From positions 406,914 through 470,913 of the forward strand of contig DHZH01000002.1 in NCBI GenBank assembly GCA_002414385.1: a stretch of 64,000 nucleotides of DNA, in the 5' to 3' direction. Shown here piece by piece: positions 1-64,000 of this stretch; positions within the stretch are counted from its first letter, which is position 1, and each line of letters begins with the position of its first letter. The DNA is from Gammaproteobacteria bacterium UBA5109. GTDB lineage: Bacteria; Pseudomonadota; Gammaproteobacteria; Pseudomonadales; Pseudohongiellaceae. The notes under the pieces are model-generated. The model was not told the origin of the DNA. It saw nothing but the letters and a program-made list of their open reading frames with translations, and made no database searches. A program made the position numbers and the translations under genes.

Positions 1-2126
1 GCAAGAAGTTAGCGGCTGGCGGTCTACTGAAATATATTCACGGCGGTGAATACCACATGATCAATCCGGATGTGGTTAAAACCCTGCAGGATGCAGCCAA
101 GAGTGGCGATTTTGAGAAGTACCGTAAATTTGCCCAGGTTGTTGATAATCGCCCGTTTTCAACCCTGCGCGATATGCTGGCCCTTCGGGAAGATGTCGAA
201 AGCATTGATGTTGATGAAGTCGAGCCGCTGGAAAATATTCTCAAGCGATTTGATTCAGCCGGAATGTCTCTGGGGGCATTGTCGCCCGAGGCACATGAAG
301 CCCTGGCTCAGGCCATGAACCGACTGGGCGGGCGTTCCAACTCCGGTGAAGGCGGGGAAGATCCAGTCCGCTATAACACTGACAAGGTTTCAAAAATCAA
401 ACAGGTTGCTTCCGGTCGTTTCGGAGTGACGCCACATTACCTGGTAAATGCTGAAGTCTTACAGATTAAAATAGCCCAGGGTGCAAAACCCGGTGAAGGC
501 GGTCAGTTACCCGGTCGTAAAGTGAATGAGCTGATAGCACGGTTACGTTATTCGGTGCCGGGTGTCACTCTTATTTCACCACCACCGCATCATGATATCT
601 ATTCTATTGAGGACCTGGCCCAGCTTATCTTTGATCTCAAGCAGGTTAATCCGGATGCCATGGTTTCAGTCAAACTGGTGGCAGGGCCGGGTGTGGGTAC
701 CATCGCCGCGGGTGTGGCCAAGGCCTACGCAGATTTCATCACCATCTCGGGGCATGACGGAGGAACCGGTGCCAGCCCCTTAACATCAATTCGTTACGCA
801 GGGTCTCCCTGGGAAATGGGTCTGAGCGAAGTACAGCAGGCTTTGCGAGCGAATGACCTGCGTGGACGTATCCGTTTACAGACTGACGGCGGACTGAAAA
901 CCGGACTGGATGTTATAAAAGCGGCAATTCTGGGTGCGGAAAGTTTTGGCTTCGGGACCATTCCAATGATTGCCATGGGTTGTAAATATCTGCGTATCTG
1001 CCATCTGAATAACTGTGCTACCGGTGTTGCGACACAGGACGACGTGCTGCGCGACAAGCATTTTATCGGTGAAGCAGAAATGGTAATGAATTATTTCAAA
1101 TTCGTGGCACAGGATACGCGGCAATGGATGGCACGCCTCGGGGTTAAAAACCTGGTAGACCTGATCGGTCGCACTGATTTATTTGAATTACTTGAGCCGC
1201 AGACAGAAAAGCAGGCCAATATTGATCTGTCCCGTCTGTTGTACAACGATCATATTCCGGCGGACAAGGATCAGTACTGCAAATTACCCAGCAATGATCC
1301 GCTGGATAAAGGTGAACTTGCCGAACGAATGGTCTCTGAAATTCTGCCGGCAATTGAAAGTAAAAGCGGTGGTATTTTTAATTATGAAGTGCAGAACTTC
1401 AACCGTTCCATCGGCGCCCGGCTTTCCGGGGAAATTGCCAAACGCTATGGAAATCAGGGCATGAATGATGCCCCGATCAATATCCGCCTGACCGGTTGTG
1501 TAGGGCAGAGTTTCGGCGTCTGGAATGCTGGCGGGCTGAATATGACTCTGGTAGGAGACGCCAATGACTATGTCGGTAAAGGCATGGCTGGCGGCAAGCT
1601 TGTCATCGTTCCGCCACCGGGAAGTACATTTCGCACCCAGGATACTTCGATTATCGGTAATACCTGCCTGTACGGAGCTACCGGCGGGAAACTATTTGTT
1701 TCGGGCTGTGCGGGTGAACGTTTTGCTGTGCGAAATTCCGGCGTACATGCAGTTGTTGAAGGTGCCGGGGATCACTGTTGTGAATATATGACCGGAGGTA
1801 TCGTCACGGTGCTGGGTAATACCGGGCATAATTTCGGAGCAGGTATGACTGGCGGATTTGCCTATGTACTGGATCAGGATAAAAACTTCGTCGATAAATA
1901 TAACCACCAGCTGGTTGAGGTTCACCGTATTCGCCAGGAAGGCATGGAAGAATACCGACATCATCTGCGCAGTGTGATAGCAGAATATGTCTATGAAACC
2001 GGCAGTGCTTGGGGTCAGGAAATTCTGGATAATTTTGTCGATTATCTGCGCAAGTTCTGGCTGGTGAAGCCTAAAGAGGCCAACATGAAAAACATGTTGG
2101 AAAATATTACCGTTGCCCCGCACTAG
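1..2126 (+). CDS. gltB: Glutamate synthase large subunit, C-terminal ~700 aa; 5' end lies outside the window
   Basis: The frame of ORF 57..2126 stays open back to base 3 ([23 protein letters not shown]). It carries synthase/FMN-domain motifs [36 protein letters not shown] and [13 protein letters not shown], plus a Gly-rich C-terminal beta-helix domain. gltD follows immediately. Confidence 0.95.
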
Positions 2127-2131
2127 GCTGA

Positions 2132-3571
<1,440 letters not shown>

Positions 3572-3573
3572 TA

Positions 3574-4638
3574 ATGAGTGAATTAAAAAACGACAGCTTC
3601 CTGAAAGCACTGTTACGTCAGGATGTTGATGTTACGCCAGTCTGGATGATGCGACAGGCCGGACGTTATCTACCCGAATATCGTAAAATCCGCGCAGAAG
3701 CCGGTAACTTCATGAATCTGTGTCAGAATCCCGAGCTGGCCTGCGAAGTTACCCTGCAGCCCCTGAGACGCTTTGATCTGGATGCTGCAATTCTGTTTTC
3801 CGATATCCTGACCATCCCCGATGCCATGGGTCTGGGTTTATATTTTGAAGCAGGCGAAGGCCCAAAGTTTCGTAAACCGGTTCGCACTGCTGCGGATATT
3901 GATGCCCTGCCGGTGGTCAATGCCGAACAGGATCTGGCCTATGTGATGGAGGCAGTGAAACTGATACGCCGTGAATTGAATGGTTCCGTGCCGTTAATCG
4001 GCTTTTCCGGCAGTCCATGGACGGTTGCGACCTATATGGTTGAAGGTGGCAGCAGCAAGGATTTCGCCACCGTCAAAGGCATGATGATGAATGCTCCGGA
4101 AATGATGCATGAGCTGCTGGGTAAAATAGCCGTCTCAGTGACAGATTATCTCAACGCCCAGATTCGTGCCGGTGCCCAGGCAGTACAGATATTTGATACC
4201 TGGGGCGGTGCTCTCAGTCCGCACAATTACCAGACTTTTTCTTTGAATTACATGGAAAAAATCATACAGGGACTGACTCGGGAAAATGATGGCAGACAGG
4301 TGCCGATTATCGTATTCACCAAGAATGGCGGATTATGGCTGGAGCAGATTGCCAATTGTGGCGCTGATTGTGTCGGTCTCGACTGGACCATAAATATAGC
4401 TGATGCCCGCAAACGTGTTGGTGACAAGGTCTCCCTGCAGGGCAATATGGACCCGGCGGTTCTCTATGCAAAGCCGGAAAAAATTCGCGAGGAAGTTGCC
4501 ATGATTCTGGAACAGTTCGGTACCGGCAACGGTCATGTATTCAATCTTGGCCACGGCATTCATCAGCATGTTGATCCGGAGCATGCAAAGGTATTTATTG
4601 ACACAGTGCATGAGCTGTCAAGCCAATACCACCGTTAA
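3574..4638 (+). CDS. hemE: Uroporphyrinogen decarboxylase
   Basis: 354 aa. The N-terminal signature [16 protein letters not shown], the [12 protein letters not shown] motif and the overall length are typical of HemE. Confidence 0.93.
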
Positions 4639-4958
4639 AAGCTAATACGCGCGTAACGCTTTATCCATCTATTAGATTGATCGTTAAATCTCTGAAAAAT
4701 TTTGAATTATTGGAGATATAAATTCCCTTCTGAATTTTAATTTTGCTTCGATTTTACTGCGTTTGAGGCGCTTTAAACTCACAATTGAAACACCTTTGAA
4801 TCCGAAAATGTGCTGATGGCGCATTCAACCAGGGATTTCAGCGATTATTTCCTACGGAAAAACTGATTTCAAGATTCTCTGAAGAAATGATGGGTTTACA
4901 TTGAATCGATGTAAAATTCATCTCGTCTTATCTGCCTATGAAGGGTTAGAATCGCCCT

Positions 4959-5459
4959 ATGCAGATTAGCAACTTTGGGGATTTTGCGTTTATCGGACTG
5001 GGTTCCAATCTGGGTTCGACTATCGGTTCGCCCCGGGAAAATATCCTGGAAGCCATCAGGCGCCTGGAAAAACTCAGCGATGATCCTTTAATTATTTCAT
5101 CCCTGCAGGAAACTGCACCGGTAGATTGTCCACCGGGTTCACCTGATTTCATCAATGCCGTAGTGGCACTTTTACCCCAGCAGGATGAAACAGCGGAAAG
5201 CCTGCTGCAGGCTATGCAGCGCATTGAAAGCAGTATGGGCAGGGTGCGAAGTGGTCTGCATAATGAAGCGCGGATCATTGACCTGGACCTATTACTTTTT
5301 CACGAGCAGCAGGTTAATACCGATGAACTGATCGTGCCACATCAGGGTATGCTGGACAGAAAATTTGTCATGGAGCCGCTGGCAGAAATTCTGGAAAAAG
5401 ATGAAGTACAGAAGGTAAAAACCTTTATCAAAAAAAACTCCGCTAAAAAGCGGAGTTAA
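4959..5459 (+). CDS. folK: 2-amino-4-hydroxy-6-hydroxymethyldihydropteridine pyrophosphokinase
   Basis: 166 aa. Motifs FIGLGSNLG, RIIDLDLLLF and PHQGMLDRKFVMEPL match the HPPK family. Confidence 0.85.
   Translation: MQISNFGDFAFIGLGSNLGSTIGSPRENILEAIRRLEKLSDDPLIISSLQETAPVDCPPGSPDFINAVVALLPQQDETAESLLQAMQRIESSMGRVRSGLHNEARIIDLDLLLFHEQQVNTDELIVPHQGMLDRKFVMEPLAEILEKDEVQKVKTFIKKNSAKKRS
5430..5456 (-). terminator. Candidate intrinsic terminator for bioA, read on the minus strand and embedded in the last codons of folK
   Basis: The minus strand reads ACTCCGC-ttttta-GCGGAGT followed by a T-run of 7-8. It lies ~160 nt downstream of the convergent bioA stop. On the plus strand no T-run follows. Confidence 0.5.
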
Positions 5460-5616
5460 TGAGTGACACCAGCTAAAGTCCCGAGAATACCAACTTCCAC
5501 ATCGAGCAACTGTGCACAGCAGTTCAAGTGGGGGAAGCACCTTGAATCGATATTTGAAGTTTAATACTCGTTCCAGGCCTTGAAGCGAACCAGTTCACAA
5601 AATCTGTAATTGGGGT

Positions 5617-6897
5617 TTATTTTCTGTGAAGCCGGCGACGGGTAAATTTATGCATGCTCTGGCTCAGCTGCTGCAGTTCTTCTGCTTCGATAATATAGGG
5701 CGGCATAATATAGACCAGCTTGCCAAAGGGCCGAATCCAGACGCCTTCATCGACAAAAAATTGCTGGGCTTCATGCAAATTTACCGCTTCATGCATTTCG
5801 ACAACGCCTATGGCGCCGAGTACCCGCACATCCTGGACCGACTCTTCCTGCAGACAGGGAGCCAGTTCCTGGCCTAACTGTTTTTCAATGGTCTCAATAC
5901 GGCTTTTCCAGTCTGATTCAAGCAGGAGCCTGATGCTGGCACAGGAGGCGGCACAGGCCAGGGGATTTGCCATAAATGTCGGACCATGCATCAAGACTCC
6001 GCCATCCCCGGAGATACCTTCACTGATACGGGAGTTACAAAGGGTTGCTGCCAGGCTCATATAGCCACCGGTCATGGCTTTACCAATGCACATGATGTCA
6101 GGGGCGATATCGGCATGCTCACAGGCAAATAATTTACCAGTGCGTCCAAAACCGGTCGCAATTTCATCGGCAATCAGCAAGACATCAAATTCATCACACA
6201 ATTGCCTTGCCTTAAGCAGATACTCCGCCGAATAGAACCACATGCCGCCGGCTCCCTGTACGATGGGTTCGAGTATAAGCGCAGCAATATCCTTATGGTG
6301 GGTTTCAAGCAGCGAACGAATACTGTGAAGATCCTCTTCAGTGCAGGGGCTGCCGAAGCGACAGGAAGGGCGTTCAGCAAAATAGTTTTGCGGCAGGATA
6401 CCTCTGAACAGTTCATGCATACCGGTGACCGGGTCACAGACCGACATCGCGGCAAAAGTGTCGCCATGATAGGCACCACGTAAACTGAGCAGTTTGTTTT
6501 TTTTATATTGCCCCTTGCTCATCCAGTATTGTTTGGCCATTTTGATGGCCACTTCCACGGCAACTGAACCGGAGTCGGAAATAAAAACCTGTTGCAGAGG
6601 GGCCGGAGTCAGGTTCACCAGCAGGCGGCAAAGTTCTATAGCAGGTTCATGAGTCAGTCCGCCGAACATGACATGTGACATCCGGTCAATTTGCTTTTTT
6701 ATTGCACTATTCAGTTCCGGGTTCTGGTAGCCGTGAATAACACTCCACCAGGAAGCCATACCATCAATCAGGCGTCTGCCGTCTTCCAGTTCAATGGTCA
6801 CGCCGTCTGCTGAAACCACCGGAAAAACAGGCAAGGGAGCCTGCATTGAGGTGTAGGGGTGCCAGATATGTGCCTTGTCAAATTCCAGATCAATCAT
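5617..6897 (-). CDS. bioA: Adenosylmethionine-8-amino-7-oxononanoate aminotransferase
   Basis: The class III aminotransferase begins MIDLEFDKAHIWHPYTS, the same pattern as the E. coli BioA N-terminus as I recall it. I prefer the internal ATG at 6897 over the ORF-track start at 6945. A PLP region (DEIATGFGRTGK) is present. Confidence 0.92.
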   Translation of the reverse strand: MIDLEFDKAHIWHPYTSMQAPLPVFPVVSADGVTIELEDGRRLIDGMASWWSVIHGYQNPELNSAIKKQIDRMSHVMFGGLTHEPAIELCRLLVNLTPAPLQQVFISDSGSVAVEVAIKMAKQYWMSKGQYKKNKLLSLRGAYHGDTFAAMSVCDPVTGMHELFRGILPQNYFAERPSCRFGSPCTEEDLHSIRSLLETHHKDIAALILEPIVQGAGGMWFYSAEYLLKARQLCDEFDVLLIADEIATGFGRTGKLFACEHADIAPDIMCIGKAMTGGYMSLAATLCNSRISEGISGDGGVLMHGPTFMANPLACAASCASIRLLLESDWKSRIETIEKQLGQELAPCLQEESVQDVRVLGAIGVVEMHEAVNLHEAQQFFVDEGVWIRPFGKLVYIMPPYIIEAEELQQLSQSMHKFTRRRLHRK

Positions 6898-7015
6898 GCC
6901 CGGCGATTGTACTTGAAAGCGCCGTATAATGCCCATAAGAGGCATTGGACTAATGCTGGAAGATTAGGTAGCCTTTGCTCCTCAAAACAAGAAAATCGCT
7001 GCTAGCGGAGGAAGT

Positions 7016-7387
7016 ATGAAATCAACGTTTAAGAGCTTTGGCCTGGGCTTTGCATTGTTCGCAATGACATCGTCTCTCGGATTTGCCCAGGATAGGCCTA
7101 TTGCCGGGGCCAACTGTGAGAACCCGGTACCACCCAGTATCACCAATTCATCAAGTCAGAATATGGATATGCTGCTGGATGCTCAGGATGCGGTTCAAGG
7201 TTTTATTGAAGCATCGAATAATTTTATTGCCTGTGTTGACCGGGTTATTGACCGTCGTTCAGAATCAGCAAGTCAGGAACAGCTGGATGCCTGGACTGCA
7301 CTGATCAATGATAATGTAGAAGCTCAGGAAACTGTTGCTGCTGCTTTTAATGAACAAGTACGCATGTTTAATGAAAGCCAGGAATAA
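7016..7387 (+). CDS. Small secreted/periplasmic protein of unknown function
   Basis: 123 aa with a clear signal peptide (MKSTFKSFGLGFALFAMTSSLGFA-QD) and two Cys. No family recognised. A hairpin terminator follows. Confidence 0.5.
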   Translation: MKSTFKSFGLGFALFAMTSSLGFAQDRPIAGANCENPVPPSITNSSSQNMDMLLDAQDAVQGFIEASNNFIACVDRVIDRRSESASQEQLDAWTALINDNVEAQETVAAAFNEQVRMFNESQE

Positions 7388-7401
7388 TTTTTACCGAGTT
7401 T

Positions 7402-7428
7402 AAAAAAAGGGCCTGGTGCCCTTTTTTT
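7402..7428. terminator. Bidirectional intrinsic terminator between convergent genes
   Basis: The sequence reads AAAAAAAGGGC-ctggt-GCCCTTTTTTT, a GC stem flanked by an A-run and a T-run. It lies between the 7016..7387 ORF (+) and dcp (-). Confidence 0.55.
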
Positions 7429-7449
7429 ATGCCACTTTTTTTGTATTGC

Positions 7450-9627
7450 TCAATTCAGTCCACGTCTTTCCAGCAGGGGAGCAACTTCCGCTTCCCTGCC
7501 ACGAAAATCGATATAAAGCGTCATGGCATCGACACTGCCACCTTTTGATAGAAGACTTTCACGAAAATGCTGGCCATTTTCACGACCAAGTCCGCCATTT
7601 TCCCGAAACCATTCCACAGTATCAGCATCCAGTACTTCGCTCCAGATATAGGAGTAGTACCCTGCTGCATAACCGCCCATGATGTGGGAAAAATAGGTCA
7701 AGCGGTAGCGTGGCGGTACTACCGACGGATCGAAACCGGCCTCCTGCAAAACACGTTCTTCAAAAGCCATGATTTCATTGGCAGCAGGCACTTCCTCCGG
7801 AGTCAGCTGATGCAGAGCCAAATCCGTTACAGATGCAGCAAGGTATTCAGTGGAAGCAAAACCCTGGTTAAATTGCATGGCTTCCAGCACCCGTTCCAGC
7901 AATTCTGCCGGCAGGGGTTCACCGGTTTCATAATGCACGGCATAGTTGCTCAAAACTTCAGGCCAGTCCGCCCACATTTCATTTACCTGGGAAGGAAACT
8001 CGACAAAATCACGCGGTACGCTGGTGCCGGAAAAAGATGGAAATCTTACATCGGAAAACATGCCATGCAGTGCATGGCCGAATTCATGAAACATGGTAAC
8101 GACTTCATCAAAACTCATCAGCGTAGCTTCACCGGGCGGGGGTTCGGTAATATTGAGGTGATTGGCCACCACAGGTTGCAAGCCCAGCAAATCTGACTGG
8201 CGTACATAAGAGTTCATCCAGGCGCCGCCGTTTTTGCTGGGCCGGGCGTACATGTCCATGATGAAAAATGCCAGGGTTGTGCCGTCATCAGAAAAGACCT
8301 CAAATACCCGGACATCTTCCTGGTACACCGGCAGGTCATTGCGTTCCTGAAAAGTTATCCCGTAGAGTTGTTCAGCAGCATAAAACACACCATTATGCAG
8401 AACGTTATTTACTTCGAAATAGGGACGTAACTGGCTTTCATCAAACTGATAGCGTTCCTGCCTGACTTTCTCTGCATAGTAGGCCCAGTCCCAGGCTGCC
8501 AGTTGAAAATCACCGCCCTCGGCATCAATCATGGCTTGCAGGTCAGCGGCTTCCTGACGCGCATTGCGCACTGCCGGTGTAGTCAGGTCAGCCAGTTGTT
8601 GATTAACAGCGGCCACACCAGGAGCAGTCTGGTTCTGCAGGATATATTCGGCATAGTTGTTAAAACCCAGTAACTGGGCTTTTTCCGCTCGCAACTGAGC
8701 TGTGCGGCTGAGTAAAGCCCGGTTATCAAATTCTCCACCCCGATGTCCGCGGGACAAAGAAGCCTCATGGATACGCTGTCGCAGGGCGCGGTTTTCCAGT
8801 GAAGCCAGCAGGGGCTGCCCACTGGTATTCAATAATGGTAAAACATATTTTCCGGCCAGGTCGCGACTCTCTGCTTCATCGGCTGCTGCCTGGATTTCAG
8901 CGGAGCTCAAACCGGCGAGTTCTGCTTCACTGTCCACGATTACCGCCATTGCATTGACTTCGTTGAGCACGTTCTGACCAAAACGGGTGCCAAGCTCAGC
9001 AAGTTCGCCGTTTAATTCTCGCAGCCTGGCCTGATCCTGTTCGGAAAGCCGGGCACCGGCGCGGATAAAATCTTTATGGGTTTCTACCAGCAGACGGAGT
9101 TGCTCATCATCAAGGTTGAGAGAGTCGCGTTGTTGATATAGGGAATCGATTCTGCTGAACAGCGAAGGGTTGAGATAAATCCGGTCATTGTGAGCAGACA
9201 GTTGCGGAGCCACTTCGGTTTCAATGGCATTGAGTGCATCATTGGTATGGGCCGAGGTCATGGAAAAAAACTGCGTGCTGACGCGGCTCAACAAGCGACC
9301 GGATTGTTCAAGCCTTACCAGCGTATTGTCAAATGTCGGCGCTGAACGCTGATTGGCGATAGCCTCGACTTCCTGCATATGTTCAGCCATGCCCTGCGCA
9401 AAAGCCGGTAGATAATGTTCAGGCCTGATCAGGTCAAACTGTGGGTATTCGAAAATCAGCGGGCTTGGACTTAACAGGGGATTATCATTATTCATGTTTT
9501 GCATATCATTGCTTGCTTCGGGTGCAGGACTGTTTGCCTGATTGTTCTGCTCGGGACCTTCGCCGGATTCACCGGAACAGGCGCCAAGGAGAAGGCCAAC
9601 TAACAGGGGAATGGCAATATTTTTCAT
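7450..9627 (-). CDS. dcp: M3-family peptidyl-dipeptidase (Dcp-like), lipoprotein
   Basis: 725 aa. Lipobox LLGAC near the N-terminus, zinc motif HEFGHALHG, and M3 family-like sequence throughout. Confidence 0.88.
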   Translation of the reverse strand: MKNIAIPLLVGLLLGACSGESGEGPEQNNQANSPAPEASNDMQNMNNDNPLLSPSPLIFEYPQFDLIRPEHYLPAFAQGMAEHMQEVEAIANQRSAPTFDNTLVRLEQSGRLLSRVSTQFFSMTSAHTNDALNAIETEVAPQLSAHNDRIYLNPSLFSRIDSLYQQRDSLNLDDEQLRLLVETHKDFIRAGARLSEQDQARLRELNGELAELGTRFGQNVLNEVNAMAVIVDSEAELAGLSSAEIQAAADEAESRDLAGKYVLPLLNTSGQPLLASLENRALRQRIHEASLSRGHRGGEFDNRALLSRTAQLRAEKAQLLGFNNYAEYILQNQTAPGVAAVNQQLADLTTPAVRNARQEAADLQAMIDAEGGDFQLAAWDWAYYAEKVRQERYQFDESQLRPYFEVNNVLHNGVFYAAEQLYGITFQERNDLPVYQEDVRVFEVFSDDGTTLAFFIMDMYARPSKNGGAWMNSYVRQSDLLGLQPVVANHLNITEPPPGEATLMSFDEVVTMFHEFGHALHGMFSDVRFPSFSGTSVPRDFVEFPSQVNEMWADWPEVLSNYAVHYETGEPLPAELLERVLEAMQFNQGFASTEYLAASVTDLALHQLTPEEVPAANEIMAFEERVLQEAGFDPSVVPPRYRLTYFSHIMGGYAAGYYSYIWSEVLDADTVEWFRENGGLGRENGQHFRESLLSKGGSVDAMTLYIDFRGREAEVAPLLERRGLN

Positions 9628-9631
9628 GGTA

Positions 9632-10015
9632 TTATTTTTTTAATTCTTCTGAAGACTTCAATGTAATCGGAAAATAGTACCTAAGCAACTGGGCCAGCAA
9701 TATTCCGCTGGCAATCCCGACACTGTTGGCCAGCATATCAGCCCATTCTCCATAACGGTTAAGGTATGGCTGTACAAGCTCGATTCCTCCGCTGTAGGCA
9801 AGATAGGCAAATATTACCAGCCACCAGTATCTGGGTTGACGAAAAGCCACAGGGAATGTGAGGGCTGCGAAGGCAATAAGGTGGTGCAGTTTGTCACTGC
9901 CTGGAAACGGTGGGAGCTGGTCCAGTGGCGTCAGGGTAAGTATGCCAATGGCTGCGAGTAAAAACAGACTCAGGGCCAGCCAGTATTGTGATACTAATCG
10001 CAGACTATATTGCAC
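9632..10015 (-). CDS. VanZ-like family membrane protein
   Basis: 127 aa with four hydrophobic segments. The DKLHHLIAFAAL and GGIELVQ motifs are typical of VanZ-like proteins. Confidence 0.7.
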   Translation of the reverse strand: MQYSLRLVSQYWLALSLFLLAAIGILTLTPLDQLPPFPGSDKLHHLIAFAALTFPVAFRQPRYWWLVIFAYLAYSGGIELVQPYLNRYGEWADMLANSVGIASGILLAQLLRYYFPITLKSSEELKK

Positions 10016-10025
10016 CGGGAATCAA

Positions 10026-10391
10026 TCAGGAATCAAGCCAGGCTTCTGCTGCTTCCCGCTCATTAAGATCAAAGGCTTTGATTTTCATCCAGGGCAGTAA
10101 CATGCCCTCCATTTCAGCAGCTTTCTGCAGCCAGAGCTTGTCTGTCAGTACCGCACCCCGGCTAAAGTTTTTAATCAGTGCGAACATGGCAGGTAAACGT
10201 GAAAACTCGTGGATAACAGCACTTAAAGTCGGCAAATGAAATTCAGTAACGGTATAAAGCATTTTGCCTTCACGTATATCACGGGCTTTATCTTCCAGTT
10301 CATCCAGCGCTGTTTTCATTTCATCCTTGTCGAGTTTACCGTTCAGTTCGATATCGATACGGTCTTCGGCAACTTTAATAATTCTGATCAT
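10026..10391 (-). CDS. STAS/SpoIIAA-like (DUF3478-type) protein
   Basis: 121 aa. The pattern IELNGKLDKDEM ... AVLTDKLWLQKAAEMEG resembles the STAS-like DUF3478 family. This call is from memory of the family. Confidence 0.55.
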   Translation of the reverse strand: MIRIIKVAEDRIDIELNGKLDKDEMKTALDELEDKARDIREGKMLYTVTEFHLPTLSAVIHEFSRLPAMFALIKNFSRGAVLTDKLWLQKAAEMEGMLLPWMKIKAFDLNEREAAEAWLDS

Positions 10392-10416
10392 AACTTCCTC
10401 AGTTTATAAGTAACTG

Positions 10417-10542
10417 TCACTGTAACAGGAACAGGCCGATTCCCGCGACTAACAGTACAGCGCTTGCCAGCACCAGCAAGCGAATAATTTTTTCCGCATT
10501 GTGAGGGTGATAATGCCTGATGAGTTTTACGATATGTAACAT
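10417..10542 (-). CDS. Possible 41-aa small membrane protein, not in the ORF track
   Basis: My own translation of the minus strand gives MLHIVKLIRHYHPHNAEKIIRLLVLASAVLLVAGIGLFLLQ*. It has a basic N-terminus and one TM helix, and fills an otherwise empty 220-nt gap. No homology evidence. Confidence 0.25.
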   Translation of the reverse strand: MLHIVKLIRHYHPHNAEKIIRLLVLASAVLLVAGIGLFLLQ

Positions 10543-10612
10543 GGCTTCACTATCTGGGTCTTTTTTTAATCCTATTACTGCTCAGGTCTGACAGCAAGCT
10601 AATATTAATGCT

Positions 10613-10861
10613 TTAATCTGCAGTGTCTTTTTCTATCGCGTAGATGGCTTCATCAATATTTTCAGCCATTTGCGTGAGGATGTCGCGTGCATCATATAAG
10701 CCGCGGTTATAAAAGTAGGGCCCTATCTGCTTGGTGAAAAAATCCAGCAGGAATTCGGCATCGAATTGACCGATCTCCTGCTTCAATTCATCCTCAAAAT
10801 AAGTTTTGATTTTCTCGATAATTCTTGATTTTTCTTCCTCAGTAAACTTGATATCAGACAT
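10613..10861 (-). CDS. DUF2164-family protein
   Basis: 82 aa. FDAEFLLDFFTKQIGPYFYNRGLYDA resembles the DUF2164 signature. Confidence 0.6.
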   Translation of the reverse strand: MSDIKFTEEEKSRIIEKIKTYFEDELKQEIGQFDAEFLLDFFTKQIGPYFYNRGLYDARDILTQMAENIDEAIYAIEKDTAD

Positions 10862-10874
10862 ATTGAACCAGTTT

Positions 10875-11540
10875 TCAAATGGATAGTGTGGTTATATCCC
10901 GGGGCTTGTTGCACAGGACTTTTGCGCCTGCAGTACATAATTCCTCCTCTGAACCATATCCCCAGAGCACACCCACGGGATAGATATGATTATCCCGGGC
11001 GCCATTAATGTCATGGTAACGGTCGCCAATCATTATTGTAAGCTCTTTATCCAGAGCGGAGTCATCAAGTACATGTGCAATCAAGTCACTTTTTAGATCA
11101 AATCGGCCATCCAGTTCGGCGCCATAGATAGCTTGAAAAAATTCAGCCAGGCCAAAATGCTGTATTATTTTTTCAGCATAAACTTGCGGTTTTGAGGTTG
11201 CGATATATAGTTTTCTGCCCTGTTCTGTCAGCGATGAAAGCATTTCTGGAATACCTTCATATACACTGTTTTCATACAGGCCCTTGGTCCGGAAGCGTTC
11301 GCGATAAATACTGACTGCCACCTCAATATCATTTTTATTGCTATGGGCCGGTAACAAGGCTTTGAAAACCTCTCTTAAAGAGGCGCCAATAAAGTTTTCG
11401 AGTGGCGTATCTGGAGAGGATGAAAGCTTGAGCTCCGACAGTGTGTGTTCAAGACAGGCAACTATTCCTGGCCTGGAGTCAGTCAGCGTACCGTCCAGGT
11501 CGAACAGAATATTCACTGGCTTACTTTCCTGTGACAACAC
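10875..11540 (-). CDS. HAD-superfamily hydrolase (phosphoglycolate phosphatase-like)
   Basis: 221 aa. HAD motif I is LFDLDGTLTDS, motif II is ATSK, and motif III/IV is GDRYHDINGA. Confidence 0.8.
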   Translation of the reverse strand: MLSQESKPVNILFDLDGTLTDSRPGIVACLEHTLSELKLSSSPDTPLENFIGASLREVFKALLPAHSNKNDIEVAVSIYRERFRTKGLYENSVYEGIPEMLSSLTEQGRKLYIATSKPQVYAEKIIQHFGLAEFFQAIYGAELDGRFDLKSDLIAHVLDDSALDKELTIMIGDRYHDINGARDNHIYPVGVLWGYGSEEELCTAGAKVLCNKPRDITTLSI

Positions 11541-11796
11541 GCCATTCCCGTATACGCCATTTAGTTACCAGCCCATTTTGCACATACGGGTCTTGCCTGA
11601 CAAACTCCTCAATATGCTCTTTATTCTCCGTTTTGAATACCAGAACTGCACCATCAACTGGATCAGCAAAGGCTCCGGCAAGCTGGATTTCACCTTGTTC
11701 CAGATACTCATTTACCAGAGCAAGATGCGCCTCTCTGTATGGAGTGCGCTTATCAACAACATTTTCAATGTAATCATAGAAAAGCAGGAAATACAT
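11521..11796 (-). CDS. YciI-like protein
   Basis: 91 aa. The pattern R.PYREAHLALV...G.I.LAGAF...G..LVF......I..FV..DPY matches the YciI family. Confidence 0.7.
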   Translation of the reverse strand: MYFLLFYDYIENVVDKRTPYREAHLALVNEYLEQGEIQLAGAFADPVDGAVLVFKTENKEHIEEFVRQDPYVQNGLVTKWRIREWRVVTGK

Positions 11797-11826
11797 ATAC
11801 CCTCCTTAATAAAATTTTAAGAGTAT

Positions 11827-12378
11827 TCAGTTTGATTTCATGACTTTGTCACCGGTCTTTATTGAGCCTGATTTAATGACCTTAGTGTTGATGCCACGCA
11901 GATTAAGTTTTTTGCCGTAGTCCGAATTTACAAATTTCATTGCTTCCAGTCCAAAACGGCTAACAAATTTTTTGCAGCCTGTATGGGGTACTGGTGTAAC
12001 TTCAATGATTGCGTTTCCAATCGACAATCGTGTGCCGGCAGGCAGATTTTCATTGCTCAAGTCCATGTCAATAAAAAGCTGATCGCCCGCCAGCGACCAG
12101 CGGCTCCTGTTTTGCGCTACCAGCTGGGCGACCCGGGAGTTCATGATAGTAAGCTGCATCTGTGGATCGGCGGAGCCGTCCGGCATGGACTTGCTACCAC
12201 GGCTCTTCCAGTTGTCACCGAGCAAGCCTTTATCGATATCCAGGCGAGCATTGTCAAGCACATGTCGCTTTGCAGTTTCTGGACGGGCAACAATTAACTC
12301 CAGAAGTCCGTTGTTTTCGGGAGAATCCAGTATGTGCTCCAGCCCGGCTTCAAGTTCTTCCCTGTCTGCTTGATCCAT
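11827..12378 (-). CDS. MOSC domain-containing protein
   Basis: 183 aa. The beta-barrel MOSC-like C-terminus (LSIGNAIIEVTPVPHTGCKKF) contains the conserved Cys. Confidence 0.7.
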   Translation of the reverse strand: MDQADREELEAGLEHILDSPENNGLLELIVARPETAKRHVLDNARLDIDKGLLGDNWKSRGSKSMPDGSADPQMQLTIMNSRVAQLVAQNRSRWSLAGDQLFIDMDLSNENLPAGTRLSIGNAIIEVTPVPHTGCKKFVSRFGLEAMKFVNSDYGKKLNLRGINTKVIKSGSIKTGDKVMKSN

Positions 12379-12411
12379 CGTATTACCCTGTGCGATTGAG
12401 TTCCTGTGTCA

Positions 12412-13482
12412 TTATTCCCTTGATTTAAACTTCCTGGAACTTTTCATGACACTTTTGTAAAAACGTCCCATGGCTTTGTCATTCTGTCGTCTTTGAACAA
12501 GGCTTGCACTATTTCGAGCCTGCTCAGCAAGCAGCTTATGGTAATTATCAAAACGTTGCTGCTCAAGCTTGCCGGATTCAAGTGCCTCAATAACTGCACA
12601 CCCGGGTTCACTCTGATGCTGACAATCCCTGAATCGGCATTTGCTGGCCAGTGCTTCGATGTCAGAAAAAGTGGCCTTGATGCCCGCTTCATTATCGACC
12701 ATCTGTAACTCGCGCATACCAGGACTATCCAGCAGCAGCCCGCCATCTGCTAAAACATGCAGACTTCTGGAGGTGGTGGTGTGTCGTCCCTTGCTGTCCT
12801 GTTCACGAATGGCCGCCGTCGACTGTTCCTGGTTCCCACTTAGGCTATTGGTGATGGTTGACTTGCCAACGCCTGATGAGCCAAGTAAAGCTACTGTCTG
12901 TCCGGGTGTAATCCATTTCTTCAGAGCTTCCAGGCTTGTTGCATCAGTGGCATTTACCTGCTCTACATGCAGTTGGGGCTGGGCATCCGCAAGTGCTGTA
13001 AGGAAAGGAGCGACATCCTCACACAGATCAACTTTTGTCAAAACCACGATGCAATGAATGCCAGACTCGGCAGCAATTGATAAATATCGGTCAATTCTGT
13101 TGATATTAAATTCATCATTGCACGAGGTAATAATAAATACAGTATCAATATTGGCAGCGATAAGCTGAATTGCGGATTCCTTACCGGGACTTCTGCGTTT
13201 GATGAGAGTTTTTCGTTCAAGGACTTTCAGGGCTTGATATTCAGTATCAAGCATTATCCAGTCGCCAACAGTCGGGTGAGCTTCCGGCGGCTCATTGCGC
13301 CAGTGATAGGCGGATATGTGTAACAGCTTTTGCCGGTTATCCCTGTCCAGGCCAAGGCACTCAAAAAGATCACGCTGCACGGCAATCACCCGGAATGGAA
13401 GTTGTGACCCAATTGCATCCAGGTCTAACTGGGACTGAAAGTAATTACTCCAGCCCAGGTCAAAAAGGTTATGAATTTGCAT
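12412..13482 (-). CDS. rsgA: Ribosome small-subunit-dependent GTPase A
   Basis: 356 aa. Circularly permuted GTPase motifs (TKVDL before GSSGVGKSTITNSL) and the C-terminal zinc finger CRFRDCQHQSEPGCAV. Confidence 0.85.
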   Translation of the reverse strand: MQIHNLFDLGWSNYFQSQLDLDAIGSQLPFRVIAVQRDLFECLGLDRDNRQKLLHISAYHWRNEPPEAHPTVGDWIMLDTEYQALKVLERKTLIKRRSPGKESAIQLIAANIDTVFIITSCNDEFNINRIDRYLSIAAESGIHCIVVLTKVDLCEDVAPFLTALADAQPQLHVEQVNATDATSLEALKKWITPGQTVALLGSSGVGKSTITNSLSGNQEQSTAAIREQDSKGRHTTTSRSLHVLADGGLLLDSPGMRELQMVDNEAGIKATFSDIEALASKCRFRDCQHQSEPGCAVIEALESGKLEQQRFDNYHKLLAEQARNSASLVQRRQNDKAMGRFYKSVMKSSRKFKSRE

Positions 13483-13951
13483 TGTTGTAATCCCAAAAAA
13501 TCTGTAACTGTTATTCGGGCAGTATCAGAAGTAGTTAAGTTTTTCTGATTAACCGAAAAGACTGGGATTCACTTGAATCCCGGCTGCGGGCCGGGGAGTT
13601 TGAAACTGGATCGAAGAGGCAGGGGAGTGAGTTTGCAAGCAAAGCTGTATCAGCGAATTACTCTTTCACCCCTTGCTGCTCCATGGTACTGACCCGATAC
13701 CGGCCTGAGAAATATTTAAGTACAATCATATGCATGCCTCCTGCTGAAATTCGTTGAACTTTCAGCCAGTATAGCACCAGGAATTCGGGATAGGTAAAGC
13801 TCCCGACATAAATATGCACAGGCAAAGTGCCTGAATCCGGTAAATTAAAACCAATCTGCCTTATATTTTCTGATAAAGGTTTGATATCGCATGAATCTGT
13901 GCCATATTTCAAAACACAAAAATAATCACAAACTTCAACGAGGGACGCTTC

Positions 13952-14347
13952 ATGTCGACAGATAATGCAAAACTCATATTACGTTTAACCCTGGGGATAT
14001 TGCTGTTGTTTCATGGCTGGGCCAAAGTGACTGGTGGTATCGGCTTTATCGAAGGTTTGCTGCAAAACAATGGGCTTCCCGGATTTCTGGGTTACCTGGT
14101 TTATGTCGGAGAAGTCGTGGCGCCATTATTGCTGCTGGCGGGGGCTTATGTTCGGGTAGGCGCTGCCCTGATTATTGGTAATATGGTGGTTGCAATTCTG
14201 CTGGTTCACACCGGGGATATTTTTGCCCTGAATGGCACCGGCGGATGGGCAATTGAGTTACAAATGTTTTATCTGATGAATGCTGTCGTAATTCTGATGC
14301 TGGGTGCTGGTAAATACAGCTTCATGCCAGCAAGTAAATGGAATTAA
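13952..14347 (+). CDS. DoxX-family membrane protein
   Basis: 131 aa with four TM segments. LRLTLGILLLFHGWAKV is the typical DoxX N-terminal motif. Confidence 0.75.
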   Translation: MSTDNAKLILRLTLGILLLFHGWAKVTGGIGFIEGLLQNNGLPGFLGYLVYVGEVVAPLLLLAGAYVRVGAALIIGNMVVAILLVHTGDIFALNGTGGWAIELQMFYLMNAVVILMLGAGKYSFMPASKWN

Positions 14348-15240
14348 TCCGCTGAATTTCGGGCCAGTAACCAGGCGGTCAGCAGTTTAATCTGCTGATC
14401 GTCCAGGGTTTCAGCAAAGGCTGGCATCTGTCCCATCCGGCCTTCAATTATTGTAGTGCGCACGCTGCCAATTTCATCGCCGTAAAGCCAGACATCATCA
14501 TTGAGGCGTGGTGCGCCAAGCACGGGATTACCGTCACCGTTTGGGCCGTGACAGGCTATACAGAATCTATCGTAGTAGCGTTTGCCTGGATGAGCAGCAT
14601 CAATACCATCGGACATCGATAACACAAATTCTGCCACATTCTGTAATTGACCTTCGCCGCCCAGTGCCGACAGCCAGCCAACCATGGCGGCATTACGGCC
14701 GTTACGAATGCTCTGTTCGATCTGTGCCGGCATGCCTCCCCATTGCCAGACGCCATCAGAGAGACTGGGAAACAGTCCGGCCTGACCCCGGGCATCAATT
14801 CCGTGACAGGCTGAGCAGTGCTCCTCAAAAATCCCGGCGGCAGTATTCATGGCTAATTCATTGCTCCCCAGCGCTTCATATGAGCTGGAGACGATTTGCT
14901 GTTCCAGTGGTTCAAATTCGGCATTGTAGGAAGCCTGACGCTCAGCCAGCTGGCCACCCTGTGACCACTGGAAAGCACCTTGGAATGAACCGAGTCCCGG
15001 ATAAAGCATCAGGTAGACCACACTGAATACCATCATCGCCAGGATAAGCCAGAACCACCACAAGGGTGCCGGGGTATTGCCTTCCTGAAGATTCTCATCC
15101 CATACCGGTTCTTCATGTAACTGATCATCACCAGAGCGCAGCAGGTAAATGCTGAGCACCAGCCAGGCAAGACCAAGCAGGCTGGTGACAGTAATGACAA
15201 TTATCCAGCCGCTCCAGAAATCGTTGGGCATGATTGCCAT
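14344..15240 (-). CDS. ccoP: cbb3-type cytochrome c oxidase subunit III (diheme)
   Basis: 298 aa with an N-terminal TM and two heme-binding motifs, CSACH and CIACH. It is the last gene of the ccoNOQP array. Confidence 0.9.
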   Translation of the reverse strand: MAIMPNDFWSGWIIVITVTSLLGLAWLVLSIYLLRSGDDQLHEEPVWDENLQEGNTPAPLWWFWLILAMMVFSVVYLMLYPGLGSFQGAFQWSQGGQLAERQASYNAEFEPLEQQIVSSSYEALGSNELAMNTAAGIFEEHCSACHGIDARGQAGLFPSLSDGVWQWGGMPAQIEQSIRNGRNAAMVGWLSALGGEGQLQNVAEFVLSMSDGIDAAHPGKRYYDRFCIACHGPNGDGNPVLGAPRLNDDVWLYGDEIGSVRTTIIEGRMGQMPAFAETLDDQQIKLLTAWLLARNSAD

Positions 15241-15242
15241 GC

Positions 15243-15374
15243 TTATTCGTCCTCCAGTGGAATACGGGCATGATGTTCAGCGGCTTCCTTACCATCCCGG
15301 GTAGTCACCCAGATCACCAGAACAGCCATGAAAAACATCACCAGCATGTCGCCAACAAACAAGAATAATGTCAT
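15243..15374 (-). CDS. ccoQ: cbb3-type oxidase small subunit CcoQ, not in the ORF track
   Basis: My own translation gives MTLFLFVGDMLVMFFMAVLVIWVTTRDGKEAAEHHARIPLEDE* (43 aa, one TM). Its ATG overlaps the ccoO stop (TAATG). Its stop lies 2 nt before the ccoP ATG, the canonical position for ccoQ. Confidence 0.65.
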   Translation of the reverse strand: MTLFLFVGDMLVMFFMAVLVIWVTTRDGKEAAEHHARIPLEDE

Positions 15375-16021
15375 TACATTCCCTCCATCGGGGCATCAGC
15401 CTGGGAAGCATCGAAGCTGGTCCCCAGCATTTGCAGATAACGAATCAGGGCTTCCATTTCAGTCAGTCCCTGCAAAGCAGCCTCTGCATTATTGATATCT
15501 TCAGGGCTGTAGGGGTGGCCCATGCTCTGCAGAACCTGCATTTTCCGCTGTATGTCGCCAGCCGCCGAGGCTGGACGTTCGCTCAGCCAGGGATAGGCAG
15601 GCATGATTGACTCAGGCACCACTGCTCTTGGATTCAGCAAATGGGTTTCGTGCCACTGGTCACTGTATTTGCCGCCTATACGATGTAAATCGGGTCCAGT
15701 ACGTTTCGAGCCCCACAGGAAAGGTCGGTCATATACAAATTCACCGGAACGTGAATATGGCCCGTAACGTTCTACTTCTGCCACCAGTGGTCGTATCTGC
15801 TGGGAATGACAGACATGACAGCCTTCACGAATATAAATATCACGCCCGGTTAATTCGACTGCATCATAGACACGGGTATTCATTGTCGGTGTGCTCAGGG
15901 TTTCATCATTAAGACTCGGCAGAATCTGTACCAGACCGCCTATTGAGGATATAAACAGAATGCCGAAAATCAGCAGACCGGTGTTCTGTTCCAGGATCCG
16001 GTGTAGTTTGAGTGCATTCAT
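15374..16021 (-). CDS. ccoO: cbb3-type cytochrome c oxidase subunit II (monoheme)
   Basis: 215 aa with an N-terminal TM and the heme motif CHVCHSQ. It overlaps the ccoN stop by 4 nt. Confidence 0.93.
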   Translation of the reverse strand: MNALKLHRILEQNTGLLIFGILFISSIGGLVQILPSLNDETLSTPTMNTRVYDAVELTGRDIYIREGCHVCHSQQIRPLVAEVERYGPYSRSGEFVYDRPFLWGSKRTGPDLHRIGGKYSDQWHETHLLNPRAVVPESIMPAYPWLSERPASAAGDIQRKMQVLQSMGHPYSPEDINNAEAALQGLTEMEALIRYLQMLGTSFDASQADAPMEGM

Positions 16022-17505
16022 GCGGCGGGGACTCCCGGAGCAATAGTGGTTTCATCCTTGCCAGCCTTTCGGTCGAGGCGGAATTTCTCCGGTACCGGAG
16101 GTGGAGTGACCGGGACAGTATTACGTCCCCGCATCGTCATTCCCAGATTCCAGGCCATCAGAATGGTGCCGATGAAAAAGATCAGGCCGGCAATCAGGCG
16201 CAGCCCGTAATAGGAGGTCATGGATGCCATGATTTCCCGGAAGCTGAAACTCAGCTGACCGTAATCATCTACGCTGAGCCACATCAGGCCCTGTGACACG
16301 CCACCGGCCCACATGGAAAGGATATATAAAATGGTTCCGGACAGTGCCAGCCAGAAATGGATATTTGCCAGTCGGATACTGTGCAGAGGCTGACCGACCA
16401 GTTTCGGTACCAGAAAGTAGAAAGTGCCGTAGGTAATCATGGCATTCCACCCCAAGGCACCGGAATGCACATGGCCAATAGTCCAGTCTGTAAAATGACT
16501 GACTACATTGACGCTGCGGATAGCCATCATCGGGCCTTCAAAAGTTGCCAGACCGTAAAACGCCAGTGACAGGACGATAAATTTGAGTGCCGGATCAACC
16601 CTAAGCTTTTGCCAGGCCTTACTTACTGTCATGATGCCGTTAATCATGGTTGCCCAGGATGGCGCCAGCAGAATCAGGCTCATTACCATACCCAGTGACT
16701 GCACCCATTCGGGAATCGAGTTGTAATGCAAGTGATGCGGCCCGGCCCAGATATAAGAGTAGGTAAATGCCCAGAAGGAAATGACCGAGAGCCGGTAACT
16801 CCAGATTGGCTGCTCGGAATGCTTGGGCAAAAAGTAATACAGCATGCCAAGAAAACCGCCGGTCAGTAAAAAGCCGACCGCATTATGTCCGTACCACCAT
16901 TGCACGATAGCATCCTGGGCGCCGGCATAAAGTGAATAGGATTTTCCGAAGGTAACCGGAATGGCCAGATTGTTGACGATATGGAGCATGGCAATGACGA
17001 TGATCAGGCCGCCATAAAACCAGTTGGAAATATAAATCGGCCGGATACGCCGGGTGGCGATAGTGCCGAAAAACACTACACCGAAGCAAACCCAGATAAT
17101 CGCGATAGCAATATCAAAAGGCCATTCAAGTTCGGCATATTCCTTGCTGGAGGTCCAGCCGGCCAGCAGGGAAATAGCTCCGAGTATGACCAGTAGCTGC
17201 CAGGCATAACAGCAAAACCAGGCCAGTTTGGGCATAAACAGTGGAACATGGGAAGTACGCTGTACACTGTAGAAAGCTGTTGCCATCAGGGCACTGACAC
17301 CGAAACCGAAAATGATGCCGTTGGTGTGTACTGGACGTAGTCGGCCAAAGGAAAGCCAGAACTGACCAAAATCAATTGTAGGCCATATAAATTCTGCAGC
17401 CAGATAGACGCCGGCTCCCATGGCAATAATTACCCAGAATACTGAAAACTGTATCAGGCGCTTGACTACTGCGTCATGATAAATTTCCTGGTTACTTTGT
17501 GACAT
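16018..17505 (-). CDS. ccoN: cbb3-type cytochrome c oxidase subunit I
   Basis: 495 aa polytopic heme-copper oxidase. His ligand regions are present (GHNAVGF, WAGPHHLHY, IGHVHSGALGW). An AGGAG RBS lies upstream. Confidence 0.95.
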   Translation of the reverse strand: MSQSNQEIYHDAVVKRLIQFSVFWVIIAMGAGVYLAAEFIWPTIDFGQFWLSFGRLRPVHTNGIIFGFGVSALMATAFYSVQRTSHVPLFMPKLAWFCCYAWQLLVILGAISLLAGWTSSKEYAELEWPFDIAIAIIWVCFGVVFFGTIATRRIRPIYISNWFYGGLIIVIAMLHIVNNLAIPVTFGKSYSLYAGAQDAIVQWWYGHNAVGFLLTGGFLGMLYYFLPKHSEQPIWSYRLSVISFWAFTYSYIWAGPHHLHYNSIPEWVQSLGMVMSLILLAPSWATMINGIMTVSKAWQKLRVDPALKFIVLSLAFYGLATFEGPMMAIRSVNVVSHFTDWTIGHVHSGALGWNAMITYGTFYFLVPKLVGQPLHSIRLANIHFWLALSGTILYILSMWAGGVSQGLMWLSVDDYGQLSFSFREIMASMTSYYGLRLIAGLIFFIGTILMAWNLGMTMRGRNTVPVTPPPVPEKFRLDRKAGKDETTIAPGVPAA

Positions 17506-17519
17506 TCATGCTCCTGAAT

Positions 17520-18122
17520 TTATACAGCGATAGATGGTCCGATGCCGACTGTCCATAAGCCAACCGATATTCCCAGAATGCTGACAGCACCAACCAGCAG
17601 CCAGCCTACCAGTGAAGTAGACATAAGCATGCCACGCTCCGGCGGAATTTCCAGTGCCACCGGCAAGCCTCGATATAAAAGGCTCATGCACCAGATAAGT
17701 GTCGGCAAAAGAATCAGCACATTGAAAAAGCCGTTCGGATAAATGTGCGCAATACTGGCCACAGTGATAGGAAAGAACACGACCGTGAGCAAGGAAAAAT
17801 AAGCGCGGCTGCTTTTTTTAACGCCGTAAGTGCTGCCCATCCACTGCGCAATATAAACAGTTCCGAAAAAACCGATACACAGAGCCCCGAAATAACTCAG
17901 GCTGATGATCAGTCGCACCGTATTTTCCATGTAGAGGGGGCTTGCCGAACCCAGCCGCCAGCCAAACATGCCGGTCCCGAGCCATAAAAATAGTGGTGGC
18001 AGAATCAGCAGAACAGGTAACATGAAAGCCAGTGCTGGAGAAGAAAAAGCGTTGCCTTTGGCTATCTCGGTAAAGATCAGTCCGGGTCTGAACAAGGGGT
18101 AGAAAAAATTTGCTTTTTGCAT
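17520..18122 (-). CDS. Yip1-family (DUF1282-like) membrane protein, apparently co-transcribed with ccoNOQP
   Basis: 200 aa with five hydrophobic segments. Its stop is only 14 nt upstream of the ccoN ATG. The family call is by topology and general resemblance only. Confidence 0.55.
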   Translation of the reverse strand: MQKANFFYPLFRPGLIFTEIAKGNAFSSPALAFMLPVLLILPPLFLWLGTGMFGWRLGSASPLYMENTVRLIISLSYFGALCIGFFGTVYIAQWMGSTYGVKKSSRAYFSLLTVVFFPITVASIAHIYPNGFFNVLILLPTLIWCMSLLYRGLPVALEIPPERGMLMSTSLVGWLLVGAVSILGISVGLWTVGIGPSIAV

Positions 18123-18186
18123 AGCTCGGTTCAGTGATCAATTTACCAACAAGTGTTAATTCTATCAGGATTATTACGCGCGCAGC

Positions 18187-18200
18187 TTGATAATAGTCAA
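18187..18200. promoter_or_regulatory. FNR/Anr-like box
   Basis: TTGATaataGTCAA differs at one position from the TTGAT-N4-ATCAA consensus. Its centre is ~71 nt upstream of the Yip1-like ATG that heads the cco unit. Confidence 0.35.
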
Positions 18201-18310
18201 TATCACCTTATCAAAAATATTAATTTTACTAAACAATGTTTTCTGGCTGAAAACAGTCTTTTTGTTTGTCTGTCTGTTTATGTTCTCGATCTTTGCTTGA
18301 ATAATGGCTG

Positions 18311-19471
18311 TTAAACACTTGCCTGGTCGATTCTTTCCCGGGTCAGAATTGGCCAGTAGGTAATGATAAAAACCAGAAAACCCAGGCTCCAAGCCAGGCC
18401 GGATATAGTCAGAATAACAGCCGAGGAATGAATTCCCAGTCCGTAAGCCAGACGGCAGATTGCAGCTAGTGTAATCAGGTAATAACTGAATACACTGTAA
18501 GGAGGTAACTTCAACTGTCTGCCAGTGTGCCCCAGGGAAACTCTGGTCATAACACCGATAATCATAGTGCCGATAGCTCCCAGGCCGAGAGCATGAATCC
18601 ACACGGAAGGGGTAATGAACGGAAAAAACAGCCCCATGCCCTTCAGAAAGAGAGCAAGAATCACCCAGAAATAGCCTAGATGCAGGACCCACAAAAGTGG
18701 CTCACTAAAGGTTAACCAGCCCTTCCAACCGAGCAGACGGGCTAGCAACAATACAGAGCTAAGCAGTGCCAGGTATGCACTGATCATTGTCGCAGCCAGA
18801 AACACATCGGCAATGAGGAGCAGAAACAGGCAGGAAAAGCAGGAGATATCCAGTAACTTGCTGGATTTTATAAGGCTGCGCTCCTGGCCCTTTCTTGCCA
18901 GCCAGTTTGCCGTAAATGCGGGGATGATTCTTCCGCCAACCAACACGATCAATATGAGAATAACCTCCAGTGAAAAGAGCCTGCCTCTTGTGGAGAGGAT
19001 GAGATTGTCAGTATTGATGCCCCAGTGAATAACGATATTTGCGCATAACAACAGGAGCAACAAGCAACTCATCGGCAGATTACGCCAGTTTCTATGCTTG
19101 AAAAGGATGTAGCTTACGTACAGCAGAAGAAAAAGCAGGAACAGGATATCCAGTAGGGAAACCAGCTTCACGCCAAAAACACCGGGAAACAAAAAGGCGA
19201 TTCTTCCTAGCAGCCATATCCCCACAACAACACCCAGATATTTACCGCTTAATGGCTGGGAACCTGTCCAGGTACAGATGGCTGTCAGCATAAAGCCGGC
19301 AACGGCAGCCAATACAAAGCCAAAAATTAATTCGTGAGAATGCCAGATAAAAAGCGGAACCGGATCAACAGAAATTAGACCGGAAAAAAAAATACCCAGC
19401 CAAAGCGGCACTATAAGCACCGCATAAGCGGCGGTAAGGAGAAAAAAGATTCTAAAAGGAAAAGCTAACAA
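18311..19471 (-). CDS. nnrS: NnrS-family heme/copper membrane protein (NO-stress associated)
   Basis: 386 aa with ~12 TM segments. The conserved WHSHELIFGF motif is typical of NnrS. Confidence 0.8.
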   Translation of the reverse strand: MLAFPFRIFFLLTAAYAVLIVPLWLGIFFSGLISVDPVPLFIWHSHELIFGFVLAAVAGFMLTAICTWTGSQPLSGKYLGVVVGIWLLGRIAFLFPGVFGVKLVSLLDILFLLFLLLYVSYILFKHRNWRNLPMSCLLLLLLCANIVIHWGINTDNLILSTRGRLFSLEVILILIVLVGGRIIPAFTANWLARKGQERSLIKSSKLLDISCFSCLFLLLIADVFLAATMISAYLALLSSVLLLARLLGWKGWLTFSEPLLWVLHLGYFWVILALFLKGMGLFFPFITPSVWIHALGLGAIGTMIIGVMTRVSLGHTGRQLKLPPYSVFSYYLITLAAICRLAYGLGIHSSAVILTISGLAWSLGFLVFIITYWPILTRERIDQASV

Positions 19472-19647
19472 ATTCCTACCTGGTATATTTTTCGCAAATT
19501 CAGATAGAGCAATCTACAGGTCTCGTCGTTTTCCTTGCAGAAAGCTCTCTCTTCAGTCAGCAGCGTGCCTTTGCAGAATTTTGCTGAACTGATGACGCTG
19601 GACTCGTTCAGATCATAGTTTTCATTGACAAAGCTTATTATAATTCA

Positions 19648-19672
19648 AATAATGTATTTTAAATACATTATT
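19648..19672. promoter_or_regulatory. NsrR-like (Rrf2 family, NO-responsive) operator
   Basis: A 12-1-12 palindrome reads AATAATGTATTT-t-AAATACATTATT. Its core ATGTATTTTAAATACAT matches the gammaproteobacterial NsrR motif as I recall it (AAGATGyATTT-N-AAATrCATCTT). It lies between divergent nnrS and the 19703 membrane-protein gene. Confidence 0.55.
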
Positions 19673-19702
19673 ATATGTGCCGTGTTTCCAGTGAAGCTTT
19701 CT

Positions 19703-20149
19703 ATGAAGATTCAGCTCGAAAAATCCATCATATTTAGCGTTATTTGTCTGGTCTGGATTGGCTTGGTGCTGGGTGTTTCCTTTCTTGCCACGCCGGTAAA
19801 GTTCATGGCACCCAGTCTGTCCTTGTCGGTGGCTCTCGATATAGGGAGGCAAACATTTAAGGTATTTAATGTCCTGGAATTAATGTTGGTTTTTTGTGTA
19901 CTGACACTGGGCTTTTTACTGGGCAGAAAACGGATACATGTTTACATCGCGCTGCTTGCGCTTATCATCTTTCTCCAGACAGTTTGGCTCTTGCCTGTGC
20001 TTGACGACCGTGTCGAAGTGATAATGGGAGGAGGAGCGGTCGATGAATCATCCCTGCACAGTATCTATATCGTGTTGGAATTTATGAAGCTTGTTTTATT
20101 ATTCTGCATGGCTTTTAGCGGCATGAAAGTTTCTACTGTGGCGAAATAG
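19703..20149 (+). CDS. Four-TM membrane protein, DUF4149-like
   Basis: I prefer the start MKIQLEKS at 19703; the ORF-track start at 19625 would overlap the operator. SFLATPVKFMAPSL and DIGRQTFKVF resemble DUF4149. Confidence 0.5.
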   Translation: MKIQLEKSIIFSVICLVWIGLVLGVSFLATPVKFMAPSLSLSVALDIGRQTFKVFNVLELMLVFCVLTLGFLLGRKRIHVYIALLALIIFLQTVWLLPVLDDRVEVIMGGGAVDESSLHSIYIVLEFMKLVLLFCMAFSGMKVSTVAK

Positions 20150-20167
20150 GGAAGCTGCATGTTTTTC

Positions 20168-20905
20168 TCAGACTTTTCTGAGAGCTCTTGCCAGAGACCA
20201 GGCATGAATTTCTTCGGCGCCATATTTCCTTAGAATTTTGCACAGCGACTGGATGCTGGCCGTGGTCGTTATAACATCATCAACAATTGCAACACAGGCT
20301 GGCAGGCTGATGGAATTATTCCGGCAGGTAAATGCTCTATGCAGGTTACTGCGGCGCTGTTGTATATTCAGTCCTTCCTGCGGACTGGTATACCTGTTGC
20401 GGGTAAAATTCTGGTAGTCGATGGGAATATCCAGATTGCGGCCCAGTATTCTGGCAATTTCCAGCGCCTGGTTATAGCCACGCTCACGCACACGCTTTGC
20501 ATGTAAGGGCATGGGGATCAGCAGGTCCGGCAACGGGCGATGCTGGTAGACAACTTCAAGTTTTTGCAGCAGCAGCTCTGAGAGCACCCTGCCATAAGCA
20601 AGTTTATCGGCGTATTTGAAAGCGCTGATCAGGGAATTGACGGGCTCGGCATAATTAAATGCTGAAATGATCCGTGTATAGGGCGGCGTTTTGTTGATAC
20701 AGCGTCCGCAAATATCTCCTTTGTAAGATCCTGTTCTCAAGGGTAGGCCGCAACAGAGACAGGGGGAAGCAGGCCTGGGAAGATTCGCCTCACAGTCCAG
20801 ACACAAATCAAGCTGGCGATAGGAAGCCTTGTCGCATATGACACAGGTTCCCGGAAACAAACAAAACTGGATATTATTTAACCACCTGTTAACTTTTGCC
20901 ATCAA
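20168..20905 (-). CDS. comF: ComF-family protein (phosphoribosyltransferase-like)
   Basis: 245 aa. N-terminal Cys-rich zinc-finger region (CVICD...CLDCE...CLCCG...CGRC) and the PRTase motif VAIVDDVITTTAS. Confidence 0.8.
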   Translation of the reverse strand: MMAKVNRWLNNIQFCLFPGTCVICDKASYRQLDLCLDCEANLPRPASPCLCCGLPLRTGSYKGDICGRCINKTPPYTRIISAFNYAEPVNSLISAFKYADKLAYGRVLSELLLQKLEVVYQHRPLPDLLIPMPLHAKRVRERGYNQALEIARILGRNLDIPIDYQNFTRNRYTSPQEGLNIQQRRSNLHRAFTCRNNSISLPACVAIVDDVITTTASIQSLCKILRKYGAEEIHAWSLARALRKV

Positions 20906-20988
20906 ATCAGTTGACCTGTAGAATTCTTGCTTTAATTCAGGGTAGTTGAAGCTATCCGGCTATCCACTTTTCGGCAGGAACAAATTTT

Positions 20989-22008
20989 ATGAGTACACTT
21001 CGCCACGACTGGAGCACTGACGAAATTCAGGGCCTGTTTGATTTACCTTTTAACGATCTTTTGTTTCGTGCACAGTCAGTGCATCGTCAGTACTTTGATC
21101 CCAATGAAGTGCAGGTCAGCACACTCCTGTCGATTAAAACCGGAGCCTGTCCGGAAGACTGCAAATACTGCTCTCAGAGTGGCCACTACAACACCGAGCT
21201 GGAAAAAGAAAAGCTGATGGAAGTTGAGCAGGTACTTGATGAAGCCAGAAAGGCCAAACAAAACGGTGCCTCGCGTTTTTGCATGGGCGCGGCCTGGAAG
21301 CATCCCTCGAAAAAAGATTTTCCGCATGTGCTAGCCATGGTTGAAGGGGTTAAGGAACTGGGTCTGGAGACCTGCATGACTCTGGGCATGTTGAGTACGG
21401 AGCAGACAGAGGCTCTCGCCGATGCCGGACTGGATTACTACAACCATAATATAGACACCTCACGGGAATATTACGAAAAAATTATCAGCACTCGAAGCTT
21501 TGATGATCGACTGGATACACTGGCACGTGTTCGCGATGCAGGCATCAAGGTCTGTTGTGGTGGTATCGTAGGCATGGGTGAAAATGCCAGAGACCGAATC
21601 AATTTTCTGCGTGAACTGGCTAACCTGCCGCAACATCCTGAATCTGTTCCCATCAACAATCTGGTGAAAATTAAAGGTACACCTTTACAGGACGTAGAAG
21701 ACATAGAAGCTTTTGATTTTGTTCGCATGATTGCGGTAGCACGAATATTGATGCCGAAATCACATGTGCGTTTATCGGCTGGTCGCGAAGGCATGAACGA
21801 ACAGCTACAGTCTCTGTGTTTCTTTGCCGGAGCAAATTCAATTTTCTACGGTGAGAAGCTGCTCACCACATCCAATCCGCTGGAAAACGAAGACATGACG
21901 TTGTTTGCCAAACTGGGTATCAGGCCGGAAGAAAAACAGCACGATGTCATGCCACCCGAATCCTTGCCGGAAAAAAGCCAGACATACTATGATGCAATGC
22001 CCCAGTGA
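20989..22008 (+). CDS. bioB: Biotin synthase
   Basis: 339 aa. The radical-SAM motif [11 protein letters not shown] and BioB-like sequence throughout. Confidence 0.95.
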
Positions 22009-23219
22009 AAACTTTTTCACAACAGTTAAAAGTGGCACTGACTGAGCGGCAGTCGCAGGATCTTTACCGCAACAGACGTTCCCTGGAATCGCCCCAGACC
22101 ACCACTATTATAATGGACGGTAAAAAGCTGCTGAATTTTTGCAGCAATGATTACCTGGGACTTGCCAGTCATCCAGAAGTCATCAGGGCCTGCAGGAATG
22201 GACTGGATAAATATGGTGTTGGCAGTGGAGCCTCCCATCTGGTTGTCGGGCACAGTCATGCCCACCATGCCCTTGAAGAAGAACTGGCCGCTTTTACCGG
22301 CCGCAGTCGGGCATTGCTGTTTTCTTCCGGCTATCTGGCCAATGTCGGTACCCTGACGGCTTTGCTTGATAAAAAAGACCGGGTCTTTGAAGACAAGCTT
22401 AATCATGCTTCCCTGTTGGATGGAGGCCTGTTTTCCGGTGCCCGCTTTCAGCGCTATTCCCATCTTGATACTGAAAGACTTGACAGGATGCTTGGCAATA
22501 ACCCGGGAACGAATGATTCCTTTATTGTCAGTGACGGTATATTCAGCATGGATGGAGACTGTGCAGCCTTGCCGGAATTGATTGCTCTTGGAAAAAAGCA
22601 TCACGCACAGCTAATGCTTGATGATGCACACGGCTTTGGGGTATTGGGTAAGCAGGGAGGAGGAAGTGTTGAACATTTCAGGGAGCAGGGCGCAGTTATT
22701 GATGAACAGAATCTCCCCATATTGATAGCTACTCTGGGCAAGGCTTTTGGGACACAGGGAGCATTTGTAAGCGGCAGTGAAGAATTGATCGAATATCTGA
22801 TCCAGTTTTGCCGACCCTATATCTACACGACTGCACTGTCACCAGCACTGGCTGAAGCGACCCGTTGCAGCCTGAAACTTTTGCAGCAGGAACAATGGCG
22901 AAGGGAAAAGCTGCAATCACTGATTAAAAAATTTCGTAGGTGTTGTGAAGAGCTGGGTTTTACACTGACAGATTCCTTCACCCCGATTCAGGGGCTGATA
23001 CTGGGTGATGCCCGTACGACTATACAGGCCAGTCAGATGCTTGAAGCCGAGGGTGTTTATGTCAGCGCCATTCGTCCACCAACAGTACCGGCAGGAACAG
23101 CGAGACTTCGTTTTACTTTCAGTGCAGAGCACAGTGATGAACAGTTACAGTTTCTGCTGGCTGCTCTGGAAAAGATCCAGCCTCTGATTCAGATGGAAAC
23201 AAAACATGCTACAGGCTGA
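22005..23219 (+). CDS. bioF: 8-amino-7-oxononanoate synthase
   Basis: 404 aa PLP-dependent acyltransferase ([24 protein letters not shown]). It overlaps the bioB stop by 4 nt. Confidence 0.92.
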
Positions 23220-24012
23220 ATACCGGATAGCAAAAAATGAAGTGGCTCGCTCGTTTAACCAGGCGGTGAAAAGCTACGATGCACATGCATCATTGCAGCG
23301 TGAAGTGGCCGATAAACTACTGGGAAAAATTCAGGCAGATGACCGGGTAAAACGCTTGCTGGATCTGGGAAGTGGTACCGGTTATTGCACAGCGAGTCTA
23401 CAAAAGCTGTTCCCTGCTGCAGAAATTGTCAGCCTGGATATCGCCGAGGGCATGCTGGGTTTTGCCGCCCGTCAACATCAGCAGGAAAATCTTAATGAAT
23501 ATTTTGTCTGCGCCGACGCTGAAAACCTGCCTTTCAGGGATAACAGTTTTGACCTGATTTTTTCATCACTGGCTATTCAATGGTGTCAGAATTATCCTGC
23601 GCTGTTTAATGACCTGCACCGGGTAATGCAGAATGATGGCAAAATATTCATGACTACCTTCGGGCCGGGAACACTGGTTGAGCTTGAACAGGCCTGGCAA
23701 AAAATTGATGATGCCGTGCATGTTAATCATTTTCATGATGATGTGGCTTTACGGAATGTGCTTGAGCACGCAGGTTTTCAAAAACCTGTTCTGCAGGGTG
23801 AAAAAAAACTGCGTTACTATCCAAACCTGGCAGCGCTGACTCGCGAGCTTAAATCCATTGGTGCACGCAACTTGAATGCCGGGCGGGGTCGGGGGCTGAA
23901 TGGTCGTAACAAGATTGTCAGACTAAAACAGGCCTTTGAGGGGAACTCTGAAACCGGGCGTGGCATTCCGGTGACTTATCAGCTGCAGTACCTGAGTGCC
24001 GGAGTAGTGTAG
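23206..24012 (+). CDS. bioC: Malonyl-ACP O-methyltransferase
   Basis: 268 aa with the SAM motif LLDLGSGTGY, the AENLPF motif and LAIQWC. It sits between bioF and bioD. Confidence 0.85.
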   Translation: MLQAEYRIAKNEVARSFNQAVKSYDAHASLQREVADKLLGKIQADDRVKRLLDLGSGTGYCTASLQKLFPAAEIVSLDIAEGMLGFAARQHQQENLNEYFVCADAENLPFRDNSFDLIFSSLAIQWCQNYPALFNDLHRVMQNDGKIFMTTFGPGTLVELEQAWQKIDDAVHVNHFHDDVALRNVLEHAGFQKPVLQGEKKLRYYPNLAALTRELKSIGARNLNAGRGRGLNGRNKIVRLKQAFEGNSETGRGIPVTYQLQYLSAGVV

Positions 24013-24013
24013 G

Positions 24014-24661
24014 GTGCATACGGGGACTTACTTTGTAACTGGTACCGACACTGGTGTTGGGAAAACCCATGTTGCTTGCACCCTGTTAAAATCAGCGCAG
24101 CAGGCAGGATACTCCACGGCAGCATTTAAACCCCTGGCAGCTGGAGGAGAAGCCACTCCTTCGGGCATGCAAAATGAGGATGCACTGCGTTTGCAGCAGG
24201 CCTGTACCCTGTCATTGTCATATGAAGAAATTAATCCACTGTGCCTGCAACAGGCTATTGCCCCGCACCTTGCTGCACAACTGGAAGGTATTACCCTGAG
24301 CGTGAAAGAACTCGGGCGCTTGTGCCTGGAGGCCACAGCCAGGGATGTTGATTTCATGCTGATTGAAGGAGCCGGTGGCTGGAAGGTCCCGTTAAATGAA
24401 TCTGAAACTATGGCTGATCTGGTCAGAGTGCTGAATATTCCGGTGATCCTGGTAGTCGGCATGCGTCTGGGCTGTATCAATCATGCCCTGCTCAGCGCTG
24501 CAGCAATCAAGGAAGACGGGCTCAAACTCTATGGTTGGATTGCCAATCAACTTGATCCGGCCATGCCAGCTTACCGGGAAAATATAACCACGCTCGAACA
24601 CATGATTGATGCACCGATGCTGGCTGAAATCGGCTGGGAGCATGGTCCGCAGTCAGCCTGA
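24014..24661 (+). CDS. bioD: Dethiobiotin synthetase (GTG start)
   Basis: 215 aa. P-loop FVTGTDTGVGKT and the EGAGGW motif. Confidence 0.9.
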   Translation: MHTGTYFVTGTDTGVGKTHVACTLLKSAQQAGYSTAAFKPLAAGGEATPSGMQNEDALRLQQACTLSLSYEEINPLCLQQAIAPHLAAQLEGITLSVKELGRLCLEATARDVDFMLIEGAGGWKVPLNESETMADLVRVLNIPVILVVGMRLGCINHALLSAAAIKEDGLKLYGWIANQLDPAMPAYRENITTLEHMIDAPMLAEIGWEHGPQSA

Positions 24662-24785
24662 TGGAATATGACCGACCCCGGCAAGTTCGTGGTTCATACC
24701 GCTCCTACCCTGTTTGGCACAATTTGTTATAATCCCGCCCGCATTTTGCTCCGGATTTACGCTCCGACTCGCAAAGGTAAAAACG

Positions 24786-25784
24786 ATGAACAAGCCCAAC
24801 ATTATCGTCTGCGCACTGTATCATTTTGTCAGGCTCGACGAATTCGAAAAACTGCAGCAACCGCTGCTGGACCTGATGCTGGCGCAAAAGGTCAAAGGTA
24901 CCCTGCTTCTGGCTCATGAAGGTATTAATGGCACCATTGCCGGCTCCCGAGAGGGAATTGATGCCGTCATTGCCTGGTTAAAAGCTGATCCGCGACTGCA
25001 AGACCTCGACTACAAGGAATCTTTTGATGATGATTACCCCTTTTATCGCAGCAAGGTAAAGCTGAAAAAGGAAATCGTTACTATGGGGGTTGAGGATATT
25101 GATCCCAGGCGCAAAGTTGGAACCCATGTTGATCCGGAGTACTGGAATGAACTTATTTCAGACCCGGAAGTGCTGCTGATTGATACCCGAAATGATTATG
25201 AAGTGGCAATCGGCACCTTTAAAAATGCTGTGAACCCGAATACCAAAGCCTTCCGTGACTTCCCGGATTATGTCAGGGCCAATCTGAATCCGGACAAACA
25301 TAAGAAAATAGCCATGTTTTGTACTGGCGGCATTCGTTGCGAGAAGTCCACTGCCTATCTAAAGGAAAAGGGATTTGATGAGGTTTATCACCTGAAGGGA
25401 GGCATCCTTAAATATCTGGAAGAGATTCCGCAGGATGAATCACTGTGGGAAGGTGAATGTTTTGTGTTTGATAACCGGGTGTCAGTGGATCACGGCTTGC
25501 AAAAAGGTACCTATGATCAGTGCCATGCCTGTCGTCTGCCCATTACCGAAGCGGACAAACAGCATGAACACTATGAGAAAGGCGTCTCCTGCCCGCAATG
25601 TTACGAGCATTTAAGCCCCGCGCAAAAGCAGGCCTTCAAGGAACGTCAGCGACAGATAGACCTGGCACTGAGTCGTGGTGAAGTTCATCTGGGATCGGAG
25701 GTCAGTGAAACCATTGCCCAGCGCAAGCAAAGCAAACTGGCTTTCAAGGAAAAACAAAAAAGGGCCAATACCGGTCAAATTTAA
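24786..25784 (+). CDS. trhO: Rhodanese-domain tRNA uridine(34) hydroxylase (YceA/TrhO family)
   Basis: I prefer the start [14 protein letters not shown] at 24786. The rhodanese active-site loop CTGGIRCEK is present, with a C-terminal Cys-rich tail (CHACRLP...CPQC). Confidence 0.85.
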
Positions 25785-25843
25785 TTCGCAATTCAATGTT
25801 AAAATCGCCTCCGTTTTGTTGGCAGAACGATAAAGGAAAATAA

Positions 25844-26704
25844 ATGAATAAAAAACTACTATCCCTGCTTGTCTCATTAGTCGTGGTTGTTGGAGGCCTT
25901 TACTGGGTCTTTGGCTTGCCCGCTGTCGGTAACCCGGAAATTCCGACTTCTCCGGAAGCTATCGCACGTGGCGAGTATCTCTACAATGCTGCTGGTTGTA
26001 ATGCCTGTCACCAAACAGGAGATGCAGAGGGACCAAGTGGGGGTTATGAAATCGAATCGCCCTTTGGCGGACATTTTGTCACACCAAACATTACCCCGGA
26101 TGAAGAAACCGGAATTGGTGGCTGGACCGGGCGTGATTTTATTCTGGCCATTAAACATGGTCGTTCCCCAGACGGCGGGTTCTACTGGCCGGCTTTTCCA
26201 TATCGTTCATACATGGGTATGAGCGATGAAGAGGTGCTGGATATTGCTGCCTACATGGTGACCCTGTCACCGATTGCCAGTGAAAGTTACCAGCATGAAC
26301 TGCCAGCCTGGCAATTCAGCTGGATGATGAGTGGCTGGAATATCATGGCTGATTTCATGGAAGGGGAACCACCGGCGGTGGCGGATGACCCACAGCTGCA
26401 ACGAGGTGCACATCTGGCCCGTCATTTCAGCCACTGTGGCGAATGCCATACCCCGAGAAATGCCCTGGGTATTTCTGACCTGAGCAATGAGTTTGCCGGT
26501 CAGGAAGGTGTTGCGTCAGCACCACTGACCCCCGAAGGCCTGGCCGATTATTCCTATGATGATTTTGTATACTTTCTGGAAGATGGATTCACCATGAACT
26601 TCGAACAGGTTGGTGGTGAAATGCTGGATGTTATCGAACATACCAGTCAGCTGTCGCAGGAAGACCGTGAAGCCCTGGCGGCTTTTCTGATGCGTGACAG
26701 GTAA
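25844..26704 (+). CDS. Membrane-anchored diheme c-type cytochrome
   Basis: 286 aa with an N-terminal TM/signal and two CxxCH motifs (CNACH, CGECH). Confidence 0.8.
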   Translation: MNKKLLSLLVSLVVVVGGLYWVFGLPAVGNPEIPTSPEAIARGEYLYNAAGCNACHQTGDAEGPSGGYEIESPFGGHFVTPNITPDEETGIGGWTGRDFILAIKHGRSPDGGFYWPAFPYRSYMGMSDEEVLDIAAYMVTLSPIASESYQHELPAWQFSWMMSGWNIMADFMEGEPPAVADDPQLQRGAHLARHFSHCGECHTPRNALGISDLSNEFAGQEGVASAPLTPEGLADYSYDDFVYFLEDGFTMNFEQVGGEMLDVIEHTSQLSQEDREALAAFLMRDR

Positions 26705-26735
26705 GAGTTAAAGCTTATATAGAAATACAGAGCAT

Positions 26736-26764
26736 AAAAAAAGGCAGCCTGGGCTGCCTTTTTT
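26736..26764. terminator. Bidirectional intrinsic terminator
   Basis: AAAAAAAGGCAGC-ctgg-GCTGCCTTTTTT lies between the convergent diheme cytochrome gene (+) and the class II cytochrome c gene (-). Confidence 0.65.
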
Positions 26765-26793
26765 AATTCCGGTAATACTGATTCTAGTCAGTA

Positions 26794-27261
26794 TTATTCA
26801 GCACGATATGCATCGTGGCAGGCGCCACACATTGGGCCAACCTGCTGAATAGCTGAGCGCACACCACCGGCACCCTCACTGTTGAGAGTTTCAATAGCGG
26901 CATTAGCACCATCAACCAGGTCCATTGCAGCCTGTTCAAAACCACCCATATCGCCCCAGATGCGATCAAGCGCACGGGTCTCAACGTTAAAACCACTTGT
27001 ATCCGCTCCGAAAGTCGGAACAATCATACTGGCCAGCACTTCGATGTTTTCCAGTGCTCCGATTGCAACTTCAGCATTGTAATCACCGCCACGAGCCATA
27101 CCCTGCAGAGGGGCCATGTTGAATGCCAGCAATTTAAATACAGCCTGTCTGGTTTCAGTATCTACCACAGCCTGCTCTTCGGCAGAGCGGTTCTGGGCAA
27201 AGCTATTGATGGAAAGAATTGAGCCAAAAACGGCTACTGCGATCAAGATTGCACGTTTCAT
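26794..27261 (-). CDS. Class II cytochrome c (cytochrome c-prime / c-556 family)
   Basis: 155 aa with a signal peptide. A single CxxCH sits at the extreme C-terminus (CGACHDAYR), the hallmark of four-helix-bundle class II cytochromes. Confidence 0.8.
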   Translation of the reverse strand: MKRAILIAVAVFGSILSINSFAQNRSAEEQAVVDTETRQAVFKLLAFNMAPLQGMARGGDYNAEVAIGALENIEVLASMIVPTFGADTSGFNVETRALDRIWGDMGGFEQAAMDLVDGANAAIETLNSEGAGGVRSAIQQVGPMCGACHDAYRAE

Positions 27262-27615
27262 AATGTTTTCCCCATTCTATAAACGTTAATAGTCTCTTAA
27301 ATAATGTTCTTTATCAGACAGGCCTGGGACAGCCTGAATTTTTATACCACTGTATGTCGTGGGGCCGCTAGTGTAACAGCAGACTGTTGTGAAAGTCACT
27401 AGCTACGGGACTCTCTTGGTTTCCCTCCATGGCCAATTAGGTGTTTCATTATCATCGATATTGGCACTCAAGTATCGTTCAAATATGCAAATTAAATGAA
27501 TTTTAGGAAAAGTGCGCATGGCTGAGTTTGTGGCTCTTGGGTATACAGTGATTGACCTCAACCGCCCTCTCCGCTAGGGTTCGCTATCCTGACAAGCGAA
27601 ATAACGAGATCGCTG

Positions 27616-27861
27616 ATGAGCACTAAAAAAGCCAAATTCAACTTTGAAGATGCGATTGAGCAGCTTGAAGAGCTGGTAGAGGCGCTGGAAGAGGGTGAAC
27701 TGAGTCTGGAAGAGTCTCTCAAAGCCTTTGAAGACGGTATAAAACTGACCCGAGAGTGCCAGGTGGCACTGGAAAAAGCTGAACAGCGTATTCAGTTGCT
27801 TACCAAGGACAGTGATTTACCTGAAGCGGAAGCCTTTGAACCTGATTCCGATGATGATTAG
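27616..27861 (+). CDS. xseB: Exodeoxyribonuclease VII small subunit
   Basis: 81 aa. FEDAIEQLEELVEALEEGELSLEESLKAFEDGIKLTRECQ is the typical XseB helical hairpin. The conserved xseB-ispA-dxs order is present. Confidence 0.9.
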   Translation: MSTKKAKFNFEDAIEQLEELVEALEEGELSLEESLKAFEDGIKLTRECQVALEKAEQRIQLLTKDSDLPEAEAFEPDSDDD

Positions 27862-27890
27862 CAGCGGTCTGGGTCCGCCAGCATAAATCA

Positions 27891-28778
27891 ATGAAAATCG
27901 AGCAATACCTGAGGGCAAAAAAAAGTCGTATTGAACGTTTACTGGATGAAATTCTTTCATCCGGAGAGCATAAGTCACGGCTTGATCAGGCTATGCATTA
28001 TGCCGTGATGAATGGCGGCAAGCGCTTACGACCGGTGTTGGCCTATGCCAGTGCCGAAGCGCTGGGGGCTGAAGCAGATTGTGCTGATATTCCAGCATGT
28101 GTGGTAGAACTGATTCATGCCTATTCCCTGATTCATGATGATCTGCCGGCCATGGACGATGATGCACTCAGGCGCGGTAATCCGACCTGTCATATCGAAT
28201 ACGATGAAGCCACAGCAATACTTGCCGGTGATGCATTACAAAGCCTGGCCTTTGAGTTGCTCAGCGAGCACAGCTCCCTGCAGGTAGCGGACAGGCTGCG
28301 GGTTGAGATGATTGTTACCCTGAGCAGGGCAATCGGACGCAGTGGCATGGCAGGTGGACAGACTATCGATTTTTTTGAGACCGGACAGGTCATGACGGAA
28401 ACAGATTTAGCTATAATGCATGGCCTCAAAACCGGCGCCCTGATCAAGGCCAGCGTCAGGCTGGGGGCATTGAGTACCGGACATGCCGAACGAGCACAAC
28501 TGGACGCACTGGATAATTATGCAAGTGCGCTGGGACTGGCTTTCCAGGTACAGGATGACATCCTTGATGTTGAGGGTGATACTGCCATACTTGGCAAACA
28601 ACAGGGCAAGGATGAGGCGCTGGGTAAGGTTACCTATCCCAGTATTCTGGGGCTAGAAGCTGCCCGTGACAAAGCCCGGCAACTTTGTGAAGAAGCCATT
28701 GCTGCCCTGGAAAAATTTGATGCTGCCGCACAGCCTTTACGGGACCTGGCAGCTTATGTAGTACACAGAAGTTACTAG
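27891..28778 (+). CDS. ispA: Farnesyl diphosphate synthase
   Basis: 295 aa with two Asp-rich motifs, LIHDDLPAMDDDALRRG and FQVQDDILD. Confidence 0.92.
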   Translation: MKIEQYLRAKKSRIERLLDEILSSGEHKSRLDQAMHYAVMNGGKRLRPVLAYASAEALGAEADCADIPACVVELIHAYSLIHDDLPAMDDDALRRGNPTCHIEYDEATAILAGDALQSLAFELLSEHSSLQVADRLRVEMIVTLSRAIGRSGMAGGQTIDFFETGQVMTETDLAIMHGLKTGALIKASVRLGALSTGHAERAQLDALDNYASALGLAFQVQDDILDVEGDTAILGKQQGKDEALGKVTYPSILGLEAARDKARQLCEEAIAALEKFDAAAQPLRDLAAYVVHRSY

Positions 28779-28795
28779 TTCTATAAAGAAGAAGT

Positions 28796-30682
28796 ATGTT
28801 TGAAGAAATTCCACAGGAGCGGCCGCAAACACCGCTGCTGGATAGCATTAATGCCCCCGCCGATCTGCGTGAACTTGAAGCAGAACAACTGGAGCAACTG
28901 GCAACAGAGTTGCGGGCCTTTCTGTTGTATTCAGTTGGTAAATCCGGCGGCCATTTTGGAGCCGGCCTTGGCGTGGTGGAACTGACCATCGCCCTGCATT
29001 ATGTTCTGAATACTCCTGATGACAGACTGGTCTGGGATGTCGGACACCAGTCCTACCCGCACAAAATCCTCACAGGTCGCCGTGACCGCATGCATACCAT
29101 CCGGCAAAAAGACGGGCTGGCAGCTTTCAACAACCGTGAAGAAAGTGAATACGATACCTTCGGTGTTGGTCATTCAAGCACATCCATTTCTGCCGCGCTG
29201 GGAATGATGGTAGCCAAACGTAAAAGTGGCAGTGAGCATAAAATTGTTGCTGTCATTGGTGACGGCGCCATGACTGCCGGAATGGCATTTGAGGCCCTGA
29301 ATCATGCCTGTGAACTGGATGACGATATTCTGGTCATTCTTAATGACAACAACATGTCGATATCCAAAAATGTCGGCGGGCTGTCAAGCTACTTTGCCCG
29401 GATGTGGGCCAGCAAACCGTACAATTTTCTGCGTTCCGGGAGCAAGAAAGTGTTATCGAAAGTGCCTCAGGCCTGGAAAGCAGCACATCGTGCCGAGGAA
29501 TACATGAAAGGCATGGTGTCGCCAGCGACAATTTTTGAAGAACTGGGCTTTAATTATTTTGGCCTGATAGACGGACATGACATTGATGGCCTGGTCGATA
29601 TTCTTGAAAATATCAGGAATCTCAAAGGGCCGTTGTTATTGCATGTGGTAACCCAGAAAGGCAAAGGGTATCTGCCCGCTGAGGAAGATCCTTATGGTAT
29701 GCATGCGCTCAACAAGCTGGTGCCTGAGGAAGAAAAGCAGCAGCCGGCAAGTAACATTCCGACCTACTCAAAAATATTTGGTCAGTGGCTTTGTGAGACG
29801 GCTGAACAGGATGCCAGGCTTATGGCGATCACACCGGCAATGGGTGAGGGTTCAGGCATGCGTGAGTTTGAGGAAAAATTTCCAGAACGCTTCTTTGATG
29901 TTGCTATTGCCGAGCAGCATGCGCTGACCTTTGCAGCAGGTATGGCCTGTGACGGGCTCAAACCGGTTGTCGCCATTTATTCAACATTCCTGCAGCGGGC
30001 ATATGATCAGTTGATTCATGATATTGCCCTGCAGGATCTTGATGTGCTGTTTGCCATCGACCGTGCAGGTCTGGTTGGTGCAGACGGACCGACACATGCT
30101 GGCAGTTTTGATTTGAGTTATCTGCGCTGTATTCCCAATCTGGTAGTCATGGCGCCCAGTGATGAAAATGAAATGCGTCATATGCTTTATACCGGTTTTC
30201 AACTTCCCGGTCCTGTGGCTGTGCGTTATCCACGTGGCAGCGCAAGAGGGTTTGAGCTGGATGATGAGCTACACCAGCTGGAGCCAGGTAAAGCGATTAT
30301 TCGTCGGCACGGAAAACAGGTAGCGATTCTGGTTTTTGGTACTTTACTCAAGAATACGATCAAGTGTGCGGAAGAACTGAATGCAACCCTGGTCGATATG
30401 CGTTTTGTCAAGCCGCTGGACGAGGCGCTGATTGCCGAGCTGGCAGCGGAATATGATTTACTGGTAACGGTAGAAGAAAATGTGATCAAGGGCGGTGCAG
30501 GCTCTGCAGTCAATGAATTCCTTGAAGCAAGAGGCCTGAGTGTGCCAATACTGAACCTGGGCTTGCCCGACAAGTTTCTCGGACATGGAAAAGTTGCGGA
30601 GCTACTGGCAGATTGCGGCCTCGACGAAGCAGGAATCAGTCAGTCTGTAAGCAAAAGACTGCAACAGCTCAAGCAAGCCTAA
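28796..30682 (+). CDS. dxs: 1-deoxy-D-xylulose-5-phosphate synthase
   Basis: 628 aa. The TPP motif region [15 protein letters not shown] and DXS-like sequence throughout. Confidence 0.96.
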
Positions 30683-31680
30683 AGCAGTTTCGAGCCAAAC
30701 TGAATTTCACCATCCGGAATTTGCGGAACAGGTTCCTCGACAGGCGCTGATGTAGCAGCGCTGATATTGGTTTCCCAACTGTCTTCCGAGTATTCAGAAA
30801 TAGCCAGGAAAGCCAGCCGACCACTGTTATCTTCCGAGTAGGTGCCGACATAAATATCATACTCACCTGATTCGGGTGACGAGAAATAATATCCTCCGTT
30901 CAGGTTTTCCAGGCTGGAATTGTCATCATTGCAAAACCAGGAACCGCCGGGAGACTGAATGGAAATCGTCGTATCGTAGTCTGCACTGGTATAGATTCCC
31001 AACCCCAGACTACTGGTAGTACTGGGAGAATAATTAAGGCGATAAGTCGGTCCGTCACTAACATAACCGGCACAACCGTTACTTAAGTTATCTGCATCGT
31101 TGGGTCCACCAGCTACCACTTCAAAAACATAAGGATCAGGAAGGAACCCCCCGGACAGGCTGATTTCCGGGGAAGCTGCCTGTAAATCTGTTTCCCAGCT
31201 GCTTTCAGAAAACTCAGTGATTGCCAGAATCGCATTTCTGTTGGTATTGCTTTCTGAATAGGTTCCCACCCAGATGTCATACTGCCCGGATGCCGGGTCA
31301 CTGAAGTAATAGCCTGAATTCAGGTTATTCAGATCGCTGTGGTCATCATTACAATACCAGTCACCGTTAGGGTTATTGATCAGCAGGGTAGTATCGTATT
31401 CGGCATTGACATAAATACCCAGGCCGAGGCTGCCAGGGCTGAAATTCAAACGGTAAGTAGGTTCGTCAGTGATATAGCCATTACAGGAAGAATCAGCATC
31501 ATCGGCATCAAAGCTGCCCCCGGCCAGTACAGAAATGACGTTCGGGTCTGGAGTAAATCCGCCACTAAGTGATCCCGTTCCAAAACGCGGAGTGAGAGAA
31601 AAATCCTGGGCCATTGCCATAGAGCAAACAAAGGTACCAGTTGTAATAAGTAATAATCTGCTTTTATGAAAAGTCATCAC
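30679..31680 (-). CDS. Secreted protein made of two tandem ~140-aa PPC-like modules (island gene 8 of the minus operon)
   Basis: 333 aa with signal peptide [26 protein letters not shown]. Two internal repeats lie at roughly 31186..31608 and 30750..31185. Both share GGF.PDP....V.AGG..DA......C.GY..D.PTYRLN(F/Y)SP...LGLGIY...DYDTT..I..P.G.W.CNDD...L.NLN.GYYF..P.SG.YDI.VGTYSE. The start is 15 nt after the kinase stop. Confidence 0.75.
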
Positions 31681-31695
31681 TGAACCTCTATGGTC

Positions 31696-33702
31696 TTAAC
31701 GGGCAAGTCGAAAACCGGAGCTGGAACTGGCCTGAGTGGCCGGCATCCAGTTGCGGAAAGAAATTCGGCCCTGATGTTCACTGCTGTTCCAGCCACCACC
31801 GCGCAGTATTCGGCTGCAGCCACTTTCTCCGGTCCAGGCAGAACCATCATCCGGGGCACCGTTATAATTGTTACGAGCACAATCCTGTACCCATTCCCAG
31901 GCATTCCCGTGCATGTCAAACAGACCCCAGTCATTGGCAGGATAATTCATGACTTCCGCAGTACCGGCTTCACCACAGTTATTCATTTTTGCCAGGGCAC
32001 ACTGATGGGTATTACCCCAGTGATACTGAGCGGTGCTGCCGGCACGAGCAGCATATTCCCATTCGGCTTCTGTAGGGAGTCGATACCCGGCTCCGGTTTG
32101 ACCGTTAAGCCAGTCAATATAGGTTTGTACCTGATTCCAGTTGGCGTTGGTTACCGGCCGCAATTCCCTGCGCCCTGTACCCTGGTCATTGAGTTGGGCA
32201 CAAATACCAGCCTGCACACAGGAATCCCATTGCGCAAAAGTGACCTCATGTTCCATCAATTCAAAGTTATCGATGAATACTGTATGTACCGGTAGTTCAT
32301 CGCTGTCCCCGGTACCGGAGAGATCGCCCATATCAAAAAAACCGGAGGGGATGGAAATCATCTGGCCAAGATCAGCAATTGCCTGACTCAGTTGTTCCTG
32401 TTGCTGTTGTTGGCGCTGCTGGTTTTGTTGTTGCTGTTCCAGCCGCTCCTGTTCCAGTCTTTCCTGCTCGGCCTGTTCCGCTTCAGCCTGGAGTCTTTCC
32501 TGTTCGAGGCGCTCGGCTTCAGCCTGTTCCGCAACTTCCAGGGCAGCAGCAGCTTCTGCTGCAGCTTCCGCTGCAAGCTCTTCGGCACGCTGGCGCTCAG
32601 CTTCCGCCTGTAAACGCAATTCTTCGTTTTGCTGGTAAACCGTGAATCCGTAATAGCCTCCACCGGCAAGTATTATCAGCAATACTGCGGCAATGGCGTA
32701 CTTCCCGGCAGAGGATTGCTGTCCGGCAGGCTTGCTTACGGTGCTGGCTGCTGCTTTTTCCGGCTTTGCCTGTGGCGGGGGAGCAGATGCAGCAGCCTGT
32801 TCATTACCGTCAAGAAAACCGAGGACATCTTCGACAGACTGGAAGCGGTCTTCCTCATTAAGGCAGAGACATTTATCAATTGCCTTGAGTAAATTTTCTG
32901 AATATTTACCTTTGCCCAGTTCGAGCGCGGAAGTCATCGGGTCCGGCCGGTTACGGGTTACTGCACTCATGCGATTTTCTACCTGGGGCGGGTTCTGACT
33001 GGCGATAATGCGCCACATGACACCGCCAATGGCATAAATGTCAGTCCAGGGGCCGAGATTGCCGTCACTCTCTACCTGCTCAATAGCAGCATAGCCCGGA
33101 CTGTATGGCGCCATGGATTTACTGTGTTCGGTAAAATTCTGCTTGGCTGCACCGAAGTCGATTAATACCGGCTGTTCGTCGCTGCGGCGAATAAAAATAT
33201 TGCCCGGCTTGATATCGCGGTGCAGGACGTGCTGTTTATGTACAACACCGAGGCCTTTAAGCAAGGGAGTAATGATGCGACGCAGTTCATCTTCGGAAAA
33301 GCTCTGCTGGTTCTTTTCCCGGCCGCGAATCAGGTCCGATAGGGGCAGGCCATCTTCAAAGCTCATGACCAGGTAGGCTGTGCCGTTTTCTTCGATAAAG
33401 TCCTGGCAGTTAACAATGTTTGGATGATTTTCAAACTGTACCAGTTGCTTTGCTTCCGCCAGGAAGCGGTCAAGACCAGTCTGAAAATCGACCTGTTCAC
33501 GGGTACCAAGGGGGTGCACGGTACCGGATTCGCGTGTCGCCAGTTCCTGAGGCAGATATTCCTTGATTGCCAGCCAGTTTCCGAGGCGCATATGCTGGGC
33601 TTTATAGACAATGCCGAATCCGCCATAACCGAGCACGCTTTCGATACGGTATTGATTGATAACTGTGCCTTTCGGCAAGGCTAATCGATGTTCGGTATCC
33701 AT
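31696..33702 (-). CDS. Hanks-type Ser/Thr protein kinase, then TM, periplasmic coiled coil and FGE-sulfatase (SUMF1-type) domain
   Basis: 668 aa. Kinase motifs are GYGGFGIVY (aa 25-33), AIKE (K47), HRDIKPGN (aa 161-168), DFG (aa 182-184) and SPGYAAIEQ. The TM is YAIAAVLLIILAGGGYYGFTVY (aa 335-356). An E/Q/A/R-rich coil spans aa 357-445. The C-terminal domain (31699..32364) carries RLPTEAEWEYAARAG, GLFDMHGNAWEWVQD and RILRGGGW...SGFRLAR, typical of the FGE-sulfatase family. Confidence 0.9.
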   Translation of the reverse strand: MDTEHRLALPKGTVINQYRIESVLGYGGFGIVYKAQHMRLGNWLAIKEYLPQELATRESGTVHPLGTREQVDFQTGLDRFLAEAKQLVQFENHPNIVNCQDFIEENGTAYLVMSFEDGLPLSDLIRGREKNQQSFSEDELRRIITPLLKGLGVVHKQHVLHRDIKPGNIFIRRSDEQPVLIDFGAAKQNFTEHSKSMAPYSPGYAAIEQVESDGNLGPWTDIYAIGGVMWRIIASQNPPQVENRMSAVTRNRPDPMTSALELGKGKYSENLLKAIDKCLCLNEEDRFQSVEDVLGFLDGNEQAAASAPPPQAKPEKAAASTVSKPAGQQSSAGKYAIAAVLLIILAGGGYYGFTVYQQNEELRLQAEAERQRAEELAAEAAAEAAAALEVAEQAEAERLEQERLQAEAEQAEQERLEQERLEQQQQNQQRQQQQQEQLSQAIADLGQMISIPSGFFDMGDLSGTGDSDELPVHTVFIDNFELMEHEVTFAQWDSCVQAGICAQLNDQGTGRRELRPVTNANWNQVQTYIDWLNGQTGAGYRLPTEAEWEYAARAGSTAQYHWGNTHQCALAKMNNCGEAGTAEVMNYPANDWGLFDMHGNAWEWVQDCARNNYNGAPDDGSAWTGESGCSRILRGGGWNSSEHQGRISFRNWMPATQASSSSGFRLAR

Positions 33703-33767
33703 GATGCTTTCTGCAACCTGCCTCTTGTTTAACTGATTATATTGTCACATTTTTTAATTGTTACTAT

Positions 33768-34634
33768 TTAGATAGTTACAATGGCCATGATAATGCTCGC
33801 CAGCATGGACTGCCCGCTGGTGCTGTCAATAAATTCACCCTGACCACTTTGTGCCAGACGTCGTAAATATTCCTCAGCCTGATCACTGCCAACCATTACG
33901 GTGGACAGGTAATGTTCCGGGCTTGTGGTGGCGCTGAAATTCTGTGCGGTAGCAAAGGTTGTGTTCAGCAATTCCGGGTAGGCCGGCGCATCTGTCACTA
34001 CAATTATGTAGCGTCGCTGACTTTGCGGCCGCCAGTTCATTACTACGGCCTGATTGAGAGCAGCCGACAGGGCCTCCGGGTTGTCATCATTTGAGCCGCC
34101 ACCGAGACCCATATTGGCTTCCAGCTGATTGATGAAACTTTCAATCTGGGCAAAGTTGGTGGTCGGATATATCTGCTGGAAATTAAGCGGTTGATCCCAG
34201 AGTCGGTCGCCATACCAGACGATACCAATCCCGACTGACGGTGATAGACGGTCCAGCACTGTGGCCAGGTCGGCAATCTGCTGTTTCATCTGATCAATGT
34301 ATTCACCCATGCTGCCGGAAACATCCAGACAGATGACAATGTCCAGTTCGGGAATCCTGATGCGAGCCAGTTCAGAAGAAAGTTCACCGGCTTCCTGCTG
34401 AGACTGGGACAAATCACTTTGTGTCTGGGACAGTTCTTCCTGGGTTTGTTCCAGTTCCTGCTGTGCCTGTTCCAGCGCTTCGGCTACTTCCGCAACCAGT
34501 TCCGGGGAATCACCAGTGTTGGGGAAAAAGGGCAGGGCGGCAATTGTCAGCAACATAAAAGCACCCAGTGCCGAGGCAAACAGATCAAGTGCCGACATGC
34601 TGAAAATATTTATTTCGCGAGAGCGAATTTTCAC
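33768..34634 (-). CDS. vWA-domain protein with an N-terminal MotB/TolR/ExbD-like TM helix and a juxtamembrane coiled coil
   Basis: 288 aa. The N-terminus reads MKIRSREINIFSMSALDLFASALGAFMLLTIAALP, with basic residues and then a TM carrying Asp17. A Q/E-rich coil spans aa 43-90. The vWA MIDAS is DVSGSM (D104-S106-S108; nt 34311..34325), with a later VVTDAP. It overlaps the upstream gene stop by 4 nt. Confidence 0.85.
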   Translation of the reverse strand: MKIRSREINIFSMSALDLFASALGAFMLLTIAALPFFPNTGDSPELVAEVAEALEQAQQELEQTQEELSQTQSDLSQSQQEAGELSSELARIRIPELDIVICLDVSGSMGEYIDQMKQQIADLATVLDRLSPSVGIGIVWYGDRLWDQPLNFQQIYPTTNFAQIESFINQLEANMGLGGGSNDDNPEALSAALNQAVVMNWRPQSQRRYIIVVTDAPAYPELLNTTFATAQNFSATTSPEHYLSTVMVGSDQAEEYLRRLAQSGQGEFIDSTSGQSMLASIIMAIVTI

Positions 34635-36565
34635 TCCTGTTTCTCCAGCAGATTGACCTGATAGGTCACCAGGCCGACTTTAAGTGAATCTCCGGCATTC
34701 AGTTCATACTGCTGGCCGGGACTTAATACTGAGCCATTGATGGCGGTACCGTTGGCACTTTGCAGATCTTCAACATAAATTTTGTGATCCCGAACCATGA
34801 CGCGCAAATGTTTACGCGATACGGTTTCGATATTGAGTACATAGTCAGCATGTTGTGCCGAGCGACCGATAAGCTGACCGTTTTCTGACCGGATCAGCGC
34901 ATTACCGTTAATTTTCAGGCGTGACTCGGCGCCCTGTTCATCTTTGCCGAGTAAGACAATGTCGGGAAATTCAGCGGATGCCTTCTGTAGTTGTTCTTCA
35001 ATTTCCTGGCTCTGCTGCTTCACTTGCTGAATATTTTTTTCTGCTTCGTCCTGGCTTCGGCGACGTTTGCGGACCTGCATGACGACAAAGCCAAACAGGG
35101 CAATAACAACTATGCCAAAACCGCTCCACTGATACATGCGATTGCGCGCATCGACTTCTTGCTGGCGTGCTGCCTCTGCAAGCGCTTCTTCTCGTTCTTG
35201 TGCTTCCTGCTCGAGCTGTTCCTGTCTTTCCTGCAATTCAAGTTGTTCGGCTTCAGCCTGGGCAATGGCTTCCTGGCTGGCTTCAAGCTCCGCTTCCCGG
35301 GCCTGTAGTTCTTCCAGTCTTGCCTGATTTTCTGCCGCCAGTGCTTCCTGTTCGGCCAGTAATTCTTCTGTTGCTTCCTGGAGTCGCAGTCTTTCCTCTT
35401 CGAGAATTTCCTGTTCTTCAAACAAATCAATCAGAATTGCTTCCTGTTCCCTGATCTTGTCTTCTGCCAGTGCCAGAAGCTCGGCTTCTGACAGACAAAC
35501 ATCAAAGGCTTCATAGTAATCAACATTATTACTGGTCAGGAAAGTCCTGATACTGTCCAGGTTGGCACTGAATGCAAAATCCTGGTCTGGTCGCAAACGG
35601 TTGGAGAGCACCGGACTGGAATGCTGGCTGATACCGATCATTTCACCGCAATTATTTAACAGGGCAGCACCGTATTCCCCATCATCAGCCAGCGCGGTAT
35701 GACGAATCTGGCTTATGCCCTGATCAGTTTCAACAATACTCTGCAGGACACCCTGACGGTTTTCCTGCGCCAGGCCCAGAGCAATATTTCTGCCGGTTTC
35801 GGGGAAATCGTAGGATAGATTTATCGGACTGCCTTCAATACCGTTAACGGTTAACAATGCCAGACCGGCAGTTTCATCAGTGGCAGTAATACTGGCAACC
35901 AGAGAGGCACCATTCTGCGGGTTTTCGATAATCCACTGGTCACCCTGGGCGACCAGTGCTTCATTGGTAATAACCATATTATCTGTGACCAGGGTAGCCA
36001 GTCCGGTCTGCACTTCATTACCATTATTCAACACTCTCAGGCTGAAGATGTTGCTGGAAAAATTTGGCGAAAGGTCTATTTGCCAGTTGTCTTCGGGAGA
36101 TTCGGTGATAGCCAGAACCGCATCACCAAAAACATCTTCTTCAAAATAGGCACCTACCCAGATGTTGTATTCGCCGCTTTGCGGGTCATCAAAATAATAA
36201 CCGGCATTGAGATTTGCCAGGTTGTAATTATCATCATTACAGACCCACTCCCCGTCAGGAGTATTGATTAAAATTGTGGTATCCAGTTCCGAGCTTGTAT
36301 AAATTCCCAGCCCCCAGCCCGCGGCCTGGTAATCAAGGCGGTAATCAGGAGCATCAGAGATATAACCGTAGCAACTCGAATCTGCGTTGCCGGCATCAAG
36401 CTCGCCCCCAATGGCGACTTCAACAAGCTGTGGATCAGGCAGAAAACCGGCACTTAAATCGGTGCTGCCATAGTTAGGATCCATCCTGACATCCTGTGCA
36501 ACAGCCAGGCTACTTAAAACAGTGCCGCTTATCACAGTTAACACTATCAGTGGTCTAGTTTTCAT
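34631..36565 (-). CDS. Membrane-anchored protein: signal peptide, PPC-like module, degenerate trypsin-like domain, coiled coil, TM, cytoplasmic FHA
   Basis: I prefer the start MKTRPLIVLTVISGTVLSSLAVA-QD at 36565, which overlaps PP2C by 11 nt; the ORF-track start at 36682 would overlap it by 128 nt. The PPC-like module is ~36071..36496. The trypsin-2-like region has VITNEALV, ETAGLALLTV and GEYGAALLN. The E/Q/A coil is ~35140..35485 and the TM is WSGFGIVVIALFGFVVMQV. The FHA reads LIGRSAQHADYVLNIETVSRKHLRVMVRDHKIYVEDLQSANGTAINGSVL. Confidence 0.8.
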   Translation of the reverse strand: MKTRPLIVLTVISGTVLSSLAVAQDVRMDPNYGSTDLSAGFLPDPQLVEVAIGGELDAGNADSSCYGYISDAPDYRLDYQAAGWGLGIYTSSELDTTILINTPDGEWVCNDDNYNLANLNAGYYFDDPQSGEYNIWVGAYFEEDVFGDAVLAITESPEDNWQIDLSPNFSSNIFSLRVLNNGNEVQTGLATLVTDNMVITNEALVAQGDQWIIENPQNGASLVASITATDETAGLALLTVNGIEGSPINLSYDFPETGRNIALGLAQENRQGVLQSIVETDQGISQIRHTALADDGEYGAALLNNCGEMIGISQHSSPVLSNRLRPDQDFAFSANLDSIRTFLTSNNVDYYEAFDVCLSEAELLALAEDKIREQEAILIDLFEEQEILEEERLRLQEATEELLAEQEALAAENQARLEELQAREAELEASQEAIAQAEAEQLELQERQEQLEQEAQEREEALAEAARQQEVDARNRMYQWSGFGIVVIALFGFVVMQVRKRRRSQDEAEKNIQQVKQQSQEIEEQLQKASAEFPDIVLLGKDEQGAESRLKINGNALIRSENGQLIGRSAQHADYVLNIETVSRKHLRVMVRDHKIYVEDLQSANGTAINGSVLSPGQQYELNAGDSLKVGLVTYQVNLLEKQE

Positions 36566-37469
36566 CGCCCATGCTCTCATTATCTGCGTTTTCATCATTA
36601 TGCTCATCGGCATTATCTGAATCTGTCGGAGTTTCGTTATTGTTTTTGCCACGCAGGGTCTGTACATGAGCCTGGTCACCAAGAATGCGAATAATATTCA
36701 GGGTCGAGTTGTCCTGGGAAGGGCGCTGGTGCTCAGTGACTTTCTGTAAAATGATTTCGACCAGTTTTTCAGCATCACTCAAGGAATTCCCCTGTTCGGC
36801 AGCAAGCAGGCTCTGTAATTCTTCAACTGAGCAGGTTTCCACTCCATCACTGGCCAGGATAAATATATCACCTGCCTCTACACTGAATGTTTCATCAGGC
36901 AAATCAACCAGCTTGATGTCCCGGCCCAGGACTGCTTCCAGCAACTGGCTTCTTTCCGGCGAAGTTGCGGCTTCTTCAGCACTGATAAGACCTTGTTCCA
37001 CCTGTTTGGACAGTTCTTCGGCCATGGAGTGATTTTCATTAAGCCGGCTTAGCTTACCCTGACGATATAACCACAAGGGGCTGTCTCCGACGCTGATCCA
37101 TTGCACGGCATTGCCGTCAAAGATGAGAGCCAGAAAGGTAGAGCCCATGCCCTCCATTTCCGGGTTTTGTTTGACGTATTCGTAAACGGCCAGGTTTGCT
37201 GCACTCAGACCTTCCAGAAAACGGTCTTTGATTTCTTCTTTCTCTGAGGCAACAAAGCTTTCACGGAAAGTACTTACTACCAGCTGACTGGCTTCGGCAC
37301 CACCGACATGCCCGCCCATGCCATCGGCGAGAATATGCAGTGAAAAACCATTGGGCCAGCTGACGATAGCTGCCCGGTCCTGCTGGGATTTACGGCTGCC
37401 AATTATCTGACCCCAGGCTGAATCGGTGGTCAGGTTCGCAAGCTCTTTGGCACCCTCAGCAGCCATCAT
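36555..37469 (-). CDS. PP2C-family Ser/Thr phosphatase (soluble) with an acidic C-terminal tail
   Basis: 304 aa. Motifs are SRKSQQDRAAI, ILADGMGGHVGGAEAS, ILASDGV and QDNSTLNIIRI. The tail is rich in D/E/N. Confidence 0.9.
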   Translation of the reverse strand: MMAAEGAKELANLTTDSAWGQIIGSRKSQQDRAAIVSWPNGFSLHILADGMGGHVGGAEASQLVVSTFRESFVASEKEEIKDRFLEGLSAANLAVYEYVKQNPEMEGMGSTFLALIFDGNAVQWISVGDSPLWLYRQGKLSRLNENHSMAEELSKQVEQGLISAEEAATSPERSQLLEAVLGRDIKLVDLPDETFSVEAGDIFILASDGVETCSVEELQSLLAAEQGNSLSDAEKLVEIILQKVTEHQRPSQDNSTLNIIRILGDQAHVQTLRGKNNNETPTDSDNADEHNDENADNESMGDEN

Positions 37470-37477
37470 GCACCTGC

Positions 37478-38197
37478 TTATTCTTCATCCCAAGTGAAGT
37501 TTTCACCGCATAGCGGAACAAATAAAAGTGTGGTTTCACCCAGTGTGATACGGCTACCAGGGCTTAACTGGGCAGGAGCAAGCACCGGGCTGTTATTCAG
37601 GTAGGCCAGATTGGTACCGGAACCCTGCTGAATATAAAAGCTCAGGCCGCGCGGATCAAAAGTCAGAATGGCATGATTGGCACGGGAAATCTGCTCATCC
37701 CCGAAATCCAGTTTGACGCGTTCGGTTGGGCCACGGCCTATACTGTTCTGGCCGTTACCCAGCTTGAGATAATTGCCTTTTCCGGGACCGTCGATAACAA
37801 CCAGCCAGCCAACCACCGGATCGGCCATGGCATCAACCGGGCCGGACTGGGGTTCTTCCTGGGTATGGGGCTGCCGGGCTTTGCTGTGGCCTCCGGCTAT
37901 TACAGTAGCAGGCTCATCGCTTGCAGGAGCAGTTGATGATGCTGCCTGGGTTTCTTTCGAGCTGCCAGAGCTGTCTCCGGCTTTAACGGTAGGTGGCTCA
38001 TCAGCAAAAAGGCTGCCACCGGGAGACTGCTGATTGACTTCAGTTGGCGCATCGTCGTTATTGCCAGGACTTGATGTATTATCAAACAGGGAAGTCGGTG
38101 CTTCACTTCCTGCATTGCCTGACGACTGCTTGGATTTTTCATGCATGACGGACGGGACATCTACCGGTACACCGTCTGGGCCTCGTTTAACTGCCAT
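37478..38197 (-). CDS. FHA-domain protein with a long Ser/Thr/Pro-rich disordered N-terminal half
   Basis: 239 aa. The C-terminal FHA reads GWLVVIDGPGKGNYLKLGNGQNSIGRGPTERVKLDFGDEQISRANHAILTF...GTNLAYLNNSPV. The N-terminal ~130 aa are low complexity and S/T/P/A/G/D-rich. Confidence 0.85.
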   Translation of the reverse strand: MAVKRGPDGVPVDVPSVMHEKSKQSSGNAGSEAPTSLFDNTSSPGNNDDAPTEVNQQSPGGSLFADEPPTVKAGDSSGSSKETQAASSTAPASDEPATVIAGGHSKARQPHTQEEPQSGPVDAMADPVVGWLVVIDGPGKGNYLKLGNGQNSIGRGPTERVKLDFGDEQISRANHAILTFDPRGLSFYIQQGSGTNLAYLNNSPVLAPAQLSPGSRITLGETTLLFVPLCGENFTWDEE

Positions 38198-38223
38198 AAT
38201 GATCCTCCGGGAAAAATTTCAGT

Positions 38224-39039
38224 TTATTTTTCTTCATAAAGTCGGTTGATTAAATTATCCATACAATACTGGCCGGTGTTGTTGAGTGCGGATTCTTCCC
38301 GTCCCTGCGCCAGGTGCATAAAAAACACCAGAATTGCAGACATAACCAGCGCCAGCAGGGTCGTATTGAACGCCACACCAAGTTTGGTGGTAAGCACGCC
38401 CATCCAGACGCGAATTGCATCACTTTGTCCCAGGTCTGGCATATCGGATGCTTCCGACAATGACAGGGCGATACCGATAACTGTTCCGATAAAGCCGATA
38501 GTCGGAATCAGCCAGACCAGGTAACGAACCATGTTGTATTTCAGGTCGATCTCATGCTGCATCAACTCCAGACTGGAATTCATCAGGTTGTTGGACTGGT
38601 CTATGGACTGGCTGTTCTGGAACTGCAGAATAATACGGTGAATCAGCCGTGGCAGGAAAAAATAACGGGTATGCTTGTTATCAACCACTGAGCTGAAAAT
38701 CGGAACCAGCTCTTTGGCACGCAGCATTGTCGTATCATCTTCCGGCAACAGGCCGCGTTTGAGCTGGGCAATTTCTTTCTTGCCGCGGTCAAAACGGACC
38801 CAGAGTTCACCAAAGCCGATCATGAACAGCAGCCACATGATATTCTGGATGGTCAAGGGATAGGGGAAGACGTCTGTGGAGCGGTCGAAAAGAATATCTG
38901 CGAGTACCAGCTCTCCGACAACATCTTCAGACGGTGAGCTTATCAGTGACATGATGGCAATGAAAACCGCACCGATCATGATAGCAACCAGGGCAACAAT
39001 TACACGGTAGGTTGTTTCCTGTTGTTCAAGATTATTCAT
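38224..39039 (-). CDS. MotA/TolQ/ExbB-family proton-channel protein with no cognate MotB/ExbD/TolR gene adjacent
   Basis: 271 aa. It has two N-terminal TMs, a ~90-aa cytoplasmic loop, then the family signature LIPTIGFIGTVIGIALSL ... LGVAFNTTLLALVMSAILVFF. Confidence 0.85.
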   Translation of the reverse strand: MNNLEQQETTYRVIVALVAIMIGAVFIAIMSLISSPSEDVVGELVLADILFDRSTDVFPYPLTIQNIMWLLFMIGFGELWVRFDRGKKEIAQLKRGLLPEDDTTMLRAKELVPIFSSVVDNKHTRYFFLPRLIHRIILQFQNSQSIDQSNNLMNSSLELMQHEIDLKYNMVRYLVWLIPTIGFIGTVIGIALSLSEASDMPDLGQSDAIRVWMGVLTTKLGVAFNTTLLALVMSAILVFFMHLAQGREESALNNTGQYCMDNLINRLYEEK

Positions 39040-39100
39040 AGCTTAATTCCGCTTTCTCAGGCAACGAAAGGCTTTCCCTGGCTGCCGGACAAGTTATGGA

Positions 39101-39379
39101 TCAGTGCTTAATCGAATGCACCAGCTGCCGGACCTGAACTTCTTCTTTGCCGAGCAGCAGGATGTCACTTTCATTAACAAAGCCCTGTTTCATTAATTCC
39201 CAGGATTCGCCTTTCCTTATGCGGGTACCAGCTGTGGAATTAGCATCTATCAGGTAGTATTTGCCATCATCAGTACGTGTCAGCTCCAGATGTTTGCGGG
39301 AAACACTCTGGCCATTGATCTGGATATCAGCATCTGAAGCTCTACCGACTGAAAAAGTTCTGAATGACATGCATACCAC
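39101..39379 (-). CDS. Stand-alone FHA-domain protein, first gene of the minus operon
   Basis: 92 aa, with an alternative ATG at 39370 giving MSFRTF. The FHA motif reads FSVGRASDADIQINGQSVSRKHLELTRTDDGKYYLIDANSTAGTRI. Confidence 0.85.
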   Translation of the reverse strand: MVCMSFRTFSVGRASDADIQINGQSVSRKHLELTRTDDGKYYLIDANSTAGTRIRKGESWELMKQGFVNESDILLLGKEEVQVRQLVHSIKH

Positions 39380-39398
39380 CCTGAGTTTATGCAGACGC

Positions 39399-39414
39399 TT
39401 ATTCTATAGAATAA
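39399..39414. promoter_or_regulatory. Perfect 16-bp palindrome in the divergent promoter region of the island
   Basis: TTATTCTATAGAATAA is its own reverse complement. It lies 20-30 nt upstream of the FHA gene start and ~90 nt upstream of the PP2C-PepSY gene. Confidence 0.4.
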
Positions 39415-39505
39415 TTCGGGATTGCGCCAAATCTGCGACAGTTATATTTTCTGATAAAAAACTGGTGTTGAGGAAAGCCTGTAAAAGGGCTATCGTTAAC
39501 TTCCT

Positions 39506-41242
39506 TTGATTGGCCAGAAGAAGCAGCTAATGGCAGTTCTTGATAAGTGTTCTATCACTTGTTTTAGCCATATTGGGAACCGCGAAGAAAATCAGGATCG
39601 ATTTTGCGTTTTGCAGCATCCGCAAGGTAAGGCCATATTGTGCCTGGTTGCCGATGGTATGGGTGGTCACCGTGGCGGCGCACTGGCAGCACAGACTATT
39701 GTCGAGACCGCTGAAGCCCAGTGGCAGGAACACATTTCAGCAGACAGCCTTGATAATGATGCAGTCGAAGCATTCCTCAATCAGCTGATTACTGAAAGCC
39801 ACCAGGCAGTAAAAATGGCTGGTTTGGCTGAGGAAATTGAGCCCCGTTCCACAGTCGTTGCCCTTTACCTCTTTCATGACAAAGGCAGCATGCATGCCAT
39901 CTCCATTCATGCCGGAGACAGCCGTGCCGTGCAGTATTCTTCTTCTGGAAAAATAACCAGAACCATTGATCACTCCATGGCGCAGCTGAAAGTACTGCAA
40001 GGCAAAATAAGTGAAGAAGAAATGGCAACTGACCCTGATCAGGGCACTGTAATTTCAAATATTGGTGGTGAAGACGAGCCTGAGTCGGAAATTACTCACT
40101 GGAACCTGCAGCAGGGCAATTGTTTTACCATCTGCAGTGATGGCTTCTGGGAAATCTTTACTGATGAAGAAGTACTGGAATTATTTTCTCAGTTGCCGGA
40201 AGACAGAGAGATACAGCTGGAAAAAATATTTATCGAAAAAATCAAACAACTTCCCAAGCATGACAACACAACGGTTATAATGCTTGAAATTCCCGATAGC
40301 AAACCCGATAACAAAAAGGGTCCTTCCATGAGTGATACTGATAAACCTGATTCATCCACGCCGGATGTAGAAGATCCGGTAACCAATCCCGGCAAGACGG
40401 CGCCTGCCCCTGAGTCAGCCCCGCTTGGACAGGATGATGTTGCTGTCGGTACGGGCAACAATAACAAGAAACTGATTATCGGTATTGGCGTGGTAATCAT
40501 AGTCATTGCCCTGTTATTTGTGACACGTGGCGGCCAGGAGTCGGACGGGGAAAATGCTGGAGAAAATAGCGATGCGGGACAGGTAGCACAGGAGCAGGTG
40601 CCGGCTCCTGCACAGGAAGGGACAGAAGGGGCTGGTGAAGGAGAAGCAAATACTGAAGGAGGGGATGCTCCTGCACAGCCGGATGAAGTTGTGGCTGGTA
40701 ACGATGAGGGTGCAGCCGGCCAGGACAGGGTGCTTGACTCCCTGGAACTGGATACCGACATTTCGGTCAGCAGTGATGAAGAATTGGTCGCAGAAGTAAC
40801 CGATTTACTGGTGCTTACCGGCAGCCTTGGTCCGGATGATGCGTTGACGATCAGCAGTGAAGCCGAAGCCGGAGGCAACCGGATAATCCGTATGCAGCAA
40901 AGACATCAGGGCATCCCGGTGTTCGGCGGTGAGGTAATCGCTGTGGAAAACAATGGCAATGTCTTTAATGTCAGCGGCTCTACAGGTGCTGATATTGAAA
41001 TAGATGTCGAACCGGCCCTTACTTACGAACAGGCTCTGGAGATAGCCGGGGCGGCGCTGAACCAGGCACTTGGTTCCAGAAATGAAGACGCAGCACAACT
41101 GCTGATACTTGAAGTTGAAGATAATTATCATTTGGCCTGGTATAGCGTTCTGCTGATTGATGGCAGGGAAGAAAGGGTGTTTCTGGATGCCAATGATGGA
41201 TCGGTACTGTTACGACTGCCTACAGTGATAGGAGAGGCCTGA
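39506..41242 (+). CDS. PP2C Ser/Thr phosphatase, then TM, acidic linker and extracytoplasmic FTP/PepSY (M4-propeptide-like) domain
   Basis: 578 aa with a TTG start at 39506 and an alternative ATG at 39530. PP2C motifs are GNREENQDRFCV, LVADGMGGHRGGALAA, ICSDGFWE and HDNTTVIML. The TM is LIIGIGVVIIVIALLFV (aa 323-339, nt 40472..40522), followed by a D/E/G/A-rich linker. The FTP-like region reads RIIRMQQRHQGIPVFGGEVIAV. The PepSY-like region reads LTYEQALEIAGAAL...YHLAWYSVLLIDGREERVFLDANDGSVL (about 40838..41215). Confidence 0.85.
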   Translation: MIGQKKQLMAVLDKCSITCFSHIGNREENQDRFCVLQHPQGKAILCLVADGMGGHRGGALAAQTIVETAEAQWQEHISADSLDNDAVEAFLNQLITESHQAVKMAGLAEEIEPRSTVVALYLFHDKGSMHAISIHAGDSRAVQYSSSGKITRTIDHSMAQLKVLQGKISEEEMATDPDQGTVISNIGGEDEPESEITHWNLQQGNCFTICSDGFWEIFTDEEVLELFSQLPEDREIQLEKIFIEKIKQLPKHDNTTVIMLEIPDSKPDNKKGPSMSDTDKPDSSTPDVEDPVTNPGKTAPAPESAPLGQDDVAVGTGNNNKKLIIGIGVVIIVIALLFVTRGGQESDGENAGENSDAGQVAQEQVPAPAQEGTEGAGEGEANTEGGDAPAQPDEVVAGNDEGAAGQDRVLDSLELDTDISVSSDEELVAEVTDLLVLTGSLGPDDALTISSEAEAGGNRIIRMQQRHQGIPVFGGEVIAVENNGNVFNVSGSTGADIEIDVEPALTYEQALEIAGAALNQALGSRNEDAAQLLILEVEDNYHLAWYSVLLIDGREERVFLDANDGSVLLRLPTVIGEA

Positions 41243-43503
41243 TGAAAAAAACTTTACTAAGCCTTCTGCTATTTGCCGGTACTTTCTCAATTGGCGGCAA
41301 TGTCTACCCACAGGATAGTGAAGTTTTTTTTGATGGATTTGGCGAGAATACCCGGACTTTTTCCAGTGATGAAGAAATTATTCAGTGGCTCAGCACTGAC
41401 CTGCATGCCGAGTTGAACCTTGGTCCCGCCGACGAGTTAATGCTCAGTGAACAGAGTGCGAGCATTAACAATTTCAGCATTCATACCGTCCAGCAAAACC
41501 ATCAGGGCTATCCTGTCGTAGGGTTTCAGTCGCGCCTGATTCTGGATGCCCAGGGGAATCAGCTTGCCTTGCTCGGCCAGCATCAGGCTTTTCCGGAAGA
41601 CACACCCAGTGAGGCCAGTGTAAGTATAGAAGATGCAATTACAGCATCAGGCTTGAGTGATACATCTTTCAGTTCTGATACACCGGTATATATGGTTGTT
41701 GATGATGAATTAAGACTGAGCTGGCAGCTGGAAGGTAATTCCGATGGTGCCTCTGGCGCCACACAGGAAAGAATTTTTGTTGATGCACTCAATGGTGAAG
41801 TGATCGCCAGCTATCCGATGGTTTATACCGCCTTGATTCGCGAAGTCGGTGATATGGAAGCTGCCTGCAGGGCAGCAGGTATCACATTTCCCCTGGATCC
41901 GCAGTCAGCATTTGAAATTGAGCTGATGGTTGAGGAAGAACAGTACCATCGAAGTGAAGGTGAAGCATCCAGCGGGGCGGGCCATGTAGATGAACTTTAC
42001 GATACTCTTGGGGATGCCTATGAGTTTATGAGCAGTGTGCTGGGCATGGACAGTCTTGATGACAATGGGCTGCGACTAAAAGCCATTGCCGGAGTTCATT
42101 ATTTTCAGGGTGACCCATGGAATCAGTGTGTCGGTGACTCATTTAATGCCATGTGGAGTTCGCAGTGGAACGAGCTGTACATTCCTGAAGTTGCCATTCC
42201 CTTTATTGAAGTCGTTGCACATGAACTGGCCCACGGCATTGTTTCCAATGGCAGTGACCTGGTTTATGAGTTTGAATCTGGAGCCATGGATGAAGCCATA
42301 TCTGATGCCATCGGTGTGTCCTTCAGGGCCTGGCGTGATGCCGGTGGCCGTATGGGGTCAAGTCCGACCAATATCCCGACCTATCCTGCACTCTGGGAGT
42401 TACGCTCTGATACCGGCCCGCTGCGCAGCATGAGCAACCCGAAAAGCGTCAACAGCGGCTTGCCTGGAGGTTACCCGGATCACTACAACCAGTTTTTTGA
42501 TTTATCCATTGAGGAAGATCAGGGTGGGGTGCATATCAATTCATCCATCATTAATCAGGCTTTTTATATTCTGGTTGAGGGTGGTCAGCACCCGCGCCTG
42601 GGTACTGGCCCGAACGTGCAGGGAATTGGGATCGCCAATGCCAGCCAGATTTTCGCACTGGCCGGATCCCAGTTGCTAACTCCTTTTGCTGATTTTCAGG
42701 CAGGCCGCAACGCCTTTGCCCTGGCTGCAGAAATTCTGCACGGTAAACATTCCGAGATCTGGATTGCAGTTCATGAAGCCATGGATGCAGTAGGAATTCC
42801 GGGAAGCTGGCAACGACAGCCCCCCACACCACCACCGGTAATTCTGCCGACTCCGGTTCCGCAACCTGATCCGGCACCACCGTCGGCCCCTGATCCGGCT
42901 CCTGCTCCTGATACTCAGGCTCCGGATCCCGGCCCGGTTTCAACACCGGCACCGGGAAACCCACCACTGCCCAGTGAACCGCTTGTGCTAGAGAATAACA
43001 ATGCCCTGTATATAGGCCTGGGTATCGGATTCCTGGTCATTGCTTTCTTTGTCCTGAGCCGTTTACGTCCCCAATACAGTGCAAACGCGCCGGAATACCG
43101 GCGGGCATCAGCAGAACCGGCGCGACCGACACCTGCAACAGCTCCTGAACCACGGCTCAATCAGCAACAGATTGCAGTCAGCAGGGGAGCCAGTCTTGGC
43201 AAACTGGTCGGTTCCGGCACCAGTGCATCCATAGCGCTTGATGACTCATTACTGGCTTCACGTGAAGGACTGGTGATTGGTCGTTCGGCAAAACTGAACC
43301 ATGTTATTCTGGATGATTCCAGGGTTTCCCGACGGCACGCCCGCTTGCGCAAGGAAGGCCACCTGATTGTGCTTGAAGATCTGAATTCGACTCATGGCAC
43401 TGCAGTTAATGGCAAGAAGCTGCAGCCGTTTTCACAGGAAGTCATCCGGCAGGGTGACAGTGTGGAAATAGCTGGCATTAGATTTACCTGTGATCTGAGC
43501 TAA
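41242..43503 (+). CDS. Membrane-anchored M4 (thermolysin-family) metalloprotease with its own FTP/PepSY propeptide, Pro-rich linker, TM and cytoplasmic FHA
   Basis: 753 aa. The ATG overlaps the upstream stop (TGATG), and a signal peptide is present. The propeptide shows FSIHTVQQNHQGYPVVGF and LRLSWQL...IFVDALNGEVI. The zinc site is VVAHELAHGIV (HELAH at nt 42220..42234) plus ESGAMDEAISDAIG. GGVHINSSIINQAFYIL is close to thermolysin as I recall it. Then come the PPTPPPVILPTPVPQPDPAPP linker and the TM ALYIGLGIGFLVIAFFVLS (~43003..43062). The FHA reads LVIGRSAKLNHVILDDSRVSRRHARLRKEGHLIVLEDLNSTHGTAVNGKKL (~43265..43490). Confidence 0.9.
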   Translation: MKKTLLSLLLFAGTFSIGGNVYPQDSEVFFDGFGENTRTFSSDEEIIQWLSTDLHAELNLGPADELMLSEQSASINNFSIHTVQQNHQGYPVVGFQSRLILDAQGNQLALLGQHQAFPEDTPSEASVSIEDAITASGLSDTSFSSDTPVYMVVDDELRLSWQLEGNSDGASGATQERIFVDALNGEVIASYPMVYTALIREVGDMEAACRAAGITFPLDPQSAFEIELMVEEEQYHRSEGEASSGAGHVDELYDTLGDAYEFMSSVLGMDSLDDNGLRLKAIAGVHYFQGDPWNQCVGDSFNAMWSSQWNELYIPEVAIPFIEVVAHELAHGIVSNGSDLVYEFESGAMDEAISDAIGVSFRAWRDAGGRMGSSPTNIPTYPALWELRSDTGPLRSMSNPKSVNSGLPGGYPDHYNQFFDLSIEEDQGGVHINSSIINQAFYILVEGGQHPRLGTGPNVQGIGIANASQIFALAGSQLLTPFADFQAGRNAFALAAEILHGKHSEIWIAVHEAMDAVGIPGSWQRQPPTPPPVILPTPVPQPDPAPPSAPDPAPAPDTQAPDPGPVSTPAPGNPPLPSEPLVLENNNALYIGLGIGFLVIAFFVLSRLRPQYSANAPEYRRASAEPARPTPATAPEPRLNQQQIAVSRGASLGKLVGSGTSASIALDDSLLASREGLVIGRSAKLNHVILDDSRVSRRHARLRKEGHLIVLEDLNSTHGTAVNGKKLQPFSQEVIRQGDSVEIAGIRFTCDLS

Positions 43504-43566
43504 ACCCAGGTTTAAAATCCGGTATCACTCAGGCGATGCCAACAAATATTAAAATAAGGAAAGTAT

Positions 43567-44739
43567 ATGAGTGATACAAAGACTGCACGTAAATATCAGC
43601 ATTTTTCAATTTTCCTGCTGCTGGCACTTGCTGTCCTGGTTTTTTATATTGCCTTCATGCAAAGCACCGGTTCCGGTCTGGACTTTGGTGATGATAGTGG
43701 GGCACTTGCCATAAACGGTTCCTGTGAAGATATCCGTTTCCGTGGTCCGGGAATGGGAGATATGTCAGATGAGACTGGCAGCCTGAATGACGCCACTGAC
43801 TGCAGTACTTTATTTACCGAAGGGTCCATTTTTCTGGGCAGTGATGCCGCAGCCCTGGCATTGACTGCCATTAATTTTGGTGATGATGCGGGAACCTGGC
43901 CGGTTGATGGTGAGTGTGATGATCCACGCTTTGAAGGGGCCGGTGTTTCATTCAGTGCCGATAGCGACGAGATCATGCATGATGCAACTGACTGTCGCAA
44001 TTTGATGTTTCAGGGGCAGATTGCCTTCACCGGTGAACCGGAAGAATATATTCGTGACGGTATCGACTTTGGTGATAATTTCGGTACCTACGCTAATGAC
44101 AATGAATGCGATGATACCCGCTTCACCGGACCGGGGATGGCCGATGAAAGCACCTTCGAAGTCAGCAATATTCGCCATGATGCTGCAGACTGTTTAGCGC
44201 TTTATGATGAAGGCATGGTGGTATTGCAGGAAATGCAGATTATTGACGGTATAAATTTCGGAGATGACCAGGGGTCCTGGGCTAATGATGCTGAATGTGA
44301 TGATCCACGTTTTACTGGTGGAGGCACAGCGGAAACCCTGCTACAAGAAGATGCGATGCATGATGCAAGTGATTGTCGCAGTCTTTATCTGGCAGGGGGG
44401 ATAAGCTATATCGGCAACCCGGAAAACAGAATAATCGAAACCGGGGCGCTGGAAGTTACAGATGATCAAATAGAATCTGACAAGTACGTGGACGCCTATT
44501 CGTTTACAGGCACCCAGAATCAGCGGGTGGCTTTTGATCTGGTGTCCGATGAGTTTGATACTTATCTGATTGTCACTTCTCCGTCCGGAGAAGTTTTCGA
44601 GAATGACGATTTCGAGAGTGATACATCGCGTTCACTGATTTCAATGAGCCTGCCGGAAAGCGGCACCTATGCAATTCAGGTGACCAGCTACTCAAGCGAG
44701 TCATTCGGCACCTATACCCTGGAGATTAATGCTGAATAG
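43567..44739 (+). CDS. N-terminally anchored protein with four Cys/Asp-rich ~55-aa repeats and a C-terminal PPC-like domain
   Basis: 390 aa with the TM FSIFLLLALAVLVFYIAFM. Four repeats fit (L/I)(D/N)FGDD.G.W..D.ECDD.RF.G.G...(H/N)DA.DC..L (about 43678..44427). The C-terminal module (44428..44736) reads DAYSFTGTQNQRVAFDL...DTYLIVTSPSGEVFENDD...GTYAIQVTSY...GTYTLEI. Confidence 0.75.
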   Translation: MSDTKTARKYQHFSIFLLLALAVLVFYIAFMQSTGSGLDFGDDSGALAINGSCEDIRFRGPGMGDMSDETGSLNDATDCSTLFTEGSIFLGSDAAALALTAINFGDDAGTWPVDGECDDPRFEGAGVSFSADSDEIMHDATDCRNLMFQGQIAFTGEPEEYIRDGIDFGDNFGTYANDNECDDTRFTGPGMADESTFEVSNIRHDAADCLALYDEGMVVLQEMQIIDGINFGDDQGSWANDAECDDPRFTGGGTAETLLQEDAMHDASDCRSLYLAGGISYIGNPENRIIETGALEVTDDQIESDKYVDAYSFTGTQNQRVAFDLVSDEFDTYLIVTSPSGEVFENDDFESDTSRSLISMSLPESGTYAIQVTSYSSESFGTYTLEINAE

Positions 44740-44745
44740 GGTCAT

Positions 44746-44768
44746 CCCGGCCGGGGTGTGCAGCCGGG
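44746..44768. terminator. GC-rich inverted repeat between convergent genes; possible weak terminator
   Basis: CCCGGC-cggggtgtgca-GCCGGG sits in the 39-nt gap between the island's last plus-strand gene and korB. No T-run follows. Confidence 0.3.
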
Positions 44769-44778
44769 GAAGTCAGTT

Positions 44779-45795
44779 TCAGGCGACTTCCCAGGTATGC
44801 CCGCTGCGTAGCAGTGAATTGATATCGCCGTTGCCCCTGGCTTCCTTAACTTTAATACGCTGGTCAAACAGCGCATCGATATAGGCAGCTTTGGGCTGAT
44901 AATAAAGTACCCCGACAGCTACAGGGAAATCCTTACCACCCATTGCCGCTAGCAGATGAGCCTGTGCCTTGTTGCTTTCATCATGAACCAGCACTTCTTC
45001 CAGCGGGCAATCCTCACCGATAGTAACAACTTCCAGCGTAAGGTTTTCCCGGTTCAGGCGGATACCTTTATTGCTTTCCTTGCCAAAAACCAGTGGTTTC
45101 CCGTGTTCCACTTCAACCCGGAAGTCTGCTGCAATTTTCTTGTCCTTTACAGATTCAAAAATACCGTCATTGTAGATTGGGCAGTTCTGTAAAATTTCGA
45201 CAAAGGATGCACCCTTATGTTCATAGGCGCGGGTTATCACGGCGCTGAGATGTTTCATTTCTGTATCAATGGAGCGCGCAATAAAAGGTGCACCTGACCC
45301 TAATGCAATCCCGCAGGGGGACAGAGGTTCGTCAACTGATCCTTCCGGTGTTGAGGGTGAGCGTGTCCCGACTTTGGACGTCGGGGAATACTGCCCCTTG
45401 GTAAGACCATAGATCTCATTGTTGAACAACAGCATGGTCAAATCGACATTCCGACGCAGGGCATGCATGGTGTGATTGCCGCCAATACTCAGGGCATCGC
45501 CGTCTCCAGTAATAACCCATACGTCGAGTTCTGGATTGGCAAGTTTCACACCGGTGGCAATTGAAGGTGCGCGACCATGAATAGTATGGAAGCCGTAGGT
45601 GTTCATGTAATACGGGAAGCGCGATGAACAGCCAATGCCTGAGACAAATACCTGGTTCTCTTTTGGCTGGTCCAGTTCCGGCATCAGCTTCTGAATTGTT
45701 TTCAGAATGGCATAATCACCGCAACCCGGGCACCAACGAACTTCCTGGTCAGAGCTGTAGTCCTTAATAGTAAGTTTTTCGACTGCCTGGTTCAT
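44779..45795 (-). CDS. korB: 2-oxoglutarate/2-oxoacid:ferredoxin oxidoreductase beta subunit (TPP-binding)
   Basis: 338 aa. Motifs are RWCPGCGDYAIL, the TPP-binding GIGCSSRFPYY, and GDGDALSIGGNH. Confidence 0.88.
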   Translation of the reverse strand: MNQAVEKLTIKDYSSDQEVRWCPGCGDYAILKTIQKLMPELDQPKENQVFVSGIGCSSRFPYYMNTYGFHTIHGRAPSIATGVKLANPELDVWVITGDGDALSIGGNHTMHALRRNVDLTMLLFNNEIYGLTKGQYSPTSKVGTRSPSTPEGSVDEPLSPCGIALGSGAPFIARSIDTEMKHLSAVITRAYEHKGASFVEILQNCPIYNDGIFESVKDKKIAADFRVEVEHGKPLVFGKESNKGIRLNRENLTLEVVTIGEDCPLEEVLVHDESNKAQAHLLAAMGGKDFPVAVGVLYYQPKAAYIDALFDQRIKVKEARGNGDINSLLRSGHTWEVA

Positions 45796-45819
45796 AATTT
45801 GCTCCGCAGTTTTGCTGCT

Positions 45820-47658
45820 CTATTCAAGCTCAGCCTTGATCGCATGAACAATTTCATTAATTTTAAACGGTTGACCGGAAACTTTGTTACAGCCGTGAGC
45901 ATCAATCAGATATTCTGATCGTAATACTTTTACCAGTTGCCCGGTATTCATTTCTGGCACCAGTACTTTGTCATATCCTGATAACAGTTCTTTCAGGTTA
46001 GCGGGTAATGGCCACAGATGTCTAATATGTATATGGGCAACGTCCAGTCCTTCTTTAAGACAACGTTTCACGCCCTGATGAATCGCGCCATAGGTGGACC
46101 CCCATCCGACTACTGCCAGTTTGCCGCTGTTATTGCCCATGGCGACTTCCTGCAGGGGAATATCGTCGGCGATATTGTCGATTTTGGCCTTACGGGTATC
46201 AGTCATTTTCTGATGGTTGTCCGGATCATACGAGATGTCACCGGTCTCATAACTTTTCTCGATACCTCCCACACGATGCTCCAGGCCTGCTGTACCGGGT
46301 TTGGCCCAGATACGCGCCAGTGTTTCGGCATCGCGCAATGAAGGTGAGAAGCCTTCCGGCTGATCATGGAACTTGACCGGGAAAGGCTGGTAATCATTGA
46401 TATCCGGAATTAGCCAGGGTTCGGAAGCATTGGCGATATAACCGTCTGACAACAGCATCACCGGTGTCATGTATTTGGTGGCCAAGCGCACTGCTTCAAT
46501 AGCAGTATCAAAACAGTCACCGGGGTGACTGGAGGCAATAACCGGTACCGGAGTGTCGCCGTGACGGCCATATACGGCCTGCAGGAGGTCGGACTGTTCA
46601 GTCTTGGTGGGTAAGCCGGTTGAAGGCCCGCCGCGCTGAGTATTGACAACAACCAGTGGTAACTCGGCAGAAACCGCCAGCGAAATGGCCTCCATTTTCA
46701 GGGCGATACCCGGACCGGCACTTGAGGTCACCCCCAGAGAACCGGCAAAGGAAGCACCAACAGCGGCACAGACAGCAGCAATTTCATCTTCAGCCTGAAA
46801 GGTAAGGACATCAAACTCCTTGCGTGCCGCCAGTGTGTGCAGAAGATTGGAAGCCGGAGTTATCGGATAGGATGCAAACAGAATCGGTAAACCTGCAAGC
46901 TGGCCGCCGGCGAGCAGCCCCCAGGCCAGGGCAGTGGTACCATTCATATTGCGGTAGGTACCCGGTTTCTGTTCAGCTTTCGGTATTTTATAAACTTCAA
47001 TACCACTGGGCAGCTCTGCTGTTTCAGCAAATGCATACCCGGCATTCAAGGCGGCAATGTTGGCACCGGCAATTTCCGGACGACTGGCAAATTTGCTTTG
47101 CAGCATGTCGATAGTGCTCTGCTTTTCCCGGTCGAAAAGCCAGAACATCAGACCGAGCGTCCACATGTTTTTACAGCGTAATGCCATTTTGTGGCCAAGC
47201 TCGAACTCTTCTACGGCAGCAATAACCTGTGAAGAAATATCTATCGACAGAAGCTTGTAGCCATCCAGTGAACCATCTTCAAGCGGATTACTGTTGTATT
47301 TGGCCTTGGCAAGATTTTTGGCATTAAAGGCGCCGCTATCGACAATAATCAATCCACCCTGTACCAGGTTTTTAAGATTGGTTATCAGTGCAGCGGGATT
47401 CATTGCTACCAGCACTTCAACGGCATCACCGGCAGTGGTGACATCTTCGGAGCCAAAATATATCTGAAAAGCGGAAACCCCAAAAGTTGCGCCCGCAGGA
47501 GCGCGAATTTCGGCGGGGAAATCCGGAAATGTTGAAAGATCGTTGCCGTGCAATGCTGTGGCCAGGGTGAAGTTGGTTCCGGTCAGCTGCATGCCATCAC
47601 CGGAGTCACCGGCAAAGCGAACTACGATACTTTGATGTTGTTCAGTCTCTACAGACAT
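45820..47658 (-). CDS. korA: 2-oxoglutarate/2-oxoacid:ferredoxin oxidoreductase alpha subunit
   Basis: 612 aa fused gamma/alpha-type subunit (VVRFAGDSGDGMQLTG ... ASYPITPAS ... QRGGPSTGLPTKTEQSDL). It sits directly upstream of korB. Confidence 0.88.
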   Translation of the reverse strand: MSVETEQHQSIVVRFAGDSGDGMQLTGTNFTLATALHGNDLSTFPDFPAEIRAPAGATFGVSAFQIYFGSEDVTTAGDAVEVLVAMNPAALITNLKNLVQGGLIIVDSGAFNAKNLAKAKYNSNPLEDGSLDGYKLLSIDISSQVIAAVEEFELGHKMALRCKNMWTLGLMFWLFDREKQSTIDMLQSKFASRPEIAGANIAALNAGYAFAETAELPSGIEVYKIPKAEQKPGTYRNMNGTTALAWGLLAGGQLAGLPILFASYPITPASNLLHTLAARKEFDVLTFQAEDEIAAVCAAVGASFAGSLGVTSSAGPGIALKMEAISLAVSAELPLVVVNTQRGGPSTGLPTKTEQSDLLQAVYGRHGDTPVPVIASSHPGDCFDTAIEAVRLATKYMTPVMLLSDGYIANASEPWLIPDINDYQPFPVKFHDQPEGFSPSLRDAETLARIWAKPGTAGLEHRVGGIEKSYETGDISYDPDNHQKMTDTRKAKIDNIADDIPLQEVAMGNNSGKLAVVGWGSTYGAIHQGVKRCLKEGLDVAHIHIRHLWPLPANLKELLSGYDKVLVPEMNTGQLVKVLRSEYLIDAHGCNKVSGQPFKINEIVHAIKAELE

Positions 47659-47819
47659 ATTTGCTTGTCTCAGTCAGTACCATTCAACCAGACTCCATTG
47701 AGGAATCAGCCTGTCAGCCTACTTACTCTTTAAGGAAGTCAGACTCAGCTAGTCTGGACCAGTCTGGATAGGAGCGGGAAAAACAGGGGGCGCATTATAA
47801 CAATCTCGGGGGAAATATT

Positions 47820-47881
47820 GCTATAGCTCTTGGCATTGTCTGTTTCCGGTGCTATAGCTGTTGGCATTGTCTGTTTCCGGT
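47820..47881. repeat. Tandem direct repeat, 2 x 31 bp with one mismatch
   Basis: GCTATAGCTcTTGGCATTGTCTGTTTCCGGT (47820..47850) is immediately followed by GCTATAGCTgTTGGCATTGTCTGTTTCCGGT (47851..47881). It lies in the divergent korA / dsbA-like intergenic region. Confidence 0.9.
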
Positions 47882-47928
47882 ACAATTAACCAGGGTTCTT
47901 TCAGGCAACACAGGCGGATGACACGCAA

Positions 47929-48624
47929 ATGACAAAAAGCTCAGACAAGAAAGCAAGACGTGAAGCAAAGAAACAACAGGCCAAACGCCGCGAGAGAGTG
48001 CAGCAACTGTTGTTCAGGGCGGCAATTGTAGTCATTGTGCCAATTGCCCTGTTTGTGTTTTATCAGGGAATTTTTGGCGGCGCACCGGTGTATCCGCCGG
48101 AACAGGTATCCGCCAGTGATCATGTACTTGGACCGGATAATGCCGCACTTACCCTTACAGTTTATGGGGACTTTCAGTGTCCTAACTGTGCCACCGAAGC
48201 AATGGTTATTTCCCAGGCCTGGCCACGCATCAGTAATCGGGTGCAACTGGTTTTCAGACATTTTCCACTGGATACCTATCCACACTCTTTCGAAGCTGCC
48301 CGTTTTGCCGAAGCCGCAGGACGCCAGGGCATGTTCTGGGAATTTTATAATCTGCTATACGGTGACCAGGCTTCCTGGTCGGGACTGCCTGATGCCACTG
48401 CGGCCTTTGAAGATTATGCCGAGCAACTTGGCCTGGACCTTGAACAGCTCAGGGCCGATGCCGCTTTACCGGAAGTGCGCGAAAAAATTCTTGCCGACCA
48501 GCGCGGCGGAATCAGGGCAGGGGTACGGGGAACGCCAACCATGTATTTTAATGGTGAAATTATGCCCAATCCGCGAACAGCGATTGAGTTGACCGGAATG
48601 ATAAACGAATTTTTAGCAGAATAA
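47929..48624 (+). CDS. DsbA-family thioredoxin-fold protein, membrane-anchored
   Basis: 231 aa with a Lys/Arg-rich N-terminus, one TM, and the redox motif FQCPNC. Confidence 0.75.
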   Translation: MTKSSDKKARREAKKQQAKRRERVQQLLFRAAIVVIVPIALFVFYQGIFGGAPVYPPEQVSASDHVLGPDNAALTLTVYGDFQCPNCATEAMVISQAWPRISNRVQLVFRHFPLDTYPHSFEAARFAEAAGRQGMFWEFYNLLYGDQASWSGLPDATAAFEDYAEQLGLDLEQLRADAALPEVREKILADQRGGIRAGVRGTPTMYFNGEIMPNPRTAIELTGMINEFLAE

Positions 48625-48705
48625 GCCTGCAAGGTATAAGCGCTGCTTCGCTCATGACGGCTTAATTTTGTAAAAAGAATAATCGACCCTTGTATGCTTC
48701 GTTCC

Positions 48706-49125
48706 CTAGCTACTCAGGTTTCGTTGTTCGGGGATATCACTAAGGTACTCAACAAATTCCACTTCAAAGCCTGCCGGATCTTCAAAATAAACGTTTTTGC
48801 GCCAGGGCTCCTGAGCGCCGTCCTTGGAGATACTGAAACCTGCCTTCTCTAGTCTGCTGATCAGTTCGTCCAGGTTGCTGGTGCTAAAAGCAAAATGAGC
48901 CAGGCCAATTTGATGGCCTTCCAGCTTGCGGTTTTCTCCTTCTCCGTGATCATTGAAGGTCAGATATTGAAATTCATCACCAAAATGCAGCCATTTTCGG
49001 GGTTTGCCGTACCAGTCCCCCTCTCCGGTGGCTCTTACATGCCAGTGCGGAAATGCTGCCTGATAGAACGCAAGGACTGCAGGAATGTCACTTACAACCA
49101 GATTAATATGTTCAATTTTTATCAT
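48706..49125 (-). CDS. VOC/glyoxalase-bleomycin-resistance family protein, probable SoxR target
   Basis: 139 aa. IEHINLVVSD ... GLAHFAF ... FEDPAGFEVEF is typical of the VOC fold. It is divergent from soxR, with a SoxR box in its promoter. Confidence 0.8.
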   Translation of the reverse strand: MIKIEHINLVVSDIPAVLAFYQAAFPHWHVRATGEGDWYGKPRKWLHFGDEFQYLTFNDHGEGENRKLEGHQIGLAHFAFSTSNLDELISRLEKAGFSISKDGAQEPWRKNVYFEDPAGFEVEFVEYLSDIPEQRNLSS

Positions 49126-49162
49126 TTTCAGCTCCTCACAAGAATTTAGTCGGCATCTTAAT

Positions 49163-49182
49163 ACCTCAAGTTAACTTGAGGT
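49163..49182. promoter_or_regulatory. SoxR operator embedded in a long-spacer promoter facing the VOC gene
   Basis: The perfect palindrome ACCTCAAGTTAACTTGAGGT is essentially the sequence I recall for the E. coli soxS SoxR box (CCTCAAGTTAACTTGAGG). On the minus strand it reads cTTTACCTCAAGTTAACTTGAGGTATTAAg, with -35-like and -10-like elements flanking the palindrome. Confidence 0.8.
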
Positions 49183-49223
49183 AAAGCTTTTTATAAAATA
49201 TTATTGGATTTTTTTGGGCGATT

Positions 49224-49691
49224 ATGGCCGATTCAGTCTGGACGGTAGGTAAAGTTGCCAAACGTTGCGGCGTTAAGGTAAGCACTCTGCATTTTTATGA
49301 AAGCAAAGGCCTGATACACAGTACGCGTAGTAGTGGAAATCAACGTCTGTATAAGTCAGATGTCTTACGCAGGGTGTCTGTGATCAAAGCGGCGCAAAAG
49401 ATGGGAATAAGTTTGGCTTCAATCAGTGAAGCTTTTTCCACACTGCCTGACCGAAGAACACCAACACAAAAAGACTGGCAGAAGTTATCGTCAAAGTGGC
49501 AGGCTGAATTAAATGAACGTATAGGTTATCTGGAGAAACTGAGGGATTTGTTAACCGGATGTATCGGCTGTGGATGTTTATCGATGAAGAACTGCCCTAT
49601 TTACAATGCTGATGACAAGTTAAATACCGAGGGCTCAGGAGGGGTCCTACTGGAAAAACAATTTACAGGAAGAAAATCAGATAGACTTTAG
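49224..49691 (+). CDS. soxR: Redox-sensitive MerR-family activator SoxR
   Basis: 155 aa. N-terminal MerR HTH (VGKVAKRCGVKVSTLHFYESKGL) and the [2Fe-2S] ligand motif CIGCGCLSMKNCP. Confidence 0.88.
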   Translation: MADSVWTVGKVAKRCGVKVSTLHFYESKGLIHSTRSSGNQRLYKSDVLRRVSVIKAAQKMGISLASISEAFSTLPDRRTPTQKDWQKLSSKWQAELNERIGYLEKLRDLLTGCIGCGCLSMKNCPIYNADDKLNTEGSGGVLLEKQFTGRKSDRL

Positions 49692-49750
49692 CCTGGCCTG
49701 AATCTGACAGAGCTAAATTATTGTCTGAGGTGAGCGCAGCAGGGTTATTA

Positions 49751-50980
49751 TTATTCAGAAGTGGCGAGCACTCGCAGAGTGGTCAGCAATTCATAGGAAG
49801 CATAACCATCCGTTGGCATGCCGTTGGCGTCCTGAAAATCTCTTACTGCGGCACGGGTTCTTGAACCCAGAATGCCGTCGGGCTCACCAACGTCATATCC
49901 CAGAGCAGCAAGAATTTCCTGTAACTCGATGACTTCATCGCGTCTTAATGCGCGCTCATCAGTTTCCGGCCAGTGCTGAATTGGTCCGCCGCCAACAAAA
50001 CGGTCAGCCAGATGGCCAACTGAAATGGCGTAGTAGGTAGAGCGATTCCAGATCATGGTAGTTCGGAAATTATTGTAGGTAAGAAAGACCGGTCCAGTGG
50101 CGCCGGCAGGAAGCATGACTGAAGCCTGTAAATCAGCATTTCCCAGAGGACTGCCGTCAGCTCTGCGGACACCCAGTCGGTTCCATTCAGTGACGGTTTT
50201 TCTGACATTATTGCCAGTTTGCGTGTAGTCAAATCCATCCGGAAGAATAATTTCCCGGCCCCAGCGTTCGGTCGCATTCCAGCCGGATTCCGATAAAAAG
50301 TTGGCTGCTGAAGCAAAAATATCCGGTAGTGAGTTCCAGATATCAATGCGCCCGTCTCCGTCTCCATCAACTGCGTAACGGTCAAAGGTTGAGGGCATGA
50401 ACTGGCATTGCCCCATGGCACCTGCCCAGGATCCTGACATGTCGTCAATACCGATATGCCCCTCGTCCAGAATTTTCAGTGCAGTAAGTAGCTCACGACG
50501 GAAAAAACCACTGCGGCGGGGGTCATAAGCCAGAGTCGCCAGAGCATTGATTACTGAAAAGCCACCGGTGTAATCACCAAAATTGCTTTCCAGCGCCCAG
50601 AAAGACACCAGGTAATGAGGCTGAACACCATATTCATTGTAGATTCGGGTAAACAGTTCGCTGTGTTCTTCCAGCAGTGAACGGCCACGATCAATACGCC
50701 CCTGGCTGAGGCGGTTGTTCATGTAATCGGCGAAGGTCTGGACAAATTCCGGCTGACTGCGGTCAAGTTCGATAACCCGGGGTGTTGGTTCTTCAACGGT
50801 AGCCAGTGCCGCATCAACTATTTCGGGACGAATACCACTGGCAATTGCTTCGGCACGAAGTTCTTCCAGCCATTCAGCAAATGGTTGCTGTTCGGGCTCC
50901 TGTGCCTGACTGCACAGACTGAAAGTCAGCAATAAAACTGCCGGGAAAAGCCTGGATAATCCATGAAATATGTTGTGCAT
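49751..50980 (-). CDS. Lytic murein transglycosylase (MltB/Slt35-like) with a C-terminal peptidoglycan-binding domain
   Basis: I prefer the start MHNIFHGLSRLFPAVLLLTFSLCSQA at 50980, just after the response-regulator stop. Motifs include ALESNFG, GAMGQCQFMPSTF, and the PG_binding_1-like tail ILAALGYDVGEPDGILGSRTRAAVRDFQ. Confidence 0.82.
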   Translation of the reverse strand: MHNIFHGLSRLFPAVLLLTFSLCSQAQEPEQQPFAEWLEELRAEAIASGIRPEIVDAALATVEEPTPRVIELDRSQPEFVQTFADYMNNRLSQGRIDRGRSLLEEHSELFTRIYNEYGVQPHYLVSFWALESNFGDYTGGFSVINALATLAYDPRRSGFFRRELLTALKILDEGHIGIDDMSGSWAGAMGQCQFMPSTFDRYAVDGDGDGRIDIWNSLPDIFASAANFLSESGWNATERWGREIILPDGFDYTQTGNNVRKTVTEWNRLGVRRADGSPLGNADLQASVMLPAGATGPVFLTYNNFRTTMIWNRSTYYAISVGHLADRFVGGGPIQHWPETDERALRRDEVIELQEILAALGYDVGEPDGILGSRTRAAVRDFQDANGMPTDGYASYELLTTLRVLATSE

Positions 50981-50981
50981 T

Positions 50982-51653
50982 TTAGCTCCACTCAAATTTA
51001 TAACCGACTGCATACAATGAGTGTATCAGTTCAACATCAGGTAACTGTACCGCAATTTTTTTACGCAATTTCTTGATGTGGCTGTCGATTGTACGATCAC
51101 TGACAACTCGGCCATCGCTATAAATTTTGTCAACCAGCACTGCACGTGAAAAAATTCGGCCGGGCTGGTCGGACAGCACTTTCAACAACTGGAATTCAAC
51201 AGCCGTCAGATCAAGGTCATTACCGTTGATAGTGGCCTTGTAGGTATCGGTATCAAGTTTCAGGCCTTTTTCTTCAAGTCTTTCCGGGCTTTCGCTGCGG
51301 CGCAGTACGGCTTTGACACGGGCCACAACTTCACGGGGGCTGAACGGTTTGCAGATGATATAGTCATCCGCTCCCAGTTCGAGGCCAAGCAGGCGGTCGA
51401 TTTCTTCGACCTTGGCAGTGACCATAATGATCGGAAGGCTGGAATTTCGACGAATTTCCTTGCAGATATCCATACCGCCAATGCCTGGCAACATCAGATC
51501 CAGCAGCACCAGATCCGGTTTATTCTGCTCAAGCCAGGGCATGACTTCGTCACCATGATTCAACATGGTCGATTTAAAACAGTTACGTTCCAGGTAATCT
51601 TTAAGCAGGGTTGCCAGTTTTACTTCATCTTCAACTATCAAGATATGCTGCAT
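50982..51653 (-). CDS. OmpR-family response regulator
   Basis: 223 aa. Receiver motifs are ILIVEDE and DLVLLDLMLPG. The winged-helix C-terminus reads TIDSHIKKLRKKI...IHSLYAVGYKF. Confidence 0.9.
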   Translation of the reverse strand: MQHILIVEDEVKLATLLKDYLERNCFKSTMLNHGDEVMPWLEQNKPDLVLLDLMLPGIGGMDICKEIRRNSSLPIIMVTAKVEEIDRLLGLELGADDYIICKPFSPREVVARVKAVLRRSESPERLEEKGLKLDTDTYKATINGNDLDLTAVEFQLLKVLSDQPGRIFSRAVLVDKIYSDGRVVSDRTIDSHIKKLRKKIAVQLPDVELIHSLYAVGYKFEWS

Positions 51654-51712
51654 AATGCTATTCCAAACTGTAAGCTAGCGGCCAGTGTAAGTCCTGATTC
51701 ATTACTGAGCAA

Positions 51713-53239
51713 CTAGCGCTGACAACGCGGAAGTCTGATTACCAGGCTCAAGCCGCCTATATCAGAATTTTCGGCCTTGATTGAACCTTCATGGGCTTCG
51801 ACAATATTTTTGCAAATAGCCAGACCCAGGCCGGAACCACCTTCCTTGCGGTTTCGTGATGCTTCAATTCTGTAAAGGCGGGTAAACAGTTTTTCCAGAT
51901 CCTCCGAAGCAACTCCGGGTTCGGAATCACACCAGCGAATGATGACTTCATCTGCCGTTTCCTCAATCTGGATTTTTAACCTGCCACCATCATTGGTGTA
52001 GCGACAGGTGTTCTGCAGCAGATTATCAAACAGTTGCTTGAGGCGTTTAGGGTCGCCGAATACCATGATCTGGTTTTTATCCTTGAAGCTGCTGACATGA
52101 CGGGAGACTTTAATGTCATGCTGTTTAATCAGGTTCTGGTACATCTCCATGGACTGATCTATCACGGACAGCAGATCAACCCGTTCCTTTTCATAAACCA
52201 GTGCTCCAAGGTCAGACATCGACAGTTCATGCAGGTCATTGACCAGGGTATTCAGATGTACAACTTCCTGATGCCAGGAATTCAGGCTTTCCGGATTCAG
52301 CGGACGGATTCCGTCCTGGGCAGCTTCCAGTTCGCCGCGCAGAATAGCCAGGGGAGTTCTCAGCTCATGAGAAATATCGGCAATCCACTGCCGCCGTGCA
52401 GTCTGGTTCTGGTCAAGTGTCAGTGCCAGGGTATTGAAGTCCTGGGAGAGCTGGCTGAGTTCATCCGAGCCGCGAATCTTGATCCGGGAATTGTAGTCTC
52501 CAGCGGTAAGTGAGCGTGTACCTCTGACCAGATCCTGAATTGGCCTGACCAGATAGCTGGATGCCGGCAGGGCAATCAGGGCTGAAATAGCGACCAGTAC
52601 GATACCAAAAATAAAAAAGGAACTTGTCTGTGATTGCACAAAAAGCTGGTCGGCCCGTTCCGATAGCTCCTGGCGGCTGGTGACCGCGAGATAACCGACT
52701 GTCTGGTCATTAACAATAATCGGATTCAGGTCTGCCAGCGGCAGGGCTTCCTGGTCACCGAAAATAATTTCCTGATTGGAATCCAGTAGCAGCAGATGAG
52801 GCCGGGCAGGGCTGTATTCTGAAGAAAAATACCAGTCATCTTCAGCGACCAGGGGAGGCGGTCGCCGGAAAGCGTCCAGCGCGCTCGGGTCGTTGGTCAG
52901 AATGTTGCGGTCTTCCAGTGCAGACTGAATCAGCCGGTTATTAGTGACCTGTCCCAATTCCAGAACCTCGCCGGAAGCCTGCGAGCGAGCCACACTGTCG
53001 CGGATAATAATGTTCCAGAGACTGACATTACCCCGTAACAGGTCCCAGCCGTCACGATTGGCATACCAGCGCTCAAGGCCGTCAATCAGTGCCGGAATCT
53101 GCTGTTCTTCAATTCGGCTGATATAGTCGATAAAGCCATTGTTAAACTGCGCCCGGCCAATACTGTACATCGACGCATATACAATAATATGCGCAGACAG
53201 AATCGCCAGCAGCAATTTGTATTTAATCTTTAAACCCAT
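51713..53239 (-). CDS. Sensor histidine kinase (periplasmic sensor, HAMP, HisKA, HATPase_c), BaeS/CpxA-like
   Basis: 508 aa with two TMs flanking a ~170-aa periplasmic domain. The H-box is ADISHELRTPLA, with N/G boxes (LLQNTCRYT, GGSGLGLAICK). Confidence 0.88.
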   Translation of the reverse strand: MGLKIKYKLLLAILSAHIIVYASMYSIGRAQFNNGFIDYISRIEEQQIPALIDGLERWYANRDGWDLLRGNVSLWNIIIRDSVARSQASGEVLELGQVTNNRLIQSALEDRNILTNDPSALDAFRRPPPLVAEDDWYFSSEYSPARPHLLLLDSNQEIIFGDQEALPLADLNPIIVNDQTVGYLAVTSRQELSERADQLFVQSQTSSFFIFGIVLVAISALIALPASSYLVRPIQDLVRGTRSLTAGDYNSRIKIRGSDELSQLSQDFNTLALTLDQNQTARRQWIADISHELRTPLAILRGELEAAQDGIRPLNPESLNSWHQEVVHLNTLVNDLHELSMSDLGALVYEKERVDLLSVIDQSMEMYQNLIKQHDIKVSRHVSSFKDKNQIMVFGDPKRLKQLFDNLLQNTCRYTNDGGRLKIQIEETADEVIIRWCDSEPGVASEDLEKLFTRLYRIEASRNRKEGGSGLGLAICKNIVEAHEGSIKAENSDIGGLSLVIRLPRCQR

Positions 53240-53507
53240 GAATTTTAACTATCCCGCTTTTCTAAGCCATAACTATACGCATGCCGGCAAAAATTCGGGC
53301 TCGCTTTTTATTATATATGCTTGAATTCCTTAATATTTGCACAATAATCCGGCATCCGGGTAAAAGCATCCAGCGCATCCTTGGAATAGTACCAATGCGG
53401 CACGCTATGCTAAGCTAGCTCCGACAGGGTAGCAGAGTACCATTATCCGGGTCTTTGACGGTATCGAATGTCTCTTGTAGGTCAGTATCAGTTGCAAGGA
53501 GCAATAG

Positions 53508-54635
53508 TTGAAGATTAAAGAATCTAATGCGGCAGTTGATGAGTTCGATGTCGAGCAAATTGAGCTGAAGGGTTTCGCCCGTAGCATTGCTGAAATCGAG
53601 TGGCTGCTGCTGCTTCTGGTATTGCTTTACTATATTTCCCCGGATGCGCAGGTTGCCAGTCCGGCAGGTCTGTTGATCTGCATGGAGGTCTTCGGCGCCT
53701 TCATTCTCGGTTTTCACTATGTAAATTTCAATCTGCCCCATTTCAAGTGGAAGCTGACTATAGAAACCTGGGTCATGATTCTGTTCATCACCCTGGTGGT
53801 CTGGAATACAGGCAGCACTGAAAGTCCCTTGCTAAACCTGTATCTGCTGGTCATCATTTCAAGCTCCATCACCTTGGGCAAGGCAGTCACGGTTGCCGAA
53901 ATTGTCATTATTTCACTGGTGTATTTCTTTCTGGCATCACGCACGGGGCTGGATTATTCACTGGTTGCCTACACAGAGTTCCTGGTGTTTTTCCTGCCCT
54001 TCATGCTGGTGGCCTACATCACGACCATGCTGGCGGCAGACGTAAATTACGGCAAGGAAATGTTTAAGGTACTTTCCGAGACTGATGAGATGACCGGCTT
54101 GCTGAACAAGCGCTCATTCAGTCCCATGCTGAATAAGGCCACTGAAGTTGCTGTGCAATATTCCCAGCCCCTGTCCATCATGATGATTGATGCGGATAAC
54201 CTGAAAACAGTGAATGACACCCACGGGCATAAGGCCGGCGACAAGCTGATAGAAACCATTGCCGGCGCAATCCGTGATTGCCTGCGAACCTCAGATATAA
54301 CCTGTCGTTACGGCGGAGATGAATTTGTTGCCTTGTTGCCTCATCTGCCTTCCAAAAAAGCCAGGGAAACAGCAGAGCGTTTGCGCAGTGCTGTGGAAAG
54401 CACCTCTTTTGACGTGGACGGCGTGAGGATCAGCACCACGGTCAGTGTTGGGGTTGCCAGTTACCCTGATGAAGTCAAGATCGCGGATGAATTGATGGAA
54501 AAAGCCGATGAAGCACTATATAAAAGCAAGGCTTCAGGACGTAATTGTGTTATTACTTATTCCCAACTCAAGGAAGAAGCTAACAAGCCTGTAATTGAAC
54601 AGCGCCAGCCATTGGAACGCAGAACTTCAGAATAG
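53508..54635 (+). CDS. Membrane-bound diguanylate cyclase (GGDEF)
   Basis: 375 aa with a TTG start. The N-terminal half has ~5 TMs. The GGDEF domain has an intact active site RYGGDEF and DADNLKTVNDTHGH. Confidence 0.88.
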   Translation: MKIKESNAAVDEFDVEQIELKGFARSIAEIEWLLLLLVLLYYISPDAQVASPAGLLICMEVFGAFILGFHYVNFNLPHFKWKLTIETWVMILFITLVVWNTGSTESPLLNLYLLVIISSSITLGKAVTVAEIVIISLVYFFLASRTGLDYSLVAYTEFLVFFLPFMLVAYITTMLAADVNYGKEMFKVLSETDEMTGLLNKRSFSPMLNKATEVAVQYSQPLSIMMIDADNLKTVNDTHGHKAGDKLIETIAGAIRDCLRTSDITCRYGGDEFVALLPHLPSKKARETAERLRSAVESTSFDVDGVRISTTVSVGVASYPDEVKIADELMEKADEALYKSKASGRNCVITYSQLKEEANKPVIEQRQPLERRTSE

Positions 54636-54649
54636 TATTCCGGAAAACC

Positions 54650-55309
54650 ATGTCAGTTAAAAAAATCGACCAAGTTGCCAGCATTGAAAACCTGGTGAAA
54701 GCCTCACCCGGACCGAAATCCTCTGATGCCCGCCGTGCCGATGCTTCCAGAGACCATGTCGATGTCATCAACCAGATCTTCGCTGAATTTGAGCTGGCAT
54801 ATCACAACCAGTATCGCAAAGCCTATCCAGACGAAGCGGCGGTAAAACTGGGCAAGAAATACTGGCTGGAATGCCTGTCAGATTATCCAGCCACCCTGCT
54901 TCTGCAGGCGACACGTGAACTGGTCAAGACGCACAGCTATCTGCCGACCGTGGCTGATCTGGTCAATGTCTGTAAGCGCGGTGTACATTTGTTTGGCTTA
55001 CCCGAACCACGTCAGGCCTATCTTGAGGCCTGTCGTGCAGCATCACCCAAAGCTGCGCAAAAATGGAGTCATACAGCGGTCTATCTGGCCGGGAAAAATA
55101 CCGGCTGGTTTGAACTGGCCAATAAGCCGGAAGGCCAGATCTTTCCCCTGTTTGAATACAATTATTCACAGTTATGCCAGCGCGTGCTCGCCGGTGAAGA
55201 CCTGCATTACCAGCAAGACAAAGCGCTTTCGCAGGAAACTACCAGTCCTCTGAGTAATAAAGACAACCTGTCCCGGCTGGAAAAACTCCGCAAGGACCTG
55301 TTCTCTTAA
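54650..55309 (+). CDS. Lambda replication-protein-P-like protein (lone gene)
   Basis: 219 aa. By eye it aligns colinearly with phage lambda P as I recall it: VINQIFAEF vs IINGVFSQL, KKYWLECL vs RRQWVLAF, YLPTVADLVNVCKR vs FLPSPGQFVAWCRE, and GLPEPRQAYLEAC vs GLPNVSELVDMVYEYC. No search was run. Confidence 0.45.
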   Translation: MSVKKIDQVASIENLVKASPGPKSSDARRADASRDHVDVINQIFAEFELAYHNQYRKAYPDEAAVKLGKKYWLECLSDYPATLLLQATRELVKTHSYLPTVADLVNVCKRGVHLFGLPEPRQAYLEACRAASPKAAQKWSHTAVYLAGKNTGWFELANKPEGQIFPLFEYNYSQLCQRVLAGEDLHYQQDKALSQETTSPLSNKDNLSRLEKLRKDLFS

Positions 55310-56970
55310 GCCAGTTTTTTGTACCTGACCCGGGTTGGCTCCTCATCGCCTTTACGTTTTTTACGATCAGCTTCGTAATCACTGTAATTTCCCTCGTGAT
55401 AGACAACTTCACTGTCGCCTTCAAAAGCCAGAATATGCGTGGCTATCCGGTCAAGAAACCAGCGGTCATGGGAGACAATAATCACGGTGCCGGGAAAGGC
55501 CAGCAAGCCTTCCTCAAGTGCCCGCAGGGTTTCCACATCCAGATCATTGGTCGGTTCATCCAGCAAGAGCACATTGGCTCCGCGCTTCAGTAACTTGGCA
55601 AGATGCAGGCGGTTGCGCTCCCCGCCGGAAAGCTGCTTGACCAGTTTCTGCTGGTCGCCCCCCTTGAAATTGAAGCGGCTGACATAGGCTCTCGAGGCGA
55701 TTTCATAGTTACCGATTTGCAGTGTATCGAGGCCATCAGAGATTTCCTGCCATACTGTATTCTCATCTTTCAGCGCATCCCGGCTCTGGTCGACATAGGC
55801 CATATCAACAGTTTCACCGATTCGGATCGTGCCTGAATCAGGTTGTTCCTGACCCATCAGCATTTTCAGAAAAGTGGTTTTACCGGCGCCGTTACCACCG
55901 ATAATTCCGACGATACTGCCTCGCGGTATTTTCAGACTGAGATTATCGATCAGAGTTTTGTCATCAAAGCCTTTTGAAATACCGTCTACTTCAATCACCA
56001 GTTCCCCGAGGCGCGGACCGGGCGGAATATAGAGTTCCAGTGTTTCATTACGGTTCTGATACTCCTTCGACGACAGTTCTTCAAAACGCGCCAGACGTGC
56101 CTTGCTTTTTGCCTGTCTGCCTTTCGGGTTGGCACGTACCCATTCCAGCTCAGCCTTGATGGTTTTGGCCATGGAAACCTGCTGTTTTTCTTCCACTTCC
56201 AGGCGTTTTTCCTTGGCTTCCAGCCATTCGCTGTAATTACCTTCGTAAGGGATGCCGTGTCCGCGATCCAGTTCCAGTATCCAGCCGGCCGCATGGTCCA
56301 GAAAATAGCGATCATGGGTAATGGCAACCACAGTGCCGGGATATTCCTGCAGGAATTTTTCCAGCCAGGCAACCGAGGCGGCATCGAGATGGTTGGTCGG
56401 CTCATCCAGCAGGAGCATGTCAGGTTTGGATAGCAACAGCCGGCACAGGGCGACCCGGCGTTTTTCACCTCCGGACAGGGTATCCACTCTGGCATTCCAA
56501 GGCGGCAGGCGCAGCGCATCGGCTGCAATTTCCAGGGTGCGTTCGAGATCCCAGCCGTCACAGGCATCAATCTGGGTCTGTAATTCTCCCTGACGTTCAA
56601 GCAGGGCATTCATTTCTTCATCACTCATTGGTTCAGCAAACTTGTCGCTGATGCCGTTGAATTCATCAAGCAGATCCTTGATTTCGCGGATCCCGTCTTC
56701 AACATTGCCCCTGACGTCCTTGTCGGTATCCAGTTCCGGTTCCTGCGGCAGATATCCAACCTTGAGATCCGGCTGGGGGCGCGCTTCGCCCTGAATATCC
56801 TTATCGATACCGGCCATGATGCGCAACAAAGTGGATTTGCCAGCGCCATTCAGGCCCAGTACGCCGATTTTGGCGCCGGGGAAGAAAGACAGGGAGATAT
56901 CTTTGAGAATTTCACGTTTCGGTGGGACAATCTTTCCCACGCGGTTCATGGTAAATACATACTGTGCCAT
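55306..56970 (-). CDS. ettA: Energy-dependent translational throttle ABC-F ATPase
   Basis: 554 aa. The N-terminus MAQYVFTMNRVGKIVPPKREILKDISLSFFPGAKIGVLGLNGAGKSTLLRIMAG is typical of EttA. There are two ABC cassettes (LSGGEKRRVALCRLL, LSGGERNRLHLAKLL). Confidence 0.93.
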   Translation of the reverse strand: MAQYVFTMNRVGKIVPPKREILKDISLSFFPGAKIGVLGLNGAGKSTLLRIMAGIDKDIQGEARPQPDLKVGYLPQEPELDTDKDVRGNVEDGIREIKDLLDEFNGISDKFAEPMSDEEMNALLERQGELQTQIDACDGWDLERTLEIAADALRLPPWNARVDTLSGGEKRRVALCRLLLSKPDMLLLDEPTNHLDAASVAWLEKFLQEYPGTVVAITHDRYFLDHAAGWILELDRGHGIPYEGNYSEWLEAKEKRLEVEEKQQVSMAKTIKAELEWVRANPKGRQAKSKARLARFEELSSKEYQNRNETLELYIPPGPRLGELVIEVDGISKGFDDKTLIDNLSLKIPRGSIVGIIGGNGAGKTTFLKMLMGQEQPDSGTIRIGETVDMAYVDQSRDALKDENTVWQEISDGLDTLQIGNYEIASRAYVSRFNFKGGDQQKLVKQLSGGERNRLHLAKLLKRGANVLLLDEPTNDLDVETLRALEEGLLAFPGTVIIVSHDRWFLDRIATHILAFEGDSEVVYHEGNYSDYEADRKKRKGDEEPTRVRYKKLA

Positions 56971-57351
56971 GGAGTTAACCTGCTACTGATTATGCTGTTT
57001 TGCTGATAGTGAACTTTATCGACGAATTACTCTGTAATTGTCTGAAATATATTCTGTGGCTGGTCAAAAGACCCGCAGTCCAGCCACTCTTTACAGACGG
57101 CTGTTTGACTGACCACAAAGCAATGCTTTGTACACGCTTGTTGTGCTTATGTACAGGCTGGACTGCTTAGTCTGACCGACCTGGATGCTGCCAATGCCGC
57201 CCTGTCGCCAGTTCGTCACGGAGCATCCAGGATCATATAGGTATTGAGCCAGCACCAAATTGAGTATTTTATTCTTCCCGACACGTAAAGTAAGGTAGAA
57301 TAGCGCTTTTTTTCAGAGCCCCATTTAAACAGACACTTCCAGAGGAGAAAA

Positions 57352-58608
57352 ATGTTAAGTAAAGATATGACGATCGCCGGGTTTGATGATGAGTTGGCTG
57401 ATGCCATCGCCAGTGAAGAAAGACGTCAGCAGGAACACCTTGAGTTGATCGCCTCTGAGAACTACGCCAGCCCTCGCGTACTGGAAGCACAGGGCTCTGT
57501 ATTAACCAACAAATATGCCGAAGGCTATCCTGGCAAGCGCTACTATGGTGGCTGCGAATATGTCGATATCGTGGAAAACCTGGCGATTGAACGTGCCAAG
57601 AAGTTATTTGGTGCCGGTTACGCCAATGTGCAGCCGCATTCGGGTTCGCAGGCGAATTCAGCTGTTTATCTGGCCTTGCTGAAGCCCGGTGACACCCTGT
57701 TGGGAATGAGCCTGGCTGACGGTGGACACCTGACGCATGGAGCTCCAGTCTCTTCCTCCGGGCGAATCTACAATGCAGTGCAATACGGTCTGAATGATAA
57801 GACCGGTGAAATTGACTACGAAGAAATGGAAAGGCTCGCCCTGCAACACAAACCTAAATTGATCGTTGCCGGTTTCTCGGCTTATTCCAGAATCGTTGAC
57901 TGGGAGCGGGTGCGCGGCATCGCCGATAAAATCGGCGCTTATTTCATGGTGGACATGGCTCATATAGCCGGGCTTGTTGCTGCCGGGGTTTATCCGAATC
58001 CGGTACCTCATGCCCATGTCACGACTACCACCACCCATAAAACACTGGGTGGCCCCCGCGGTGGGCTGATACTGACACCGGGTGGTGATGAAGAACTGAA
58101 CAAACGCCTGAACTTTGCTGTTTTCCCTGAAAGTCAGGGCGGCCCCTTGATGCATGTAATTGCTGCCAAGGCCGTATGCTTCAAGGAGGCAATGTCCGAT
58201 GAGTTCAAAAGCTATCAGCAACAGGTGGTAAAAAATGCCCGTGCCATGGTGGCAGTTTTTCAGGAGCGTGGCTTTGATATCGTCTCCGGAGGAACCGATG
58301 ATCATCTGTTTTTGCTGAGCCTGGTTGGCCGCGAAGTTACCGGGAAGGAAGCTGAAGAAACACTGGGGCGGGCGAATATAACCGTGAATAAAAACGCGGT
58401 ACCGAATGATCCTCGTTCGCCATTTGTCACCAGCGGTCTGCGACTGGGGTCTCCGGCCTTGACCCGTCGGGGGTTTAAAGAAGAGCATGTGGCAGATATT
58501 TCCAACATGGTCTGTGATATCGTTGAAGATATTAATAACGAGGAAGTGATTAATTCGGTGAAACAGAAAGTACTTACCCTGTGTAAGAATCACCCTGTTT
58601 ATACCTGA
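57352..58608 (+). CDS. glyA: Serine hydroxymethyltransferase
   Basis: 418 aa. Motifs include ELIASENY, the PLP-Lys region [14 protein letters not shown], and [17 protein letters not shown]. Confidence 0.96.
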
Positions 58609-58629
58609 ACAAATTACAAGGCGTAAAAT

Positions 58630-59091
58630 ATGCATTGTCCTTTTTGTCATGCTATTGATACCAAAGTAATTGATTCCAGGCTGGTTGCAGAAGGCAATCA
58701 GGTACGCCGTCGGCGTGAATGCCTGACCTGCAATGAGCGCTTTACGACTTTTGAAGGTGCCGAGCTGGTCATGCCCCGAGTCATCAAACACAATGGTGAC
58801 AGGGAACCTTTTGATGAAGACAAACTACGCAAGGGGATATTAAAAGCGCTGGAAAAAAGACCGGTGAGTGTTGACAAGGTTGAAGAAGCTATCACACATA
58901 TCAATCACACTCTCAGGGCTTCCGGGGAACGTGAAGTTTCCAGTGAAATTGTCGGAGAAAAAGTAATGCATGAATTACGTAAACTGGATGAAGTAGCCTA
59001 TGTGCGTTTTGCCTCGGTGTATAAAAGTTTTAAAGATCTGAACGAGTTTCGTGACGCAATTGACAAAATTGCACAAACATCCAAAGACTAG
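58630..59091 (+). CDS. nrdR: Transcriptional repressor NrdR
   Basis: 153 aa. Zinc ribbon MHCPFCHA...[16 protein letters not shown] followed by an ATP-cone. Confidence 0.95.
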
Positions 59092-59161
59092 GATTCCTGC
59101 TGTTTTTTCTTTTTTCTCCGGCTAAGATTTCCATCTGCTAATAAAGCCTGCCTGAATAAAT

Positions 59162-60262
59162 ATGGTTTCTGAAAACGATAACAAATTAATGCTGCGTTGT
59201 ACCGAGCTGGCTCTCAAGGGAGAGTATAGCTGCAAACCAAATCCACGCGTCGGCAGTATTATCGTAAAAGACCAGCAGATTATTGCAGAAGGCTGGCATC
59301 AATATGCCGGCGAATTGCACGCTGAAGTCGATGCCCTGGAAAAAGCTGGCAGTAACGCCGAGGGAGCCAGTTTATATGTCACTCTGGAACCCTGCTCTCA
59401 TCATGGCAGAACTTCACCATGTTGTGATGCAATTATAGCAGCCGGTATCAGCAAAGTATTTTATGGAATGATTGATCCCAACCCGAAGGTTGCCGGGAAA
59501 GGGATCAGTAAACTCAAACAGGCCGGTATTGAAGTCATCGGCCCATTAATGCCGAGGCAATGTGAAGATTTAAACCCGGGCTTTATCAGGCGAATGACCA
59601 GCGGCCGTCCTTATGTCCGCTGTAAGATGGCCATGAGCCTGGATGGCAGAACCGCAATGGCCAGTGGAGAAAGTCAGTGGATTACTGGAGAGGATTCCAG
59701 AACAGATGTACATCGCTGGCGGGCAAAAAGCAGTGCCATCATTACCGGAGTGGAGAGCGTTTTAAAAGATGATCCTTTCCTGAACGCCAGGCTGGAACAT
59801 GATGCACTGATACAGCCACTTCGGGTTATCTGCGACTCACAGTTGCGTACTCCGGACAGCGCAAAAACCATGCAGATTCCCGGACATGTATTGCTGGTTA
59901 GCGCTTCCGACAGGAAGTTTGGGATGGACAAGCAGCAAACGGCAGAAGTTGAGCAGGTGAATCTGCCCGGGAAGAATAACAGAACTGATCTTGCTGCATT
60001 ACTGACGTTGTTGGCGCAGGAAAAGGAATGCAATGAAGTGCTGATTGAAGCCGGACCGACTCTGGCAGGTGCCTTTATCGAACAGGGACTGGTTGATGAA
60101 CTGTTAATTTATACGGCACCAATATTACTGGGTCATCAGGCGCAGCCCCTGTTCAAACTGCATGGCATGGAAAAAATTGCCGATCAGATCAAGCTTGAAT
60201 TTATCGATGTCGTTTCCCTGGGTAAAGATTGTAGAATACGAAGTCGAATTGATAATAAATAA
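59162..60262 (+). CDS. ribD: Bifunctional diaminohydroxyphosphoribosylaminopyrimidine deaminase / 5-amino-6-(5-phosphoribosylamino)uracil reductase
   Basis: 366 aa. Deaminase zinc motifs are HAEVDAL and LEPCSHHGRTSPCC, followed by a reductase domain. Confidence 0.93.
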   Translation: MVSENDNKLMLRCTELALKGEYSCKPNPRVGSIIVKDQQIIAEGWHQYAGELHAEVDALEKAGSNAEGASLYVTLEPCSHHGRTSPCCDAIIAAGISKVFYGMIDPNPKVAGKGISKLKQAGIEVIGPLMPRQCEDLNPGFIRRMTSGRPYVRCKMAMSLDGRTAMASGESQWITGEDSRTDVHRWRAKSSAIITGVESVLKDDPFLNARLEHDALIQPLRVICDSQLRTPDSAKTMQIPGHVLLVSASDRKFGMDKQQTAEVEQVNLPGKNNRTDLAALLTLLAQEKECNEVLIEAGPTLAGAFIEQGLVDELLIYTAPILLGHQAQPLFKLHGMEKIADQIKLEFIDVVSLGKDCRIRSRIDNK

Positions 60263-60275
60263 ATGAATACAAAAC

Positions 60276-60962
60276 ATGTTTACCGGATTAATAGAAGCTA
60301 CAGGGTTGATCAGTTCGCTGCAAGGCAGCGATGAGTCCTGTCGGCTTGTAATCGGTTCTGACACACTGGATTTCAGTGATGTCATGACAGGAGACAGTAT
60401 AGCCGTAAACGGTGTCTGCCTGACTGCCACTGAAGTCAGTGAAAATGAATTTCAGGCAGATGTATCGGTGGAAACTTTACGGTGCACCAGTCTGGGTAAG
60501 CTGCAGGTTGGGGCCAGAGTAAACCTGGAAAAAGCCCTGAAAGTTGATCAGCGGCTTGGCGGACATATAGTCAGCGGGCATGTTGATGGCCTGGCAAAAC
60601 TGGAAAATAAACAAAAGCACGGTGACAATTTACTGCTGAACTTTTCGGTGCCAATGGGGTTGGCTCACTATATAGCAAAAAAAGGATCGGTTTGCCTGGA
60701 TGGTGTCAGCCTGACAGTCAATGAAGTGGATGGTGCTGAATTTTCAGTGATAATCATTCCGCATACAGCCAGCGAAACAATCATTGAATCCTATGAGCCA
60801 GGCGATGAAATCAATCTGGAAGTTGATTTGCTTGGCCGCTACCTGGAACGCTTATTACAGAAACAGGAAATGGCAGTGTCAAATACTGATGCTGGACAGG
60901 GCACAGGTCTGACTCTGGAAAAACTAATTGCTTCCGGGTTTATAAAAGGAAGCTCTGACTAA
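60276..60962 (+). CDS. ribE: Riboflavin synthase (alpha chain)
   Basis: 228 aa. MFTGLIEATG at the N-terminus and two internal barrel repeats (GDSIAVNGVCLT / GSVCLDGVSLTV). The symbol follows B. subtilis-style nomenclature (E. coli ribC). Confidence 0.92.
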   Translation: MFTGLIEATGLISSLQGSDESCRLVIGSDTLDFSDVMTGDSIAVNGVCLTATEVSENEFQADVSVETLRCTSLGKLQVGARVNLEKALKVDQRLGGHIVSGHVDGLAKLENKQKHGDNLLLNFSVPMGLAHYIAKKGSVCLDGVSLTVNEVDGAEFSVIIIPHTASETIIESYEPGDEINLEVDLLGRYLERLLQKQEMAVSNTDAGQGTGLTLEKLIASGFIKGSSD

Positions 60963-60964
60963 TT

Positions 60965-62083
60965 ATGCAACTAAACACGACAGCAGAACTGATTGAAGAT
61001 ATCCGCCAGGGAAAAATGGTAATCCTGATGGATGATGAGGATCGTGAAAATGAAGGCGATCTGATTATTGCAGCGGATCAGGTCAAGGCGGCAGATATCA
61101 ACTTCATGGCAACCTATGCCCGGGGGCTGATATGCCTGACGCTCACCCCTGCGCGTTGTCAGCAACTGGAATTGCCATTGATGGTTAAAACCAGTCAGAC
61201 TCCTTTTGGCTGTAATTTTACAATTTCGATTGAAGCAGCTGAAGGAGTCACAACCGGAATATCCGCAGCCGACAGGGCACGAACCATACAGGCTGCAGTC
61301 GCGGCAGATGCTTCACCAAAAGATGTTGTGCAGCCGGGGCATATTTTCCCGGTAATGGCGAAGGACGGAGGTGTACTGCGTCGTGCCGGTCATACGGAAG
61401 CCGGGTGTGATCTGGCCAGGCTTGCCGGATGCACACCTGCTGCAGCAATCTGTGAAGTCATGAATGAAGATGGTTCAATGGCACGCCGCCCGGATCTGGA
61501 AAAGTTTGCCCGGCAACATGGGCTAAAGATCGGCACCATTGTGGACCTGGTACATTACCGCATTGAAAACGAACAGACAGTTGAACGTATCAAGCACTAC
61601 CAGCTGCCAACCGAATATGGTGATTTTGAGGTATTCTGTTACCGGGATACGATCAAAGAGGGCAAGCCCACCCACCTGGCCCTGGTAAAAGGTGAGATTA
61701 AAAAGGATGAACCGGTTCTGGCCCGGGTGCTGGAGACCAATACAATTCGGGATCTGCTGGGGGTTGCCAATCCACAGCGTCCAAGCTGGTCACTGCATCA
61801 GGCCATGAAAAAAATCAGCGAGGAAGGCAAGGGAGTTGTGGTGATTCTTGCCAATGATAATGAAAAATCAAGCCTGGCCGATGAACTTGAACAGTTCCAT
61901 GAACTGACTGAAGTCAAAAAATTACCATCACATCCACAGGGGATGTACCTCAATGTAGGAACAGGTTCCCAGATTCTGCGAGACCTGGGTGTCGGGAAAA
62001 TGCGCCTGTTGAGCTACCCGACCAAGTACGCTATTTCAGGCTTTGACCTTGAAGTGGTGGAATATATACCCTGTGAGGAATAA
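60965..62083 (+). CDS. ribB: 3,4-dihydroxy-2-butanone-4-phosphate synthase fused to a degenerate GTP cyclohydrolase II-like domain (RibBX type)
   Basis: 372 aa. The N-terminal DHBPS is intact (DDEDRENEGDLI, GHTEAG). The C-terminal domain aligns with RibA, but PVLARVLETNTIRDLLGVANPQRP replaces [24 protein letters not shown], so the zinc-binding cysteines are absent. Confidence 0.9.
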   Translation: MQLNTTAELIEDIRQGKMVILMDDEDRENEGDLIIAADQVKAADINFMATYARGLICLTLTPARCQQLELPLMVKTSQTPFGCNFTISIEAAEGVTTGISAADRARTIQAAVAADASPKDVVQPGHIFPVMAKDGGVLRRAGHTEAGCDLARLAGCTPAAAICEVMNEDGSMARRPDLEKFARQHGLKIGTIVDLVHYRIENEQTVERIKHYQLPTEYGDFEVFCYRDTIKEGKPTHLALVKGEIKKDEPVLARVLETNTIRDLLGVANPQRPSWSLHQAMKKISEEGKGVVVILANDNEKSSLADELEQFHELTEVKKLPSHPQGMYLNVGTGSQILRDLGVGKMRLLSYPTKYAISGFDLEVVEYIPCEE

Positions 62084-62137
62084 GCTGGGAATCTATCCTG
62101 GAATTGTCCGATAACAGAAGCAGAGCTTGAGAATTCT

Positions 62138-62608
62138 ATGAGTGAAATAAAAACCCTGGAAGGTGAATTTAACGGAGCCAGTGCAAATTATGCATTACTG
62201 GTCAGCCGCTTTAACAGTTTTATTGTTGATAGTCTTGAAAGTGGGGCAGTTGATTGCCTGCAAAGGCATGGTGTTTCAGCTGCTTCCATTACCTGCATCA
62301 AGGTGCCGGGTGCATTTGAATTACCTCTGGCGGCTCAAAAAGCAGCCCAGACCGAGGAATTTGATGCCATTATCGCATTGGGAGCGGTAATTCGCGGCAG
62401 TACGCCGCACTTTGATTATGTCTGCAGTGAGTGCAGCCGCGGGCTTGGTGAAGTCAGTCTCAAGTATGATATTCCGGTTGCCTTTGGTGTGCTGACAGTC
62501 GATAACATTGAGCAGGCAATAGAACGTGCAGGTACAAAGGCCGGGAATAAAGGGGCCGATGCCGCGATGACAGCATTGGAAATGGTTTCACTGCTGCGTA
62601 AATTCTGA
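62138..62608 (+). CDS. ribH: 6,7-dimethyl-8-ribityllumazine synthase
   Basis: 156 aa. Motifs include [30 protein letters not shown] and GNKG. Confidence 0.95.
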
Positions 62609-63054
62609 TGCCGGAAGCCAGCACCACACCCCGGATATCTCACCGTAAAAAGGCCAGAAACCTCCTCGTGCAAGCCATGTATCAATGGCAGATGGCTGGT
62701 GGACTGCGTCCGGACATAGAAGCCCAGTTTCGTGGTGATAACCAGGGCAAGATTGACTGGGACTTTTTTCACAAAGCATTAATATACATAACCGAGGAAG
62801 CAGATAGCCTTGATCAGGCTTTCAGCGGAAAACTCGACAGGGACTTAAGCCAGTTGGACCCGATTGAACTGGCAATCCTGAGACTGGGCACATATGAATT
62901 CAAGGAGTGCCTCGACGTTCCCTACAAAGTTGTGCTCAATGAATATATTGAGCTTGCCAAACGCTACGGCGCTACTGACAGCCACAAATATATTAACGGT
63001 GTGCTTGATAAGCTTGCCAGAGAGCTGCGACAGGTAGAAACAGGCAGGCACTGA
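62608..63054 (+). CDS. nusB: Transcription antitermination factor NusB
   Basis: 148 aa. RKKARNLLVQAMYQWQM and the ELAKRYG...KYINGVLDK motifs. The start overlaps the ribH stop (TGATG). Confidence 0.93.
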   Translation: MPEASTTPRISHRKKARNLLVQAMYQWQMAGGLRPDIEAQFRGDNQGKIDWDFFHKALIYITEEADSLDQAFSGKLDRDLSQLDPIELAILRLGTYEFKECLDVPYKVVLNEYIELAKRYGATDSHKYINGVLDKLARELRQVETGRH

Positions 63055-63061
63055 GGCGCTA

Positions 63062-64000
63062 ATGAGCATCTCGGAATTCGACATTATCAGCAAATATTTC
63101 AATCAGGCTGGTATTACGCCTGAAGCCGGCTCCACTCTTGTCTACGGCATTGGCGATGATTGTGCGATTGTTGATGTTCCTGAGGGAAAACAGCTGGTAC
63201 TGACGATGGATACGCTGGTAGCAGATGTACACTTTTTTTCAGGTGATGAGCCTGCAGCAATTGCCCGCCGTGCAATGGTTGCCAATATCAGTGACCTTGC
63301 TGCCATGGGGGCTGATGCTCTCGCCTTCACTTTGTCATTAACAATGCCCAAAGCAGATGAAGCCTGGTTGGAGTCTTTCAGCGAAGGTTTGCGGCAGATG
63401 GTTAAAACTTACTCCTGTCCCCTGATCGGTGGAGACCTTACACAGGGACCACTTAGTATTACCATTCAGGCTCATGGTCTGGTGGAAAAAAACCGGGCTC
63501 TGATGCGCAGCGGTGCCAGGCCAGGGGATCTGGTTTTTGTTACCGGGGAACTCGGAGCGGCCGGACTGGCGGTCAGTCTGATAAAAAATGGCATGTCCCT
63601 GCAGCAGCAGGATCGACAGGATCTATATCAAGCTTATTACAATCCACAGGCACGCCTGGAATTTGCCCGACAGGGTCGGGAGAAAATCAGTGCCGCCATT
63701 GATATTTCAGATGGTTTACTGGCGGATGCCGCTCATATAGCCTTAATGAGTTCTGTGAACCTGGAATTACAGGCCAGCAGGATTCCCGTAGCCGGAGCTG
63801 TAAAAAGCATCCTTGGTAATCTTGGTGATCGCAGTAAAGGGCTCAATCATGCGCTGACAGCAGGCGACGATTATGAATTGCTGTTCACCGCTTCTGCGGA
63901 TCAGGAATCCGCCTTGATGGAAATAGCAGCAGGCATGAAACTTAAACTGAGCAGGATCGGACTTGTCGTTGAAAGCAAGGGCGCAGATCGAATGAACAGA
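63062..64000 (+). CDS. thiL: Thiamine-monophosphate kinase; 3' end runs off the window, not in the ORF track
   Basis: My own translation from the ATG at 63062 gives MSISEFDIISKYFNQ...YGIGDDCAIVDVPEGKQLVLTMDTLVADVHFF...ANISDLAAMGA...GGDLTQGP. I read no in-frame stop through base 64000. It follows the conserved nusB-thiL order. Confidence 0.88.
   Translation, partial: MSISEFDIISKYFNQAGITPEAGSTLVYGIGDDCAIVDVPEGKQLVLTMDTLVADVHFFSGDEPAAIARRAMVANISDLAAMGADALAFTLSLTMPKADEAWLESFSEGLRQMVKTYSCPLIGGDLTQGPLSITIQAHGLVEKNRALMRSGARPGDLVFVTGELGAAGLAVSLIKNGMSLQQQDRQDLYQAYYNPQARLEFARQGREKISAAIDISDGLLADAAHIALMSSVNLELQASRIPVAGAVKSILGNLGDRSKGLNHALTAGDDYELLFTASADQESALMEIAAGMKLKLSRIGLVVESKGADRMNR

Follow-up and report, generated by a model that had tools for sequence, protein, structure and literature searches.

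A cluster of eleven genes (g1 to g11, Table 1) was located between dxs and korB/korA (Pfam) in a 64,000-nucleotide stretch of DNA from Gammaproteobacteria bacterium UBA5109 (the window, meaning the whole stretch that was analysed). According to the ORF coordinates, the genes of the minus operon are separated, from g1 to g8, by 61, 26, 8, -11, -4, 65 and 15 nt, and in the plus operon g9 and g10 overlap by 1 nt (TGATG). All 11 genes, their spacings, domains and motifs, and the dxs and korB flanks had been listed in a first-pass annotation and were borne out by the ORF coordinates and Pfam. The start codon given for g5, g9 and g1 is in each case a choice, and for g5 the alternatives are ATG at 36565 and an upstream TTG at 36682. 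A sigma-70-like match for the minus operon was present at 39430-39401 in the divergent intergenic region; since promoter-like sites over the whole 126-bp region were no more frequent than in shuffled sequences, this match was given no functional weight.

Table 1. Genes and intergenic region of the cluster (positions in the window)
Feature	Position	Strand	Product	Pfam matches or remark
g1	39101..39379	-	92 aa, cytoplasmic, small stand-alone FHA protein	FHA 8.1e-14
g2	38224..39039	-	271 aa, four predicted TM helices, MotA/TolQ/ExbB-like	MotA_ExbB 3e-11
g3	37478..38197	-	239 aa, GarA/OdhI-like FHA protein	FHA 7.4e-9
g4	36555..37469	-	304 aa, cytoplasmic PP2C Ser/Thr phosphatase	PP2C_2 8.6e-13, SpoIIE 2e-9
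g5	34631..36565	-	644 aa, pseudo-trypsin-TM-FHA	FHA 7.2e-15, Trypsin_2 3.2e-6
g6	33768..34634	-	288 aa, TM-vWA	VWA_2 4.9e-12, VWA 4.7e-11
g7	31696..33702	-	668 aa, receptor Hanks-type kinase	Pkinase 1.2e-37, FGE-sulfatase 6.3e-48
g8	30679..31680	-	333 aa, secreted/periplasmic, two PPC-like beta-sandwich modules	lineage-specific accessory
Divergent intergenic region	39380..39505		126 bp between operons	shared promoter region presumed
g9	39506..41242	+	578 aa, PP2C-TM-FTP/PepSY, accessory	PP2C_2 1.5e-15, FTP 8e-9, PepSY 8.8e-4
g10	41242..43503	+	753 aa, M4 protease-TM-FHA, accessory	Peptidase_M4_C 3.9e-32, Peptidase_M4 4e-4, FHA 9.1e-17
g11	43567..44739	+	390 aa, N-terminally anchored periplasmic, lineage-specific accessory	PPC 4.3e-6 (residues 308-374)

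Genomic setting and conservation

The cluster had been called an island. On its composition, codon usage and conserved position it was judged instead to be native, slowly evolving and without recent acquisition. Relative synonymous codon usage (RSCU) was correlated with that of housekeeping genes (r = 0.968), codon usage matched the flanks, and the dxs/korAB position was the same in relatives. Identities in relatives were 89-91% for the MotA-like protein, 87-89% for the kinase and 83% for the vWA protein, against 80% for dxs, and the cluster evolves as slowly as dxs and korA. It is mostly single-copy, and a plasmid homologue was found on one of 72,556 plasmids, a 1.3-Mb rhizobial replicon.

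These properties weaken the speculative assignment of the cluster to defence, in which an envelope-anchored, Zorya-like MotA-type motor would sense perturbation by phages or competitors and convert it into a phosphothreonine signal. Weak PADLOC matches (g2 to ZorA2, 3.8e-6; the PP2Cs to the candidate PDC-M21C; the kinase to mad6/PD-T4-6) and the precedent of FGE-sulfatase domains that bind ligands in conflict systems (PMC7159879) are in favour of such a role, and both the cross-phylum identity of the A subunit (53-62%) and the transposases inside or beside some loci suggest horizontal transfer. However, the PADLOC matches were to generic domains, with no system-level signature and no nuclease, toxin or NTPase effector, and the native codon usage and position, the slow evolution, the single plasmid homologue and the low copy number also speak against defence, which we regard as quite unlikely. 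A role in envelope stress is speculation.

The core g1-g7 (mini-FHA, MotA/TolQ-like, FHA, PP2C, pseudo-trypsin-TM-FHA, TM-vWA and kinase) recurs in Gammaproteobacteria, Acidobacteriota, Rhodothermales, Latescibacterota and Gemmatimonadota. Its order, small FHA-MotA-FHA-PP2C-(pseudo-trypsin-TM-FHA)-vWA-kinase, is shared by dozens of species in at least five phyla, and 52 of 64 full loci contained all six scored core families. The accessory pair of a PP2C-TM-propeptide protein and an M4 protease-TM-FHA protein was present in about 30% of loci, and the two PPC-module proteins were confined to close relatives of the window. What had been presented as an 11-gene unit is, by this scoring of the full loci, a seven-gene core with a two-gene accessory module and two lineage-specific genes, and conservation is strongest in the A subunit and in the g6 helix that bears the Asp. 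The reported absence of an ATPase held for the window and failed for relatives, whose loci add an FHA-FHA-ABC transporter.

Chance juxtaposition of unrelated signalling genes might be suspected from the outer genes g8-g11, which are heterogeneous and lie outside the core, but it is already refuted by the identical gene order in this range of species, by gene fusions and by the overlapping coding regions within the operon; the first-pass annotation had named lack of co-conservation as a sign of chance, and the set proved strongly co-conserved. The cluster could also be an orphan regulatory module for a secretion or motility apparatus encoded elsewhere, of the T6SS threonine-phosphorylation or Agl-Glt kind. 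Its part list recalls both PpkA/PppA/Fha and Agl-Glt (TolQ-like AglR, the FHA-TMH protein GltG and the vWA adhesin CglB), and one locus (L086) adjoins ImpA_N and DUF3540 genes. Against this, the remaining 85 loci yielded no homologue of the ImpA_N and DUF3540 proteins, neighbour clustering gave no further conserved family, the NCBIfam TagH and GltG scores were far under their cutoffs, and the 64-kb window holds no secretion or motility apparatus genes; such a module is very unlikely. When embedding in a known apparatus was tested, T6SS-type neighbours were found at 1 of 87 loci and none in the window, and the cluster is distinct, as had been proposed, from the T6SS threonine-phosphorylation pathway, the actinobacterial FhaA/B-PstP-PknAB cluster and vWA-MoxR systems.

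g2 and g6 as a candidate motor pair

The product of g2 scored 43.6 bits against MotA_ExbB (curated Pfam cutoff, 22.9). Its AF2 model (mean pLDDT, 82) was matched to PDB folds, and the top 50 were all ExbB, TolQ, MotA, PomA or ZorA, A. baumannii TolQ (8vlw_B) scoring best (TM-scores, 0.56/0.68). Two invariant motifs, P179-x2-G-x2-G-T186-V-x-G-I (PxxGxxGTVxGI) and N-T226-T227 (NTT), align with the TM2/TM3 motifs of TolQ/ExbB. From the score, the modelled fold and these motifs, g2 is assigned as the predicted A subunit of a 5:2-type ion-driven motor. Its homologues comprised 1723 clusters, and 576 stretches were found in a scan of one genome per species.

The MotA-type channel had been described as lacking a B subunit. 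That subunit is probably g6, since its N-terminal helix, REINIFSMSALDLFASALGAF, is TolR/ExbD-like and nearly invariant across phyla, with an invariant Asp. Among 75 proteins from several phyla, the N-terminal module KxRxREINIFSMSALDLFASALGAF was near-invariant, with F11, D17, A20, S21, G24 and F26 invariant; beyond the helix the protein is divergent across phyla. The single TM helix, N-in by the positive-inside rule, is followed by a periplasmic coiled-coil linker and by a vWA domain. The vWA domain was confirmed by Pfam VWA/VWA_2, and it has the MIDAS motif (DVSGSM) that had been claimed. The linkers are coiled-coil or, in other lineages, Pro-rich, and resemble the periplasm-spanning domain II of TolA/TonB (PMC12204202).

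In a 1.84-billion representative library, 561 matches to the g6 module were obtained; nearly all of the best 150 carry the module at their N-terminus, and they are mostly 250-380 aa long. Most of the proteins end in a vWA domain, which was detectable in 65 of 102 with the module, and the consensus retains DxTGS. This putative trans-pore-helix (TPH) module was present in 60 of the 64 full loci, the other four having no TPH protein. In L082, L084 and L085 no partner of the motor gene other than this module was detected. Of the query families, three Gemmatimonadota loci contain just the A gene and one for a TPH-vWA protein.

In topology, and in its trans-pore-helix-like N-terminal helix with Asp17, g6 matches TolR, ExbD and MotB. 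No match of g6 to these proteins was obtained in Pfam, NCBIfam or PDB sequences, a profile search against PDB sequences gave only chance matches, and the spacing from the EINI motif to Asp is two residues longer than in TolR/ExbD. Because no sequence method ties the helix to ExbD, TolR or MotB, the probable role of g6 as axle of the g2 motor rests on features and context; no tolR, exbD or motB gene was seen in the loci, where neighbour clustering gave no other conserved family.

The cluster had been said to fit no nameable system, but a TolQ-like/TMH-vWA A/B motor pair had already been predicted with an AlphaFold3 model, in a family seeded from Idiomarina (PMC12204202, 2025), and Idiomarina and Pseudidiomarina were among the loci found here (L019, L021). 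That prediction makes no mention of phospho-signalling genes. The genes of that family, which by its description may be the present one, occur mostly in heterologous pairs (PMC12204202), whereas two copies were found here only in L016, L018 and L077.

Phosphothreonine signalling and the proposed mechanism

The Hanks kinase, two PP2Cs (g4, g9) and four FHA domains (g1, g3, g5, g10) that had been reported agree with Pfam. All four FHA domains retain the GR and SR(x)H residues for pThr binding (GR and SRKH in the g1 translation). In 47 of 64 full loci an orthologue of g1 precedes the MotA-like gene, and g3 orthologues are present in 60, mostly immediately after the motor gene. In the g3 protein a disordered N-terminal half, in which two Thr are conserved, precedes a C-terminal FHA domain with sub-threshold NCBIfam matches to FhaB/FipA and OdhI. 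The Thr in 'EPPT' is kept in 70 of 77 orthologues and that in 'E-x-x-T-x-(I/L/V)' in 71 of 77, and g3 is a probable kinase substrate and switch. The g4 phosphatase matched the NCBIfam Stp1/IreP family (9e-41, below that family's cutoff) and conserves the metal-binding motifs DGMGG, GDS, SDG and DN; any PP2C was present in 59 of the 64 full loci.

The g5 protein consists of a signal peptide, PPC-like module, trypsin-like domain, coiled coil, TM helix (residues 480-498, with 6 K/R behind) and cytoplasmic FHA domain, and a g5-like TM-FHA protein was found in 53 full loci. In its trypsin-like domain the catalytic Ser and His are missing, from which the domain is judged to be catalytically dead, as the first-pass annotation had it; among 57 orthologues the Ser is absent in 54, the His is kept in 19 and the Cys of 'NxCG' is invariant. 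The g7 protein has a cytoplasmic kinase (GYGGFGIVY, AIKE, HRDIKPGN and DFG in the translation), TM helix, periplasmic coiled coil and FGE-sulfatase (C-type-lectin-like) domain. A kinase was present in 61 full loci, the other three having none within 10 kb, and its ectodomain is variable (FGE-sulfatase in 20 of 64; elsewhere PEGA, TonB_C or none).

We lean, with some reserve, towards a native, conserved envelope machine, in which a PMF-driven 5:2 motor would be gated by the kinase/PP2C/FHA switch and would have its vWA domain projected into the periplasm. On this reading a Ser/Thr kinase, a phosphatase and three FHA proteins that read phosphothreonine would be dedicated to a TolQ/MotA-type motor. 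The domain identities, the topology by the positive-inside rule, the co-conservation and the invariant Asp and Thr residues are observed; we infer the 5:2 complex, the kinase-substrate pairs, which way the signal runs and what its physiological output is. Five copies of g2 would surround two of g6, whose Asp-bearing helix would take the trans-pore-helix role of TolR/ExbD/MotB and whose linker would carry the MIDAS-containing vWA domain across the periplasm, so that a single g6 chain would do the work of both TolR and TolA/TonB. The switch would comprise the receptor kinase g7, with its lectin-like FGE-sulfatase domain as periplasmic sensor, the PP2C eraser g4, g3 with its two Thr acceptor sites, the mini-FHA g1, and g5, joining a periplasmic peptide-binding domain to a membrane-proximal cytoplasmic FHA. 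After activation by a periplasmic ligand, the kinase would phosphorylate the Thr sites of g3 and possibly also kinase or g5 linkers; FHA-pThr contacts would then form on, or leave, the cytoplasmic face of the g2 pentamer and gate the motor, the vWA domain would be pulled or turned against a periplasmic or outer-membrane partner (candidates being the g5 ectodomain and the PPC-module proteins), and PP2C would reset the system.

The cytoplasmic loops of g2 contain no conserved Thr. The motor is therefore unlikely to be phosphorylated directly, and a contact between the FHA proteins and the motor is purely conjectural. For comparison, PMC3953482 describes TssL as phosphorylated by PpkA and then bound by Fha, by which the T6SS is switched on, and an FHA domain beside the TM helix of GltG is predicted to dock on the pentamer of TolQ-like AglR (PMC11761067).

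The recurrent co-conserved core supports the earlier claim of a linked envelope-spanning Ser/Thr-phospho-signalling system, which could also act without mechanical work. The kinase, PP2C and FHA proteins would then form a trans-envelope stress-sensing pathway with targets encoded elsewhere, and the MotA-like and vWA proteins a gated channel or scaffold that might depolarise the membrane or sense the PMF. In favour of this, there are more FHA, kinase and PP2C genes than motor genes, an outer-membrane or peptidoglycan partner is not obvious in the core, the kinase ectodomains show the variability of sensors, and g3 has its sub-threshold likeness to GarA/OdhI, a regulator of cytoplasmic enzymes. 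This is nevertheless unlikely: conservation is highest in the A subunit and the g6 helix, the pore motifs of working motors are retained, the g6 linkers are of the TolA/TonB type noted above, and two-gene A+B versions occur without kinase or FHA, which argues that the motor pair is a functional unit alone.

Accessory genes g8-g11

The g9 protein has a cytoplasmic PP2C domain, TM helix (residues 322-340) and periplasmic FTP/PepSY (M4-propeptide-like) domain, of which the PepSY match is weak; FTP/PepSY was found in 17 of 64 full loci. [quoted passage not shown] The g10 protein, with M4-FHA counterparts in 20 full loci, is composed of a signal peptide, propeptide-like region, M4 (thermolysin-type) metalloprotease, Pro-rich linker, TM helix (residues 588-606, with 4 K/R behind) and cytoplasmic FHA domain. 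Its motifs HELAH, EAISD and GGVHINS (translation) suggest that the protease is apparently active, and the earlier statement to this effect agrees with the Peptidase_M4_C match. The PP2C-TM-propeptide and M4-FHA proteins are fused into a single polypeptide in L022 and L063. In this lineage, g9 and g10 would be a second trans-membrane pair plugged into the same pThr code, probably tying regulated periplasmic proteolysis to the switch, with the propeptide copy of g9 acting as chaperone or inhibitor toward the g10 protease.

The fast-evolving g11 protein (46-62% identity) carries four Cys-pair repeats of about 60 aa (translation) and a C-terminal PPC domain, and was found in 3 of 64 full loci, including L006 and L007, and on a short contig (L009). 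Likewise, g8 was found in three full loci, and the close relatives L006 and L007 are among them. It had no direct Pfam match; PPC was matched by 19 of 38 g8 homologues (best, 1.8e-10), and the AF2 model is a tandem beta-sandwich (mean pLDDT, 82.6) whose best PDB matches include the tandem collagen-binding domain of ColG (5iku) and CUB tandems. The PPC-like module of g5, confined to the window's relatives, is 54% identical to each g8 module. The four PPC-like modules first proposed were accordingly recovered, that of g11 by Pfam and the three Pfam-silent ones by homologues, AF2 fold and the g5/g8 identity.

Gene layout and conserved core

The six-frame ORF list reproduced the coordinates and spacings of all 11 genes that the first-pass annotation had read as a divergent Ser/Thr-phosphosignalling island belonging to no nameable system, and the domain list was borne out by Pfam, NCBIfam and inspection of the translations. 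In the minus operon, g1 encodes a mini-FHA protein, g2 a MotA/TolQ-like protein, g3 an FHA protein, g4 a PP2C phosphatase, g5 a pseudo-trypsin domain joined via a TM helix to an FHA domain, g6 a TM-anchored vWA protein with the MIDAS motif DVSGSM, g7 a Hanks kinase with every catalytic motif present that is joined via a TM helix to an FGE-sulfatase domain, and g8 a secreted PPC-module protein. In the plus operon, g9 encodes a second PP2C phosphatase followed by a TM helix and an FTP/PepSY region, g10 an M4 protease (HELAH, EAISD and GGVHINS present) followed by a TM helix and an FHA domain, and g11 a protein with Cys-pair repeats and a PPC domain. The pThr-binding residues were intact in all four FHA domains (g1, g3, g5 and g10), as were the catalytic motifs of the kinase, both PP2Cs and the M4 protease. 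The trypsin-like domain of g5, thought inactive at first reading, was found to lack the catalytic Ser and His. The modules called PPC-like, which Pfam leaves unnamed, were supported by PF04151 matches in half of the g8 homologues, by the AF2 model of g8 (a tandem beta-sandwich, mean pLDDT 82.6, whose best PDB matches include the ColG collagen-binding tandem) and by the identity between g5 and g8 modules. Hydropathy and positive-inside analysis placed the kinase, both PP2C domains and all FHA domains on the cytoplasmic side, and the FGE-sulfatase, vWA, pseudo-trypsin, M4, FTP/PepSY and PPC parts on the periplasmic side. The ATG at 36565 was preferred as the start of g5 because it gives a proper signal peptide and matches the N-termini of the orthologues. 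A promoter and terminator scan of the 11-gene stretch showed no difference from shuffles.

Coordinates of features in the window and in homologous loci (L numbers) from other genomes or contigs
Feature	Sequence	Position	Strand	Remarks
Minus operon, g1 to g8	window	39379-30679	-	eight co-directional genes; gaps of 61, 26, 8, -11, -4, 65 and 15 nt
Plus operon, g9 to g11	window	39506-44739	+	three genes; first two share the A of TGATG
g3	window	37478-38197		two near-invariant Thr (~70, ~98) in its disordered N-terminal half
g5, possible extension	window	36565-36682		ORF extendable to TTG at 36682, giving a 128-nt overlap with g4
g5, N-terminal module	window	35996-36508		PPC-like
g8	window	30679-31680		two modules
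g9, periplasmic FTP/PepSY	window	40748-41239
g10, propeptide-like region	window	41314-41961
g11, residues ~37-290	window	43675-44437		four tandem ~60-aa repeats, each with a Cys pair, upstream of the PPC domain
ORF of 386 aa	window	18311-19471	-	among housekeeping genes; no NCBIfam match at E <= 1e-5
ORF of 286 aa	window	25844-26704	+	among housekeeping genes; no NCBIfam match at E <= 1e-5
BaeS-like envelope-stress histidine kinase and GGDEF diguanylate cyclase	window	51713-54635		about 7 kb downstream of the 11 genes
Second trypsin-TM-FHA paralogue	L056	7441-8742		Latescibacterota; intact triad (TNxHV, D, GNSGGP), beside the dead one
Second trypsin-TM-FHA paralogue	L070	7203-8693		as in L056
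Second trypsin-TM-FHA paralogue	L080	7371-8768		as in L056
Kinase with PEGA and TonB_C ectodomains	L087	2542-4617		Bryobacterales; adjoining the cluster
Separate TonB_C protein	L086	18718-19464		adjoining the cluster
ImpA_N (TssA-like) and DUF3540 neighbourhood	L086	1367-2878		variant cluster directly downstream
Transposase genes	L005	7591-8946, 17612-18610		Bryobacterales-type genome; inside or directly beside the cluster
Transposase gene	L087	7638-9158		as in L005

Conservation was surveyed over the best 80 matches; 85 fetched loci were annotated by BLASTP with domain-level queries taken from the window, and the Pfam-annotated neighbourhoods of five representative proteins were also inspected. 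Presence was counted in the 64 non-redundant loci whose sequence reached about 10 kb to either side. The idea of an 11-gene unit held in part: seven genes form a co-conserved core, usually in the order mini-FHA, MotA-like, FHA, PP2C, (pseudo-trypsin)-TM-FHA, TM-vWA and kinase, but the PP2C-TM-FTP/PepSY and M4-TM-FHA proteins make up an accessory module found in a minority of the loci, and close relatives of the window are essentially the only carriers of g8, g11 and the PPC insert in g5.

Presence of gene families in 64 non-redundant loci
Family	Loci
Kinase	61/64
Asp-helix protein (g6-like)	60/64
g3-like FHA	60/64
Any PP2C	59/64
g5-like TM-FHA	53/64
Mini-FHA (g1-like)	47/64
All six scored core families together	52/64
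M4-FHA (g10-like)	20/64
FTP/PepSY (g9-like)	17/64
FHA-FHA-ABC transporter	10/64
g8	3/64
g11	3/64
PPC insert of g5	2/64

Among Gammaproteobacteria, the core was found in Alteromonas, Pseudidiomarina/Idiomarina, Aliiglaciecola, Alishewanella, Microbulbifer, Ketobacter, Halioxenophilus, Marinobacter and a Pseudomonas sp., and outside this class in Bryobacterales and Terriglobia, Rhodothermales, Latescibacterota and Gemmatimonadota. Homologues of g2 formed 1723 clusters at 90% identity, and 576 stretches were confirmed in a one-genome-per-species scan of the genomes of 185,579 species. All-against-all clustering of the neighbouring ORFs yielded no further conserved family, the leftover clusters being antisense or alternative-frame shadows of core genes, and no secretion, pilus, gliding, Tol-Pal or ATPase gene accompanying the core. 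Since the core recurs across loci, no known apparatus accompanies it and T6SS-type neighbours occur in L086 only, the gene set is neither always embedded in a known apparatus or already named system nor left without co-conservation elsewhere; chance juxtaposition is refuted.

The g2/g6 pair as a putative motor

The assignment of g2 as a MotA/TolQ/ExbB-type A subunit is well supported. It matched PF01618 with 43.6 bits (cutoff 22.9, E 3e-11), and the top 50 PDB matches of its AF2 model (mean pLDDT 82) were all ExbB, TolQ, MotA, PomA or ZorA, with weak fold-match E-values (best 3e-3), a probability of 1.00 and TM-scores to 0.56/0.68 for 8vlw_B. Four TM helices were predicted; the conserved pattern P-x2-G-x2-G-T-V-x-G lies in one TM helix and a conserved Thr in the next, and P179, G182, G185, T186, V187, G189, T226 and T227 were invariant in 15 sequences. 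The pore motifs PxxGxxGTVxGI and NTT aligned with those of E. coli TolQ (SPYIGLFGTVWGI/ATA) and ExbB (SPFVGLFGTVWGI/ATA). When an A-subunit profile was searched against all PDB sequences, chance matches only (ATP synthase subunit c) were obtained.

The first-pass annotation had described this channel as having no adjacent B-subunit gene, but the vWA protein g6 is probably the B subunit. It gave no Pfam or NCBIfam match to the ExbD, TolR or MotB families. Because no profile method links the g6 helix to ExbD, TolR or MotB, this assignment is drawn from features and context; a profile of the N-terminal module searched against all PDB sequences likewise returned chance matches only (insect Orco). 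The first ~35 residues of g6 (MKIRSREINIFSMSALDLFASALGAFMLL) were nearly identical in 75 proteins of all core-bearing phyla, the remainder diverging; F11, D17, A20, S21, G24 and F26 were invariant in this set, and D17 in 18/18 and 102/102 aligned sequences. Topology analysis gave a single N-terminal helix, N-in/C-out, with three K/R before and none after it. This helix resembles those of TolR (SEINIVPLLDVLLVLLLIF) and ExbD (HDINVTPFIDVMLVLLIIF) from E. coli but is two residues longer ahead of the Asp, and a local likeness of REINI...D in g6 to SEINI...D in TolR was seen by eye only. The N-terminal 60 residues of g6, searched by phmmer against 1.84 billion representative proteins, gave 561 matches; nearly all of the best 150 aligned over residues 1-60, and most of these proteins were some 250-380 aa long.

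In place of an ExbD-type or OmpA-type periplasmic domain, which is absent, g6 carries a vWA domain. Such a domain was detectable in 65/102 Asp-helix proteins, the consensus retaining the MIDAS motif DxTGS. In the other 37, about a third (L040-L044, L049, L074, L079, L086 and others), Pfam recognised no vWA domain at the C-terminus, where either a divergent vWA or another kind of head domain may be present. The linker between helix and vWA domain is a coiled-coil in the window and Pro-rich in Idiomarina-type and Gemmatimonadota proteins, and recalls by analogy domain II of TolA and TonB, which is helical or polyproline.

Gene context agreed with the pairing: a g6-like gene stood in the A-subunit operon in 60/64 loci, two g6-like copies being seen only in L016, L018 and L077. 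It was the sole detected partner of the A subunit in L082, L084 and L085; three Gemmatimonadota loci contained an A gene and a g6-like gene with none of the other query families. A hub for signalling only, in which the channel would serve as a scaffold or depolariser, is unlikely, as such a hub would not readily account for pore elements so exceptionally conserved or for such two-gene, motor-only loci.

Phosphorylation components, accessory genes and proposed mechanism

Two near-invariant Thr stand in the otherwise unconserved N-terminal half of g3: '(D/E)xPT' was present in 70/77 orthologues and 'ExxT-x-(I/L/V)-x-G-G' in 71/77. Together with a conserved N-terminal motif, M-x-x-K/Y-R-x-P-D-G, they are candidate phospho-acceptor and docking sites. 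No conserved cytoplasmic Thr was found in g2, so the motor itself is probably not the phospho-target. In the trypsin-like domain of the g5 orthologues, the Ser was absent in 54/57 and one Cys was invariant, the site thus being dead across lineages. The kinase ectodomain varies by lineage, being FGE-sulfatase/lectin-like in the window and PEGA or TonB_C elsewhere, and the PEGA and TonB_C proteins beside the cluster hint at contact with the outer membrane or peptidoglycan. L086, which carries a separate TonB_C protein, is an unclassified metagenome contig nearest to Pseudomonadales MAG loci.

The periplasmic FTP/PepSY part of g9 is paralogous to the propeptide-like region of g10 (29% identity, E 5e-12). 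In L022 and L063, PP2C, propeptide, M4 and FHA form one polypeptide with two TM segments, which argues that g9 and g10 function as a single unit linked to the same pThr code. M4 propeptides (FTP, PepSY) of thermolysin-family precursors are intramolecular chaperones and inhibitors, and we infer that the accessory pair adds regulated proteolysis in the lineage of the window. In Alteromonas (L001, L002, L016) and Ketobacter (L003, L004), the M4-FHA gene is followed by one for an FHA-FHA-ABC transporter (ABC_tran and ABC2_membrane), the architecture of mycobacterial Rv1747. Since this transporter follows the accessory pair, relatives of a system first read as ATPase-free do recruit an ATPase. In L005, the PP2C gene appears shortened (158 aa) and an integrase separates the M4-FHA gene, a state that points to decay or mobility.

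The N-terminal module of g5, missing from most g5 orthologues, shares 54% identity with both g8 modules (E 1e-57 and 4e-46). This sharing looks like a recent duplication within the locus, and g8 could act on g5 as a soluble partner, or compete with it. The g11 repeats, with the motif FGDDxGxWxxDxECDDxRFxGxG...DAxDC, had no Pfam match and may represent a periplasmic repeat domain that has not yet been described.

The description that suits the locus best is that of a TolQ-like/vWA envelope motor under phosphothreonine control, with periplasmic add-ons particular to each lineage, in which two known kinds of system, 5:2 motors and Hanks-kinase/PP2C/FHA switches, are combined. The observation behind the first-pass annotation was thus borne out, and its interpretation supported in part and sharpened. 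In the proposed mechanism, g2 and g6 would together make up a 5:2 motor, powered by the PMF, by which the periplasmic vWA domain is moved or put under tension. The receptor kinase would sense a periplasmic cue through its lineage-variable ectodomain and phosphorylate g3, possibly also juxtamembrane linkers; FHA-pThr contacts among g1, g3 and g5 would then gate the motor by assembling on its cytoplasmic face or releasing it, and PP2C would reset the system. Candidate physiological outputs are envelope tethering, adhesion, regulated proteolysis and surveillance. We tentatively hold it a serious possibility that the cluster represents an unrecognised class of envelope machine, that is, a 5:2 rotary motor whose vWA protein is its own axle and force transducer and which is switched by Ser/Thr phosphorylation read by FHA domains. 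If true, the MotAB/ExbBD/TolQR superfamily would gain its first phospho-regulated member, and the machine would couple periplasmic ligand sensing, in some lineages with regulated periplasmic proteolysis, to mechanical work in the envelope.

The 5:2 ion-driven motors (MotAB, ExbBD, TolQR, AglRQS, GldLM, ZorAB) are a small set carrying inner-membrane energy into the envelope, and to our knowledge every new member has so far revealed a new cell-biological function. The cluster would add a motor whose axle is itself the effector that spans the periplasm, a vWA domain that binds through an integrin-like, metal-dependent site, and which has a dedicated Hanks-kinase/PP2C/FHA control for which no precedent was found in the full-text literature searched. 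It is widespread enough for testing (576 stretches, 1723 clusters, 561 axle-module representatives), and its culturable marine carriers include Alteromonas, Pseudidiomarina, Aliiglaciecola, Alishewanella, Microbulbifer, Halioxenophilus and Ketobacter. Asp17 and the MIDAS site of g6, the two Thr of g3 and the FHA Arg/Ser residues are point-mutable, and since these handles are defined, gating of a 5:2 motor, here probably by phosphorylation, is directly testable.

Relation to known systems and genomic setting

The TolQ-like/vWA half was predicted in the literature in 2025, and the searchable literature shows no experimental test of any part of the locus. A TMH-tethered vWA protein family, seeded from Idiomarina loihiensis and left without an assigned function, was described there (PMC12204202, Mol Biol Evol 2025); its TolR/ExbD-like trans-pore helix carries a proton-binding Asp, which AlphaFold3 puts in the Thr ring of the pentamer. 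The g2/g6 family is probably the same family, embodying the same idea and matched by the description in that paper: both have a TolQ-like gene without tolR or exbD and an adjacent membrane-tethered vWA protein with a conserved Asp helix, and the genus of the seed is related to L019 and L021. In contrast, the published vWA genes are mostly heterologous pairs and occur mainly in Proteobacteria and Verrucomicrobia, whereas the present ones are usually single and occur in Gammaproteobacteria, Acidobacteriota, Rhodothermales, Latescibacterota and Gemmatimonadota. In the text of PMC12204202, no mention is made of PP2C, of FHA domains or of kinases (0 occurrences of 'kinase', and 'FHA' solely within the name FhaC). 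Kinases, PP2C, FHA and vWA are not mentioned in the FIT/GIT survey of MotAB homologues (PMC12505986), nor is this cluster described in the paper on vWA-MoxR and conflict systems (PMC7159879). No paper on the combination of motor and phospho-switch, or on any experiment with it, was found in the searchable full-text literature.

TolQRA and ExbBD-TonB share with the cluster the A-subunit fold and pore motifs, a single-pass partner with a membrane Asp, and a periplasm-spanning helical or Pro-rich linker ending in a binding domain. They differ in that g6 alone would merge the roles of TolR/ExbD and TolA/TonB, with a C-terminal domain of the vWA rather than the TolA/TonB type; TolB, Pal and TonB-dependent-transporter partners are lacking here, the A subunit has four predicted TM helices, and a kinase/PP2C/FHA layer is added. 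In the Myxococcus Agl-Glt system (AglRQS, GltG, CglB), an FHA domain beside the GltG TM helix was predicted to dock on the TolQ-like AglR pentamer (PMC11761067). It thus shares a TolQ-like motor, an inner-membrane FHA protein with an adjacent TM helix and a vWA component, whereas its AglQ and AglS are TolR-like proteins of the conventional type, its CglB is a lipoprotein of the outer membrane, a dedicated kinase/PP2C pair is absent there, and about 17 Glt proteins have no counterpart here.

The first-pass annotation had found the cluster similar to, but distinct from, the T6SS threonine-phosphorylation pathway, the actinobacterial FhaA/FhaB-PstP-PknAB cluster and vWA-MoxR systems, and all three comparisons stood. 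In the T6SS pathway (PpkA/PppA/Fha1, TagH), a Hanks kinase, a PP2C and an FHA reader likewise control a membrane machine post-translationally, and P. aeruginosa PpkA has a periplasmic vWA domain. In the Agrobacterium T6SS, Fha is reported to bind PpkA-phosphorylated TssL (PMC3953482). In the present cluster, however, the vWA is on a separate Asp-helix protein, three or four FHA proteins and a MotA-like motor are present, and T6SS structural genes are not nearby: none lies in the 64-kb window, and TagH/Fha1-type FHA (TIGR03354) scored 24-26 bits against a cutoff of 120. Service as an orphan regulator of a T6SS or gliding machine encoded elsewhere, which has no support from genomic context, is very improbable. 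L086 was the only locus with T6SS-type neighbours; its variant cluster has another gene order, a second PP2C and extra kinases, and T6SS embedding as a general feature was rejected, as its ImpA_N and DUF3540 genes have no homologue in the other 85 loci. The actinobacterial cluster was set apart by an NF033483 score of 122.7 (cutoff 450) and by the lack of RodA or PbpA neighbours, and vWA-MoxR systems by the lack of an ATPase in the 11-gene stretch and among the conserved neighbours. The disordered N-terminal region of g3 with conserved Thr and a C-terminal FHA domain resembles GarA/OdhI, and the TM helix followed by FHA in g5 and g10 resembles FhaB/FipA (sub-threshold NCBIfam matches), but the scores are far below the family cutoffs, and the genomic context and partners are unrelated.

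TerY is a soluble cytoplasmic protein. The TerY-P triad (Anantharaman 2012, as summarised in PMC11090510) joins a TerY-like vWA domain to PP2C and a Ser/Thr kinase ending in a zinc ribbon or OB fold, and thus co-encodes the same three activities. The cluster departs from it in having its vWA domain anchored to the membrane on the periplasmic side, a receptor kinase whose ectodomain is of the FGE-sulfatase type, and additional FHA and MotA-like genes; in PADLOC, g6 matched no defence-system vWA and no TerY-type protein. Recurring vWA-kinase-FHA-PP2C operons, e.g. Deinococcus DRA0331-0334, are a further related precedent. As for Zorya, PADLOC gave a partial ZorA2 match only (24 bits, profile positions 38-126 of 505) and no ZorB, ZorC or ZorD match. 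A Zorya-like role in defence is distinctly unlikely, the cluster being without an effector, mobile-element association or defence-island behaviour; PADLOC matches were rejected as evidence for it, being generic domain matches only.

The term island is a misnomer for this genome, because GC content is flat over the 11 genes and their flanks, codon usage is housekeeping-like and the same place between dxs and korAB is kept in relatives. Relative synonymous codon usage correlated with that of 22 housekeeping genes of the window at r = 0.968, the control of two halves of the housekeeping set giving r = 0.952. In three related MAG contigs, which carry the 11 genes between dxs and korAB, identities were 89-91% for the MotA-like protein, 87-89% for the kinase domain and 83% for vWA, a degree of conservation equal to that of dxs (80%) and korA (85-87%), and 46-62% for g11, 61-63% for g8 and 49-56% for the M4 propeptide region among the faster-evolving parts. 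Plasmid homologues numbered 1/72,556, a 1.3-Mb Rhizobium replicon. Horizontal acquisition in this genome was rejected on GC, codon usage and conserved position. Across phyla, however, A-subunit identity of 53-62% and occasional transposases in or beside the loci suggest past horizontal spread. The window carries gltBD, hemE, bioA, dcp, rsgA, ccoNOP, bioBFC, trhO, ispA and dxs upstream of the cluster, and korBA, a DsbA-like gene, mltB, the BaeS-like kinase, the GGDEF protein, ettA, glyA and ribD downstream. The organism is an uncultured marine gammaproteobacterium, and identical copies of g8 were found on Tara Oceans and other marine metagenome contigs.

What the first reader, a model, noticed from the sequence alone, without database searches (positions are those of the whole stretch)
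33768..39039. Orphan MotA/ExbB-type channel may pair with a vWA protein carrying a MotB/TolR/ExbD-like Asp-containing TM helix
The MotA/TolQ/ExbB-family gene (38224..39039; signature LIPTIGFIGTVIGI...LGVAFNTTLLALVMSAILVFF) has no MotB/ExbD/TolR gene next to it and is instead flanked by FHA genes. Four genes downstream in the same operon, the vWA protein starts MKIRSREINIFSMSALDLFASALGAFMLLTIAALP. From memory, E. coli TolR has SEINIVPLLDVLLVLLLIFMATAP, ExbD has HDINVTPFIDVMLVLLIIFMVAAP, and MotB has [20 protein letters not shown]. The vWA protein has the same layout: a basic N-terminus, an EIN(I/V) motif, and a single TM with an Asp (D17) near its cytoplasmic end. This would make it the proton-binding B-subunit of a 5:2-type stator-like motor. 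Its periplasmic 'output' would be a coiled coil plus a MIDAS-containing vWA domain instead of an OmpA/TonB-interacting domain. I am not aware of a described vWA-tipped MotAB/ExbBD-like motor under Ser/Thr-phosphorylation control.
Basis: inference. Interest (0 to 1): 0.75.

Follow-up and report, generated by a model that had tools for sequence, protein, structure and literature searches.

The report
Orphan MotA-like channel with vWA partner
An ion-channel gene of the flagellar-motor/Ton/Tol family that lacks its usual partner almost certainly works with a nearby membrane-anchored adhesion-domain (vWA) protein whose anchor helix carries an invariant aspartate, a pairing already predicted in a 2025 paper; here it also sits in a conserved protein-phosphorylation gene cluster that the paper did not discuss.

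Summary
An 8-gene minus-strand operon (39379..30679) encodes FHA, a MotA/ExbB/TolQ-family protein, FHA, PP2C, a pseudoprotease-TM-FHA protein, a TM-coiled-coil-vWA protein, a Ser/Thr kinase and a repeat protein. No ExbD/TolR/MotB gene lies in the 64-kb window.

The vWA protein's N-terminal helix is its most conserved part. D17 and its neighbours are invariant in 73 of 73 distinct sequences from at least six phyla. This helix and the MotA-like subfamily co-localise in 65 of 79 genome loci. In the reverse direction they co-localise in 16 of 17 well-flanked metagenome loci.

The helix shows no detectable sequence homology to the TolR/ExbD helices; only "EINI" aligns. The B-subunit reading therefore rests on conservation, gene linkage and the absence of a canonical partner.

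The core idea is already published as an AlphaFold3-based prediction (Mol Biol Evol 2025, msaf138: "TPH-vWA" proteins with orphan TolQ homologues).

Two points appear to be new. The FHA/PP2C/kinase module is conserved across phyla. The same helix also carries non-vWA heads in otherwise identical operons. Verdict: a real, new member of a recently predicted and experimentally untested kind of 5:2 motor.

The parts
39101..39379 (-). Small cytoplasmic FHA protein (92 aa), first gene of the operon, directly upstream of the MotA-like gene
   Evidence: PF00498 FHA, E 8.1e-14. An FHA gene sits in the same position in L080, L081, L085, L087 and L152.
38224..39039 (-). MotA/ExbB/TolQ-family A subunit (271 aa, 4 predicted TM helices, N-terminus inside). 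T186 (codon 38484..38482) aligns with TolQ T145. T226 and T227 in the last TM helix are invariant.
   Evidence: PF01618, E 3e-11. AF2 pLDDT 86, pTM 0.80. The best-ranked Foldseek PDB matches listed are chains of ExbB, TolQ, MotA, ZorA or PomA complexes, the best being TolQ 8vlw_B with TMt 0.70. Invariant residues. hhalign against E. coli TolQ.
37478..38197 (-). FHA protein (239 aa) with a Ser/Thr/Pro-rich, probably disordered N-terminal half
   Evidence: PF00498, E 7.4e-9, residues 152-220. A gene of this kind directly after the MotA-like gene is conserved in most loci.
36555..37469 (-). PP2C-type Ser/Thr phosphatase (304 aa)
   Evidence: PP2C_2, E 8.6e-13. NCBIfam Stp1_PP2C, E 9e-41, below its cut-off.
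34631..36565 (-). Bitopic protein 'X' (about 644 aa). Order of parts: signal/anchor, periplasmic repeat domain, trypsin-like pseudoprotease, coiled coil, TM helix, cytoplasmic FHA. The ORF runs up to 36682; the start is probably the ATG at 36565 before a signal-like sequence (inference).
   Evidence: FHA, E 8e-15, and Trypsin_2, E 3.5e-6. In the alignment to DegS the catalytic His, Asp and Ser are replaced by Ala, Gly and Tyr. A gene of about 480-510 aa with a C-terminal FHA sits in this position in L056 and L080-L082, and upstream of the TPH gene in L085.
33768..34634 (-). TPH-coiled-coil-vWA protein (288 aa), the proposed B-subunit substitute
   Evidence: VWA_2, E 4.9e-12. 1198 homologues. 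AF2 model shows helix 14-36, helix 44-91 and a vWA fold at 97-286. Foldseek matches vWA domains at E 1e-9.
34527..34634 (-). Trans-pore-helix (TPH) module, residues 1-36: basic N-terminus, E7-I-N9, F11, then the TM helix with D17 (GAT at 34586..34584)
   Evidence: This is the most conserved segment of the family. F11, L16, D17, L18, F19, S21, G24, A25 and F26 are invariant in 73/73 distinct sequences, and Asp is the only charged residue in the TM core. The 46-aa profile finds 1110 representative proteins, listed hits almost all at the N-terminus.
34362..34505 (-). Periplasmic long helix / coiled-coil stalk (residues 44-91). Its length varies widely among homologues, from absent to more than 150 residues.
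   Evidence: AF2 helix 44-91. The length variation is visible in alignment A1.
33777..34346 (-). vWA domain (residues 97-286) with DxSxS (D104, S106, S108) and conserved D215
   Evidence: The Thr ligand of the MIDAS site could not be assigned.
31696..33702 (-). Ser/Thr protein kinase (668 aa) with a TM segment and a C-terminal FGE-sulfatase-type domain
   Evidence: Pkinase, E 1.2e-37, and FGE-sulfatase, E 6.3e-48. Kinases, several with FGE domains, flank the system in 51/79 loci and in L081, L083 and L152.
30679..31680 (-). Last gene of the operon: a 333-aa secreted-type protein with two repeats related to the N-terminal periplasmic domain of protein X. Membership in the system is uncertain.
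   Evidence: phmmer cross-hits labelled 'TrypN/rep' in L001, L003 and L004. No Pfam family.
39506..41242 (+). Divergently transcribed PP2C-TM-FTP/PepSY protein (578 aa); probable accessory part
   Evidence: PP2C_2, E 1.5e-15, and FTP, E 8e-9. A PP2C gene in the same divergent position occurs in L001, L003, L008, L037 and L056.
41242..43503 (+). Thermolysin-type (M4) peptidase-TM-FHA protein (753 aa) with an intact HELAH motif; probable accessory part
   Evidence: Peptidase_M4_C, E 3.9e-32, and FHA, E 9.1e-17. Peptidase_M4_C-FHA proteins recur in L080 and L081.

Best explanation
The MotA-like protein (38224..39039) and the TM-coiled-coil-vWA protein (33768..34634) are the A and B parts of one ion-driven complex of the MotAB/ExbBD/TolQR type.

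**Proposed mechanism (inferred)**
- Five MotA-like subunits surround two copies of the vWA protein's N-terminal helix (the 'trans-pore helix', TPH).
- D17 of the TPH faces the conserved threonines of the A subunit (T186, and T226/T227).
- D17 takes up and releases protons, or another ion, so that ion flow turns one part against the other.
- The coiled-coil stalk and the metal-binding vWA head lie in the periplasm. They act as the anchor or output: the head binds an acidic ligand that is still unknown.

**Regulation (inferred from conserved gene order)**
- Two small FHA proteins flank the A-subunit gene. A PP2C phosphatase, one or more Ser/Thr kinases and a bitopic pseudoprotease-TM-FHA protein complete the cytoplasmic side.
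- Together they form a threonine-phosphorylation switch. It either gates assembly or activity of the motor, or receives its output.

**What is shown and what is not**
- Shown: family and fold of the A subunit; absence of a canonical B subunit; topology and extreme conservation of the Asp helix; two-way gene linkage; exchangeability of the periplasmic head.
- Inferred: 5:2 stoichiometry; proton binding by D17; rotation; direction of signal or force flow; the phospho-targets.
For: **A subunit**
- PF01618 above its cut-off.
- Confident AF2 model whose best-ranked listed PDB neighbours are chains of 5:2-motor complexes.
- Invariant P179-x-x-G-F-x-G-T186-V aligned to the TolQ T145 motif.

**No canonical B subunit**
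- None in the window or within +-10 kb of 79 genome loci.
- Pfam-annotated neighbourhoods L080-L082, L085 and L087 have no ExbD or OmpA family.
- The only ExbD genes seen belong to complete exbB-exbD-tonB clusters about 9 kb away.

**The helix**
- It is the most conserved segment of the protein.
- D17 and its block are invariant in 73/73 sequences from Gammaproteobacteria, Acidobacteriota, Rhodothermales, Gemmatimonadota, Binatia and Alphaproteobacteria.
- Asp is the only charge in the TM core.
- The helix has low AF2 confidence when modelled alone.

**Gene linkage**
- The MotA-like subfamily HMM scores 287-477 bits on loci hits and 2.4 bits on E. coli TolQ.
- It is found within 10 kb of the TPH gene in 65/79 loci, and directly adjacent in Azotimanducaceae, L057 and Longimicrobiales.
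- In reverse, 16/17 well-flanked metagenome loci have a TPH gene.

**Head swapping**
- The same TPH on a non-vWA head replaces the vWA gene in otherwise identical operons (L085/L086 and L087).
- So the constant partner of the channel is the helix, not the vWA domain.

**Independent support**
- msaf138 reports AF3 5:2 models for TM-tethered vWA proteins with orphan TolQ homologues, with the Asp pair inside a Thr ring.

**Phospho-module**
- FHA in 51, PP2C in 47 and kinase in 51 of 79 loci, and in most of the 80 metagenome loci.
- Precedent: the FHA domain of GltG is predicted to bind the TolQ-like AglR pentamer (PMC11761067).
Against: - No sequence or profile similarity of the helix to ExbD/TolR/MotB beyond 'EINI'. 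The EIN-to-Asp spacing differs by two residues from TolR/ExbD.
- The TolR/ExbD profile used was of low diversity (enterobacterial, Neff about 1.5). A roughly 25-residue TM helix can hardly reach significance, so this result is weak either way.
- No multimer model and no experiment was available here.
- Ten of 79 TPH loci have no MotA-like gene within 10 kb. L144 has the channel but no detected TPH.
- Stalk length ranges from none to more than 150 residues. This argues against a fixed span to the outer membrane.
- The MotA-like cytoplasmic domain has conserved Ser but no invariant Thr, so it is not an obvious phospho-Thr target for FHA.
- Identity of this family with the Idiomarina loihiensis reference of msaf138 could not be checked, because no accession was held.
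Confidence: 0.66

Rival explanations
1. The N-terminal helix is only a signal-anchor, or an oligomerisation helix that pairs with the TM helices of protein X or the kinase. The MotA-like protein then works alone as a regulated channel, or borrows an unlinked ExbD/TolR.
For: - No detectable homology of the helix to B-subunit helices.
- Some TPH genes lie far from any MotA-like gene.
- JGI annotated two homologues as 'TatA', that is, as a generic small TM protein.
Against: - Signal-anchors are not invariant across six phyla, and this one keeps a buried Asp in 73/73 sequences.
- In Longimicrobiales the two genes lie side by side with none of the FHA, PP2C or X homologues detected in most such loci (a kinase gene was detected in L070).
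- Linkage follows the helix even when the head changes.
- No ExbD/TolR was found near any of about 160 loci, except inside complete Ton clusters.
Confidence: 0.12
2. The vWA protein is a TolA/TonB-like peripheral force transducer that binds the outside of the pentamer. This is like the first vWA family described in msaf138.
For: It has the same general layout of TM helix, long periplasmic linker and globular head. msaf138 describes such vWA transducers next to tolQR-like genes.
Against: - The defining SHLS/His motif is absent. There is no conserved His in 73 sequences, and the only polar or charged conserved core residue is Asp.
- A peripheral transducer still needs a TolR/ExbD dimer in the pore, and none is encoded.
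Confidence: 0.06
3. The A-B pairing is real but the complex is not a force transducer to the outer membrane. It is a sensor or effector device. In one version the vWA head, or the alternative head, anchors or senses a periplasmic ligand, and the motor reports to the cytoplasmic FHA/PP2C/kinase network (Zorya-like logic). In another version, phosphorylation opens the channel as an effector, as in a TerY-P-like stress or defence module.
For: - The vWA + PP2C + kinase combination recalls the TerY-P triad (PMC11090510).
- FHA genes hug the A-subunit gene on both sides.
- Stalk length is not conserved.
- One alternative head carries a peptidoglycan-type M15 peptidase.
- Integrase or transposase genes lie next to some loci: L085, L080 and L082.
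- There is a weak PADLOC ZorA hit on the channel core (E 3.8e-6).
Against: - PADLOC gives no match to a defence system. The vWA protein matches only coiled-coil noise, and the PP2C and kinase hits are generic.
- The vWA domain is periplasmic, whereas TerY is not TM-anchored.
- There is no ZorA-type long tail (271 aa).
- In the window the cluster lies between housekeeping genes (ispA-dxs, and 2-oxoacid:ferredoxin oxidoreductase-like genes) with ordinary GC content.
Confidence: 0.16

Closest known systems
'TPH-vWA' proteins with orphan TolQ homologues (Mol Biol Evol 2025;42(6):msaf138, PMC12204202, Fig. 4c,d; reference Idiomarina loihiensis)
   Same: - A TM-tethered vWA protein, tightly linked to a tolQ/motA-family gene.
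- No tolR/exbD/motB gene.
- A conserved Asp in the TM helix, and no SHLS/His motif.
- Relatives of the window's operon carry the 'heterologous pair' of vWA genes that the paper describes: Alteromonas lipotrueae L056, and L104, L147, L152 and L166.
   Different: - The window has a single vWA gene, separated from the channel gene by three genes.
- The paper does not mention the FHA/PP2C/kinase/pseudoprotease context ('kinase' occurs 0 times in its text) or non-vWA heads.
- It reports mainly Proteobacteria and Verrucomicrobia. Here the family also appears in Acidobacteriota, Rhodothermales, Gemmatimonadota and Binatia.
- Direct orthology to the Idiomarina reference could not be tested.
- The published evidence is in silico only.
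ExbB-ExbD and TolQ-TolR (Ton and Tol 5:2 motors)
   Same: - A subunit of the same Pfam family and fold, with the TolQ-T145-type threonine motif conserved.
- Partner with a short basic cytoplasmic N-terminus, an E-I-N motif and a single TM helix with Asp near the cytoplasmic end.
   Different: - The A subunit has 4 TM helices with the N-terminus inside, like MotA, rather than 3.
- It is very divergent: no PDB sequence hit with the family profile.
- The partner has no ExbD/TolR periplasmic domain and no profile similarity in the TM helix.
- No TonB or TolA gene belongs to the cluster.
MotA-MotB / PomA-PomB flagellar stators
   Same: Four-TM A subunit. B-type helix with one essential Asp. The periplasmic part of B acts as anchor.
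   Different: No OmpA-like peptidoglycan-binding domain. No flagellar genes in the cluster. No large torque-generating cytoplasmic insert. Only weak sequence matches to MotA chains (E 0.25-0.43).
Myxococcus Agl-Glt gliding machinery (AglRQS motor, GltG, CglB)
   Same: The same kinds of parts appear together: a TolQ-like motor, a bitopic inner-membrane protein with an FHA domain next to its TM helix that is predicted to bind the pentamer (GltG; PMC11761067), and a vWA-domain protein (CglB).
   Different: - AglQ and AglS are canonical TolR-type B subunits.
- CglB is an outer-membrane lipoprotein, not the pore helix.
- There is no PP2C/kinase module.
- Sequence relation is limited to the FHA domain (NCBIfam GltG hits at E 2e-5, far below cut-off).
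TerY-P triad (TerY-like vWA + PP2C + Ser/Thr kinase; Anantharaman et al. 2012, as summarised in PMC11090510)
   Same: Co-located vWA, PP2C and Ser/Thr-kinase genes. The triad is proposed to be a metal- and phosphorylation-dependent switch.
   Different: - The vWA here is TM-anchored and periplasmic, with an Asp helix, and is linked to a MotA-like channel and three FHA proteins.
- The kinase carries an FGE-sulfatase domain rather than a zinc ribbon or OB fold.
- No PADLOC match of the vWA protein.
Zorya ZorA-ZorB
   Same: A non-flagellar 5:2 motor whose B subunit senses or anchors in the envelope and whose A subunit reports to the cytoplasm. Weak PADLOC ZorA hit on the channel core. ZorA 8vvn_D is among the fold matches.
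   Different: No long ZorA cytoplasmic tail. No ZorB peptidoglycan-binding domain. No ZorC/D or ZorE-type protein detected among the 8 operon proteins scanned with PADLOC.

Membership tests
MotA/ExbB/TolQ A-subunit family (PF01618) | Profile match above the curated threshold | tested here: met
   PF01618, E 3e-11, 43.6 bits against a cut-off of 22.9.
MotA/ExbB/TolQ A-subunit family (PF01618) | Fold of solved A subunits | tested here: met
   AF2 pLDDT 86. The best-ranked Foldseek PDB matches listed are chains of ExbB, TolQ, MotA, PomA or ZorA complexes, with TMt up to 0.70. Foldseek E-values are modest (6e-3 and weaker).
MotA/ExbB/TolQ A-subunit family (PF01618) | Conserved pore-lining Thr (TolQ T145 / ExbB T148 position) and Thr in the last TM helix | tested here: met
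   T186 is invariant and aligns to TolQ T145. T226 and T227 are invariant; their equivalence to TolQ T178 rests on motif comparison only.
MotA/ExbB/TolQ A-subunit family (PF01618) | Adjacent canonical B-subunit gene (ExbD/TolR/MotB) | tested here: not met
   None in the window or in 79 + 80 related loci, except inside separate complete Ton clusters.
MotA/ExbB/TolQ A-subunit family (PF01618) | Pentamer enclosing a dimer | not testable with these tools
   Only single-chain prediction was available.
ExbD/TolR (PF02472) / MotB B subunits | Sequence or profile similarity to the family, including the TM helix | tested here: not met
   No Pfam hit at E<=10 for 43 N-terminal segments. No PDB B-subunit hit. 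hhalign aligns only 4 columns at probability about 1%, and the global score is no better than shuffles.
ExbD/TolR (PF02472) / MotB B subunits | Short basic cytoplasmic N-terminus and a single N-in TM helix with a conserved Asp in its cytoplasm-proximal part | tested here: met
   K2, R4 and R6 precede the helix and acidic residues follow it. AF2 helix 14-36. D17 is invariant in 73/73 sequences.
ExbD/TolR (PF02472) / MotB B subunits | Periplasmic ExbD/TolR-type or OmpA-like domain | tested here: not met
   The periplasmic part is a coiled coil plus a vWA domain.
ExbD/TolR (PF02472) / MotB B subunits | Gene linked to its A-subunit gene | tested here: met
   65/79 and 16/17 loci, often adjacent or overlapping.
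ExbD/TolR (PF02472) / MotB B subunits | Asp essential for ion flux; helix pair inside the pore | not testable with these tools
   Needs a multimer model, a structure or mutants. AF3 models for the published family are reported in msaf138.
TPH-vWA / orphan TolQ predicted motors (msaf138) | TM-tethered vWA protein co-occurring tightly with a tolQ homologue and without tolR/exbD | tested here: met
TPH-vWA / orphan TolQ predicted motors (msaf138) | Conserved Asp in the helix; SHLS/His motor-binding motif absent | tested here: met
TPH-vWA / orphan TolQ predicted motors (msaf138) | vWA genes in heterologous pairs | tested here: not met
   The window has one vWA gene. Pairs occur in relatives L056, L104, L105, L147, L152 and L166. 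The paper says 'predominantly', so this feature is not obligatory.
TPH-vWA / orphan TolQ predicted motors (msaf138) | Orthology to the Idiomarina loihiensis reference proteins | not tested
   No accession or sequence is in the held text or supplements.
TolA/TonB-type peripheral transducers | SHLS motif with conserved His in the TM helix | tested here: not met
   No conserved His. 7 of 73 sequences have a His, outside the TM core.
TerY-P triad | Co-located vWA, PP2C and Ser/Thr-kinase genes | tested here: met
TerY-P triad | TerY-type soluble vWA protein / match to defence-system models | tested here: not met
   The vWA protein is TM-anchored with a periplasmic head. PADLOC gives only coiled-coil noise for it.
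Zorya ZorAB | ZorA with a long cytoplasmic tail; ZorB with a peptidoglycan-binding domain; ZorC/D or ZorE | tested here: not met
   The 271-aa A subunit has no tail. Only the channel core matches ZorA models, at E 3.8e-6.

The most novel reading that the evidence does not exclude
The window belongs to a widespread, uncharacterised class of ion-driven 5:2 machines, with 1110 representative proteins in at least six phyla.

- The canonical B subunit is replaced by a near-invariant Asp-bearing N-terminal helix.
- This helix serves as a universal adaptor for interchangeable periplasmic heads. These are a vWA domain, a new head of about 120 aa ('Head2'), or Head2 plus an M15 peptidoglycan peptidase. 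Sometimes two different heads are encoded side by side, which would allow heterodimers.
- The cytoplasmic face is hard-wired to a threonine-phosphorylation switch. The switch comprises two FHA proteins flanking the channel gene, PP2C, kinases and a pseudoprotease-TM-FHA protein.

This would be the first 5:2 motor coupled to Ser/Thr phospho-signalling. The signalling could act as a brake or clutch, or the motor could act as a mechanosensor that feeds the kinase network.
Probability: 0.35. Interest if true: 0.8.

Novelty: new member of a known kind. Interest (0 to 1): 0.55.

Why it matters
Motors of the MotAB/ExbBD/TolQR type are the only known way for Gram-negative bacteria to deliver energy into the periplasm and to the outer membrane. 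Every new output module shows a new use of that energy.

A motor whose rotating or anchoring element ends in a metal-dependent adhesion domain, and whose head can be swapped, would widen the known repertoire. So would a motor encoded together with FHA, PP2C and kinase genes. That arrangement would also link two fields that have not met: ion-driven rotary motors and bacterial Ser/Thr phospho-signalling.

The family is present in cultured strains: Alteromonas, Halioxenophilus sp. WMMB6, Pseudomonas sp. WN033 and Corallincola platygyrae. The prediction is therefore directly testable.

For annotation, the result shows that an 'orphan' MotA/TolQ/ExbB gene need not be orphan, and that 'vWA domain-containing protein' hides a motor subunit.

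Tried and rejected
1. **Direct homology of the helix to B subunits.**
   - Pfam scan of the N-terminal 50 aa, and of 43 family N-termini, at E<=10 found nothing relevant.
   - A PDB search with the N-terminal profile gave only chance hits to insect Orco channels at E about 0.6.
   - hhalign against a TolR/ExbD profile built from 114 sequences aligned only 'EINI'. The global score was 1.8, against a shuffled mean of 3.9 +- 2.3.
   - Homology is not demonstrable. I did not treat this as refuting function, because a single TM helix carries too little signal and the reference profile was of low diversity.
2. **PDB sequence search with the MotA-like family profile.** No A-subunit hit. The single sequence gave only weak MotA hits. 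The fold search was needed instead.
3. **Search for a hidden canonical partner.** phmmer with E. coli ExbD, TolR and MotB, and a profile search with filters off, found none. A planned Pfam census of about 425 flanking ORFs was dropped as too noisy. It was replaced by Pfam-annotated gene calls.
4. **Anti-phage defence reading.** PADLOC gave no system-level match.
5. **Correlation between the stalk lengths of the vWA protein and protein X.** This was a test for head-to-head contact. The heuristics worked for only 12 loci and one value was clearly wrong. No signal was seen, so the test was abandoned.
6. **jackhmmer** is not installed.
7. **Accession of the Idiomarina reference** was sought in the paper's supplements and not found.
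8. **Cleavable signal peptide reading.** Rejected, because the hydrophobic stretch is about 25 residues long, contains an Asp and is invariant across phyla.

Full report
**What is in the window**

Genes 39379..30679 on the minus strand form a tight operon. Gaps range from -11 to 65 nt, and the vWA start GTG overlaps the preceding stop codon as GTGA. The gene order is as follows.

| Coordinates (-) | Product | Evidence |
|---|---|---|
| 39101..39379 | FHA, 92 aa | |
| 38224..39039 | MotA/ExbB/TolQ-family protein, 271 aa | PF01618, E 3e-11, above the curated cut-off |
| 37478..38197 | FHA, 239 aa | |
| 36555..37469 | PP2C phosphatase | |
| ~36565..34631 | Bitopic protein 'X': periplasmic trypsin-like domain, coiled coil, TM helix, C-terminal FHA | |
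| 33768..34634 | vWA protein, 288 aa | |
| 31696..33702 | Ser/Thr kinase with an FGE-sulfatase-type domain | |
| 30679..31680 | Repeat protein, 333 aa | |

Two genes are transcribed divergently. One encodes a PP2C-TM-FTP/PepSY protein and the other an M4 peptidase-TM-FHA protein. No ExbD, TolR or MotB homologue is detectable anywhere in the 64 kb. His recalled TolR and ExbD sequences are also accurate.

**The A subunit**

- The family alignment is highly conserved, at 55-92% identity.
- An AF2 model is confident (pLDDT 86, pTM 0.80).
- Its best-ranked listed neighbours among solved structures are chains of 5:2-motor complexes: ExbB, TolQ, MotA, PomA and ZorA. TM-scores are moderate, the best being A. 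baumannii TolQ 8vlw_B with TMt 0.70.
- hhalign places the invariant motif P179-T-I-G-F-I-G-T186-V on the TolQ segment that contains T145. The E. coli TolQ sequence used was verified as identical to 8odt_A.
- T226 and T227 in the last helix are also invariant.
- By charge distribution the protein has four TM helices with the N-terminus inside, like MotA.
- It is a divergent branch. The family profile finds no solved A subunit by sequence, and E. coli TolQ scores 2.4 bits on the subfamily HMM.

**The vWA protein**

AF2 gives a helix at 14-36 with low confidence in isolation. It then gives a long helix at 44-91 and a well-predicted vWA fold at 97-286. Basic residues precede the TM helix and acidic residues follow it, so the stalk and head are periplasmic (inference from the positive-inside rule).

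The N-terminal 40 residues are the best-conserved part of the protein. I compared 73 distinct sequences from genome loci. These cover Gammaproteobacteria, Acidobacteriota, Rhodothermales, Gemmatimonadota, Binatia and an alphaproteobacterium.
- F11, L16, D17, L18, F19, S21, G24, A25 and F26 are invariant.
- Asp is the only charged residue in the TM core, and there is no conserved His.

A 46-residue profile of this segment finds 1110 representative proteins (463 at E<=1e-10) among 1.84 billion, listed hits almost all at the N-terminus.

**Is the helix a TolR/ExbD/MotB helix by descent?**

This cannot be shown.
- Pfam sees nothing in the segment even at E<=10.
- No solved B subunit is hit.
- hhalign against a TolR/ExbD profile aligns only the four columns E-I-N-I, at probability about 1%.
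- A forced global alignment scores no better than column-shuffled controls: 85 of 100 shuffles reach the observed score.
- To align both the EIN motif and the Asp, a two-residue shift is needed.

It has little power for a 25-residue helix, and my reference profile was enterobacterial only.

**Gene linkage**

A genome scan with the vWA-family alignment returned 419 relatives, and 79 loci were kept.
- The MotA-like subfamily HMM scores 287-477 bits on 65 of them within 10 kb.
- Four of the other 14 are contigs that end before the expected position.
- For several of the remaining ten, a MotA-like gene is shown on the same chromosome or contig (L006/L044 with L010; L069 with L049; L046 with L008) or inferred from matching contig lengths (L018, L032).

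The usual order is [FHA]-MotA-FHA-PP2C-X-vWA. In Azotimanducaceae and in L057 the two genes abut. In Longimicrobiales they are convergent neighbours, and FHA, PP2C and X homologues were not detected in most of these loci (a kinase gene was detected in L070).

In the reverse direction, a metagenome scan with the MotA-like alignment gave 80 loci. Of the 17 with at least 6 kb on both sides, 16 carry a TPH gene.

The only ExbD genes near any relative lie about 9 kb away, inside complete exbB-exbD-tonB clusters that have their own ExbB.

Among the best 144 representatives of the helix profile, at least 19 have no vWA domain. They carry another C-terminal domain of about 120 residues, which I call 'Head2'. 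It matches no Pfam family. One of these proteins adds a Peptidase_M15_3 domain.

- In L085/L086 the operon is Trypsin-FHA, TPH-Head2, FHA, MotA_ExbB, FHA, PP2C, kinase, with no vWA gene.
- In L087 the order is FHA, MotA_ExbB, FHA, PP2C, PP2C, TPH-Head2. The MotA-like genes there belong to the same subfamily.
- In L029 a TPH-Head2 gene lies directly upstream of a TPH-vWA gene.
- Pairs of divergent TPH-vWA genes occur in L056, L104, L105, L147, L152 and L166. In the L152 pair, one gene has an intact MIDAS motif and one a degenerate motif.

The constant companion of the orphan channel is thus the Asp helix, not the vWA domain. That is what one expects if the helix is the part that touches the channel.

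**Prior knowledge**

A full-text search found one paper that makes the same proposal: Mol Biol Evol 2025;42(6):msaf138 (PMC12204202). [quoted passage not shown] AF3 models place them inside the pentamer within a ring of threonines. They occur mostly as heterologous pairs, and the reference species is Idiomarina loihiensis.

The description fits this family, including the paired genes in Alteromonadales relatives. I could not verify orthology because no accession is held.

The paper does not mention FHA domains, PP2C or kinases. No other paper in the library combines these terms.

Three related precedents exist:
- the FHA domain of GltG, predicted to bind the TolQ-like AglR pentamer;
- the TerY-P triad of vWA, PP2C and kinase;
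- Zorya.

**Most likely mechanism**

I propose a 5:2-type complex. Two TPH helices sit in a MotA-like pentamer, and D17 cycles protons against the T186 and T226/T227 ring. The periplasmic stalk and MIDAS head bind a ligand, serving as anchor or output. The cytoplasmic FHA/PP2C/kinase set, together with the bitopic FHA protein X, gates the complex or reads it out.

- The conserved motif P35-F-F-P-N-T-G-D-S at the periplasmic exit may contact the conserved first periplasmic loop of the channel, or act as a plug (inference).
- Stalk length varies from none to more than 150 residues. One head carries a cell-wall peptidase. An inner-membrane-proximal or peptidoglycan target, or a sensor role, is therefore at least as likely as the outer-membrane force transduction proposed in the paper.
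- The channel's cytoplasmic domain has conserved serines but no invariant threonine. The phospho-Thr targets are more likely to be the Ser/Thr-rich FHA protein or protein X (inference).

**Verdict**

The central idea is not new. The window is a new member of a kind predicted in 2025. The new angles are the conserved phospho-signalling module, the exchangeable heads and the wider phyletic range.

Noticed in passing
window 34631-36565 (-), residues about 190-320 of protein X: The trypsin-like (DegS/HtrA-type) periplasmic domain has lost all three catalytic residues when aligned to DegS: His to Ala (ITNEALV), Asp to Gly, and Ser to Tyr (GEYGAAL). It is a pseudoprotease tethered through a coiled coil and a TM helix to a cytoplasmic FHA domain. 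The Alteromonas orthologue has GEFGAPL at the Ser motif.
   Followed up: partly
P0392, P0395, P0454, P0497 and others; L085 10001-10879; L087 4491-5330; L029 9087-9881; L053 19961-20902: The same near-invariant Asp helix is fused to a different periplasmic domain of about 120 aa ('Head2'). Its consensus is ..ISW..DDVDLHVVDP.GNEYYY...FEED..GPGNE.W....PG.Y.VYY....V.VRG......LP......ATIVVD..GNV. It matches no Pfam family; only one member, P0497, gives a weak PPC hit. It replaces the vWA protein in otherwise identical operons. P0452 adds a Peptidase_M15_3 domain.
   Followed up: partly
window 39506-43503 (+): A divergent gene pair encodes PP2C-TM-FTP/PepSY and M4 (thermolysin-type, HELAH intact) peptidase-TM-FHA. 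A periplasmic protease or propeptide domain is thus wired to a cytoplasmic phospho-signalling domain. Peptidase_M4_C-FHA recurs in L080. A fused PP2C-Peptidase_M4_C-FHA protein of more than 1137 aa occurs in L081.
   Followed up: partly
window 30679-31680 (-) and 43567-44739 (+): The 333-aa protein has two tandem repeats (motifs ..C.GY....P.YRL.. and ..W.CNDD..) that also form the N-terminal periplasmic domain of protein X; no Pfam family matches. The 390-aa protein downstream of the M4-FHA gene has four DD.ECDD.RF.G.G-type repeats and a C-terminal PPC domain (E 4.3e-6).
   Followed up: partly
window 34631-34637: The vWA gene starts at a GTG that overlaps the stop codon of the preceding FHA gene (GTGA). 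This suggests translational coupling of protein X and the vWA protein. An in-frame ATG at M13 would remove the conserved basic N-terminus, and some database gene calls have made that choice (for example P0096).
   Followed up: yes
L152 23-1687 (also L147, L166): A complete canonical exbB-exbD-tonB cluster lies about 9 kb upstream of the orphan MotA-like gene in some metagenome relatives. The canonical ExbD there begins ESEINITPMLDVVF. It shares the E-I-N motif with the TPH, but the Asp is 6 residues after the Asn rather than 8.
   Followed up: yes
L085 6846-8060; L080 1820-3175 and 11841-12839; L082 15161-16764: Phage-type integrase or transposase genes lie next to the system in several relatives, which hints at mobility. 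In the window the cluster sits between ispA-dxs and 2-oxoacid:ferredoxin oxidoreductase-like genes, with unremarkable GC content.
   Followed up: no
P0441 (380 aa): This database protein reads from the C-terminus of a MotA-like protein straight into a TPH-vWA protein. It is probably a frameshift or gene-call artefact from two abutting genes rather than a true fusion.
   Followed up: no

Follow-up and report, generated by a model that had tools for sequence, protein, structure and literature searches.

The gene at 34631..36565 of the window (the whole 64,000-nucleotide stretch of DNA that was analysed) encodes P0001, a type-I inner-membrane protein with a periplasmic head that cannot perform serine-protease chemistry and a cytoplasmic FHA domain. 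Specifically, a signal peptide is followed by a PPC-like beta-sandwich, an HtrA/DegS-type chymotrypsin-fold domain, a coiled coil of ~119 residues, a transmembrane (TM) helix and the FHA domain. Proteins that combine a signal peptide, a dead S1C domain, a coiled coil, a TM helix and an FHA domain form a rare and patchily distributed family.

Architecture of P0001 and fold of its head

The following features were assigned in P0001.

34631..36565, minus strand: whole gene, 644 residues (ORF check; orthologue N-termini align to the start at 36565)
36494..36565, minus strand: Sec-type signal peptide, residues 1-24, MKTRPLIVLTVISGTVLSSLAVAQ (sequence reading)
36083..36493, minus strand: N-terminal PPC-like jelly-roll beta-sandwich, residues 25-161 (model and Foldseek)
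35498..36058, minus strand: catalytically dead HtrA/DegS-type (S1C) chymotrypsin-fold domain, residues ~170-356 (Pfam, phmmer, AlphaFold2, Foldseek)
35957..35959, minus strand: Ala203 at the catalytic His position, TN-E-A-LV versus TN-K-H-VI in DegS (DegS and family alignments)
35864..35866, minus strand: Gly234 at the catalytic Asp position, A-G-LALL versus D-LAVL (DegS and P0172 alignments; invariant in orthologues)
35672..35674, minus strand: Tyr298 at the nucleophile Ser position, GE-Y-GAA versus GN-S-GGA (DegS and P0172 alignments; Tyr/Phe in orthologues)
35648..35650, minus strand: Cys306 of the family-invariant NNC motif, putative disulfide partner of Cys357 (family alignment)
35495..35497, minus strand: Cys357, invariant, directly ahead of the stalk helix (family alignment and model)
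35138..35494, minus strand: periplasmic Glu/Gln/Ala-rich coiled-coil stalk, residues 358-476 (heptad register and model)
35075..35134, minus strand: single TM helix, residues ~478-497, followed by cytoplasmic RKRRR (sequence and orthologue alignment)
34646..34930, minus strand: cytoplasmic FHA domain, Pfam match at residues 566-631 (Pfam, PDB matches, alignments)

The gene begins at the ATG at 36565, shares 11 nt with the end of the upstream PP2C gene, stop included, and finishes with its own stop codon at 34631..34633. The open reading frame, its start and the three codons singled out in the preliminary description (GAA, Glu202, 35960..35962; GGT, Gly234, 35864..35866; TAC, Tyr298, 35672..35674) were located exactly as given there.

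Pfam Trypsin_2 (PF13365) matches residues 192-312 with an E-value of 3.2e-6 and 28.4 bits, just above the cut-off of 27.6, and phmmer matches P0001 to DegS at E 3.5e-4. The AlphaFold2 model of P0001 has a mean pLDDT of 88.9 and reaches ~95 within the protease-like domain. Foldseek with the model of this domain retrieves HtrA1, DegS, Rv3671c and MucD at E 2.5e-11 to 3.6e-10 and probability 1.00, with target-normalised TM of 0.70-0.76 across ~200 columns. The Trypsin_2/S1C region recognized earlier by eye is thus real rather than a chance resemblance, and the chymotrypsin/HtrA fold, the point on which that recognition was to be checked, is found both in the AlphaFold2 model and by Foldseek. A PDZ domain has no match in P0001 at E<=1; the coiled coil follows the protease-like domain instead.

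All three residues of the His-Asp-Ser triad are replaced, by Ala203, Gly234 and Tyr298, and the nucleophile/oxyanion loop GNSGGP reads GEYGAA (E(F/Y)GAP across the wider family). The replacement of Asp by Gly234 and of Ser by Tyr298, as proposed previously, agrees with the DegS alignment and with the alignment to P0172, a live homologue of the same architecture. For the His box, the proposed loss of His holds and the assigned residue was one off: the His column falls on Ala203, not Glu202, both by HMMER (DegS alignment) and by MAFFT (family alignment). Because VITNEALVAQGD of P0001 contains no His at all, the conclusion that the His is lost stands despite this correction. BLASTP to P0172 places the His column on Leu204, a register that was rejected because it would break the shared T-N motif, with HMMER and MAFFT both giving Ala203. 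The triad substitutions are retained in 15 orthologues, with Tyr or Phe at position 298. A search for a genuine triad elsewhere in the domain found no alternative His/Asp/Ser set conserved among 79 family members; H289, H315, S313, S317, D209, D230 and D327 are invariant in close orthologues and vary freely in the wider family.

The N-terminal module is 53-54% identical to both repeats of a 333-residue protein encoded at 30679..31680. For residues 24-161 and for the two paralogous repeats, Pfam gives no family at E<=10, and PPC (PF04151) is not matched. The module is modelled with a pLDDT of 89.9, and Foldseek relates it to the C-terminal sandwiches of KP-43 and SubHal (E 1e-4), to PliG and to the ColG CBD (1nqj; target TM 0.71, rmsd 3.4), E-values so weak that the jelly-roll likeness holds at the level of the fold only. 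The earlier term 'PPC-like' therefore fits the fold (ColG, KP-43 and SubHal by Foldseek) and does not extend to a Pfam PPC match. A close orthologue, P0016, has no N-terminal module. The signal peptide is the least conserved segment of P0001 among orthologues.

The stalk keeps a single heptad register throughout its 119 residues, and the helix begins at residue 360 in the model. If the stalk is one continuous helix, its length is ~18 nm. Among orthologues, no segment of P0001 is better conserved than the TM helix (identity 0.82). FHA (PF00498) scores 55.6 bits against a cut-off of 20.7 (E 7.2e-15, residues 566-631), and FHA domains in the PDB are matched at E 5e-5. The phospho-Thr-binding signature (G567-R568, S583-R-K-H586, N605-G606) is intact; its residues are invariant in orthologues and at least 90% conserved across the 79 family members. 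The topology proposed in the preliminary description, with a periplasmic head, a coiled coil, a TM helix and a cytoplasmic FHA domain, is borne out by the FHA match (E 7e-15), the single TM helix with RKRRR and the 119-residue heptad segment.

Conservation, distribution and origin of the family

The family set comprises 113 FHA-tailed relatives (50% clustering); a family alignment of 79 sequences was also used. P0001 has the features that define the family, namely the architecture, the NNC motif, the Cys306/Cys357 pair and a nucleophile position without Ser. Its alignment to P0285 (E 3e-33) extends from one end to the other. Carriers within the order amount to 6 of 201 genomes and 3 of 112 genera; a class-level scan of 400 other genomes found no carrier, and a locus search from a 20-sequence alignment returned 4 loci only. 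A literature search on FHA combined with trypsin, MotA, ExbB, vWA or pseudoprotease found no published description of the family, and a 2008 survey contains one FHA-FHA-Tryp protein only.

Among 13 orthologues at 59-68% identity, mean column entropy is 0.63 for the dead domain, 0.60 for FHA, 0.75 for the N-terminal module and 0.81 for the cytoplasmic linker. Lying near the value of FHA and below those of the N-terminal module and the linker, the entropy of the dead domain indicates purifying conservation. Column entropy was used instead of dN/dS because ~65% identity among orthologues would saturate synonymous sites. The loop GEYGAALLNNC is nearly invariant among orthologues. In the 113 FHA-tailed members, the nucleophile position is occupied by Tyr (37), Phe (26), Trp (8), His (7) and Ser (5), and across the family it also accepts Ala, Leu and Val. 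Judged from these alignments, the replacement of the nucleophile Ser by an aromatic residue is a pattern rather than random decay. The sole invariant residues of the domain across the 79 aligned members are Asn304, Cys306 and Cys357, and both cysteines are present in 107 of the 113. Cys306 and Cys357 probably form a disulfide that locks the head onto the top of the stalk.

A full His-Asp-Ser triad occurs in three FHA-tailed members, which branch beside canonical proteases, with a His-Asp-Tyr clade next, in a tree that is a single FastTree run with its root placed by assumption. A sister family of live Trypsin-TM-FHA proteins gives 227 matches at E<=1e-20, and both cysteines are common to it. 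The intact-triad members and the large live sister family point to a live protease as ancestor. A scan of the genome that encodes P0001 finds 7 canonical Trypsin_2 genes at 48-128 bits, versus 32 bits for P0001, the weakest of the 8 loci. One architecture and one gene cluster offer a natural series whose steps are live His-Asp-Ser, then His-Asp-Tyr and finally the fully dead Ala-Gly-Tyr, which makes the family a tractable case of an enzyme turned into a binding or signalling module.

The live sister proteins (e.g. P0172 and P0121) resemble P0001 in architecture, in the two cysteines and in the type of cluster (kinase/vWA/FHA/MotA-ExbB/PP2C). Unlike P0001, they keep His-Asp-Ser and the GNSGGP loop, and their stalks are shorter, which gives proteins of ~400-470 aa; identity to the protease domain of P0001 is only 23%. 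They are annotated as 'trypsin-like peptidase domain-containing protein' or 'FHA domain-containing protein'.

Gene cluster and live protease partner

P0001 is encoded within the following context.

36555..39379, minus strand: upstream genes of the same operon, encoding FHA (92 aa), MotA/ExbB-like (271 aa), FHA with a Ser/Thr-rich head (239 aa) and PP2C (304 aa) proteins
30679..34634, minus strand: downstream genes of the same operon, encoding TM-coiled coil-vWA (288 aa), Ser/Thr kinase-TM-coiled coil-FGE-sulfatase-like (668 aa) and secreted 2x PPC-like (333 aa) proteins
39506..43503, plus strand: divergent operon, encoding PP2C-TM-FTP/PepSY (578 aa) and live M4 metallopeptidase-TM-FHA (753 aa, HELAH) proteins

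The upstream genes (FHA, MotA/ExbB-like, FHA, PP2C) are kept at loci L002-L005 and L011-L014. The core cluster that recurs in distant genomes contains FHA, MotA/ExbB, FHA, PP2C, the dead-protease gene and a Ser/Thr kinase gene, usually with a vWA gene. This context is seen in the window and at L005, L011, L012 and L013, and was also laid out in a tblastn matrix. Its most conserved gene is MotA/ExbB, with 47-91% identity. The vWA gene is absent from the cluster of G128 (L012), so the composition of the cluster is not fixed.

Every complete cluster examined contains a live protease-TM-FHA gene, which is M4 here and an S1 paralogue elsewhere. The M4-TM-FHA protein noticed earlier in the opposite operon as a parallel to P0001 was found there, and its sequence has HELAH. 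Because this live partner is an M4 enzyme and not a paralogue, a classical pseudoenzyme/enzyme heteromer in one HtrA-type trimer cannot apply to this cluster. Conservation of the cluster and the pairing with M4 are seen in Halioxenophilus and two further lineages; Halioxenophilus sp. WMMB6 is a cultivable carrier for genetics. At L013 the order is kinase, dead P0285 (His/Asn/Phe), live P0172 (His/Asp/Ser), vWA, FHA, MotA, FHA and PP2C-like.

The cluster, conserved and apparently uncharacterised, couples a MotA/ExbB-type channel and periplasmic proteases to eukaryote-like phospho-signalling. PADLOC-DB anti-phage defence models give 0 matches to P0001 and only generic kinase, PP2C and MotA matches to its cluster neighbours. 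The vWA/MoxR 'ternary' conflict systems were considered as the identity of the cluster and rejected; PMC7159879 describes no such cluster.

Known systems and proposed role

The head of P0001 shares with HtrA/DegS/DegP (MEROPS S1C; PF13365) the double beta-barrel fold, the periplasmic site, the motif frame (TNxHV, DLALL, GNSGGPLLN..GE.IGI) and, as in DegS, a membrane tether. It differs in lacking the three catalytic residues and a PDZ domain, in being anchored C-terminally via a long coiled coil rather than by an N-terminal TM helix, and in the addition of a cytoplasmic FHA domain, the invariant Cys pair and the NNC motif. Eukaryotic serine-protease homologues (haptoglobin, HGF, azurocidin and insect SPHs) have the chymotrypsin fold, have lost the triad and act by binding; unlike P0001, they are secreted proteins of the unrelated S1A lineage and have no coupling to phospho-signalling. 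In the T6SS threonine-phosphorylation pathway (PpkA, PppA, Fha1), a receptor Ser/Thr kinase, PP2C and FHA docking control the assembly of an envelope machine. The P0001 cluster has this kinase/PP2C/FHA logic in common with it; however, the cluster contains no T6SS genes, and its vWA is a separate protein and not part of the kinase. The TM and FHA module of P0001 also matches the model of FhaB/FipA (Rv0019c) at E 4.8e-11, far below the model cut-off. Unlike P0001, neither FhaB/FipA nor the T6SS proteins have a protease-like ectodomain.

The ectodomain of RsgI9 from Clostridium thermocellum (PDB 7sjy, an S1C-NTF2 bi-domain) is a structural neighbour of the P0001 domain (Foldseek E 1.8e-10) and, likewise, an S1C-like extracytoplasmic head on a single-pass signalling protein. 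This protease-like ectodomain of an anti-sigma factor is described as binding cellulose (PMC12203970). RsgI9 differs from P0001 in its Gram-positive host, in its output (anti-sigma factor/regulated proteolysis, not FHA/Ser-Thr phosphorylation) and in the lack of a coiled-coil stalk. There is little work on bacterial pseudo-proteases, and only in a few cases, the T6SS pathway among them, is it clear how FHA/Ser-Thr-kinase signalling operates across the Gram-negative envelope.

By analogy with known systems, the head of P0001 most likely serves as a non-catalytic binding/adaptor head in a phospho-regulated envelope complex, a reading that we hold with moderate confidence. The dead head would retain the substrate-binding cleft of its live ancestor and serve as a sensor or adaptor arm that binds a ligand or substrate without catalysis. 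The FHA tail would dock on phospho-threonines made by the cluster kinase and removed by the cluster PP2Cs, so that phosphorylation would decide whether dead head and live protease are joined or kept apart in one membrane complex. The conserved TM helix probably touches the MotA/ExbB-type channel. A binding or sensing function is made more plausible because the dead domain is under purifying conservation and its pairing with a live protease is conserved.

P0001 could also be a structural stalk like TolA/TonB, an arm with which a MotA/ExbB-type proton-driven motor spans the periplasm, with the head as no more than an anchoring knob for peptidoglycan or an outer-membrane partner and FHA regulating motor engagement. 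The rank of the MotA/ExbB gene as the best conserved of the cluster and of the TM helix as the best conserved segment of P0001, the fit of an ~18 nm helix to a periplasm-spanning length, a weak NCBIfam TolA similarity (residues 385-538, E 0.044) and weak profile matches to GltG/GltJ count for it; GltG and GltJ, of the Myxococcus gliding motor, also unite FHA, TM and a periplasmic arm. However, we regard it as unlikely, since the topology is opposite to that of TolA/TonB (the head is N-terminal and exported via a signal peptide), neither a TonB-/TolA-type C-terminal domain nor the SHLS motif was detected in P0001, and anchoring alone gives no reason to keep a protease fold in which an aromatic residue has been selected at the nucleophile position. 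The stalk and binding/adaptor explanations are compatible with each other. Rather improbable is a negative regulator or decoy, in which the dead head competes with the live protease for substrates or sequesters an activating peptide, keeping the system off until phosphorylation releases it. The tandem dead and live paralogues at L013 and the live partner in each complete cluster examined would suit such a role, and inactive enzymes as decoys in conflict systems are discussed in PMC7159879. On the other hand, the live enzyme in this genome is a metalloprotease with an unrelated cleft, for which shared substrate recognition is not expected a priori, and sequence alone cannot separate a decoy from an adaptor.

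It is very improbable that the head is still a hydrolase that uses non-canonical residues, such as Tyr298 or the invariant His289, His315, Ser313 and Ser317. Although the 15 close orthologues have a number of invariant His, Ser and Asp residues in common and one sub-clade keeps His and Asp with Tyr as the nucleophile residue, the candidates vary in the wider family, where only Asn304, Cys306 and Cys357 are invariant, the nucleophile position takes Phe, Trp, Ala, Leu and Val, and the general base and the Asp are both lost in the P0001 clade. The least probable explanation is that the head is a decaying relic without a function of its own and that only the stalk, TM helix and FHA matter. The marginal Pfam score (28.4 versus 27.6) and the drift of the catalytic positions across the family are in line with decay; however, the head is conserved among orthologues to the same degree as FHA, folds at a pLDDT of ~95 and, together with the invariant motif and the Cys pair, persists across 113 or more clusters formed at 50% identity.

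A broader and tentative proposal, which we consider doubtful, is an undescribed envelope machine of which the dead protease would be a dedicated subunit. A MotA/ExbB-type proton channel, paired with the vWA protein, would power or gate long coiled-coil arms, one live (M4/S1) and one dead; the timing of their assembly would be set by phosphorylation through the receptor kinase and PP2C, with up to five FHA domains as its readers and with the dead head capturing a target and the live head cutting it. Within this proposal, the N-terminal TM helix of the vWA protein resembles ExbD/TolR.

The trypsin-like domain and its triad positions

The gene lies in an open frame longer than its coding sequence:

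34631..36682, minus strand, open frame of the target
36565, minus strand, start of the target protein (P0001, 644 aa)

With its start at 36565, the target shares 11 nt with the end of the upstream PP2C gene, stop codon included, and the N-termini of orthologues agree with this start.

Residues 192-312 match Pfam Trypsin_2 with E 3.2e-6 and 28.4 bits, barely above the gathering score of 27.6 bits, and NCBIfam and PDB searches with the target pick out DegS. The AlphaFold2 model of residues 23-375, computed from a 79-sequence alignment, has a mean pLDDT of 88.9, with about 95 over the trypsin-like domain. In Foldseek searches against the PDB, the model matches HtrA1, Rv3671c, DegS and MucD with E of 2.5e-11 to 3.6e-10, probability of 1.00 and, across some 200 columns, target-normalised TM of 0.70-0.76. 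Another match is the S1C-NTF2 ectodomain of the anti-sigma factor RsgI9, with E in the HtrA range and a lower target-normalised TM of 0.47. Profile matches, DegS matches, model and Foldseek thus all agree with the trypsin-like domain proposed in the preliminary description, and the comparison with S1/S1C structures identifies an HtrA-type chymotrypsin fold.

HMMER alignment with DegS places all three catalytic positions on other residues. Specifically, the His box ITNKHVI corresponds to ITNEALV in the target, with the catalytic His on Ala203; the Asp box DLAVL corresponds to GLALL, with Asp replaced by Gly234; and the Ser box GNSGGAL corresponds to GEYGAAL, with Ser replaced by Tyr298. In the MAFFT family alignment, all canonical His/Asp/Ser proteases fall in the same three columns. 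The earlier claim that the whole triad is substituted is correct, because there is no His anywhere near Ala203. Its codon positions are exact (Glu202, 35960..35962; Gly234, 35864..35866; Tyr298, 35672..35674), and Gly234 and Tyr298 were named rightly; Glu202 is one residue off, as both alignments put the His column on Ala203. BLASTP against P0172, a live homologue with intact His-Asp-Ser, confirms Gly234 and Tyr298 as the Asp and Ser positions and aligns Cys306 and Cys357 to both P0172 cysteines. The same alignment shifts the His column by one, to Leu204, a register discounted because the T-N match is lost. A search for a genuine triad elsewhere in the domain found no alternative His/Asp/Ser set conserved across 79 aligned family members.

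The target shares the fold and profile of the catalytically defined S1C peptidases but lacks their triad, oxyanion loop and PDZ domain; therefore it is not an S1C peptidase in the catalytic sense.

The N-terminal module, described previously as PPC-like, has no Pfam match, PPC included, yet folds confidently (pLDDT 89.9) and resembles in Foldseek the C-terminal sandwiches of subtilases KP-43/SubHal, PliG and the ColG collagen-binding domain; the description therefore holds only at the level of fold. The module is 53-54% identical to the two repeats of the 333-aa protein of the island. Because orthologue P0016 (495 aa, 66% identical) is entirely without it, the module is a recent accessory, whose gain or loss in this clade is not old.

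Conservation and origin of the dead head

The substitutions are kept in 15 orthologues (59-68% identical) from Haliea- and SAR86-labelled MAGs. Position 203 is Ala, rarely Gly or Asp; position 234 is Gly; and position 298 is Tyr or Phe. Mean column entropy is 0.63 for the dead domain and 0.60 for the FHA domain, whose signature is intact in the target, compared with 0.75 for the N-terminal module and 0.81 for the cytoplasmic linker. The best-conserved segment is the TM helix (identity 0.82). Conservation of the dead domain at the level of the FHA domain, above the module and linker, argues for a domain that is probably functional and not decaying.

An exhaustive phmmer search with the trypsin-like domain against 1.84 billion representatives gives 160 matches at E<=1e-3, among them 113 with both an FHA tail and the Cys306 signature. 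Most of these 113 have 450-520 aa and no N-terminal module; public records annotate the family merely as 'FHA domain-containing protein'. The nucleophile position is Tyr in 37 members, Phe in 26, Trp in 8, Ala in 8, His in 7 and Ser in only 5, while the catalytic His is kept in 12/113 and the Asp in 55/113. This aromatic preference suggests selection at the former nucleophile position over drift. Cys306 and Cys357 occur together in 107/113 members, and only Asn304, Cys306 and Cys357 are invariant in the head among the 79 aligned members. Cys306 sits in the hairpin LLNNCGE and Cys357 just N-terminal to the stalk helix, which begins at residue 360 in the AlphaFold2 model; the two may form a disulfide.

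FastTree, with canonical proteases as the root and branching read without support values, puts three FHA-tailed members with the full His-Asp-Ser triad at the base, followed by a His-Asp-Tyr clade and then by clades without His. The Ala-Gly-Tyr clade of the target falls within a Gly-Asp-Phe clade. A His-Asp-Tyr sub-clade (P0089, P0099, P0102, P0110, P0112, P0117, P0138 and others) reads AAHLV ... DLALL ... GYGGPLLNECGE; it may represent a step in the loss of the triad or a functional state of its own. The live Trypsin-TM-FHA sister family is large, with 227 matches at E<=1e-20 for one live member as query.

The target family is rare and patchy. It occurs in 6/201 genomes of the order (3/112 genera); four further genomes from the host's taxonomic family and 400 from elsewhere in the class all lack it. 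The 2.7-Mb host genome has seven canonical Trypsin_2 genes, and in a separate operon a multi-TM protein with FHA accompanies a live trypsin-like protease:

G000:C8:157230-159479 (L015 7231..9479), minus strand, second trypsin/FHA pairing, outside the window

There, the live His/Asp/Ser Trypsin_2 protease P0286 (425 aa) overlaps by 16 nt with P0287 (329 aa), which has an N-terminal FHA domain and several TM helices.

The enclosing cluster and its live proteases

The target is the fifth gene of an eight-gene operon, beside a divergent operon:

Operon, in order: FHA (92 aa), MotA/ExbB-like, FHA (239 aa), PP2C, target, TM-coiled coil-vWA, Ser/Thr kinase-TM-coiled coil-FGE-sulfatase-like, secreted 2x PPC-like protein
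Divergent operon: PP2C-TM-FTP/PepSY and M4 peptidase-TM-FHA

The core cluster recurs in the cultivable Halioxenophilus sp. WMMB6 (head 33% identical to the target), in two more lineages of the order and in a distant 5.3-Mb genome (locus L013). In a tblastn matrix, genes 1-7 are conserved in complete clusters, except that L012 has no vWA gene; on the L014 contig, which is truncated, the dead paralogue and the kinase are absent. MotA is the most conserved gene (47-91%). L005 and L012 have an extra OmpA-family gene, and the kinase ectodomain differs between clusters, FGE-like versus PEGA:

Window 31696..33702, minus strand, FGE-sulfatase-like
L011 13324..15639, PEGA plus FGE
L005 12313..14283 and L012 6993..8993, PEGA/CarboxypepD_reg-like

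The parallel drawn earlier with an active M4-TM-FHA protein in the opposite operon stands, as that protein is there and contains HELAH. The M4-TM-FHA gene is in all gammaproteobacterial clusters, and in L013 a live S1-TM-FHA (P0172) takes its place, directly after the dead paralogue P0285 (His/Asn/Phe). A dead head is thus accompanied by a live protease of the same layout. The adjacent P0285 and P0172 (L013 7467..10371) belong to a homologous cluster that also has kinase, vWA, FHA, MotA and PP2C.

The propeptide-type FTP/PepSY domains, which usually precede an M4 peptidase, are on a separate protein (39506..41242, plus strand), where a TM helix links them to a PP2C phosphatase in the cytoplasm; the M4 enzyme (41242..43503, plus strand) has its own TM helix and FHA tail. 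The same split is found in L005 and L012. In SAR86 MAG NORP41, all eleven island genes have the same tblastn coordinates and identities on two contigs (NVWI01000004.1 and NVWI01000001.1). The island seems to be present twice in this MAG, either through redundancy in assembly or binning or because it is truly duplicated.

Possible roles of the dead head

The head is periplasmic, as judged from the signal peptide and from RKRRR by the positive-inside rule, and its stalk would measure about 18 nm as a single helix. An HtrA-like trimer is predicted for the head. The dead head would keep peptide or ligand binding and act as a sensor or adaptor arm. The FHA tail would dock on phospho-threonines written by the cluster kinase and erased by the PP2Cs, and the TM helix may contact the MotA/ExbB channel. 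Candidate substrates of the kinase are the 239-aa FHA protein, which is rich in Ser/Thr, and the juxtamembrane region of the kinase itself. By analogy, the nearest working likeness of the head is the protease-like sensor head of RsgI9, while the tail resembles the TM-FHA module of FhaB/FipA.

Two rivals to a sensor or adaptor arm are a TolA/TonB-like structural arm and a decoy or negative regulator. That some catalysis persists through non-canonical residues is poorly supported, given that no alternative triad is conserved among the 79 members. A functionless relic is likewise poorly supported, in view of the FHA-like conservation of the dead domain and the aromatic residues at its nucleophile position.

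No PADLOC model matches the target and no published description of the family was found in the literature; the target combines a pseudo-protease with FHA signalling, and the cluster that encloses it may itself be a new system.

The vWA protein (33768..34634, minus strand) has the MIDAS motif DVSGSM and no ExbD match in Pfam. It starts with MKIRSREINIFSMSALDLFASALGAFMLL, which by eye is like the N-terminal TM motif of ExbD/TolR (EIN..P.iDv.lvLL), its helix containing an Asp, and the protein may be an ExbD-like partner of the MotA/ExbB gene.
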